Assembly (NCBI RefSeq): GCF_004010195.1
Contig: NC_057718.1
Coordinates: 90,231,274 to 90,282,116 of the forward strand
Direction of reading: 5' to 3'
Length of the DNA: 50,843 nt
Source of the DNA: Chiloscyllium plagiosum
Lineage: Eukaryota
Shown: one piece after another, positions 1 through 50,843 of the stretch
Position numbering within the stretch: the stretch's first letter is position 1
How the letters are laid out: every line of letters begins with the position of its first letter
The notes under the pieces: generated by a model
Told to the model about the DNA's origin: nothing
The model's input: the letters and a program-made list of their open reading frames with translations, nothing else
Database searches by the model: none
Made by a program: the position numbers and the translations under genes

Positions 1-546
1 GACATTTTGGTGAATTTTGGGAATATTACATTCAGTTCTGGTCTCCCTGCTAAAGGAAAGTTGTTGTGAAACATGAAAGGGCTCAGAAAAGATTTATAAG
101 GATGTTGCCAGGGTTGGAGGTTTTGAGCTATAGGGAGAGGCTGGGGCTGTTTTCCCTGGAACATTGGAGGCTGAGGTTGCAGAGGTTTATAAAATCATGA
201 GGGGCATGGATAGGGTGAATAGTCAAAGTCTTTTCCTAATTGTAGGGGAGTCCAGAACTCAAGGCTATAGGCTTAGGGTGAGAGGTGGAAGATTTAAAAA
301 GGACCTGTGGGGCAATTTTTCACGCAGAGGGTGGTACGTGTACGGAATGAACTGCCAGAGGGAGTGATGGAGGTTGTTACAATTACAACATTTAAAAGAC
401 ATCTGGTTGGGTACATAAATAAGAAGAGTTTACAGGGATATGGGCCAAATGCTGGCAAATAGAACTAGATTAATTTCAAATATCTGGTCAGCATGGATAA
501 GTTGGACTGAAGGTTCTGTTTCCATACTGTACACCCCTATGATTCT
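1..546 (+). mobile_element. CR1 LINE 3' fragment (ORF2 C-terminus and 3' UTR)
   Basis: Translates to EVYKIMRGMDRVNSQSLF...SRTQGYRLRVRGGRFKKDL, typical of the CR1 ORF2 end; terminates in ctatgattct. Confidence 0.9.
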
Positions 547-947
547 CAGTAGACTTGACACTGTTACCACATCCTTCAGACTGGGTGGGTTGGGGTGTAG
601 TCTACTCATTCGGTGATAAACATTCCCTTCATGGTTCAAAGTGGAATTATTTCAGATGGCCTGACCCATTTCCACGCTCCTGGTAGTTTGCACAAATTGC
701 CGCCTTCTTGATGATCCCAGTGCAGAGGGCTGAATTATGAAGTGAGAGTTCAGGGAAATACTGGTGAGAGTTTAATTTGGGTCAGCTCTGGTCAGTTACT
801 TTTGAGTTTCGGGGGGGAGGGGGAAGCGGGTGTGAGTGGTGGGGAGGTGGGGTTGTGGAGAATGCGGAGAGTGAGGGGGGATTGAAGGAGGATTTGGTGG
901 TGTGCAGGTTTCGCTATGTCAAAGGAGCTCATCAGAGTGGGTTTTAA

Positions 948-990
948 AAAAAATTCATTCACAGGATGAGGGTGTCGCTGGCTAGGAAAA
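948..990 (-). mobile_element. 3' tail fragment of tRNA-SINE family B
   Basis: attcattcacaggatgagggtgtcgctggctagg is the reverse complement of the tail seen at ~3740-3780 and ~33340-33380. Confidence 0.6.
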
Positions 991-994
991 GCAC

Positions 995-1562
995 TGGAAA
1001 ACCAGATGTAGGAAAACAGGATGAGCCAGTGAATTTTGTTGGAGTGGTAATGGAAATCACAGTGGAGGCTAGAAAGCTATACTAGAATGTACGAGCTGGT
1101 CGGAGGTTGGTTAAGGAGGAAATGCCAGATCTTCTTAAACCATATACCTGTGATGGTAGAGTTTACTCACATGGGCCAGGAGCAGCTGGTAAAGAGGTTA
1201 CAATGTTAAGAGATACAGGATCCTCTCAATCTGTGATGTTGAAAGATGAGTAGGTATGTACCTCTGAAGGACTATTACCAGAAAAGGTGCTAGTAACAGG
1301 AATTCACGATGAGACAAGAAGCGCTCAATTATGTAGAGTGAGGTTAGAGTGTCCAGTGAGGAGTGGAGAAGTCATAGTAGAGGTACTGGACAAACTCTCA
1401 GCTCAAGGAATACAATTTGTCCTTGCTAATGACATAACTGGTTCACAGGTGGGAGTGCTGCCTACTGTGGTTGAAAAGCCAGTGGAAACTCAGGCAACTG
1501 AACTATTGCAGGACAGATGTCAGATTTTTTCTGGACTGTGTGGTAATGAGGTCACCAGTTAA
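995..1562 (+). mobile_element. Gypsy-type LTR retrotransposon gag/aspartic protease fragment (disrupted)
   Basis: VTMLRDTGSSQSVM protease-like motif (~1197-1240) followed by GIQFVLANDITG; contains in-frame stops. Confidence 0.75.
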
Positions 1563-1574
1563 AACAAAAGAGAT

Positions 1575-2049
1575 CAGAATATAGAATAACAACCTATCCA
1601 AAATCCCAACAGATTATCCCAATTTGGTGATGCTGTTCCAAATTCCTACAATAATCCCCATAAACACCCCTGGGCAAAAAATGATAAAATCAAACACAAG
1701 GTCTTGTGGGACGGAGAGAGGGAGAGAGAGAGAGATGGTAGAGAGATTCAGCATGGAACACCTTATTCCATGTAACTGTTTCTTTGACCAGCAGCCTCAT
1801 AAAGCTGACTGACTGCTTTCTCTGAACAGCCAGACTGCTCACACCAAACCAAACCAGAGAAAAGCTGAACTGGGAAAGCTGGCCACTCCCCTTTCATTGA
1901 ACAAGTGTTTAAACCTTGCAATATCTGTTAGCTATTATAAAACTGGCCTTAAAACCCACCCAAGCCAGACCTCCCGGAGTCTCTGCATTTACGACCCCTC
2001 CAAAAAACGCCAAAGGCATCATAACCTTATTAATGGAGCAGCATCATCA
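1575..2049 (-). mobile_element. Partial LTR, same family as 19954-20790 and 34060-34696
   Basis: Shares gatgctgttccaaat...taatcccca-aaacacccc and gcatcataacct with the 34060-34696 copy. Confidence 0.7.
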
Positions 2050-2490
2050 GAGGGTGGGGAGAAGGCTCATAGAAATGCTTTCATGCTTGAGACACTCTGG
2101 CTGTGTAAAAATATCGTTGAAGTTGGGCCTGGGCTCTCTGGAGAAGAGATGGTTGTGAGATTTGATTAAGGTATTCAAAAACTTGAAGAGATTGTACAGA
2201 GTAGAACTGCTCCCGTTGGTGGAAGGGTTGTGAGCCAGAGGGCAAAGATTTAAAGTATTCGGCAAAGAAAAGCAATGGTGACCTGAAGAAAATCTTTTTT
2301 TATACAGTGTGTGGTTAGGATCTGGAATACTGTGCCTGGTGGGGGGGCAGTGTCTATTCACAGGGAATTGGATTGTTTGCAGAGCGAGGAGGAATTGACC
2401 GTGGAGTTGCATGAGGTAAATTATTCCTTCAGAGGCCCAGCACAGATATGATGGGCTGAATATCTTCTTCCCTTGCTGTAGCCATTTAAC
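2050..2490 (+). mobile_element. Diverged CR1 3' fragment
   Basis: LGLGSLEKRWL, agagggcaaagatttaaagta and gatgggctgaatatcttcttccct tail. Confidence 0.7.
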
Positions 2491-2764
2491 ATATTTAAAA
2501 AGAAGTCAGATAAACACACAGAGATGGGATGGGAGTGGACAGAGGCTCATTACCTCTCCTTAATCTTATTCCTCAGAAAAGCAATGAAGTAACTGGTTCC
2601 AATTGACCCCTCACCTCCTTGAATTGGAATACAACAGCCTGGGAAGCAATGAAGTGAAATAGAAACACATGTAAACTGTAGAGCCCCTCCAACCTGCACC
2701 TCCATATTGTAAGATTCCAGCAGATCTTTTACCTCAACCCCACTTTCCCCCCATCTCCTTTTTT

Positions 2765-3072
2765 TTAGATTAGATTCCCCTACAGCGTGGAAACAGGCCA
2801 TAAGTCCACATTGATCCTCCGAAGAGTAACTCACCCAGACCCATTCCCGTCTGACTAATGCACCTAACACTGTGGGCAACTTAGCATGGCCAATTCACCT
2901 GACCTGCACATCTTTGGACTGTGGGAGGAAACCAGACCGCCCAGAGGAACCCTACGCAGATGCGGGGAGAACGTGGAAATTCCACACAGACATTCGCCCA
3001 AGGCGGGAGTCAACCCCAGGGTCCCTGGTGCTGTGAGGCTGCAGTACTAACTACTGAGCCACCGTGCCGCCC
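2765..3072 (-). mobile_element. HE1-type V-SINE
   Basis: tRNA-like head, V-domain, CR1-like tail with (tagat)n; near-TSD cccatctccttt/cccatttccttt. Confidence 0.9.
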
Positions 3073-3464
3073 CATTTCCTTTGGATTTCCTTATGATCTT
3101 AGCCTTGAAAAAACGTAAGGAGTGAACATCCATAGATCTCTGTAGTGAGGTAATTAGCCATAGTCCAAAAAGTCATCTCTGGCCCTTAGAGAGAGACAAT
3201 GGGCTCTAGGAAGCTTGAGAGAAATCATTCCAATGGGAAGGGAAGGAATCAAGGTCTCCATGAACTGCTACCACCAACATTAGGGACTGAGATGGCAGTC
3301 TTGGCTTTACTCTGCATTGCATTCTGGTGTTGAGCTAAGTGAGCTTGCTGACATCCCCACATACCCTGTGGTAGAAACAAATTATTAACACAGCACCAGT
3401 TGCTTTCTCTCTCATTCCCGCCATACCCCTCCCCACCCACCCCAAACGCATACACAAAGCAGAA

Positions 3465-3780
3465 GGTGACGGCATAGTGGTATTATCACTGAGCTGTTAA
3501 TCTGGAGTCTCAGGTAATGTTCTGGGGGACCTGGGTTCCAGTCCTGCCTCAGCAAATGGTGGGGATTGAATCCAATAAAAATCAGGGATTAAGGATCTTA
3601 ATGATGACTATGAATACCCATGTGGTTCACTAATGACCTTTAGGGAAGGAAGCTGCTGGCCCACTTGTGACTCCAGACCCACAGCAATGTGGTTCTCTCT
3701 TAACTGACCTCTAGGCAATTGGGGATGGGCAATAAATGCTGGCCCAGTCAGTGATGTGGTCATCCTGTGAATGAATTTTA
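3465..3780 (+). mobile_element. tRNA-derived SINE family B (family name not determined)
   Basis: ggcatagtggt...gggttccagtcc head, tagggaagga...gtgactccagacccacagcaatgtgg core, catcctgtgaatgaat tail; recurs at 25130 and 32565. Confidence 0.8.
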
Positions 3781-4096
3781 AGAGGTACACAGTTATACGC
3801 AAGCATCATTTGATAATGTATTATTTATTTAAATCGTGATTTGGTTAAATCATCAGTGTTATGCCTTGTGACTTCATGGCAAATTAGAAAACATGATGCA
3901 GTTGCTGAAATTCCAAAAGAGAAAATGTTTCAAGGAGCTTTGTGCTGCATGCTGGAGATGATGCAGTTGGCATTTTGCAGAAATAGAGTGAAAGGTTGTG
4001 TTGCAGGGCTGTGCCCATTTTGAATCCTGTTACATTTGAGTAAGCCCCCAAATGGAGCAGATACTGGGATATTCAGCAAAATCTCCTAGATGTCGA

Positions 4097-4249
4097 AGCA
4101 GCATTAAGAGGTGGAGAAGTTGATGTTTGGAGAAGGGCCACACCCGAAATGTCGACTTCTCCACCTTCTGATGTTGCCTGGCGTGCTGTGTTCATCCAGC
4201 CTCCTCCTGTCTACTTTGGATCCCAGCATCTGCAGTGTGTTTGTCTCTA
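4097..4249 (+). mobile_element. Old palindromic Penelope-like 3' mini-insertion with decayed hammerhead
   Basis: Inverted arms 4097-4128 and 4147-4178; agaagggccacacccgaaatgtcg; ccagcatctgcagt tail. Confidence 0.7.
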
Positions 4250-4365
4250 GTTTTGGGAAAGCAGGGACATGTTTTAAATATGCGACAACTTAACATGAGT
4301 TGGGAAAATCCTGTTTGCCCATTTGTTTTTGAGCAGAATTACAGAAAGAACGACCCAATGAAATG

Positions 4366-4663
4366 GGATGATATGGTGGCTCAATGGTTAACACTGCTGC
4401 CTCACAGCACTAGGGACCCAGGTTAGATTCCAGCCTCGAGCTACTGTCTGTGTGGTGTTTGCACATTCTCCCTGTGTCTGCGTGGATTTTCTCCAGGGGC
4501 TCTGGTTTCCTCCCATAGTCCAAAGATGTGTGGGTTGGGTGGATTGGCCATGGGAAACGTGGGTTTACAGGGATGGGATAGGTTTTGGTCGGGATGCTCT
4601 TCAGGGGGTTGCTGTGGACTTGATGGGCCGAATGGCCTGCTTCCACACTGCAGGGATTCTATG
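4366..4663 (+). mobile_element. HE1-type V-SINE
   Basis: tggtggctcaatggtta head, V-domain, ggattctatga tail. Confidence 0.9.
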
Positions 4664-5727
4664 AAAGCTGTAATTTCTGATCTGAACTTGTTGATCCTTT
4701 TGTAAATGTTTATAATGCACATCTAAACTAAGGTGAATAAGCCACTGCTCACTTTGTGTAGACTCACATCATACTGCATTCTTTTAAACACAGGGTACGG
4801 GACCAATCACTGATTCCTTTCTTTGTTTTGTTTTCCTAAAGTAAGCTGCAGGTTTTTAGAGACTTTCTTTTGGGAACGCGGCACTGGATTATGGATCCCC
4901 CTTGAGTTCATGGAATATGCAGACTGCATTGATCTTCACTTATTATATCAGACGTCAATAATCCAAGAGAGGAAGAAGGATATTGGAACCAAAGTGTGAC
5001 TGACGTCTTGAATTCTGAAATGTAGCTAACGAATAAAGTTGTTGAGAAATGAGGCCCCCCGTGCATCTTTAACTCCAATCGCCTTTGTGATTTTTTTTTC
5101 AAAATGCCTTTCGTCATATTTTCAGGTGTTCATGTTCCGCAAAGCTTTGGATGTGGTGGTCCCTGTGATATTCCCAAGTATGGCACAACATTCAGTTCTA
5201 CGCGGTTATCATTCAGAACCTGTACGGCTAACTATAGGGCACTGCGAAGGGCAGCCATCAGGAAACAAAACAATAACTTATGTCATATCCCTCTGAATTT
5301 TCACATTGGTTATAAAAAAGTTGTACAGTGTTAATCCACCGAGAGAAAAAAAAACCCCGTGGGAACGATTGGAAACTGTAGATTTGATAATCAGCCAATT
5401 ACCAAATAGAAACTCTTTATCAAATGCCAAGGACTGGTAATCCAACTGGTTCATGGAATGTCATAACAAATAGATTTAGTTGTATGCTGCAGTGTTATAG
5501 AACATAGAAAACTACAGCACAGAACAGGCCCTTCAGTCCACGATTATCTATTCAAATCCCGGGTTTTTCCCTGCATGAGAAAGTAAAAGAGAAAATGTCA
5601 CTGAAAGAAATTTCCCGCTCCCTTTCTATGTAGTTTCATAACTGTCTCATATCAACTTTTGAGAAGATTTGTAGCTCAGGTTGATGATAAGTATGTAAGT
5701 TAGCTCACTGAGCTGGAAGGTTTGTTT

Positions 5728-5767
5728 TCAGATGTTTCATCACCATATCAAGTAACATCATCAGTGA
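5728..5767 (-). ncRNA. Minimal type I hammerhead ribozyme motif (PLE)
   Basis: Minus strand tca-CTGATGA-t-gttac..gtgat-GAAA-ca-TC-tga; 3-bp stem I; G-U at the base of stem II and ACAT stem III suggest CpG decay. Confidence 0.6.
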
Positions 5768-6259
5768 GTCTCCGGTGAAATGCTAGTGGTATGTCCTGCC
5801 TCTCTATTTATAGGTCTTAGTTACTTAAGGTGGATAATGTCATTTCTGGTTCAACTTTTCTTAAAAGGAAGATAGATAGGATCCAAATTTATGTGTTTAT
5901 TGATGGAGCTCTGGTTAGAATGCCAGGTCTCTAAGAATTCTCGTGCGTGTCTTTGTTTCGCCTGTCCTAGGATGTGTGTGTTGTCCCAGTCAAAGTGGTG
6001 GCCTTCTTTCTCTGTATGTATGAACACGATTTTGACTGGGACAACGCACACATCGTTGGACAGGCAAAGCAAAGACACACACGAGAATTCTTCGAGGCAT
6101 GGCATTCTAATCAGAACTCCATCAATAAACACATCGACTTATTTCCCATCTGCCTTCTCTTGAGAAAATGAACCAAAAATAACATCACCCACCTTGAGCA
6201 ACCAAGACCTATAAATAGGGAGGCGGGACATACCACCAGCGCTTCACCAGAGACTCCCT

Positions 6260-6294
6260 CTGATGATGTTACCCAGTCATGGTGACGAAACATC
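6260..6294 (+). ncRNA. Minimal type I hammerhead ribozyme motif (PLE)
   Basis: CTGATGA-t-GTTACC-cagtcat-GGTGAC-GAAA-ca-TC. Confidence 0.65.
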
Positions 6295-7035
6295 TGAAAA
6301 CAAACCTTCCAGCTCAGCAAGCTAACTTACATACTTATTGTCTATTATGCTAAGGATTTTCTTGTTAAGATTTGATCATTTTAGAGGGCCAACAGCTGAG
6401 AGGTTGATAAAACCCGATTGATCACTTCAACATTACCCAACAGCTCCTTGTCACTTACCCGTCCCCATCAATCCTCCCACATTTGATGTCCTCTGGTTCC
6501 AGTGTAACATGGTTGCTTAGAATTATAGGAAGGCAGGCTCAATTGAAAACGTATAAAGTACTAAATAAACAGGAAACACAAAAGGGACAATCAGTTTCAG
6601 AGATTACTGACAAGAAAAAGTGAAACCGCAGAAGTGAAACAAGAATAATATGATCTTGTTCTCGTAATATCAATGTGATGTCTTCCATTTTATTTTGAAA
6701 AAAATACTTATTGTTAAAGGGAGACTTTTCCCTTGAAAGCCCCTTTTACTTGGAAACAAAACAAAAAAATTATGTGGCGTCCTTCTGAATTTTCACATTT
6801 GTTATAAGTAACTGTACTGTGTTAAACCACCAGATAGACTGAATAAAGAGCCTTCTGAGAAAAACAAAGAGTTCAAAGGATCGGAAAGTGCAGACTGTCA
6901 TTGCGCAGCTCTGAGGAGTTACAGAGTATTGTCATTACACTGAAAGGAGGGGTGTGTGGGATATTCTCACTTCATTGAAGGGGGTTGTGGGAGATTAGCA
7001 TTATATTGTGGGGGGAATGGGATATTGTCATTATA

Positions 7036-7079
7036 NNNNNNNNNNNNNNNNNNNNNNNNNNNNNNNNNNNNNNNNNNNN
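7036..7079. other. Assembly gap (44 N) inside the minisatellite
   Basis: Run of N. Confidence 1.
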
Positions 7080-9662
7080 TGAGTGTGATATTGTCATTAC
7101 ACTGAGAGGGGTGTGTGGGATATTGTCATTACACTGAGGGTGTGTGTGATGTTGTCATTACACTGAGGGGTGAGTGTGATATTGTCATTACACTGAGAGG
7201 GGTGTGTGGGATATTGTCATTACACTGAGGGTGTGTGTGATGTTGTCATTACACTGAGGGGTGAGTGTGATATTGTCATTACACTGAGAGTGGGGTGTGG
7301 GATATTGTCATTACACTGAGGGGGTTGTGTGGGATATTGTCATTACACTGAAAGGGGTGCAGTATATTGTAATTACATTGAGGAGGGTGTGGGATATTGT
7401 CATTACACTGAGGGTGTGTGTGATGTTGTCATTACACTGAGGGGTGAGTGTGATATTGTCATTACACTGAGAGGGGTTTGTGGGATATTGTCATTACACT
7501 GATGGGGATGTGTGGGATATTGTCATTACACTGAGAGGGGTGCAGTATATTGTAACTACATTGAGGAGGGTGTGGGATATTGCCATTACACTGAGGGGTG
7601 TGTGTGATATTGTCATTACACTGAGGGATGAGTGTGATATTGTCATTACACTGAGAGGGGTGTGTGGGATATTGTCATTACACTGAGGGTGATGTGGGAA
7701 ATTGTCATTACACTGAGAGGGGTGTGTGGGATATTGTCATTACACTGAGGGTGATGTGGGAAATTGTCATTATACTGAGAGGTGTTGTGGGGATATTGTC
7801 ATTACACTGAGTGGGGTGTGGGATATTGTCATTACACTGAGGGTGTGTGTGATGTTGTCATTACACAGAGGGGTGTGTGGGATATTGTCATTACACTGAG
7901 AGGGGTGTGTGGGATATTGTCATTACACTGAGGGTGATGTGGGAAATTGTCAATACACTGAGTGGGGTGTGGGATATTGTCATTACACTGAGTGAGGTGT
8001 GGAATATTGTCATTACACTGAGTGAGGTGTGGGATATTGTCATTACACTGAGGGGTGTGTGTGAGATATTGTTATTACACTGAGAGGGGTGCAGTACATT
8101 GTCATTACATTGAGGAGGGTGTGGATATTGTCATTTCACTGAGGGGGTTGTGTGGGATATTGTCATTACACTGAGAGGGGTGCAGTATATTGTAATTACA
8201 TTGAGGAGGGTGTGGGATATTGTCATTACACTGAGGGTGTGTGTGATATTGTCATTACACTGAGGGGTGAATGTGATATTGTCATTACACTGAGAGGGGT
8301 GTGTGGGATATTGTCATTACACTGAGAAGGGTGTGTGGGATATTGTCATTACACTGAGGGTGATGTGGGAAATTGTCACTACACTGAGTGGGGTGTGGGA
8401 AATTGTCATTACACTGAGTGAGGTGTGCAATATTGTCATTACACTGAGTGAGGTGTGGGATATTGTCATTACACTGAGGGGTGTGTGTGAGATATTGTCA
8501 TTACACTGAGAGGGGTGCAGTATATTGTCATTACATTGAGGAGGGTGTGGGATATTGTCATTACACTGAGTGGGGTGTGGGATATTGTCATTACACTGAG
8601 GGGGTTGTGTGGGATATTGTCATTACACTGAAAGGGGTGCAGTATATTGTAATTACATTGAGGAGAGTGTGGGATATTGTCATTACACTGAGAGGGGTGC
8701 AGTATATTGACATTACATTGAGGAGGGTGTGGGATATTGTCATTACACTGAGGGGTGTGTGTGTTGTCATTACATTGAGGGGTGTGTGTGAGATATTGTC
8801 ATTACACTGAGGGGAGTGCAGTATATTGTCATTACATTGAGGAGGGTGTGGGATATTGTCATTACACTGAGTGGGGTGTAGGATATTGTCATTACACTGA
8901 GGGGGTTGTGTGGGATATTGTCATTACACTGAAAGGGGTGCAGTATATTGTAATTACATTGAGGAGGGTGTGGGATATTGTCATTACACTGAGGGTGTGT
9001 GTGTGATGTTGTCATTACACTGAGGGGTGAGTGTGATATTGTCATTACACTGAGAGCGGTGTGTGGGATATTGTCATTACACTGAGGGGGATGTGTGGGA
9101 TATTGTCATTACACTGAGAGGGGTGCAGTATATTGTAACGACATTGAGGAGGGTGTGGGATATTGTCATTACACTGAGGGGTGTGTGTGATATTGTCATT
9201 ACACTGAGAGGGGTGTGTGTGATATTGTCATTACATTGAGGAGGATGTGGGATATTGTCATTACACTGAGGGGGGTTATGGGATATTGTCATTACACTGA
9301 GTAGGGCTGTGTGGGATATTGTCATTACACTGAGGGGGGTGTGGGAAATTGTCATTACACTGAGTGGGGCTGTGTGGGATATTGTCATTACACTGAGGGG
9401 GGTGTGGGTTATTGTCATTACACTGAGTGGGGCTGTGGGATATTGTCATTACATTGAGGGGAGTGTGGAGTATTGTCATTACACTGAGGGTGGAGTGGGA
9501 TATTGTCATTACACTGAGTGGGGCTGTTTGGGAAATTGTCATTACACTGAGTGGGGAAGTGGGATATTATCATTACACTGAGGGGAGTGTGGATTATTGT
9601 CATTAAACTGAGTGGGGTGTGGGATATTGTCATTACACTGAGTGGGGCTATGTGGGATATTG

Positions 9663-9878
9663 CTGAAAATGTGTTGCTGGAAAAGCGCAGCAGGTCAAGC
9701 AGTATCCAAGGAACAGGAGAATTGACGTTTCGGGTATAAGCCCTTCTTCAGGAAGGGCTTCGGGCTTATGCCCGAAATGTCGATTCTCCTGCTCCTTGGA
9801 TGCTGCCTGACCTGCTGCGCTTTTCCAGCAACACATTTTCAGCTCTGAGCTCCAGCATCTGCAGTCCTCACTTTCTCC
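9663..9878 (+). mobile_element. Palindromic Penelope-derived mini-insertion in the minisatellite
   Basis: Inverted arms spanning 9662-9843, ~35 bp tail; TSD tatgtgggatattg at 9649-9662 and 9879-9892. Confidence 0.9.
9724..9751 (-). ncRNA. Minimal hammerhead ribozyme core
   Basis: Minus strand CTGAAGA-a-gggcttataccc-GAAACGTC. Confidence 0.65.
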
Positions 9879-11141
9879 TATGTGGGATATTGTCATTACA
9901 CTGAGGAGGATGTGTGGGATATTGTCATTACACTGAGGGGGGTATAGTATATTGTCATTAAACTGAGTGGGGTGTGGGATATTGTCATTACACTGAGTGG
10001 GGGTGTGGGATATTGTCATTACACTGAGGGGGGTGTGCGTTATTGTCAATACACTGGGGGAAGGTGTGGGTTATTGTCAATAGACTGGGCGCTGTGTGGG
10101 TTTTTTTATTTGTTCAAAAGTTGTATGGGCATAGTCCTTTCACCTAGGGGTGTTGCAAAATCTACATTCTTCATTTTACTTTATCTTTGATTGTGGACTG
10201 AATTGGGTAAAGGAATGTCTGACAACAAACGGCCAAGGAAGGGGTTGCTGTACTTTTAAAACACAAATTACTGGAACTCATTATGTGTGGTGTTTACACT
10301 GTTTTGTTCAAGCAGTGGTGGGGGGGGGGGGGTGTGATGTTTGCGGACTACTACCCTGCTCTGGGGTTCTGTGCACAAAGTTAGATTTTGTCAGCAACAG
10401 GTTGCTGATTGGTTTGTAAAGTTGTGACCAGTTGTGAATGCCAAAAGCCTGATGCCAGTAATCTGATTGCCTCCTGAGTACCTGAAGCTTGTGGGTGTAA
10501 AACAATACTGCCAGAAGTCTTTGGACTTCTAAGAGGGCAGGTGGTGTATCTCTCCAGTACAATGATTTAAGCTTGAAGAAAGCCAATTTATTTTCTCCCA
10601 CTGGTTGCTGGAAGGTGTTGCTTTTAACTATTAAGTCAGAGAATTTATTAGTTTTGGACTAGTTGTTTTGTGCCTCCTTTGAAGAAGTGAAAAAAAAAAC
10701 CTGAGGGTTAAAAAAAAGTCAGAGAAATGAAGGACTTGCACATCCAAAGGAGTACCTGATTAATCTGGAGAACGATGCCGTTGAACAGTATTCCCAGTTT
10801 TTTATTCCTTACCTACAATACATTTTTATGTCTGTATATGTGGGTAGGAGGGATTTAGAATGGGGCAAGAGATTTAACAATTGGAGTTATATCTTGGACA
10901 ATCATAGTAGTTTATCTGCAGATTGAATATTTCATTTTTAGTAAATAGTATTTCTTGTTAAGTACAGAAACCTAGACTGTGTTATCTGTCAACCTGTGCC
11001 AATCAGAGAAGTAAATTAGTGACTTTGCGCGTATCAATTGTAGTTTTTTACATTTGTAGGGCTTAATTTCCCATGTTTTTAAATCAGAGTGGTACTGGAA
11101 AAGCACAGCAGGTCAGGCAGCATCCGAGGAGCAGAAAAATC

Positions 11142-11169
11142 GACGTTTCAGGCAAAAGCCCTTCATCAG
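11142..11169 (-). ncRNA. Minimal hammerhead ribozyme core
   Basis: Minus strand CTGATGA-a-gggcttttgcct-GAAACGTC. Confidence 0.6.
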
Positions 11170-11174
11170 GAATA

Positions 11175-11202
11175 CCGATGAAGGGCTTTTGCCCGAAACG
11201 TT
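11175..11202 (+). ncRNA. Variant hammerhead core (U4C, GUU site)
   Basis: CCGATGA-a-gggcttttgccc-GAAACGTT. Confidence 0.45.
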
Positions 11203-12649
11203 GATTTTCCTGCTCCTCGGATGCTGCCTGACCAGCTGTGCTTTTCCAGCACCACTCTGATCTAAACTCTGGTTTCCAGCACCTGCAGTCCTCACTTTTT
11301 TGCCTACTTAATTTCCCATGTGCTGTCCTAGTGAGGTGTGACAGTATGAGAAATTTTCTTTACAGGGAGAAACTATGTGGTATTATTGTTACATTGAGGG
11401 GTTACGGAATAACATCATATCAGTGAGAAAGTATGGGATATAGTCATTACAATGAGGGAGTGTGGGATACTGTAAACAATTTTATCCTATGATCGCAAAT
11501 GTTCTTGCACTTAAATGGGAATTAAATGAGTAGAAGTTTTGACCGTGTTATTGGTCATCTGCAGCCGACATCTGAGTTTAACTCTTGTTTCAGAAGGGAA
11601 TGGCTTGTTATTTTAATGCTATCATTGAGGCTGTAAGATTTGGATTTCACCTCCAGTAGCTGCAGTGCTGACGGGTGGGTCAGCATTGGGTAGAAGGCAA
11701 TGTTAGTTGACCAGAGGGAAGTGTGTACTCCTTTCTCCCCTTTCAGACCTTGCAACCCTCTTCTCAATCCAAAACACCATTGAGGGTATGCCAATGTTCC
11801 ACTCTCTATATGGATCCCACCTCCCAAATCCAAGCCCTGTTCCCAGTGCATTGGCAAGCATAGCTACCCATAAGCAGGCCTTTTGACAGTGGTCATTAAA
11901 AATATTCTTAAAACCTACTTGAATATGGTAAAATCAGTTGTGTAAGGGAACTAGGAAATGATTGCTTAAATCTAATGTATGTTAAAATATAGTTCTCTGC
12001 TATATTGTTAATGTGGATAGATATTGTCTGTAAAATCTACTGAAGAAATCTCATCCGGAGAACATTCTGGACAAACCATGAAATCAACTTGAGATATTTT
12101 TGGACCAAGTGGAAATGTTCCACATGGAGCTTGAACTGATTTGGAAACATATTTATCCCTTATCCCAGCTGTCTGTTTTGTTCCGACATAAGCTGAAGCC
12201 TGTAACAAACCATAGCAGTATTCAGTATTCTTCTGATACTGAACGCCTGACTGTATATGGCCTATTTTATAGGAGGGTGAATTAAACTGCAAACCATATC
12301 TTCTTTCAACCTTATTCCTTTTTACATGCACCTCCCTATGTGAAACAATCGCTATTATTTCCCAAGTAAACTTTGTTGTAGCACTAGATCAAATGCCTCC
12401 TTGAAATCCAAGTACAGTACATTCGCCATTTCCTCTTTATCTACAGCTCACCTTACTTCTTCAGAGTATAGGAAGTTCCTGACTTCCAACTGTCCAACTT
12501 TTTAATGCATGTACTTCTGATGGGATCTCATGCAAGCATGTCTGCAAACTGTAGGGCCTCAGACTCAATCTGGACCAGCCTGACCTTGTGGATGTATTCC
12601 TCTATTGGCTGTAAGGATGATATTGGGAATGGTTTCGGCCGTAGAGGCA

Positions 12650-13393
12650 AAGAGTCATAGAGATGTGCAGCATGGAAACAGACCCTTCGGTCCAACCCGT
12701 CCATGCCGACCAGATATTCCAACCCAATCTAGTCCCACCTGCCAGCACCCGGCCCATATCCCTCTAAACCCTTCTTATTCATGTACCTATCCAGATGCCT
12801 TTTAAATATTATAATTGTACCAGCCTCCACCACTTACTCTGGCAGCTCATTCCACACATGTACCACCCTCTGCGTAAAAATGTTGTCCCTTAGGTCTCTT
12901 TTATATCTTTCCCCTCTCACCCTAAGCCTATGCCCTCTAGTTCTGGACTCCCAGAGCCTAGGGAAAAGACTTTGCCTATTTACCCTATCCATGCCTCTCA
13001 TAATTTTGTAAACCTCTATAAAGTCACCCCTCAGCATCCGACGCTCCAGGGAAAACAGCCCAGCCTGTTCAGCTTCTCCCTATAGCTCAAGTCCTCCAAC
13101 CCTGGTAACATCCTTGTAAATCTTTTCTGAACCCTTTCAAGTCTAGCAACATCTTTCCGATAGGAAGGAGACCAGAATTGCATGCAATATTCCAACAGTG
13201 GCCTAACCAATGTCCTGTACAGCTGCAACATGACCTTCCAACTCCTGTACTCAATACTCTGACCAATAAAGGAAAGCATACCAAACTCCTTCTTCACTAT
13301 CCTATCTACCTGTGAGTCTACTTTCAAGGAGCTATAAACCTGCACTCCAAGGTCTCATTGTTCAGCAACACTCCCTAGGACCTTACCATTAAA
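12650..13393 (-). mobile_element. CR1 LINE 3' fragment
   Basis: LYRTLVRPLLEYCMQFWSPSYRKDVARLERVQKRFTRMLPGL; ctctatgactct 3' end. Confidence 0.93.
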
Positions 13394-13479
13394 TCAACTG
13401 AGTTCCTTCTGGGCATAAAGCCATAATGAATGATCGTAAATTGGTCTTCTGACTGAGCAACCAGTCAAGGAAAGGCCAG

Positions 13480-13580
13480 GCAAGTGGACGTGAGAATGTT
13501 GGATCAGCCATGATGCTATTGAATGGGGGATCAGGCTCAAGGGGATGAACAGCCTATGCCTCTTCCTATTCCTTATGGTT
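13480..13580 (+). mobile_element. CR1 3' UTR fragment
   Basis: gatcagccatgat...ggctcaaggggatgaacagcctatgcctcttcctattccttatg. Confidence 0.65.
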
Positions 13581-13816
13581 TATTTCCAAGGCAGCCATTG
13601 TGATCAACTGGTCCTTCATGTGTCTAGTTTAACCCCACGCTCTCCATCATCCGCTATTCCCCCCTGTTAACCCTGGGGCCTCTCATTCTGCAACTGCTTC
13701 AAGATTGGGAGGTACTCTGGCTTTAACTCTTTGACATGAGTGTGGACACCATCTGAAGCAGGTTTCCCAGGAATATGGTAATGCCAGCAAATTCAAGAGG
13801 TTGGGTAGCGTCTTGG

Positions 13817-13973
13817 CAAATTGCCCGTAGTGTTCAGGGGTGTGCAGGTTAGGTGCATTAATCAGGAGTAAGTGTAGGGTAGGGGAATGGGTCTGGGTGG
13901 GTTAGTATTCAGAGAGTCGGTGTGGACTTGTTCGGCCAAATGGCCTGATTCCACACACTGTAGAGATTCTCTG
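13817..13973 (+). mobile_element. HE1 SINE 3' half
   Basis: aaattgcccgtagtgttcagggg...gtcggtgtggacttgttcggccaaatggcctg. Confidence 0.8.
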
Positions 13974-14454
13974 AAAGTAAGCCATTGAGAAACAGGAAGT
14001 TTTTTGTGAGTTGTGGGACTAATCAGATAGATTCTCAACAGTCGTTTTTAGTTCCCTATGTTCTTATATTCCCTAAAGCCTAATGCAGTTTGTCACTCTT
14101 CCAACTGTTTTCACCAATTGGTTCGGCTACTTTATATGATGTGAGAACTGTATGAAGTCACCAGATCCTATGTCAGAAGACTGCTGCTGCTCTGCGGCTG
14201 GAAAATTAATTCAAAGACAGAAACTCACAGTGCAACACACCACAAATATGGGATTAAATGGGAGCAAATATAAGACACAAATACCAGAATAGAAAAATTT
14301 GCATTGCTGATTCCACATTCTGTACTCACCCACTTAAGCAGTAGGTTTTCCAACCTCTGTGCCTCATGAGTAGAAAATGCCCTTCAAAATGAAAAGATTA
14401 AGTTGATGCAAGTAGCTTGTAAAAGTATGAACATTAGAGAAGTAAAGCATAATT

Positions 14455-15010
14455 CAGATTAGAGGCCTGTGACCAGCGACGTTCCTCAGGATCGGTACTA
14501 GGTCCACTTCCATATGACTTTTACATAAACGATTTGGATGAGATTTTAGGGGGCATGGTTAGTAAGTTTGTGGTTGACATCAGAATTGGTGGTATAGTGG
14601 AGGGTGAGGAAGTTTATTTAAGATTACAAAGAGATCTTGATCATTTTGGTCAGCGGGCTGAGGAGAGGCAGATGGAGCTCAATTTGGATAAATGTGAGGT
14701 ATTGCATTTTGGTAAAACAAACAAAGGCAGGACTTATACATTTAGTGGGTAGTGTTATCAAATAGATATCTTAGGGGTTCAGGTAGATAATTCTTTGAAG
14801 TTTGTGTCACATGTAGACAAGGTGGTTAAGACGATGTTTCGCATGCTTGCCTTCATTGCTCAGAACTGAGTAAATGAGTTGGGCATCATGTTGAGGTTGC
14901 GCAGGATGTTGTTGAGGCCTGAGGCCTGTTCTGGAGTACTGTATCCAGTTCTGGTCACCATAGGAAGGATATTATTAAATTGGAGGTGGTTCAGAAAAGA
15001 TTTACCAGCC
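14455..15010 (+). mobile_element. CR1 RT fragment
   Basis: LRLQRDLDHFGQRAEERQMELNLDKCEVLHFGK. Confidence 0.85.
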
Positions 15011-17002
15011 TAAGACCATAAGACATAGGAGTGGAAGTAAGGCCATTCGGCCCATTGAGTCAACTCTGCCATTCAATCATGGCTGCCATTCAATCATGGC
15101 TGATGGGCATTTCAATGCCACTTATCTGCACTCTCCCCGTATCCCTTAATTCCTCGTGAGATCAAGAATTTATCAATCTCTGCCTTGAAGATATTTAACG
15201 TTCCAGCCTCCACTGTGCTCCATGGTAATGAATTCCACACCCTTTCTGGCTGAAGAAATGTCTCCTTGTTTCCGTTCTAAATTGACCCTGTCTAATTCTA
15301 AGGCTGTGCCCACGAGTCCTAGTCTCCCTGCCTGAGGAAACAAATTCCCAGCGTCCTTTCTTAGCCATGCATTATCTTGTAAGTTTCTATTAGATCACCC
15401 CTCAACCTTCTAATCAATCCCAGGATCCTCAGCCTTTCATCGTATGTTAGGCCTACCATTCCAGGGATCATCCGTGCGAATCTCCACTGGACATGCTCCA
15501 GTGCCAGTATGTCCTTCCTGAGGGGTGGAGCCCAAAATTGGACACAGTATTTTAAATGAGGCCTAACTAGAGCTTTATAAAGTCTCAGTAACACATCGCT
15601 GCTTTTATATTCCAACTCTCTTGAGATAAATGATGACATTACATTTGCTTTTTAACCACGGTCTCTACATGCAAGTCAATCTTTAGAGAATCCTGGACTA
15701 GCACTCCTAATCCCTTTGTACTTTAGCTTTATGAATTTTCTCACCGTTAAGAAAATAGTCCATGCCTGTATTCTTCTTTCTGAAGTGCATTACCTTGCAT
15801 TTGCTCACGTTGAATTTCATCAGCCATTTCTTGGACCACTCTCCTAAAACTTTTCTGCAGCCTCTCACTCCTCAGAACTACCTGCCTGTCCACCTAACTT
15901 CGTATCATCGGCAAACTTCACCAGAATGCCCCCAGTCCCTTCATCCAGATCATTGATATATAAAGTGAACAGCTGCACCCCCAACACTGAACCCTGTGGG
16001 TCACCACTTGCCACTAGCTGCCATTCCAAAAAAGAACATTTTATCCCAACTCTCTGCCTTCTGTCAGACAGCCAATCCTCAATCCATGCCAGTAGCTCAC
16101 CTCGAACACCATGGGCTTTCACCTTACTCAGCAGCCTCCCATGAGGCAGCTTATCAAATGCCATTTGGAAGTCTAGGTAGATAACATCCACTGGGTTTCC
16201 CTGGTCTAACCTACTTGTTACCTCTTCAAAGAATTCTAACAGGTTTGTCAGGCACGATGTCCTCTTACTAAACCCATTCTGATTTGTTCTAATCCGACCC
16301 TGCACTTCCAAGAATTTAGTGTCTAAAATGTTCCATCTTTTGTCTTGATCCTTTCTTGAACAAAGGGGGCACAACAGCGATTTTCCAAACATCTGGGACT
16401 TTCCCTGACTCCAGTGATTTTTGAAAGATTACAACCAACGCCTCTGGTATTTCTTCAGCCACCTCCCTCAGAACTCTAGGATGTAGCCCATCCGGGCTAG
16501 GAGATTTATCAATTTTGGACCTTTTAGCTTTTCGAGCACTTTCTTTTTTGTAATGGCTACCATACTCAACTCTGCCCCCTAACTGTCCTTAATTGTTGGG
16601 ATATTACTCAAACCTTCCACTGTGAAGACTGACGCAAAGTACTTATTAAGTTCTTCAGCTATTTCCTTATCTCCTAGCACTAGCTTCCTGCTTCAATTTG
16701 GGGTGGCCCAATTTCTACTTTTGCCTCTCGTTTGTTTCTTATATATTGAAAGAAACTTTTACTATCATTTCTGATATTGCTGGCTCGCTTACTTTCATAT
16801 TTGATCCTCTCCTCCCTTATTTCTCTCTTTGTTATCCTCTGCTTGTTTCTGTAGTCTTCCCAATCTTCTGATTTCCCAGTGCTCTTAGCCACTTTATAGG
16901 CTCTCCCTTTTTATTTGATACATTTCCTGATTTCCTTTGTCAGCCATGGCTGTCTAATCCCCCCCCGGATAATCTTTCTTTTCTTTGGGATGAACCTCTG
17001 TA
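15011..17002 (-). mobile_element. CR1 LINE ORF2 (RT) and 3' end, disrupted
   Basis: [47 protein letters not shown]; tcttatggtctta 3' end. Confidence 0.95.
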
Positions 17003-17445
17003 CAGACCTCCCAGTAGTGGTCAGGACCAGGGGTGCAAAATGTACCAGGAAATAGATAGGGCATGTCAGAAAAGTAAGGTGATCATGGGGAACTTCAATA
17101 TGCAAATGGACCGGGTGAATAATGTTGTGGGTTGATCCAAAGAAAGGGAATTCATGGAATGCTTACAGGATGGGTTTTTGTTTGGAACAGCTTGTGATGG
17201 AGCCCACAAATGAGGAGGCTATTCTGGACTTAGTGCCTTGTAATGAGCCAGACTTTATAAAAGATCTTAAAGTAAGGGAACACTTAGGAGGCAGCGATCA
17301 TAATATGGTAGAGTTCAGGCTGCAGTTTGAAAGAGAGAAGGCAAAATCGGATGTAATGGTGTGACAGTTAAATAAAGGTAATTACAGGGGGATAAGAGAG
17401 GAACTGACGAAAATCGACTGGAAGCAGAGCCCAGTGGGGAAGACA
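17003..17445 (+). mobile_element. Inverted 5' segment (APE endonuclease) of the same CR1
   Basis: YRPP..., VIMGNFN, EPTNEEAILDLV, EHLGGSDHNMVEF; ends at VGKT, just upstream of where the minus part starts (VQRFIPKK). Confidence 0.85.
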
Positions 17446-17646
17446 TAATTACATCTCCATATCAGACACATTCATTAATTTTCAGAAATCTAATACATTC
17501 TCCAAAGGACCATTGTAAAGTGAACTTGTTATTATAGATGGAGATGTGAAGCAGGAAGCTAATGGATATCATGTTTTAATGTGACATGCAGACTGTCATG
17601 ATTGCTAAGAGTACAGAAACTACACAGGCTAAATGCTCTACAGAGT

Positions 17647-18303
17647 TCATAGAATCATAGAATCCCCACAGTCTGGAAACAGGCCCTTCAGCCCAACAAG
17701 TCGACACCGATCCTCCGAAGAGTATCCCACCTAGACCCATCCCCTACGTTATTACTCTACATTTCCCCTGACTAATTCACCTTACCTGCACACCCCTGAA
17801 ACCTACGGGCAATTTAGCATGACCAATTCACCTAAACTGCACATCTTTGGATTGTGGGAGGAAACTGGAACACACGGAGGAAACCCACACAGCACGGGGC
17901 GAGTATACAAACTCCACACAGACAGATGGGCGGCACGGTGGCACAGTGGTTAGCATTGCTGCTTCACAGTGCCAGAGACCTGGGTTCAATTCCTCAGGCA
18001 ACTGTCTGTGAGGAGTTTGCACGTTCTCCCCGTGTCTGCATGGGTTTCCTTTGGGTGCTCTGGTTTCCTCCCACAGTCCAAAAAATGTGCAGGTCAGGTG
18101 GAATGGCCATGCTAAATTGCCCATAGTATTAGGTGAGGGGGTAAATGTAGAGGAATGGGTCTGGGTGGGCTGCTCTTCGGAGGGTCGGTGTGGACTTGTT
18201 GGGCTGAAGGGCCTGTTTCCACACTGTAAGTAATCTAATCTATGGGTGGAGTCAAACCCAGGTCCCTAGCGCTGTGAGACAGCAGTGTGAGCCACTGAGC
18301 CAC
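17647..18303 (-). mobile_element. HE1 SINE (minus) interrupted by a second HE1 SINE
   Basis: Tail and V-domain at 17647-17925; head resumes at 18242-18303. Confidence 0.85.
17928..18241 (+). mobile_element. Nested full-length HE1 SINE
   Basis: gggcggcacggtggcacagtggttagc head to (taatc)n tail. Confidence 0.9.
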
Positions 18304-18659
18304 TCAAATTTAGACTTGCAGGAACAGGTGAGGAGGGGCTTGTTTAAAAACTGTGCAATGGTCAATGCCTTCCAAAGCACAAATCTTTCCACATTGATGC
18401 CCCCCCTACCCCTTCCCCTCACAATCAACTCAACATCCACATTTACCTGGAATGCACTTGTCTATGGGTCAGAAAGCTCCTCAGGGAAGGTGGGCCTAAC
18501 AATTTCGAAATGTTGGTTGCTTAATCACCGCTATATTAACATGTTTGTAAGAAATGCAACTACGGCTCCACAGGTTTCAAAGAAAGAGGAACAGGTGTCG
18601 ACTGCATGAGTGGTGGGCCCTGCTCCTCTATTCAACATGAGCATCACCTTCCATCACAT

Positions 18660-19490
18660 AGTCAGCATCTCACAGCCCTTCTGGGCCACAGGACACAGAG
18701 GATCAGTAAAGATATGCAGCTCCTAGGAGGCCATATGCACATATGCTGATGATAAACTTTGTCGTTCATGTCTGAACAGAGGTATCTCAGGGTCTTCCAT
18801 CATCCAGCGAGCAGGCGTCTGGAGTCTTCCAGAACAAGACCCACTGCCCAGCGAAGCTAGTTGGCATATCTTTTTGCGCCAAAGCCAGCATTGACCTCAC
18901 CTTTGTTGCCTCAAGCTCCTAGCAGGGCTTTGCTGAGGCTGTTTGTCAAACTACTTGCTTGCTAGCCCCCACCTCTTATAAAAGAGTGGGCACAAAGCTT
19001 CTGTGCCAGGGCGGGCAATTATGTCAACATTACCACCAGTCAGAGTGGGCATTCTTTTGCCTTTGCAGATCTGGTTGGCTTTCCACAGGTACAGGCCACT
19101 GTCAACAGCGTGCATGTGGCCGTTGAAAGGCAGCCCTGCCATCCAGGATTGCCCCTTGATGCGCTAAGGCTCTGTATCCATTCATATCCATAACACCACA
19201 AGAAGACTTTCGTGCAGATGTTGCATGATCCTTGGGCAGCTCCGTTGCTTTGCTCCTGTGGTATTCCAACATCTTACATCATCTCTTGACAGCTCAAGAA
19301 GACTGGCTGCTTGGAGGCATGGGACACCACCAAAGACTTGGTTGATGATCCCAGAGAGCAACCAATTTTAATGAGGACCGTAAGCAATGCAATGAAAGCT
19401 CGATGCACCAATGGGCTAGCCATTGGCAGGCAGAGGGAATGCTGGAGCATGAGGGGAGATGAACTGGCTCTTCTTTGTTCACTCACTCCT
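18660..19490 (+). pseudogene. Decayed PIF/Harbinger (HARBI1-like) DDE transposase
   Basis: Across frames: GFPQVQATVNSVHVAV (from 19077, cf. GFPxVxGAIDCTHV), HHKKTFVQM, WLLGGMGH, KTWLMIP in the expected order; many stops and frameshifts. Confidence 0.65.
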
Positions 19491-19953
19491 TCAGTTGGTT
19501 GCCCTTGATTCCCCAATTGGTCAAGAATCTACCTCAGCCATACATGTACACAAGAGCTCTCTTCCCACAGCTCTATGTGGTAAGGAATTCCAAACACTCA
19601 CAACCTTCTGAAGAACCCTCCTTATCCCAGTATTAAATTGGTGCTGCTTTACTCTGAAACTATGTCCTCTGAACTAGACTCTCCCATGAGAGAGGCAACA
19701 TCCTCTTAGCATTTATTCTACCAAGTGTCTTAAGGATCCTGCATGTTACAATGAGATCACCTCTCAATCTTCTAAACTCCAGTGAGTAGAGTCCCAACCT
19801 GTTTAGCCTTTGCTCATTATACAATCCCTTCATACCAGGGATCACCCGAGAGATTTTTTTCTAACTATTGCCAATCATCATTAAATAAGAGTCAAAAACT
19901 GTTCACAGTACTCCAGATGTGGTCTCACCAGTACCTTGTACAGTTACAGTAAG

Positions 19954-20790
19954 TGTCTCAATGCTACTCCTTTTATAAGGTTATGTTGTCCTTGGTCTTT
20001 TTCAAATGGGGTCGTAAAAGGCAGAGGTGCTGACATGGCTACCAGAGATCGTCTAAGTTAACAATCAGGGGAAGCCTTCAGACATCTTTTAAAACAGTTG
20101 TACAATGAAAGGGGAGTGGCCAGTTCTCCCAGCTCAGGGTTTTTTCTAGTTTGGTTTAATTTTAGCAGTTAGGAGCTGCTGGGGACAGAGAAGCAACTAC
20201 ACCAAAAAGCAGTTCCATGCTTCAGCAATGATCCCTTCACTGATCCTTTCTCTCTAACTTCTCTCCTATAAGAACATGGGTTTGAATTTACCTTTTTTGC
20301 CAAGGGGTGTGTTTATGGGGATGTTGCAAGAAATCGGAACAGCATCATTAAGTTGTGACAGAGTCGGGTGGGTGTTCAGATTGGCTGCGTTATTTTATAT
20401 TCTGTTCTCTTTTGTTCGTGCTTCATTCAGTAGTCTGCAAATAAATCCTGATTAGAGTGGTGCTGGAAAGGCACAGCCGGTCAGGCAGCATCCAAGGAGC
20501 AGGAAAATCGCCGTTTCAGGCAAAAGCTCTTCATCCGGAATGAAGGCAGGGAGCCTCCAGGGTGGAGAGATAAATGGGAGGGTGGGAATGGGGCTGGGGC
20601 GAAAGTAGCAAAGAGTACAATAGGTGGATGGGGGTGGGGATGGAGGTGATCGGTCAGAAGGTTGGAACTGGGGAAGGTTGCAAATAAATCCTGTTTTGTT
20701 TAAAACTGAGTGGTTTGATCTGCCTCAAACACCTAAAAAAGTTAGGTTCTGGGCCACCTTCTTAAAGGGGTTCTGGCCTGGTCCATAACA
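19954..20790 (+). mobile_element. Solo LTR (TG...CA)
   Basis: tgtctcaatgctactcc ... ggcctggtccataaca; homologous to the reverse complement of 34060-34696; AATAAA at 20439. Confidence 0.8.
20451..20678 (-). mobile_element. Penelope-like 3' UTR fragment with decayed hammerhead
   Basis: 15-bp TSD tgcaaataaatcctg at 20436-20450 and 20679-20693; homologous to the 11083-11170 arm plus ~130 bp of further upstream sequence. Confidence 0.85.
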
Positions 20791-21182
20791 TTCGCCTTCT
20801 ACTTTTGAACTCCAACTCTCTTAAAATAAGGGCCAACATTCCATTAGCCTTCCTGATTACCCATTGCATCTGTGTGCTGGCCTTTCGTGTTTCATGCACA
20901 AATACCCCAAGTCCCTTTGTGTTGCAGCTTTCTGCATTTTCTCTCCATTTAAATAATACCGTGTAATTGTTCTCCCTTCCAAAATGAACAATTTCATATT
21001 TTCTCACATTATGGGACAGAAATTAAACTGGTACAAAGCGCAGAGTTCTCTGAAATTGGGACAATAGTGGAGATGCTCCCATTGTCAATGTCTGTCACTG
21101 ACACAAATATTCCGTTCACAACATTGCGTCTTTCATCTTGTTAAGGAGCTATGATTCTCCAAATCTGCACCCCTCTTTAAAG

Positions 21183-21386
21183 ATGGAAATGTGTTGCTGG
21201 AAAAGCGCAGCAGGTCAGGCAGCATCTAGGGAACAGGAGAATCGACGTTTCGGGCATTAGCCCTTCTTCAGGAAGGGCTAATGCCCGAAACGTCGATTCT
21301 CCTGTTCCCTAGATGCTGCCTGACCTGCTGCGCTTTTCCAGCAACACATTTCCATCTCTGGTCTCCAGCATCTGCAGACCTCACTT
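21183..21386 (+). mobile_element. Young palindromic Penelope-derived mini-insertion
   Basis: Perfect 86-bp inverted repeat 21181-21266 / 21272-21357; 14-bp TSD acccctctttaaag at 21169-21182 and 21387-21400. Confidence 0.95.
21244..21271 (-). ncRNA. Minimal hammerhead ribozyme core (canonical)
   Basis: Minus strand CTGAAGA-a-GGGC-taat-GCCC-GAAACGTC; palindromic ACGU stem III. Confidence 0.75.
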
Positions 21387-23089
21387 ACCCCTCTTTAAAG
21401 TACAAATAAGTTAAAAGAATAGATCTGGTGTCCACTATTTTGAGTGTTCACCTTCCCTTCCCCAGAGGTTTGCCCAAGTCTGCTTAGTGATCCTATTGGA
21501 CAGCAGTAGTGAGAACATCTTTCACTTAGATCATTGTCTGAGTTACATATGGCTGAAAACAGAGGCACATTTCTAAAACTCTTCATCTTGCAATCATCAG
21601 GATGAATACAAGAATGCCAAATGTTAAACAAGCACAACAATTGACACTACAGAAGAAACTGGCTTTAATTAGCCAAGGCATTGCTGTGGAGGAAGCAATG
21701 GGGAATTATACGCACCCTAGAAGCCTGATTCTTTGAGAATACAGGCAAGAGGCAAATGTGACAAAATAAAAAAAAAAGAATTAAATGCTATATGAAACAT
21801 AACTAAAGAAAGCTACCCCTTGTAAATATACTTAGTAAATTATTATTATTGAAATATATTGCATGTATCCTTCTTCACATTCACAATGACTTGTTTCTAA
21901 TTACTAATGAACATAACTTTCAGGCAGTTTCTATAAGGGAAACATTGTTTTTCAATGCAAGTACCACATATAATTTTTACTAACAAATAGATGTGTGATG
22001 TGATATGTTAAGCCATAGGACCAGTGTTAATGAACTGTGGAAATGTTCTTCTCAGTTGAATAGTGCCTTTGAATGTGACTCAATAACAGGGGACATTGAA
22101 GGGAAGTAATTGATTTAAGTAACAGATGGAATATAAAAATGAAATATGACTTTGTTGCTATTGAAATTCTTCACCAGCTGGTGAAAGGTCTGCCTCATGG
22201 ATTCCACCAGCTACTATAGATGTCAATACCGAAGGCAATATTTACAGCCACAAAAATTCCCTCCAAAAATGAGGACAAACTTATATAATGAGTGTAAATA
22301 GGAGCTGTCTGAGTGGGTGCGAGTGCTTGCCATCTTTGTTGGTCACTACATGGCATCTCCTATGAGTGGGCATGCCTTAACTATTACCTGATTAACCATT
22401 TGTGGACAGTTATAAGATACTGGTAAGCAAAGCATGCTTTTGTGGTGTGAAGAATTGAGGCAAGCTACTAATGCGAGTATAGCATGTTGTGGCGGAAAGG
22501 TGGGGTATTGACTTATATACCAGGTATATGCACTAACAAGACTTTTGTGATGTGGGTGTACATTTACGCCCAATCTACATTAATCCAGTTCAAAGCCCCA
22601 CAAACCAGGGATGATCCACATTTAATCCTATTCTTTTCCTCAGTCAACTCATCAAGGATAGAATATCAAATGAGGCACTCTCCATCGTAAGAACTGCAAA
22701 ATCTACCAGGGTTCCCATTCCAGAGCAGTGATTCTCAGAACTACTGGGAGACTGTACACCCACAAGTGCATGAATATTAGCTGAGCACTTGAATGAATCT
22801 TGCTAAAATATATGGATGTTCCCACATAAGTACCAATGACGTGTATGATGCTTCAACCCAGGGACATTGGCAAATAGTAGTTCTGCAAATATGGTACTAA
22901 CACAGATCCAGAAATTTCGACTAAGGTGTTATTATGACATTAGAAAAGCCAATATCTTTTCTCTTCATGCTTCCTAGGTATATCCCAATGGAATACCACT
23001 CTACTGTTTCCAGCACATGTCAAATTGGGGATATTAGCGAGAGGTGTCCTTCTAATACACTTTGCCAATGTTGCAGAGTAACTAATCCT

Positions 23090-23760
23090 TATAACGCTAT
23101 AGGATGGAAAGGGGAATGGTTAAATTCTCTCTTATTGGAGATGGACATTGACTGGCACTTGTATGACTTGGCTCTTATCAACACAAGCCTGGTTATTGTT
23201 CAGGCCTTGCAATATATGGACATGGGCAGCTTCAGTATTTGAAAAACATCCCCACCTTTGATCTCATGGTAGAGGGAAAATCATTGATGAAACAGTTGAA
23301 GATGGATGGGACGCAATCCTGACGAACTCCTGCAGCAATGTCCCTGAGACAGCAATGAGTGACCCCCAACAACTATAACCATCTTCCTTTCTACTAGCTA
23401 TGACTCCAACCAGCAGAGAGTTTTTCTCCTTGATTCCCATGGACTCTGGTGGTCTTAATGCTCGTTGAAGCCTTATTCAGTTAATTACTGCCTTGGTATC
23501 ACCCCAAGTCTTGCACCTGGCTTTTGTCCATGTTTGGACCAAAGTTATAATGAAGTCAGGAGCTGGGTGGTGCTAGTGAAACCCATAACTGAGCATCAGT
23601 GAGCAGGAAATTTATTTGCACTTATTAGAACTAATAAGGACCCTTCCCATCAGTTGCTGAATATCGAGAGGAGGCTAATGGGATGGTAACTGAATTTATT
23701 CTGCTTTGTGTTTGTGGGACACACATATGTAATTTTCCTCTTTGTTGGGTAGATGCCAAT
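23090..23760 (-). mobile_element. Old CR1/L2-clade LINE RT fragment
   Basis: Minus strand resembles GVxQxxVPSIFNCFINDFPSTMRSKVGMF (RT motif region), heavily decayed. Confidence 0.65.
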
Positions 23761-23763
23761 TTT

Positions 23764-24112
23764 GACCCTCTGCTTTTTCCAAAATTGCTTACAATAGTTT
23801 TATTTTTAAAAAATTGCATGCAATGGTAGACCCTTGAGGTTTGTTGAAACTTTACTGCTGGAACAGCACAGCAGTGCAGACGCTGGAGATCAAAGCTGCA
23901 ATAAAGTTTCAGCTTTGATCTCCAGCGTCTGCAGACCTCACTTTCTCCTTGAGGTTTGTTCCCTAAGTTCTTAATTTTTCATAAGTATTGTTCTAGACCC
24001 TCTGCTTTTTCCAAAATTGCTTACAATAGTTTTATTTTTAAAAAATTGCATGCAATGGTAGACCCTTGAGGTTTGTTCCCTAAGTTCTTAATTTTTCATA
24101 AGTATTGTTCTA
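23764..24112 (+). repeat. Tandem duplication of a 117-bp unit; first copy carries an insertion
   Basis: Unit 1 is 23764-23995 (232 bp), unit 2 is 23996-24112 (117 bp); identical apart from the insertion. Confidence 0.92.
23846..23946 (+). mobile_element. 101-bp rearranged Penelope 3' tail insertion (no hammerhead)
   Basis: TSD ccttgaggtttgtt at 23832-23845 and 23947-23960; tail ctccagcgtctgcagacctcactttct. Confidence 0.88.
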
Positions 24113-25129
24113 TTGTTTCATGGAGGGTTTTGGCCACATCAGTCTACTGACACTTTTGTTCCTTTCTCAATGAAACCGGATGAAATAGATAACCTGAGGT
24201 AGCCAATCTCAGCTGGATTCAGAACCATGGCCAGCAGCTACTGAGACGGTACCATTCCTGGCAGAGTGTAAGCACTGGCATGGATTTCAGCTCCCCTAAA
24301 AGCATTACTCACACGTAAGTCAACTCTCTATATTCGTCCCTAAAACTTTGGTCTCAAAACTCGACTTGATGTGAGCACACAGAGTAACTCCACTTTATGT
24401 GGAATCTACAACACAGGAGGACAACCCTTCTGCCCTAATGATCTACTCTGGTCCCAGTGCTCTACCCAAGCTTTCTGCCACCTTCCAGCATCTCATTAAC
24501 CTGCTTAGATCCATTATCCTTCCTCTGATGGCAACATCAATGAATTTCTAAGCTCTCCTGGGAAAGGGATCGGTTCCCTGACCATTACATACCCGTCTTG
24601 TAGGGATATTGTAGAGAGCTCCTGAATCTGCCTAAGAGGACCCAATGTTATATAAAAAAAGAGTGCATCCATTGGTTTCAGAGGCACAGAGGTGCAAGCA
24701 GTTGGCTATGGATGCAGGTTCTTGTATGGAAGATGGCACAGCTTCCATTTTGCCTCTTAGGTGTAAGAAATCCAACATGTGGATCCTCCCTGTGGGGGGC
24801 GCACTTCTCAAATGTGCCTCATGTTCATTTTCTTCTCTGTCCACCTAAATAGCAATGGCATTTGCATGCACCCATTGGGAGAGCCTCACTGTGAGGGTGG
24901 GGAATGTTAACACGCCCCAGGGGTCACACCTGCCAATAGGCAGATGGAACTAAACTGTCTCTATCATAATCAAAGCAAATGTCAACAGAGTGTCCTTTTG
25001 AGTTGGGAGAGTCACTTGTTCAAGCCTTTTGGCAGTTTTCAAACCATCAAGCTCTCCAGTGCAGCTGGCATTTCTGATTCCCACCAGCTTTCCTGGTGCA
25101 TATACAGTATTGGCTGGGATAAAGTGATG

Positions 25130-25402
25130 GTGTAGGGGCCATATCATGGTACTAGAGTTACAGTAGTACAACCTAACAAGCTGGGGTATGGGTTCAAATC
25201 CTACTGCACCCACATGTGAAACGTATCATTAATAAATCTGGGATTTGGAACCTGACTCTTTAATAGTGACCATCATTGCTATACGATTATTTTACAATTG
25301 CTGAAGAGACCTTTCTGGCTCACCTTTGGGAAAGAAATCTGCTTTCCTTACTCAGTCCTGCCCACATGTGATTTCAAATCCACAGCAATATGGGTGACTC
25401 TT
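25130..25402 (+). mobile_element. SINE family B, 5' part (continues at 31705-31795 after the L1)
   Basis: ggttcaaatcc B-box, gggaaagaaatctg...ccacagcaatatgggtgactc. Confidence 0.75.
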
Positions 25403-28400
25403 TTTTATGCATATATTTATTGAAAACATTTTTCACTCTTTTACAAAAAGACAAACCAAAAAAGTTATAAAAGTACAAAAGTACAGAAAAGGAGAAATAA
25501 TATCATACTATTATATTATATTCCAGTAATGTTGACAATATACTGCCTACAGTTCTCCAAGATACAGTCATCTCATATTTACTTAACCCAAATTAGCATA
25601 GGCTCAAACTAAATAAAATAACATTTAACTAAATTACAATTCACTAAAATTAAATTACACTACAATGTGCTATATTACATTACTCCACTCACTGCACCCC
25701 CATCAAGGCTCCCATCAATGGGAGCAACAGTTATTACACCCATATTTACTGGGCCTCCCTTGGGTCTATATACGGCCTCATGGCTATATAAGGGCCCTAA
25801 TCAGTACCGCCAACAGATCCATGTCTATGTAATTTAGAAAGGGCTGCCATGTCTTATAAAGTTGCTCCATTCCATGGTGCACCATACTTGTCAGGTAACC
25901 CTGAGGGATGTGCTCCATCACAAGTCTATGCCACCCTGCACGACCTGGAGGCTTTTCTGAAATCCAATGCATTAGGATGTTCTTCCTCGGACAGTGTGTA
26001 AGAATGTTGAATAACCTCTTCCCGTGCTCACCCAAAGACGGAAGATTCGGTAGTCCCGAAAAGAGGGACACCGGATCCTCCCTAACTTCCACCCCCAAGA
26101 TCCTCTCCCGCTCATTCACTATGGCCCCCCCCCCCCCCCCCCAGTATCCACGATCTTGTAACAGGACCAAAAGCAATGTGTAAGGGTTTCAATAGTGTTT
26201 TTACATTTGGGACATTTCGGAGAAGATCCTCTCTTAAACTTTGCTAACTTCTCTGGCGCCATATGGGCCCTGTGGAGGATCTTCAATTGCATCACTTGTG
26301 CCTTATTGCATATTGAAATTTTCTTTACATTCCCCCATATATCCTCTCATGTTTCCGATGAGATATCTTTCCCTAACTCCTGACTCCAAATCTCACAGAG
26401 TCTCTCCATATCCCCCAGTGCATTCCCTCTCTGCAGATGATATATGGTACTTACTGAGAGAGCGTCCCTATATGGGAGCACTCTTCATTCTATATCCGAC
26501 TTGCAGAGCTGAGCCATGAGCTTGATTTTCTCCTGTATGTAATCCCTAACCTGGAAATGTTGGAAAAGGTCTCTATTAGGGATTCTGTATTTCTGACATA
26601 ATTGGCTGAAAGACATCAAGATCTCTCCCTCAAATAAATCTCCAGACAGGAGATTCCTTTACCCTCCCATGCTCTGAAGATGGAGTCCACTGACCTCGCT
26701 TTAAATCCTGGGGTTCCCACCAGCGGGGTGAATGGCGAAGTCTTAAACAAATTGCCCTCACCCTGCTGCGTTATTCTCCATGCTTTCACCGTATTTTTGA
26801 TAATCGGATTCTCACAGTGCTCAACTACAGATCTCATCTTATCCATGAACAATAAGTTTATGAGGGGACATTTTGCCTACGAGGCCTCTACATGAAGCCA
26901 TATCGACTTCCAGTCATTGTGCACCCATTCGCCTACATATGACAACAGTGCGCCTATTTGGTATCTCTTCAGATCTGGGAAGTCCACTCCCCACCATATC
27001 CTGTGGAAGCTGCAGCTTGGTAAATTTAATTAAGGGGCGCCTATGGCACCAAATAAATGATCCAAGCCATCCCACAAACTTCCGCAGCACCTGTTTGGGT
27101 AATAACAACGGGAGCATCCTTGTAGGATATAACAACCGAGGAAGAGCATTCATCTTAGTCAACGCTACATGGCCTAATGATGATATGGGTAGTCTCTCCC
27201 ATCGCTGCAGGTCCTGCTTTATTCTCTCAAACAGCTGCACAAAGTTTGCTCTGTACAGCTGCCGGAAGTAAGGGGTTATAAAAGTTCCCAGATGGAGAAA
27301 ACCTTTCTGTGACCACCTAAAAGGAAATTCCATTCTGTCCTCCAGCTTCGGTACGCCCACCAACTCCCCCACAGGTTTGACTTCCGATTTTGAGAAATTT
27401 ATCCAGTATCCTGAAAAGCTGCCAAGTAATTTAATATTTTGTATTAGTCGGGGTATGGACTTTTAGGGATTCGCCAAAAACAGAAGGATATCGTCTGCAC
27501 AGAGAGTGATTTTGTGCTCCCCAACTCCCACCTTCGGTGTCATTATTCCCGTGTCCATTCGGATGGTCTCCACCCATAGTTCAAGTACCAAGGTAAACAG
27601 TAGCTGCGACAGGGGACATCCCTGTCAGCTGCCCCTCCCCACACCAAAATTACTCGATTTAACCCCATTTGTAATAACTGCTACCTTGGGGTCTTTATAT
27701 AACACTGCCACCCACCTGGCGAAGGCCCCTCCCAGACCAAAGCGATCAAGAACAGCAAAAAGATATGACCATTCCACCCGATCAAAAGCCTTTTCTGCAT
27801 CCAGGAAGACCACCAAACCCAGAATCAGTCTCTGCTGACATACTTGCATTGTATTTAATACCCCCCTGATGTTGTTGGAGGAGCTGTGGCTCTTGATAAA
27901 ATTCGTCTGGTCCACTTTTGTAATAACCGGCAGCACCTTCTCCAACCTCAGAGCCAACACCTTTGATAGGATTTTAAAATCCACATTCAACAACGGGATG
28001 GGTCTATATGATGCGCAATCCTTGGGGTCTTTCCCTTTCTTTAAAATAAGGGAGAAATTAACTTCCCCAAGAGAGGCCGGAAGACAGTCCTGGCTGTCTT
28101 CATACGAATGTCTATCCATCTCCAGCAGTGGTTCAGCTAACATGTGCAAGAACTCCTTGTAAAATTCACTCGGGAATCCGTCTAGACTGGGTGCCTTACC
28201 ACCTTGAACTGCCTTACCCCCACCTGCACCTCCTGTACTGTCAGAGGTGCCATTAAAAGGGAGGCCTGATCTGCGTTTGTACCGGGGAGGTCCAAGTTTT
28301 CAAAACAGCATTCCATTCTCGCATCTCCATCCCCATAGCCCTCCGACTGGCATAACTCTGCATAGAACTCCTGGAATCTGGCATTGATTTTCCTCAGCTC

Positions 28401-28674
28401 ACAAGTGACATTGCCAGTTCTCTCCCGGACAGACACAATGGACTGCGGAGCACTTTTCTTCCTAGCCAGGTAGATACCTGGCTTATCCCCATATTGCTTT
28501 GCAAAGGAGACCCCTTTCTTTGCCACTTGTGTGAGCACTGAGTCCAGAGCAGCCCAGACAGCCATGACCCGTTGCATTTTGACTGTGGATAGTCTGGTGT
28601 AATATGCCAATTCGGCTACCTTCAGCTGGGCCTCAAGCATCCGCTGCTGCTCTCCTCTCTGCCTCCTTCTTGTT

Positions 28675-28982
28675 TAGATTAGATTACTTACAGCGTAGAA
28701 ACAGGCCCTTCGGCCCGACAAGTCCACACCGACCCTCTGAAGAGTAACCCACCCAGATCCATTCCCCTACATTTACCCCTTCACCTAACACTATGGGCAA
28801 TTTGACGTGGCCAATTCACCTGACCTACACATCTTTGGACTGTGGGAGGAAACCGGAGCACCTGGAGGAAACCCACGCAGACACGGGGAGAATGTGCAAA
28901 CTCCACACAGACAGTTGCCCGAGGCAGGAATTGAACCCGGCTCTCTGGCGCTGTGAGGCGGCAGTGCTAACCACTGTGCCAT
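28675..28982 (-). mobile_element. HE1 SINE nested in L1 ORF2
   Basis: Full head, V-domain and tail; TSD ttcttgtt at 28667-28674 and 28983-28990. Confidence 0.92.
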
Positions 28983-29400
28983 TTCTTGTTGTTGAGTATG
29001 AAATAACCATACCCCTTAAGAATGTTTCAGTGGTCTCCCAGAGCACTGATGGATTACTGGTTGTACCCCGATTGATGTTCCAAAAAGCCCTGAACTCCTT
29101 TGTGATATACTGTACACAGTTGTCATCCTTCAACAGAAACAGATCTATTTGCCAGTGCCATGTGCCTACTCCACTAACTTTAGTATTAACATCTAAATAT
29201 ACTGCCACATAGTCCGAGATAGTTATGCTCCCAATCCTGCAGATTGGGAGCATAACTAGACCGATGGAACAAAGGACATATCAAATCTTATGTGGCACTT
29301 GTGCGGGTTGTAGTAAAAGGTAAAGTCCCTCCCTTTTGGGTGGAGGCACCTCCACACATCCACTAGCTCCAACTCCTCACACAAGTCCACTAACTGTCTG

Positions 29401-29534
29401 AAAAAAGCAAATTACTGCAGATACTGGAATCTGAAACCAAAAGAGAAAATGCTGGAAAATCTCAGCAGGTCTGGCAGCATCTGTGAGGAGAGAAAAGAGC
29501 TGACGTTTCGAGTCTAACTGACCCTTTGTCAAAG
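29401..29534 (-). mobile_element. Penelope-like 3' mini-insertion (separate family) nested in L1 ORF2
   Basis: Minus strand gatgctgccagacctgctgag...ttccagtatctgcagtaatttgctttt tail; TSD ctgtctg at 29394-29400 and 29535-29541. Confidence 0.85.
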
Positions 29535-29536
29535 CT
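29498..29536 (-). ncRNA. Minimal hammerhead ribozyme with U3-A8 variant core
   Basis: Minus strand agct-TTGACAA-a-GGGTC-agtta-GACTC-GAAACGTC-agct: 4-bp stem I, 5-bp stem II, ACGU stem III. Confidence 0.72.
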
Positions 29537-30675
29537 GTCTGGACTGCCAAGGTGTCTTGGCTTCGTGTCTACCCCAGGGTCCATGAGACAGTTAGAGTCT
29601 CCTCCTATAATCATATGGTGCAACCCAAGAGCCACTAATTCCGAGATCGCACCAACTATACATTTGAGAGGGTGTGCCGGGGGACAGCAAACGTTCAGGA
29701 TGCCATACTCTTGTCCATGTATCAGCACCTCGAGAATGACGAACTGTCCAAACTCATCCTTGATTTGGTCTGTCATTCTTTCGTACCAGTATGGTCACTC
29801 CTCTGCTTTTGGAGATAAAGGAGGAAAAGAACACCCTATCGTATCCCCTGCTGTAACTTCAGATATTCCCGATCAGACAAGTGTGTCTCTTGCAACCGTG
29901 CGATATCAACCCTTTCCATCCTAAGATTTGAGAGCACCCTTTTCCTTTTAATGGGAGAATCACTCCCCTTTATATTCCAGGTGCACCACCTGAACAGATC
30001 GCGAGCTATGACAGCACACTACAGCCCGCAGTCCCCTGAGAGAAAGAAGCCCATTCAATGTGTGACGAGTGGAGGAAAAACAGACTTTATCAAATCTAAA
30101 GACTATTCCTACAAACACTACCAAAACTACTAAAACTGAAAAACTAACCTCTACTCCTAACATAAACACAAAAAAACTCAAATTCCCAGAGATCTCCCCC
30201 CTTGCCCACAGGGAGCGTTCACTCCCAACCCCACAACCATCCTAGCACCTTCCAGTTCAGGCCGCATCCCAAACCCAAGCAATTTACACCCCTACAAGTT
30301 AACAATGGACGCCCACCCCTTCCCCTCCGCATCTTAACCCCACACATCTTTACACCAAAGGAATAACCACACTTCACCCATCAAAACAGAAGCTGTGGAA
30401 GAGTGGACCGCGGCGACAGAGAGCTCTGAGGGGCAGGTCCGAACCTTGGAAGGCTGGGTTCAGGCCCAGCAGAAACAAGTAGACAACCTCGAAAACCGAA
30501 AATAATAACCACTAAACAGATATAATATAAAACGTACCAGATTTTATACCAAACATTACCAAGCCTATAAGGCCCAAGACCTCAAAACAGAAAAGAGAGC
30601 GAAGGTAAAAAAAATATTATATTATGCCATTGTCCGCATGCATCTTTTCCTCCTTCCCTCCGTGGCCAAGGTCTA

Positions 30676-31522
30676 TCATTTCAGCGAATTCAAAAATTCT
30701 TTTACTTTTTCCACCAAGTCAAAGTTGTAGACAGATCCCCCATAATTGAAATGTAGCACTGCCGGGTACCTCAGAGAGTACTGAATGTTTAAATCTCTTA
30801 ATTTTTTCTTTACCTCTTCAAAGGTCATCCTTTTCTTAATTACGACCTCAGAAAAGTCATGAAAAAACATTATCTTCGAACCTTTATAAGCTAAAGCCTG
30901 TGGATCTCCCCCCAGTCTTCTGGCTGTTTCTATTATTAAATGCTTTTCCTTGTAACGCTGGAGTCGCTCTAGGACCAGGCAGGGATGCTGGGCTGGCTTG
31001 GATCTGTGCATCGCAATCCAGTGGGCCCGCTCCACACTCACCCGGCCCGATTCAATCTCCTGTCCCAGCAAGCCCAGAAGCCACCACTCGAGAAAATCAT
31101 AAAGGTTTTCACCTTCTTCATGCTCCAGTAAGCCCAAGATCCATTGACTATTTTTCCGACCTCTGTTTTCAAGGTCGTCTACTTGTTCCTGCAGGGCCTG
31201 AACTTGGCCTTCCAAGGTACGGGCTCCCCCCTCGGAACTCTCCGTCGTGGCCTCTGAGGCTGTGGCGCACTGTTCCACTGCTTCTACGCGCTGATCCGAA
31301 GGCCCGGATCTCCAGCTCATGCCTTGTCAGCATGGCAGTAATTGGTTCCAGTGCTCCCTTGATTTTTTCATGGAGGTTTGCGAACTCCGTTAGTAAATGC
31401 TGTTATTTCACTGAACTGAAGGGGGCCACCACAGGAGTTGAGGTAATGGCTGCAGTTGTGCCCGACATAGTTGGGGAGTGCCCTCCCTGCTGAACTCCCC
31501 TTTGCTCCCTGGATGTCTTCAT
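30676..31522 (-). pseudogene. L1 ORF1 (coiled coil and RRM/CTD type), frameshifted
   Basis: DDLENRGRKNSQWILGLLE, VERAH, YKGSKIMFFHDFS, YSLRYPAVL. Confidence 0.88.
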
Positions 31523-31704
31523 TTCAGCTCCAGATCTGTCAAATCTTAAACTAGAAATGCTCTAGGTATTCTACCTGTTTTACATTACAAACTTTCCTCA
31601 GGGTTGGCTCATGGTTGGGGGGGGGGGGGGGGGTAGGTTCCCACCTTTCCTGGGGTATGGCACACAGCCCAACACAGCAGACTGCTGCCATCTTGAATCT
31701 CCAA

Positions 31705-31795
31705 ATGGGTGACTCTTAACTGCTCTCAGGGCAATGAGGAACAGGCCATAATCGGTGGCCTTTCCAGCGATAACCACATTCCATGAAAGAATAAA
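31705..31795 (+). mobile_element. SINE family B, 3' part
   Basis: gactcttaactg...ccacattccatgaaagaataaa. Confidence 0.75.
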
Positions 31796-32564
31796 GATTA
31801 TTAAAGAATACAGGGCATCAAAGCAATGGACTTCATTTGAATCCATTTTCGTCAGAGGATGCTGAGCAGTCAGATTGGGCTAACATGGGAACTGGGGGAG
31901 GTCACTCTCCCACTCCAGAGTCTTCTGCCAATCAATTAGATTATCGTCCATCTGTACCTTAATTCAATCTAGCCAGCTCGGTTCTGTGAATCTCAAAAAC
32001 CATGCTCAATAACATTTGGAATATGCAATCATGCCAGAAAATTCAGGAGAGGGCTTGAGTTTGATTTTGAGAAAGGAACAGATTTCGCCTCAATTTTTTG
32101 GATGAGAAATGCCTTAGCTCGAACACTGAAGAACGGCCAAGAATATTTTGGCCATTTTGTGGTTTTCGATGAACTCAGCATCTAGTATGGACAGCCAAGT
32201 GGCAGGCATGACTGAAACCTCACTCAAGTAGCTCAGGAAATTCAAAATAGCTTCTCAGGATGAAAAGGAATGTAAACATTGATCCCTTCTACCAGATGCT
32301 GTTTCTTTCATTCAGCACATAATTAAGGTTAAAGGTTATTTGCTCTTGGCTCACATTACTAAAGGTACAAACAGAGGATGCACTAAAGCCCACTGACCAA
32401 CTCACCATGCCAGCTCTTACCTACCTTTCAGGATAAGGAGGAAGGGCTGAAAGTGGCGGAAAACTGAAATAAAAGCACAACATGCTGGCAATGCAATGCA
32501 GTTCATTGAATCATACTTCATGAATGAGAGGTCCACCATTCAAAACAGAGACGCTGAAGTGACC

Positions 32565-33380
32565 AGGGAGGCATTGGCCTAGCGGCATTAATGCTGGGCT
32601 GCTAACCTAGAGACCCAGGTAATGTTCAGGAAGTGTGGCTTCAAATTTCACCGTAGCAGAGAGTGGAATTTGAATTCAATAAATATCTAGACTTAAGAGA
32701 CTGGCGATGATCATGAATTGATGGTTGGAAAAACTCAGTGTGTTCATTAATGCCTTTTAGGGAAGGAAACTATTATCCTTACCTGGTTTGGCTAACATGT
32801 GACTCCAGACCCACAGCAATGTGGGTGACTCCAACACCTGTTGTGAAACTTGAAAGGGTTCAGAAAAGATAAACAAGGATGTTGCCAGGGTTGGAGGATT
32901 AGACAGAGATTTACTAGGCTAGGTCGGTTTTCCCTGGAGCGTTGGAGGCTGAGGGGATGACTTCATAGAGGTTTATAATATCATAAGGGGCATGGATAGG
33001 ATAAGTAGACAAAGTCTCTTCTCTGGGGTGTGGAAGTCCAGAACTAGAGGGCGTAGGTTTAGGGTGAGAGGAGAAAGATATAAAAGTGACCTGAGGGGCA
33101 ACTTTTTCACGCAGAGGTTGGTATGTGTATGGAATGGGCTGCCAGAGGAAGTGATGGAGGCTGGTACAATTGCAACATTTAAAAGGCATAGGAAGGGTTT
33201 GGAGGAATATGGGCCAGGTGCTGGCAGGTGAGACTAGATTGGGTTGGGATATCTGGTTGGCATTGACTGTTGGACTGAAGGGTCTGTTTTCATGCTGTAC
33301 ATCTCTATGACTCTTAACTGCCGGATGGGAAATAAATGTTGGCCCAGCCAACGATGCCCTCATCCTGTGAATGAATAAAA
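32565..33380 (+). mobile_element. SINE family B interrupted by a CR1 3' fragment
   Basis: Head and core to 32831; tail ttaactg...catcctgtgaatgaataaaa from 33314. Confidence 0.8.
32832..33313 (+). mobile_element. CR1 3' fragment
   Basis: MDRISRQSLFSGVWKSRTRGRRFRVRGERYKSDLRGNFFTQR; ctctatgactc end. Confidence 0.9.
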
Positions 33381-33384
33381 ACAA

Positions 33385-33630
33385 GATTTTTTTTCTGTCA
33401 GAGGGTTATGAATCTTTAACCATGCAGGACTGTAGAGGCTGGATCATTAAGAAATATTAAAGGCTGAAATCGATAGAATTTTGATCAATAAATGAATCAT
33501 GGAATATGAGTAAAAGGCAGAAAGTGGGAGTTGAGGATTATCAATCAGGTCAAGCGTGATCTCACTGAACAGCAGAGAAGGTTCAATGGGCTGAATGGCC
33601 TACCTCAGCTCTGACATCTTAAGGTGTTAT
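33385..33630 (+). mobile_element. CR1 3' UTR fragment (different subfamily)
   Basis: cagagggttatgaatctt...aatgggctgaatggcctacctcagctc. Confidence 0.7.
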
Positions 33631-34059
33631 GAAGGAAGTCATCATATCCTTGCCAGTTGTTTTGAAGATTATTCCCATATTCCGGTCTTTTTCCACAGCC
33701 TGGAAAATATTGCATTGTTCAACGAGTTGTTGTTGTGATGGAATCCGCTCGGGCTTTCAAGCAGCAGAGTCCAGGTCTGAGCAATCCTGTTCTTTCAGTA
33801 TCCGCTGAGGGTAATAGGAGGCTGGTGCAATAGATCCATCTGCACAATGTCTGAATGCACATCTCTTACCAAAAACCTTGCAAGGCTGACAAAGTATCTG
33901 CACCCCAAGTGCGAGCTCTTCTCTAAGATCAATGGACCTACTCTGGATCTCCAACGTTTTCTCTTCTGACCCAATCGCTTTTGAGATATTTAGTGTCAAC
34001 GTCTAATAGTTATGTCATTCACCGATGTGAAGAAAATCGTACGAAATATTTCAATGGTT

Positions 34060-34696
34060 CGTTACGGACCAGGCCAGACCCCTCAAAACATTTCAAGAAG
34101 GTAGCCCAGACCCTGACTTTGCAAGTTATTTTAAGCAGGTGTAAAGTGGATATTCAAGGAGAGATGCAGCTGGTCAAACCGCTTAGTTTTAACCAAAACA
34201 GAATTTATTTCCAAGATTACTGAATGAAACACAAACAGAAAACTTAATACTGAATAATTTAACTTTTCCGAAAACCCAACAGCTTATCGTAACTTAATGA
34301 TGCTGTTCCAAATGCTTGCAATAATCCCCACAAACACCCCTTGGCACCAAAAGATAAAATTAAAGACAAGGTCTTACAGGAGAGATGTCAACGAGAGAGA
34401 GTATCAACCTGGACCTGATTCTTGAGTCCAGCAGCTTTTTCCACACTACTGCTAAAATCCAAACCAAGCCAGAGAAAAGCCGAGGTGAAAGAATTGCTCG
34501 CTCCCTTTTCATTGTATAAGTGTTTTCCATTTAAACCTTGAAAGCCTTCTGTCTAAGACAGTATCTGTTAGTTATAATCAAATTGGCCCTAAAACTCTTT
34601 GACTCCAGACTTTTCAGTGTCTGTGTCATTTACAAACTCTCTGAGAAAAAAAAAACGAAGGGCATCATAACCTGTTAAAGGAAAAGCTACGTCACA
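34060..34696 (-). mobile_element. Solo LTR
   Basis: (c)gttacggaccaggccagac ... gctacgtcaca; reverse-complement homologue of 19954-20790; flanks ggtt/gatt. Confidence 0.8.
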
Positions 34697-35029
34697 GATT
34701 TGAACTTATTTTCTGGTTAAAATTAAACTATAACCCACACAGCTAGCTTGCAGGAAAATATGAATTTCATTTATATCCATAACCCAATGTTTAAAAAATG
34801 TTTAAAGCACATGCATTTTTTAAGAAAGCAAGTGAACACTATAAGTCACAGCTGTAAAAGTCCACCCGTCATGTGAGATGACTCAATTTTTCTGGTCCCA
34901 AGAACTAGTTTTTTTTTGCTTAAATGTGGTGTAAAAGTTATGTCCCTGCTTCCTGCATACTTTCCGGGCACAATATAATGTATCCGCATTTGTAGCTCAA
35001 TTATCCACCTCACAAATGGATGGGGGGGA

Positions 35030-35627
35030 GGCTGCAGATGGACCTGGACAGGCTCAGAGAGTGGGCAAAGAATTGGTCAATGGAATATTATGTGGGAAAG
35101 TGTGAGATTATGCACTTTGGTAGGAAGAATAGAGGCATGAACTATTTTCTAAGTGGGGAAAAGGCTTCAGAAATCTGAAGCACAAGGGCACTTACGAGTC
35201 CAGGCTCAGCGTCCTCTGAAGGTTAGCTTGTAGGTTCAGTTGGCAATTAGGATGGCAAATGCAATGTTAGCATTCATTTCAAGAGGGCTAGAATACTAGA
35301 GCAGAGATGTACTGCTAAGCTCAGGTCGGTTTGTATTCAGAGTATTGTAAGCAGTTTACATCCTGTGTCTAAGGAAACATGTGCTGGCCTTGGAGGTGAC
35401 CCAGAGGAAGTTTACAAGAATAATCCTGGGATGAAGGGCTTGTCATATGAGGAGTGCTTGAGGATTGAGACAGAGACAGATGAATTATTTTATGAGTAAA
35501 GGCGTCAAGGATTATAGGAGGAAGACAGGAGAATGGGATTGAGAAACATATTAGCTGTGATCGAATGGTGGAGCTGATTCAGTGGGTCAAATGGCCTAAT
35601 TCTGTTTCTGTACTTTATGGTCTTATG
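35030..35627 (+). mobile_element. CR1 3' fragment with internal deletions
   Basis: GKCEIMHFGRKNRG, ANAMLAFISRGLE, tttatggtcttatg tail. Confidence 0.85.
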
Positions 35628-36820
35628 ACCAGACGCAAGAGATCAAACAATGATGGGTCGGGCTTTGCGATGGAGTTAATAACATTTTGAAATGGCGATC
35701 ACACACACACACACAGATGGTCCACTTTTATACTCAACATGCAAATTGACTCCTGCTTTTGGATGGAATTTTCAAGGCTTCAGAAGTTGAATTGTAAACT
35801 GACGTCTAGGGTAAACAGAGACTGAAGTAAACACTGACTGCTTTTCCCTTGGCATTGCTGATTTATATTGTGGAGTTTACAATTTTGTCTTCCTCTGTTT
35901 TATTAGACTGTAGTGGGCACTGGTAATTAGTGTTCTACAGTTCACAACCAGATAATGACCCCTCCACAGAAGGATTAATGGTTATGATGAACTATTAATG
36001 TTTACTGAATGTCAATAACTCAACAGTGGAAAATTAAGCTGTTAGCACATCTTACAGCATTCTGTTTTCCCTGTGGTGATTTTTCCTTAATTCTATTTTT
36101 CAGTAGCATGAGAGCTTTTTCAGTGTGGTAAGCGAAAACAGACAACAAAGACCAGCCTCATCTGACACTTTTGTCCTGATTTTCACTTCCACAATCTTGA
36201 AATTTACACTCAAGCCTAAAATCAGAATTTACCACCCCCATTCTGTCCAGCCCAAGGTCAAAACACTACAGGTCCTCAGCCATCTCTTCTGCAGCTCAAG
36301 GAAGCTCTAGGAATCTTGATGCTCCCCCAGGAACCATGGTGGTTCCCTGGTGCTAAGTTCCTGCTGGTCCAGATGACCTAAAGGATTGTCGTGGACACTT
36401 GTGAATGATAAGCACTATAAAGAATCTCAATAATTGATCCATGCCAAATCTCCTACTGGGGGACCTGTATTGTATACGGTTCCAAAATTATTCCCTGTCT
36501 GTTCTTGCAAAGTTCTTTGCGGGAATTTCCTGTGCAAATGCAGTACAGTTTATCGGGATGAAAAATATGAGCGATGAACAGGTAGCTACACAAAAAGAAA
36601 TTACAAATACCCACCATTTTATTATAGACAGGTAGGAGTTGAGCATTCACCTGCTTCCCCATTGCTTGAGATGATATTGACTTCACCCAGGGGCTGTAAA
36701 CAAAAGATAGTCAGCAATAAATCCTATAAAGAGCTCAGGAGAAGTTAGAATATGTTGAAAATGTGGTGCGATTAAGGTGACATTAGATATGCACAAGATG
36801 GAGAAAAGAAAAGAAGAATT

Positions 36821-37158
36821 TGGGTGGCATGGTGGCTCAGTGGTTAGCACAACTGCCTCACAGTGCTAGGGGCCTGGGTTCAATTCCAGCCTTGGGTGAC
36901 TGTCTGTGTGGAGTTTGCACATTCTCCCTGTGTCTGTGCAGGTTTTCTCCCACAGTCCAAAGATGTGCAGGTTAGGTGAATTGCCCACGCTAAATTGCCC
37001 ATAGTGTTCAGGGATGTATGGGCTAGGTGCATTAGTCAGGGGTAAATGTAGAGTAATAGTGTAGGGGAATGGGTCTGGGTGGGTTACTCTTCAAAGGGTC
37101 GGCATGGACTTGTTAGGCCAAAACTGATCCGTTTCTACTCTGTAGGCATTCTATGATT
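36821..37158 (+). mobile_element. HE1 SINE, within a decayed CR1 tail
   Basis: gggtggcatggtggctcagtggttagc head, V-domain, attctatgatt tail. Confidence 0.9.
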
Positions 37159-37621
37159 GTTGATGTGCTCATCCAGACAGACATTGGGCTCAATGGCTTG
37201 CCTCTTTGCTGCAAATTCTATTTAATTCAAATCCCTCCAAGGTTCATCTTTCCCTACTTCTCAGTTCTCCTTCAGTATTCCCAAATATGTGAAGCCCAAT
37301 GATTAAGGAGAGAGAACTGTTAGGAACTGAAGTCTAACTTAGCAGAAAGAGACTGTATGTATCCAGTAAATTGAGGGATCTTGCAGAAAGTCCCAAGGAC
37401 TCCAATGGCATTACTTTGGGAGACAAAAGAGATTTGGAACCAGAACGCAGCAGATTGTGGCATCAGCAGAAAGGGCGAAAAGAAACATTGAAGTGAGCAA
37501 CAGAAGTGAAGTTCACCGTCAAGAAGAAAAGAGAATTCTATTTCGAAGATGTACCTGGATGTCAGGGACATTGCGGGTGGAGCAAAAATTTGGAGACTTC
37601 GATTCCTGCCTCGCACGACTA

Positions 37622-38858
37622 TCTGTGTGGAGTTTGCACATTCTCCCCGTGACTGCATGAGCTTCCTGTGGGTGCTCTGGATTCCTCCCACAATCCAAAG
37701 ATGTGCAGGTCAGGTAAATTGGCCACACTAGATTGCCCATAGTGTTCAGGGATGTGTAGGCTAGGTGCATTAGTCAGGGATAAATGTAGAGTAATAGAGT
37801 GGGGGAATGGGTCTGGGTGGGTTAGTCTTCAGAGCGTTGTTGTGGACTTGTTGGGCCAGACTGTTTCTGCACTGTAGGGCTTCTATGGTGACGATACAGC
37901 ACTGTATGAAGAGGTGTGATGGACATTTAACACTTACGTCAGTGTTTGTCGAAATTGAACTACTGAATGGCCAAAGTTTAAAGGTAGAAAATAAAGGTCA
38001 GGGGTCAACATGAATTCCTTTATTCTCTAGCAGAGAATTGCATTTAATGAAGAGTTGATGAATGGAGCTTCATTAATGAAACAGCCAAAGATATTTGATC
38101 CTTGGATCAGAACCTGAAGGCTCAGTCAGGAGGATTTAAGATGTTTCCTTTTGTGCAAAGGTAATTTTCATTCAGAGTTTTATTGAAAAGATCCATGTGA
38201 GTTTCATAGAACCCCTACAGTGTGGAAGCAAGCCATTCGTCTGTGTGGAGTTTGCACATTCTCCCCGTGTCTGCATGAGTTTCCTGTGGGTGCTCTGGTT
38301 TCCTCCCACAATCCAAAGATGTGCAGGTCAGGTAAATTGGCCACACTAGATTGCCCCATAGTGTTCAGGGATGTGTAGGCTAGGTGCATTAGTCAGGGAT
38401 AAATGTAGAGTAATAGGGTGGGGGAATGGGTCTGGGTGGGTTAGTCTTCAGAACGTTGTTGTGGACTTGTTGGGCCAGACTGTTTCTGCACTGTAGGGCT
38501 TCCATGGTGACGATACAGCACTGTATGAAGAGGTGTGATGGACATTTAACACTTATGTCAGTGTTTGTCGAAATTGAACTACTGAATGGCCAAAGTTTAA
38601 AGGTAGAAAATAAAGGTCAGGGGTCAACATGAATTCCTTTATTCTCTAGCAGAGAATTGCATTTAATGAAGAGTTGATGAATGGAGCTTCATTAATGAAA
38701 CAGCCAAAGATATTTGATCCTTGGATCAGAACCTGAAGGCTCAGTCAGGAGGATTTAAGATGTTTCCTTTTGTGCAAAGGTAATTTTCATTCAGAGTTTT
38801 ATTGAAAAGATCCATGTGAGTTTCATAGAACCCCTACAGTGTGGAAGCAAGCCATTCG
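37622..38858 (+). repeat. Tandem duplication of a ~618-bp unit containing HE1 parts
   Basis: 37622-38239 vs 38240-38858; about 8 differences seen. Confidence 0.95.
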
Positions 38859-39167
38859 GTCTATCGAGTCCACACTGACCCTCTGAACAGCTTCCCACCC
38901 AGACCCACCCCCTACCCTATCCCTGTGACCCTGCATTTCCACTGGCTAATCCCCTAGCCTGTACATCCCTGGACACTATGGGGCAATTTAGCATGGCCAA
39001 TCCAACTAACCTGTGCATCTTTGGACTGTGGGAGGAAACTGGAGCACCTGGGGGAAATCCACGCAGACATGGGGGGAATGTACAACCTTCACGCAGTCAC
39101 CTGAGGCTGGGATCGGACCCAGGTCTTTGGTGCTGTGAAGCAGCAGTGCTAACCACTGTGCTGCCCT
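38823..39167 (-). mobile_element. HE1 SINE
   Basis: tcatagaacccctacagtgtgg tail to aaccactgtgctgccc head. Confidence 0.9.
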
Positions 39168-39445
39168 AAAATTGAAATTTTAAAAGCAAGGATGCTTATA
39201 GTTCATCCCCGCACCCATCTTCTTGATTACAAATCGACTCACTGGAACAGTCACTATTTTTCCAAACTCACTAACATTAAAAAAAAAGCTTCTCTTGGCA
39301 AAATGGCGGCGATTCTGTAGAACTGCTGTGGACTGCTCTGCCCAACAGACAAGGCATGCTGGTGTTTTTTGCCATCCCTGGCCAATGTATGTGGAGGAAT
39401 TATTAATTTAAAACCTTACAGAACACATATTTGGGAGTGGGGAGG

Positions 39446-40159
39446 ATGCCAAAGGAAAAGGAGCAGGCAAATAGCAGCAGGGAGGACACTCCCTTGCAGC
39501 ACCTACAACACCAGAGACTGCAGCCAACAGCAGCCTCTCCTGAACCCCCCAGGGACCTGACAGACTCGCAGGAATTGGCTGCGGAAATGGAGAAACTTAC
39601 CTTGAAAGTTGCGGCTGCGATTGAGGAAATCCGTGGGGAGATTCGTGCCCAGGTCCAACCTATCGCATCCATGCTGCAGAAGCATGAGCAGGAGATCAAA
39701 GGCCTCGGGGAGAGGGTAGAGGAGGTGGAGGGTCGAAATAAGGCCTCGGAAGCTGCGATGGAGTCCTCATCCAGTCAGATCCAGGTGCTGGAGCGAGAGG
39801 TGTGGGCTTTGCGAAACCATATTGACGACCTCGACAATTGAGGTCGGAGGATAAATCTCCGAATTGTCGGGCTCCCTGAAGGTGAAGGTGAGCAGCCAGT
39901 CATAGAAACTTCCAGATCCCTGGGAAAAGATCCACAGGCGCTGCTGTATAAGGGGTCAAAAATCATGTTTTTCCAGGATTTTTCAGCAGCTGTAATCCCA
40001 AAGAGGAAGTCCTTCGATGAAGTTAAAAAGAGGCTGAGGAACCTGGGCATCCAGTACTCCATGAGATACCCCGCAGTACTTCGTTTCAGCTACCAGGACT
40101 CAGTTTATACATTTGACTCGGCGAATAAGGCTAAAAACTTTGTGGACACTTTAAAATAG
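39446..40159 (+). pseudogene. L1 ORF1 (nonsense codon at 39839, RRM deletion near 39895)
   Basis: MPKEKEQ..., DDLDN*GRRINLRIVGLPE, YKGSKIMFFQDFS, YSMRYPAVL. Confidence 0.88.
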
Positions 40160-40772
40160 ACAGATTGGCCCGAAGAATATGGTTAATGTTTGTGCTCTTT
40201 TCTATCTTTCCCCATGTTTTCCTTTTTTTTTATTCCTTTCTTTCTCCCTAATAATTTCCTTTTTGGAAAGTGGGAGAGAAATCTTTGGAATAAGTTGTTC
40301 CTTTTTTTAATAACTGGATTTTCTGATGGGAAATTTTGTAGATGTTCTTTGCTGCCTCTCTCCCTTTGTTTTTTGTTTGTTCTGCTTCTCTTTTAGTCAC
40401 AAGTTGGGTTGTCATGAAGCCAGGGATGGGTGGAGGGCTCATCCTGACGTTGTCTTTTTTTCTGTTGATTTAAGGATCATCTCCTTGTTTATTTCTGGCC
40501 TAAGGCTGGGGCACAGTCCAGGTTTGAAGGAGCTGTGAAGAATTGGATGGGTAGGGCGAGTGCCCCCTATGGGCAGGGAGAAGAGTCTTCCATTCAAGGT
40601 TCTATAGTTGGTTTTCTTTGTAGTTTTTTGGTAGTAATAGTTGTTTCTAGTTATGATAGAGTAGTTTTTGTATATATAGTTTTTCGATGCTATGAGTCTT
40701 TATTTACTTATGCTCAGTGCTTTGTAAGCAGGGTTCTCCCTCCAGGGGGTTCAAGGATGTCTGAAAGGGGAT

Positions 40773-43700
40773 ATGGCTAAGTGTCTTGTTAAATGGTGCA
40801 CCTGGAACATTAAGGGAAGTCATTCGCCTGTTAAAAGGAAAAAGTTGTTTTCTAGCCTTAAGAGGGAAAGGGTTGATATTGCTTTGTTGCAGGAAACCTA
40901 TCTTGATGATGGGGAACATCTGAAATTACAACAGGGGGGTTACGACCAGGTGTTCTTTTCATCCTTTACTACTAAAAGTAAGGGAGTGGCGGTATTTATC
41001 CAGAAAAACCTTCCGTTCACATTATTAGAGCAGGTGAAAGATGAGCAGGGATGGTTTGTGATACTTAAAGCCCTGACACATGAGGAGGAATATGGCATTT
41101 TAAATGTCTACTGTCCTCTGGCACATCCCCTCAAATTTTTGATTTGGGCTTTCTGTTAGTTGAGTGCTTTTGGAACACGGCACATTATTATAGGGGGGTA
41201 TTTTAATTGTCTTTTGGATCAGACAGTAGACAGGATGCCTTCTGGGCCCCCAACTATTGCTTCACAGGCCAAGCAGATGGTTGACTTATGCGAGGAGTTG
41301 GGACTGGTGGATATTTGGAGAGGTCTTCACCCTACTGGCAGGGACTTTACCTTTTTTTCAAACCCACATAAATGTCACACGAGGATTGACCTCTTTCTGG
41401 CTCCCTCAGCCCTTCTGGCTTCGATTATGAGTTATAAAATTGGGAATATAACTATCTCTGATCACGCAGCAGTATATTTGGAGGTTAAGGCCAAGAGTGA
41501 AGGGCTAGGTTTGCGGCACTGGCGTTTGGACCCTTTTCTCCTTCAGGATTCCAAATTTGTGGAATACATTTTGAAGGAGTTTCAGGAATTCTTGACTATC
41601 AACTCAGGCATGGCTAGTAGTCCGTCCATGCTATGGGAGACTGCTAAGGCCTTTGCTAGGGGATTAGCTATTTCCTATTCGGCTAGCTGGAAACGACAGA
41701 AGGAGGAACAGCAGCGTCTATTTGAGACGCGGTTGAAAGCCGCCGAGGCAGCACATTATGCGCGGCCTTCGGTGACTAAGCTACAGTGGATCACGGCCCT
41801 TCGGGCTGCCTTCAACCAACTTCCTGGTGAGTTTTATAAGGAGTTGAAAGGGATTCTGTCAGGGCTGATGTTGGAGATGTACAATCACTCCTATATGCAT
41901 GAATGCCTACCGCCATCTTTGAGAGATGCTAATATTTCATTAATTCTTAAGAAGGGGAAAGTTCCTGAGGAACATACAGGCCCATCTCTCTATTAAATTC
42001 AGATTTCAAGATTCTGTCCAAGATCCTGGCGCTGAGATTGGAAAGGGTGTTGCCCCATATTATTAAAGAGGACCAGACAGGCTTTATAAAGGGCCCTAGG
42101 TCCTCTAATAATATTAGAAGGTTGCTGAATGTGGTTCAAGTTTGTCAGCAACGATCGATTCAGGGGTTGGTGATTTCCTTAGATGCAGAGAAAGCATTTG
42201 ACCGGGTGGAATGGCCGTATCTTTTTTATGTCTTAGAACAGTTCGGGTTGGGTGGAGTCATTGCTAGGTGGGTGGAGGTTTTATATCACCACCCTCTGGC
42301 AGCGGTCATCGCCAATGAGGTGAAGTTTGTGAATTTTACGATTGGTAGGGGTAGTCGGCAAGGCTGCCCCCTCTCACCGTTGTTGTTTACGTTGGTGATA
42401 GAGCAGCTGGCAGAGGCCATTCGTCAGAACGTCCACATAACCACTCCAGAAGTGGGATCGAGGGCAAACAAGATTACACTGTACGCAGATGATGTCCTTC
42501 TGTTTTTATTGAACCCAACACCTCCGTACCCCATTTGATACAATGTATCAATTAATTTGGGGCTATTTCAGGATATAAGATCAACTTTTCAAAATCGGAG
42601 GCTGTGCCTTTGGGGAACCTTAAGGATGTGCCAGAAGTTGAAGGTGGCTCTAAGTTCCCTTTAAAGTGGTCACGGGCAGGGTTTTGGTACCTAGGCATTT
42701 TTATAACCCCCAGGTTTGATGTTATTTCGGACTAACTTAGCTCACTTGCTTGACAATACTAAGCGGGATCTCCAGAGATGGGAGGCTCTTCCAACTTCAT
42801 GGCTGGGCCGAATATCTCTCATTAAGTTGAATGTTCTTCCTCGTTTGCTTTATCCCATGTATATGCTCCCTATAATGTTTCCCAGGTCAATGCTGTGGAA
42901 GCTTATGGGGTGGATTTGGTTCCTTCGTCTGGCATCGTGGGCGGCCCCTCATCAAACTTACTAAATTGCAGTTGCCTCAAGGAGGGGGAGGAGTTGATTT
43001 CCCAGACATCAGAAGGTATCAATTGAGTTCCCTGCTGTCCTTTGTCTGCGATTGGATAGGTAACGATCCAAACGCAATGTGGCTGGATATTGAGGCCTCC
43101 CAAGCAAAGTGCCCTCTTATTAACCTGTTGTTCAGGGATGAGGACAGTTATGGACCACTGCTGGAACCCCATTGTCATTAGTACAGTCAAGGCATGGAGG
43201 GCGATGCGTCAGAGTGAGGGTTGTTTATCCAAGACGTCGCCACTTATTCCTATAGTTGGCATACCAGGGTTCCAACCAGGGATAATGGACTCAGGGTTCA
43301 AACTATGAGCAGCGAGAGGAGTTTCTAGTTTAGGAGACTTGTTTGAGGGGGAGGTTATGATGTCTTTTGAGCAACTAAGCTACAAATACCGGCTGCCCAG
43401 CAAAGATGTTTTCCATTTTTTTCAGGTTAGGGATTTCATCCAGAAGAAGACTATGCTTCTCACTAAGCCCTATAAGCCCGATACAGAGAGGTTGTTGCTA
43501 CGCCCCACAAGCACCCTTTCAGTTAGTGCTCTCTATCGCCTGCTGGGTGGCAGGGCCTGGCAGGATATTAACCAGTTATGTGAGGTCTGGGAGCAAGAGT
43601 TGGGAGTGGAGATCTCTTCTGAAACATGGGAGAACATATGGGAGAATACTCGAAAGATCTCAATCTGTAATAGGACATGCACTACGCAGTTAAAAGTTCT

Positions 43701-44180
43701 GCACAGGGCTCATCTGGCACCAGACCGTCTGGCGAAGTTTAAAAAAAGGGGAATCTTCAGTGTGCCCCAAATGTAAAATAAGTGTAGGTACTCTTACCCA
43801 TTGCTTTTGGACTTGCCACAGGCCCAGTGTTTATTGGAGCGCGTGGTGGGAGATAAGGAGGGTATTGAGAACTGAAGTCAAAGTAGTCCCGATATCTCTC
43901 CACTTATGTCTACCGAATTTACCATCTTTAGACGGACATGGGAAGAAACTTTTTAAATATTCTTGCATGCTGTGCATGGAAGAATATTCTGATGAATTGG
44001 GTGTCTGAGAACCTGCCGGGCTTGCTGGGATGGCAGAAATTCATTATGGAGCACATTTCCTTGGACCTTTTTACAAATGTGGTGCACAACACAACAGACC
44101 ATTTTTATAAGACATGGCAGCCCTACCTGAGTTATTTGGATATAGATTTATCAGTTATCTTAACTAGGGTGTTTGTTTAA
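40773..44180 (+). pseudogene. L1 ORF2 (APE-RT-Cys knuckle), disrupted
   Basis: WCTWNIKG, LQETY, ISDH, SLDAEKAFDRVEW, RQGCPLSPLLF, LYADD, CPKC...HCFWTC; deletion near 41815. Confidence 0.93.
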
Positions 44181-45459
44181 CCAGGATAGTTAGATTTGTC
44201 AAGAACTGGGCCCTGGAGGGGGTCTCCTGAGTTAATGTGGGTATATACACAACGCTCCTGTTCCTCTGTTTGGGAGCTTTGCGCAGGGCATAGCTGGTCA
44301 GCATTCTGTGTTTTTTTTTACTTTTCTTTCTTTTTTTTTGGTGTTGCTTTGTTTTGTATTAGAGGGTAGGTTAATAGTTAGGAGACAATAGTTGTATTGT
44401 TTTTGTATTTGTTTTCTTTTTATTATACTGATATTTGTTATTGATTTATTTTTCAATAATTTTGTATGTTTGTAAAGTTAAAAGAAATTGCTAATAACTA
44501 TATTTACAAAAAAAAGCTTCATTAAAATATAAAAACCTAAAATCAAAATTTGGCAAGTTGCAGTTCTGATGTCAATTTTTAGCTAAAATAAGACATAGAA
44601 GAAGTATTGGAATGAAAATAGGATGGGAATCAGATGATTATGTGGGTAGATAGGACAGTTTGGACCACAGGTTTTCAAATGGTAAAATAGCCAGGTTTTG
44701 TGTTACTGAATGATAAGACTGCATTGAAACAGGTACCTTCATTAACAAGACATAATAGTATACAAGTTTCTAACTGCTAGACTATATTGGAAATATTGGT
44801 GAGGGAGCACCATTTCATAATTGCAAAGCAAACACAAGAAACAATAATTAGCAAAATTCTGAAAGTGTATAGCATCTGTTTGAGGGATTATTTTAATATA
44901 AACTTTAATCAGAACTGATTAATGTCTTCAGTGGGGTTGGAAAATTGAATCTAGATTTCAGTTGGTGTTCAGAAATGCATTGCAATGTTTAAAAAAGACG
45001 CTCACACAACTTTGATCATCAGCATGTTTGAAGGGAAGATTTAATTATTTGCTCATCTCAGCGATATCAAGGACTGAAGAACTCTCAACTCATTGAAATG
45101 CCACAGATTACATTAGCACATTGTACCTAATTGCACAATCTCAAAGCAATAGTCACAAAAAACCCTCCATTTTAGAATTGCAACATTGCAGCGATAGTTT
45201 GTTCAAAATTATAATGGTTAATTCTCAATTGCCAAGAGCACAGTACATAATTGACAAAGTCAATGGTTGAAGCTTATACAGCTAAAATTAGTAACCCCTC
45301 ACTTCCAGTGGTAAATATATAACTTTGATGATGTTCTTAGAAAGATCTGACTCTGTTGATCAACGGGTAGAGAAACAAAATTCTGCAAATAGTTTATTAT
45401 TCTTTTCTGCAATTGCTTATTTTGGTTTCAAAACACATTATCCACTTTAGGTCTGATTA

Positions 45460-45945
45460 AAAAAAGAGAACAGAATATTTTCTAAACAGTGAAAAAGCCA
45501 GAAACAGGAGACCAGAATTCCAAAATGGTTTAGGAGTCCAGGTACATAAACTATTTTAGTGTCATAACTAGGTATTGGAAGTATTCAAACAGATCAATAC
45601 CATGCAAGTCTGTAGACCTAGAGGCTTCGAAGACAAGGAGTAGAAATCATCTTAATGTGTACAATGCCATGGTTAGAGCATGAGTTGGAGATGGCGGTGT
45701 TGGACTGGAGTGGACAAAGTTAAAAATCACACAGCACCAGGTTATAGTCCAACAGGTTTATTTGGAAGCACCAGCTTTCAAAGCACTGCTCCTTCTTCAA
45801 GTGGTTCAACCACCTGTTGAAGAAACAGCAGTTCAAAAGCTAGTGCTTCGAAATTAAACCATTTGGACGATAACTTAGTGTTGTGTGATTTTTAACAATG
45901 GTTAGAGCAGACCTAGAGTGCTGGGAGCAGTTTCTGGAGTCAAAA
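45460..45945 (+). mobile_element. Highly decayed CR1 fragment, host of the 45681 insertion
   Basis: agaatattttctaaacagtgaaa, tttaggagtccaggtacata, atggttagagcagacctagagtgctgggagcagtt. Confidence 0.55.
45681..45897 (-). mobile_element. Palindromic Penelope-like mini-insertion (further family) with decayed hammerheads on both arms
   Basis: Inverted arms spanning 45719-45896, ~38 bp tail; TSD atggttagagca at 45669-45680 and 45898-45909; cores resemble CTGAnGA-aggagc..gct-GAAAGCTA. Confidence 0.8.
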
Positions 45946-45948
45946 ACT

Positions 45949-46185
45949 GGGTGGCATGGTGGCTCAGTGGTTAGTACTGCTGCCTTACAGTGTCAGGGAC
46001 CCAGGTTCAATTTCAGCCTCAGATAACTTCCTGCGTGGAGTTTGTACAGTCTCCCTGGAATGTGCTGCCTGGGAGGGTAGTTGAGGTGGGAAACCTTCTA
46101 GTACTGCTGCCTTACAGTGTCAGGGACCCAGGTTCAATTTCAGCCTCAGATAACTTCCTGCGTGGAGTTTGTACAGTCTCCCTGG
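45949..46185 (+). mobile_element. HE1 SINE 5' fragment with internal 87-bp duplication
   Basis: gggtggcatggtggctcagtggttag head; 45972-46058 is identical to 46099-46185. Confidence 0.85.
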
Positions 46186-46784
46186 GTCCAGCTTTCTTTT
46201 TGGCTTTCAATACAGAGGCAACAACTTCCTCTCTCAGTACAATCATCTGGCTTCTACTGTGACTTCATTTTAACTGGCCACAAGAGGACAGTCCCCAGGA
46301 GATATCCCATGAGTAAAACAGCCACTGCATTTCTGTCTGAAACATAGGGACCAGAGGGTCATATGTAAATAAAAAGCCAGTGTAAGTTAAATAAGGTAGT
46401 GCCTTTCCTCATAAAGACTGGTTGAAGTTTGGAACTCTCTTCACTAAAAGCAATCAATGTAAGGTCAATGTTTCTGAGCCAGATTTGACTGTAATTCATG
46501 TGACCTCTTATCCAGTCATTCCTCTGGTCTTTCCTCAAGTTTCAATCTTCATTGGTCATGGATATAGTCTGTTTCCCCACTGACACTGAGGGCTCATTGC
46601 CTTTGCTGTACTGCCATCAGCAAAATGAAGATGCATATCACAAAATGCCCACTCCAGAAAATCCTAGGCCAATATATTTTTTGTTAAAGTGATTTTTTCC
46701 CTAACAAATCTGGCAAGTTTCCTTTGATGCTGACTGTATAGGTACTGAGTAATGTGGCCCAGCAGGTTTCTAAGGAGCACACCA

Positions 46785-47160
46785 GACTGAGAGGGGACCT
46801 GATGGAGGTGTATAAGCTTAGGACGGGTGTGAACAGCTTGGATAGAAAGCAGCAGTTCCCCTGAGTCAAAGGGTCAGTAGCGAATTGGCATAATTTTAAG
46901 GTGAAATGCAGAAGAATTAGAGGGGATTTGAGGAACTATATTTTGACCTAGTGGGTTGTGAGAATCTGGAATGTGCTGCCTGGGAGGGTAGTTGAGGTGG
47001 GAAACCTTCCAACCTTTGAAGAGTGCTTGGATGAGCTCTTGTCATAATATTCAAGGGTCTGGGGCAAGTGCTGGAAAGTGGGACTAGTGTAAATTTAGAT
47101 TCGTGTTGTCGGTGTTGGCTTGATGGGCTAAAAGACCTCTTCTGTACTGTATGATTTTCT
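46785..47160 (+). mobile_element. CR1 3' fragment
   Basis: RLRGDLMEVYKL; tctgtactgtatgattttcta tail. Confidence 0.8.
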
Positions 47161-47689
47161 ACGAAAGGTATCTTCTTGATTAAGCAATGTTTTCTCAGCT
47201 TGTGTAGCATGACCATCTGTAGCTTATTCAATAACACTTACTGACTACTTCATCTTGTAAGTTAATGTAAATGCTTTGAAGAAATGAGCCAAAATTGCAG
47301 GGTGCATTGTGCAATGAACAACTGTCGTCCTGTCTTCTTTTAATGTTAATTTCAGGTCCTAGAAGGTTCAATAGTGTTTGTTGTCATGCGATTACATTAA
47401 TACCTTTAAACTGCAGTTAGAGCCATGTACTGGAGTTCTGCGACCCTGTTTACAATTTTCCAAGTCAAAGCTAGCAACAAGGAATTTGAGAATGTTTCAG
47501 TAAAGAGGTACTCCTCGTTTCCTGATACAAACAAGGTACAAACTGCAAGGTGACCATTCAGCTAAGTGAAGTGGTGTGGGAGATTACATGTTAAACATTC
47601 TAAATCTGGAGGGTCGGGTAATCTTATAGAAATATTGAAAAGCTCCATCCGTGACTTTATCATCAAGAATTATACAAATCGCTCTTGTA

Positions 47690-47797
47690 AAAGAAAGAAA
47701 ATTACTGAGAGCACTGGACATCTGAGATAAAAGTTACAAATACTCAGCAGGTCAGGCAGCACCAGGGGAGAGAGGAAAGTGAGTTACTGTTTCAGGC
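47690..47797 (-). mobile_element. Decayed Penelope-like 3' tail
   Basis: aatactcagcaggtcaggcagcacc...gagttactgtttcagg. Confidence 0.55.
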
Positions 47798-48244
47798 CAC
47801 TCTAGTATCAGCACTGTGGAAAGGATAGCTATCATTTGGACAGGGTTAGAAATCACGTGGTGTTAATGATAGTTGGCCTCTAACCCTTCATTCCCGTAGC
47901 TGCAACTAAAGTGACATCCGCTCGCACAGCTGATGATGAAAAGCGAACATTAATTTACAAACATGGGAACGTATTGATAACGGAACATAAATATCAGCAC
48001 CAAACTGTTCCCATGATGTTTGCCTTACTCCTGACCCTTCCACCAGGAATAGGAGCTGCCCCAGGGTCCGCAGCTGGCCCGGAGGCAGTCTGCCCCCTCA
48101 TGGAGATGGATGGATTTCTAGTCTGGGGCATATAACCTCAGGGCCATTTGCAGCTAGAGGGCACAGACCTGTTGAGTGTACCCCCACCTTGGTTCAACCT
48201 CAGTGGGTCGAACTCCCAAGGGGCTGTGGGTGGGGTTGGAGGAT

Positions 48245-48600
48245 CTAGAATCATAGAATCCCTACAGTGTGGAAGCAGGCCCTTCAGCTCAACAAGTCCT
48301 CACTGACCCTCCGTAGAGTAACCCAACCAGACCAATTCCTCCTACCCTTTTTTATATCTGGCTAATGCACCTAACCTATACACCCCTGAATACTATGGGC
48401 AATTTAGCATGGCCAACCCACCCAACTTACACATCTTTGGACTGTAGCAGGAAACCGGAGCACTCAGAGGAAACCCACGCAGACAGGGGGAGAGTGTGCA
48501 AACTCCACACAGACAATTGCCTGAGGCTGAACTGAACCTGGGCCCCTGGCGCTTTGAGGCAGCAATGCTAACCACTGACCACTGACCCACTATGCCACCG
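48245..48600 (-). mobile_element. HE1 SINE
   Basis: tagaatcatagaatccctacag tail, V-domain, head. Confidence 0.9.
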
Positions 48601-48872
48601 CAAGTCTGGACATGTCTGTAGGAGATACCTAGGGGGAGCGGGGTGGGGGGAGGGGGGAGGGTGGGGACAAGGTGTGGTAGCTAAATGGTTTCTCCTCTGG
48701 CCTGACCCTTTCTGTATGAGAAAATGGGCAGTGGAGGGGGGGAGGGCAGATGGGATAACCTCATCGTTGGCACTCAACATGATGGCTGCAGTGATGGAGC
48801 ACAGGAGCAGGGGTCGGCATGGAAACCCAGCAGATCCTGAGAGTGCGAGACCCTGGCTGTTCATGTCAGTTG

Positions 48873-48997
48873 AGGAGAAAGTGAGGTCTGCAGATGCTGG
48901 AGATCAGAGCTGGAAATGTGTTGCTGGAAAAGCGCAGCAGGTCAGGCAGCATCCAGGGAACAGGAGAATCGACGTTTCGGGCATAAGCCCTTCTTCA
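48873..48997 (-). mobile_element. Non-palindromic Penelope-derived mini-insertion (same family as 9663 and 21183)
   Basis: 14-bp TSD gttcatgtcagttg at 48859-48872 and 48998-49011. Confidence 0.93.
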
Positions 48998-48998
48998 G
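48971..48998 (-). ncRNA. Minimal hammerhead core (5' strand of stem I absent)
   Basis: Minus strand CTGAAGA-a-GGGC-ttat-GCCC-GAAACGTC. Confidence 0.65.
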
Positions 48999-49699
48999 TT
49001 CATGTCAGTTGCCAAACTGCCCATTTGGCAGCCAGAGGCTTGCATTCCAGAAACAGCGTGGCACCATCAGCTGTTGGTGGTTGGCCCAGAGCCTTTGATA
49101 GACCTGCCTGCTCCTCCTGGGTCCACCTGTGCATTTATATGAAGTCATTAATGGCTGGCACCACACAGTGCCTGGGCCTGAGTAAGGTGCCACCTCTGTG
49201 GCACTCTTCCAAGCCCAGGGGACACTTCTTACCCCACCAGCTGTGAAGATATAGCAGTGACGCACTCACCAGAAGGTGAACCCTCCCCCCCCCCCCCCCC
49301 CCGGATTCTACTGTACAGAGAATACCCACCGTGGTTTTGGTATCTGAGCTGGTGGAGGGTGCAGGAGGCAGTCTTGCCCCTCCATCCATTGAAGGCCCTC
49401 AGAGGTGGAGAAATAGACGGGGTCATGTGCGGCTGCTTTCTCCAAAGTGGAGATGGTGCAGACGCCAATGGTCCCTGCTGGAGACGAGAAAGACGGTGAG
49501 CTATGAATTAGAGGCAGACACTTGGGCATGTGATGGTTACACTCACTGTGCCAGGAATGGGAGTGCAGGGCAGGACCTGACAACAAATTTTATTTGGTTG
49601 CCATGATATGGAGGTCTCAGCATCATCACATGAGCAATCAGAGCCCCCACCTGCTTAGCCAATGATTCTCTTCACACAGGGGATGGATATTGGGCACCC

Positions 49700-49870
49700 A
49701 AGACTATAAGACATAGGAGCAGAAATTAGGCCATTCAGCCCATCGAGCCTGCTCCACCATTCAATCAAGGCTAATAAGTTTCTCAAGCCCATTCTCCTGC
49801 TTACTCCCCGTAACCCTTGATCCCCTTAACAATCAAGGAGCTATCTATCTCCATCTTAAATATACCCAAC
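49700..49870 (-). mobile_element. CR1 3' UTR fragment
   Basis: taagacataggagcagaaattaggccattcagcccatcgag. Confidence 0.8.
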
Positions 49871-50267
49871 CTCCCGGTGCAGCTGTCCCTGCCCTGCTGT
49901 GGAGATTATCTCCTGGGATGAGGGATTGAATGAGATGAAAAAGACTGGTTCAACTGCTAGAGGTAGGGGAAAGGGGGTGAGGTGTCCTAAGCGAGTGAAT
50001 AGACAGTGCAAAGGGCCATGCAGGGTTAGCAATATGTGGGAAGTGATGGTGGGTAAGATTGAGTGAGGTAAGACGCAACAGCGAGAGGTGTAGAGTTGGA
50101 AATTTGATGGTAGTGTATGTCGTGGTGGATATTTCTGACTTCAGGCTCCTCAATTCGTGGGACGGCCCAGTACTGAAAGGTGTCTAATCCAGTTGGACTT
50201 CCATTGGTTCTTCAACCTGCAGTGTTATGTATCACTGTCAGAATATGAATATACCATATATACTCAG

Positions 50268-50398
50268 GATTTGGAGGTGCCAGTGTTGGACTGGGGGGGA
50301 CAAAGTTAAAATTAACACTAAACCAGGTTATCGTACAACAGGTTTACTTGGAGGCACTAGCTTTTGGAGCGCTGCGCCTTCATGACGACCACCTGATA
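50268..50398 (-). mobile_element. Penelope-like mini-insertion, same family as 45681
   Basis: ttggaggtgccagtgttggactgg...cactagcttttggagcgctgcgccttcat. Confidence 0.75.
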
Positions 50399-50559
50399 AT
50401 GTATTGTTCCAAAATCTCCAAAAGAAAGAATCATTAAATAATTTTTACAATACTCCGGCTAGGCCTCAACTGGGGTGTTAACCCCAACTTCATTGACACT
50501 TTTGGCTGGAGAGGAGATTTGTGAGAATGGTATCAGGCACATAATGCTTTGACGTTTGT

Positions 50560-50732
50560 GCCACATATAGACAGGGTGTTTGAAAAGGCGCTGAGCACAC
50601 TTGCCTTCACTGCTCAGTCCTTTGCGTATAGGAGTTGGTAAGTCATGTTGAGGTTGTACAGGACATTAGTGAGGCCCCTTCTGGAATACTGTGTCCAGTT
50701 CTGATCGCCCTGTTATAGGAAGGATATTATTA
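50560..50732 (+). mobile_element. CR1 ORF2 fragment
   Basis: MLRLYRTLVRPLLEYCVQF. Confidence 0.8.
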
Positions 50733-50843
50733 AGATTAGATTCCCTACAGTGTGGAAACAGGCCCTTCAGCCTAACAAGTCCACACCGACCCTCCAAAGA
50801 GCAATCCACCAAGACCCATTCCCCTCTGACTAATGCACCTAAC
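50733..50843 (-). mobile_element. HE1 SINE 3' tail (runs off the window)
   Basis: agattagattccctacagtgtggaaacaggcccttcagcc. Confidence 0.85.

Follow-up and report, generated by a model that had tools for sequence, protein, structure and literature searches.

Short hammerhead-bearing insertions in the Chiloscyllium plagiosum genome as probable strong-stop copies of Penelope RNA

What produces the short, hammerhead-bearing insertions scattered through this stretch of Chiloscyllium plagiosum DNA? An earlier note on the window (the whole stretch analysed here, 50,843 nucleotides of contig NC_057718.1) described about 11 of them and suggested an independent, retrozyme-like population of short RNAs moved by Penelope enzymes. 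We surveyed the window and copies elsewhere in the genome, and asked which RNA their ends and junctions point to.

Insertions in the window and their parent elements

Penelope-derived pieces are present at all 11 places. Exact TSDs of 7-15 bp, claimed for seven insertions, were found at eight; examination of all 11 sites gave none at 4097, 5657 and 50268. The statement that most carry the hammerhead motif held only in a weaker form, since the core is free of mismatches at five sites (9663, 11077, 21183, 48873 and, as a U3-A8 variant, 29401), has one or two mismatches at 5657, 20451 and 45681, is degenerate at 4097 and 50268, and is absent at 23846. An intact core plus a stem I of at least 2 bp occurs at three of the 11. 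The description as mostly non-coding mini-elements of 100-230 bp does not extend to 5657, which is 664 bp long with GIY-YIG coding remnants. An Rfam scan of the window returned no hammerhead family, only sub-threshold miRNA-hairpin matches. The insertions are as follows.

4097..4250, plus strand: old head-to-head pLTR pair with degenerate hammerhead, ~70% identity to family A, no exact TSD
5657..6000, minus strand: family D arm, inverted; C-terminal GIY-YIG remnant, TATAAA-containing 3' UTR, hammerhead (core begins 5764, CG>CA change), pLTR, tail
6021..6320, plus strand: family D direct arm; GIY-YIG C-terminus 6025-6171, TATAAA 6210, hammerhead core 6260, tail-less pLTR
9663..9877, no single strand: family A palindrome; tail-less arm begins at -3, tailed arm at +8; 15-bp TSD 9648-9662 / 9878-9892; host sequence a 30-bp minisatellite
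11077..11306, no single strand: older family A palindrome; intact minus-strand core at 11169; 15-bp TSD 11062-11076 / 11307-11321
20451..20678, minus strand: older family A solo copy; core with 2 mismatches; ~110 nt of upstream UTR retained, including TATA-like TTTATC; 15-bp TSD 20436-20450 / 20679-20693
21183..21386, no single strand: young, perfect family A palindrome; 85-bp stem, plus arm tailed; 14-bp TSD 21169-21182 / 21387-21400
23846..23946, no single strand: family A palindrome, very short; each arm truncated 3' of the hammerhead, leaving no ribozyme; 14-bp TSD 23832-23845 / 23947-23960
29401..29536, minus strand: tailed family B solo copy; U3-A8 hammerhead variant, stem I 4 bp; starts at an A four bases ahead of the core, the putative start site; 7-bp TSD
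45681..45897, no single strand: family C palindrome; GC-UA core type, one mismatch per core; 12-bp TSD 45669-45680 / 45898-45909
48873..48998, minus strand: young solo copy of family A, spanning C3 to the tail end; core intact, stem I 5' strand missing; 14-bp TSD 48859-48872 / 48998-49011
50268..50398, minus strand: tailed family C copy; core degenerate, no exact TSD

An empty duplicate of the 23846 site lies 230 bp downstream (23996-24112), where the TSD sequence is present once.

The mini-elements consist of a hammerhead-pLTR-tail module of 90-130 nt that is colinear with the ends of coding elements in the same genome, upholding the view that they are Penelope-derived and moved by the reverse transcriptase (RT) and endonuclease (EN) of Penelope-like elements (PLEs). 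In long copies, an ORF with RT and GIY-YIG runs unbroken into the same module; ORF and hammerhead follow each other on one strand in 14 of 20 listed loci, the others being cut by gaps or missing one part. Pfam RVT_1 matched single ORFs at 35.3 bits (L159, above cut-off) and 33.9 bits (L130), and at 27.7 bits in L162, below cut-off. PF01541 (GIY-YIG) reached E 3e-4 and 21.3-21.5 bits, slightly below its 22.6 cut-off, with the motif visible in the translations. The parents have a partial tandem pLTR, an inverted 5' copy and a 30-40 bp tail (L221; 57 head-to-head pairs), and a Zn-finger-like CxxxxCxxC motif between RT and EN that is seen in families A and C, not shown for family D, and also a Nematis feature. 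A PDB sequence search with the element ORF gave no matches. Judged by sequence features, the parents are probably endonuclease-positive PLEs of Neptune-type character; the elements themselves belong to an already described kind.

The module is very abundant genome-wide, as had been proposed: one exact 36-mer occurs 28,555 times (control 0), and a strict hammerhead motif matched 48 times in 1.288 Mb of sampled DNA (~37 per Mb), with no match in a reversed control or in any of three shuffled controls. Family A accounts for ~2.4% of sampled DNA (137 insertions per Mb, one third as long hairpins), a census in which long copies run into assembly gaps and the short-to-long ratio is therefore biased. 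TSDs of at least 8 bp flank 51 of 151 uncensored family A insertions vs 2 of 151 controls. Bimodal 3' ends at +85-95 and +120-127 (counted from the hammerhead core) put the family A tail at ~35 nt, within the ~29-38 bp reported earlier. Four families with different stems retain the core, together with the bulge, stem II and palindromic 15.2-16.2 of minimal type I hammerheads. As a monomer, three of four cores fold no better than shuffles, and fold prediction for palindromes places the ribozyme inside an 85-bp hairpin, where it would be buried.

Front ends of the short copies

Mapping of copy ends, a check that the earlier note had suggested, revealed a discrete short class atop a smooth truncation background. 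About half of the family A arms begin close to the front of the ribozyme (122 of 237 at -10..+9, against ~15 expected), and solo copies share the pile-up (45 of 116). The chance of ending per base peaks at -10..0 (0.06-0.09 vs 0.002-0.006 elsewhere), in keeping with the claim that these are not random truncations, and is at background level at the ribozyme cut site, where only 5 of 237 arms start (+26..+33). Most often the start falls on the A of an initiator-like TCATTC, ~32 nt (about 30) behind a TATA-like box. Of 27 long copies, 19 have this box at -33..-37, and only 43 of 237 arms keep it.

Across the genome, a non-templated letter precedes a start at -4 in 6,080 young cores, compared with 1,121 for a start at -6. 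The letter preceding A(-4) in family A was G in 64, A in 19 and T in 17 (hand tally of the first 100 listed). At -6, the control two bases upstream, the counts were G 17, A 33 and T 50 of 100 (Fisher p 1e-11), the T counts being raised by C>T decay in long copies. With 59 joins to element-like sequence or duplicates removed, G still preceded 24 of 41 (p 4e-5 vs 0.28). An excess of G before the start A is as expected after copying of a capped RNA end. G was common in a further control, at -1, as well (67 of 100, hand tally): 42 of these G came from one recurrent templated junction, and the other 58 letters hold 25 G. Given this control, G addition may extend beyond the cap.

Family C has TATAAA at -38..-40 in 8 of 8 motif hits, 21 of 44 arms starting at -12..-3, and G ahead of A(-8) in 61 of 100. 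Family B has a TATA-like motif at -35..-37 (3 hits) and family D has TATAAA at -47..-53 in 5 of 6 hits; the breakpoint comparison is limited to families A and C.

Could the pile-up reflect ordinary 5' truncation after priming at a downstream pLTR, with a hot spot for strong RT pausing or end joining at the hammerhead's front edge and a G that RT or repair added without template and unrelated to any cap? The peak is broad (-10..+12) rather than confined to a single base, self-complementarity yields recurrent microhomology junctions (one with 1,159 copies), G is frequent at -1 too, and the arms that keep the box have passed the hot spot and then decay smoothly. Yet the hazard stays at background at +30 and +20, the points at which RT would run into the 3' strands of stems I and II; the peak lies at different offsets in families A and C, following the TATA-like box; the G excess occurs at -4 and not at -6; and solo copies, which have no partner, pile up as well. 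We regard this explanation as unlikely.

RNA data covered the module in one run only (poly(A) single-cell), which showed no pile of molecule ends; 93-94% of its reads continue into unrelated sequence, and a run of this type cannot show monomeric linear or circular RNAs. Four of seven runs gave 0 module reads, which counts neither for nor against such RNAs.

Palindromes, tandems and the template RNA

Palindromes have exactly one tailed and one tail-less arm in 55 of 57 cases, which fits twin priming at two known internal RT start sites. By hand tally, the two arms carry matching letters at a subfamily site in 93 of 100; in only 8 of 41 palindromes was no other copy closer to an arm than its partner, yet the mean distance between partners is smaller (0.089 vs 0.147). 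The junction with 1,159 copies is found repeatedly in three subfamilies, its arms matching each other while the outer ends vary, indicating that each palindrome was built anew. A replicating MITE-like family was considered for this junction and rejected. One-armed tails, TSDs of 8-16 bp and varied junctions also differ from the symmetric TIRs, fixed TSD and shared junction of MITEs. Simple fold-back of tail-primed cDNA was likewise rejected as the main route, since the tail sits on the loop-lacking arm in 22 of 25.

Head-to-tail arrangements are rare: with a 60-nt grouping limit, 176 insertions include 2 tandems and 1 complex case, and there are 4 further spaced two-unit tandems, each with its own unique junction. 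One insertion with a 15-bp TSD (L269) runs from +90 to A(-4), then a G, then from body position +258 back to C3. Both units carry a common private variant, and this structure shows the order of events within a single insertion. A tandem joint found in two contig sets of presumed RNA origin was considered as a retrozyme unit and rejected, as it matches only 2 genomic places.

These data bear on the earlier note's own explanation, in which non-autonomous short RNAs are cut as hammerhead dimers, possibly circularized, and reinserted by PLE enzymes. The discrete size class, the density of strict cores, the few mini-tandems and the derivation of Xenopus retrozymes from PLE pLTRs (10.64898/2026.07.22.740005, in the part available) all speak for it. 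The data do not support an independent population, however: the modules are colinear with coding ends, cut-site starts and head-to-tail units are scarce, most copies have lost the TATA-like box, identical junctions join different outer ends, and the tail side is skewed 22:3. Nor was selection on the core seen after insertion, core positions decaying as their neighbours do (0.041 vs 0.051). We consider it very improbable.

Instead, we think it likely that the mini-elements are mostly strong-stop insertions of capped, uncleaved Penelope RNA rather than retrozymes. Copying would start at the element's internal RT start sites and probably run off the capped 5' end of an RNA beginning 4-8 bases before the hammerhead core, with the TATA-like box and initiator serving as a putative promoter and a C, presumably added across from the cap, giving the extra G as its complement. 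Priming of a single strand would yield a solo copy, and priming of both strands on one RNA, followed by joining through 2-4 nt of microhomology, would yield a palindrome. A mini-tandem would arise when synthesis leaps from the cap back to a point within the body's first 60-260 nt, and a long copy when priming takes place at the downstream pLTR and ordinary truncation follows. Short copies that lost the box would be dead ends. The available text on a PLE enzyme reports that it nicks and extends both strands from two sites bounding the tail and uses uncleaved RNA in vitro (PMC11167929), and capped full-length L1 insertions are described as marked by an extra G (PMC11702581, in part). Against the TATA reading, a TATA-less internal promoter is reported for D. 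virilis Penelope (PMC2377424, in the portion available).

The same run-off chemistry might act mostly on RNA of truncated, non-coding copies that keep the promoter, placing non-autonomous parents one generation back. Box-keeping arms are indeed far above tail-body junction copies (336 exact matches). However, the lizard enzyme, per the accessible text, needs RNA well past the RT starts while such copies stop at the tail (PMC11167929), and the mini-tandems hold body sequence exclusive to full transcripts. Such a source is, to our minds, a slim prospect next to capped RNA of the parents.

On a wider proposal we are evenly divided: PLEs may replicate through a retrovirus-like strong-stop step, with the hammerhead as a decapping switch at the mRNA start. 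The enzyme would prime on a sense, uncleaved RNA that begins at a TATA/initiator promoter directly ahead of the hammerhead, ~90-130 nt away from that RNA's capped 5' end. Run-off and then an obligatory jump would follow, and failed jumps would have been integrated by the hundreds of thousands. The hammerhead would withdraw RNA from the template pool instead of making template. Our literature search, with subscription papers mostly outside its reach, found no paper on a Penelope strong-stop with a hammerhead and none on the pattern of TATA spacing and extra G.

Natural junctions in such very large numbers are informative about which RNA is copied in the PLE cycle (sense or antisense, cleaved or uncleaved) and about the origin of head-to-head palindromes. 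For each of two families they point to a single base as the likely start site: A(-4) for family A, A(-8) for family C. The long hairpins are also a possible source of dsRNA in host transcripts.

Comparison with known systems

Retroviral minus-strand strong-stop DNA is a short cDNA primed near the RNA 5' end that must jump; unlike the copies here, it is tRNA-primed and not integrated.

Endonuclease-positive Neptune-type PLEs, as far as the accessible sections describe them (PMC8557442, PMC3846280), share RT followed by a GIY-YIG motif, a CxxC linker motif, a partial tandem pLTR, an adjacent inverted 5'-truncated copy, a 30-40 bp tail at one end, TSDs and solo pLTRs. They differ in that here the majority class is the 90-130 nt module only, with a fixed front end; those sections describe truncation as high and do not mention a cap-terminated class. 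Arkhipova et al. 2013 attributed head-to-head palindromes to self-priming on an antisense template (PMC3846280, in part).

The hammerheads resemble those of metazoan PLEs in core, unpaired base after A9, G10.1-C11.1, palindromic 15.2-16.2 and U3-A8 variant, and in being mostly single dispersed motifs from truncated PLEs, some close together on opposite strands (PMC4209133, in the part available). The density here (~1e5 strict cores if extrapolated) compares with 2,000-9,000 per genome there. Cervera and de la Pena 2014 envisage a cleaved or circular RNA template in that text, whereas our junctions bear no such sign.

Non-LTR retrozymes are alike in their type I hammerhead, non-coding nature and derivation from or relation to PLE pLTRs. 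In the accessible accounts (PMC7229834; 10.64898/2026.07.22.740005) they are head-to-tail arrays cut to monomers, whereas the copies here are solo or head-to-head with no start at the cut site and, with few exceptions, lack head-to-tail hammerhead units and ribozyme-set unit ends. L1 twin priming, in the portion available (PMC11702581), also yields inversions with microhomology, preserved TSDs and an extra G at the capped end; L1 differs in starting at a poly(A) tail.

An experimental parallel is Anolis Poseidon PAc in vitro, where two internal RT starts bound the tail, both strands are extended, uncleaved RNA is used and the RNA 5' end sets product length (PMC11167929, in part). The main text of Frangieh et al. 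2024, as available, gives no natural RNA start; the genomic junctions here point to one.

Insertions in the window and their coding parents

All 11 insertion sites claimed by the earlier note proved real, and exact 7-15 bp TSDs flank eight of them rather than the seven it had counted. Its view that most carry a hammerhead stood in part: the core is unmutated in 5 of 11, and one site has no hammerhead at all. The insertion at 5657, claimed as a mini-element, is instead an inverted pair of 664 bp that retains endonuclease-coding remnants. The sites fall into four families:

Family A: 9663, 11077, 20451, 21183, 23846, 48873; 4097 is a distant relative
Family B: 29401
Family C: 45681, 50268
Family D: 5657

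Judged by sequence, every mini-element is the end module (hammerhead, pLTR and tail) of a coding Penelope-like element (PLE), because longer family relatives run into RT/GIY-YIG remnants. Longer family A copies continue upstream from the module through a C-rich UTR to a GIY-YIG C-terminus and also reach an RT ORF bearing the linker motif CxxxxCxxC. Similar remnants are linked to family C and to older family B relatives, and a different GIY-YIG type to family D. Twenty coding loci were chosen by longest open frame out of 150 scored matches. One sampled locus, L221, has the order UTR, hammerhead, pLTR, tail and ORF start, a partial-tandem 5' structure. At three family A loci (L124, L126 and L123), a GIY-YIG coding segment is reiterated in short tandem beside assembly gaps, through either template slippage or assembly artefact.

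A strict hammerhead motif scan covered 1.288 Mb excluding gaps, made up of the window, the surrounding 200 kb and eleven blocks of 80-100 kb on other contigs, picked by round coordinates. It returned 48 matches there and none in any of the four controls. A single 36-mer has 28,555 exact copies across the 3.56 Gb assembly, whose gaps hide long copies. At 23764-24112 there are two identical copies of a 117-bp stretch, one containing the 23846 insertion and the other lacking it. Either the stretch was duplicated locally or two alleles were assembled next to each other; in the latter case the insertion would be polymorphic and recent. The window's repeats look shark-like. Its other features are:

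909-935 (-), weak hammerhead-like core; 47729-47800, decayed pLTR remnant; 22169-22219, small hairpin (all absent from the earlier note)
2800-3017, 4360-4650, 17650-18240, 28670-28980, 36816-39160, 48244-48540: tRNA-SINE-like family, many copies in both orientations
5127-5272: open frame preceded by AG, a probable host exon, so some of the window may lie in an intron
7036-7079: N gap, 44 bases
7083-10087: 30-bp minisatellite, ~90 copies, strong G skew, broken by the 9663 element
13031-13354, 15865-16428: CR1/L2-like RT fragments
25784-31326 (-), 39400-44010 (+): two decayed L1-like elements that retain fragments of ORF1 and of the endonuclease/RT ORF2; a SINE-like repeat and the 29401 insertion lie within the first

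Ends of the short copies

Positions are counted from C3, the first hammerhead core base (0), with breakpoints precise to a few bases; the family A cut site lies after +27 to +28. We aligned 237 of 241 family A arms (single module copies) with 27 natural long copies; the other four scored too low or fell short on the 3' side. Starts fall within -10..+9 in 122 of the 237, and 43 retain the region out to -37. The 5' end hazard per base is 0.06-0.09 at -10..0 and 0.002-0.006 elsewhere (0.002-0.004 at the cut site). The 3' ends form two groups, +85-95 and +120-127, matching the two internal, tail-bounding RT start sites described in PMC11167929.

Starts are commonest at position -4, on the A within the initiator-like word TCATTC. 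Of the 27 long family A copies, 19 have a TATA-like motif at -33..-37; in family B it lies at -35..-37, and family C has TATAAA at -38..-40. Genome-wide patterns, which count exact young copies only, place 6,080 core starts at -4 and 1,121 at -6. In hand tallies of the first 100 matches listed, G precedes the start A in 64/100 at -4 (family A) and in 61/100 for family C (322 matches), versus 17/100 at the -6 control (p ~1e-11 and ~2e-10, respectively). With joins to element-like sequence left out, G is present in 24/41.

An extra G marks capped full-length L1 insertions according to PMC11702581, and we infer that a promoter (TATA-like/initiator) and a cap account for both the front end and the extra G. 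RNA would start at a capped site before the hammerhead, and short copies would be strong-stop copies run off that end of uncleaved RNA. Against a cap, however, a second control at -1 is also G-rich (67/100 among matches listed, 42 from one templated junction), the 5' end peak is broad and RNA reads mapped no start site. The reads do reproduce the step seen in the 5' ends: depth climbs ~sevenfold where the module begins, and among the front loose ends listed the largest is at -4, but 93% of reads extend into other sequence, as expected for passengers in host transcripts.

Palindromes and tandems

The 176 family A insertions (TSD mode, 14) comprise 116 solo, 57 head-to-head, 2 tandem and 1 complex. 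Of the head-to-head pairs, 55 combine one tailed and one tail-less arm. A single palindrome junction occurs 1,159 times over three subfamilies; its arms match in 93/100 copies tallied, and among 25 copies fetched the outer ends vary and the tail lies on the shorter arm in 22. These data fit twin priming, in which both target strands would prime on the same RNA and be joined by microhomology. A single cDNA simply folding back on itself was discounted as the principal route, as it cannot put a tail on the loop-less arm. The PLE enzyme, as PMC11167929 describes it, primes internally at two sites, extends both strands and uses uncleaved RNA.

In two-unit tandems a body position of roughly +190 to +260 is joined to one near -4..-7, with a different joint in each, a pattern that a jump from the RNA 5' end into the body would leave. 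A good test substrate is the two-unit insertion at sampled locus L269:1242-1630, which has a TSD of 15 bp and an extra G just before the A(-4) that begins its second unit.

Fate and comparison with known elements

Short copies, likely dead ends, are missing the TATA-like box; 48873 has no stem I 5' strand, the core in palindromes is predicted to lie buried in a hairpin (-187 kcal/mol), and the core decays at the same pace as neighbouring positions. PLE-derived retrozymes are already described (10.64898/2026.07.22.740005). The retrozyme-like population proposed earlier is not supported by either tandem organisation (2 tandems among 176 insertions) or ends (5/237 arms starting at +26..+33). TATA spacing and the extra G had no precedent in the literature searched; the supplements of PMC11167929, PMC4209133 and 10.64898/2026.07.22.740005, outside that search, may bear on them. 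Earlier papers already describe dispersed truncated PLEs that carry minimal hammerheads (PMC4209133), and also the inverted pLTR and tail (PMC8557442, PMC3846280). Young family B copies (window 29495-29536 (-) and sampled copies C3 and C6) show a compensatory stem II change between copies and U3-A8 core covariation, the latter as described for Schistosoma PLE hammerheads.
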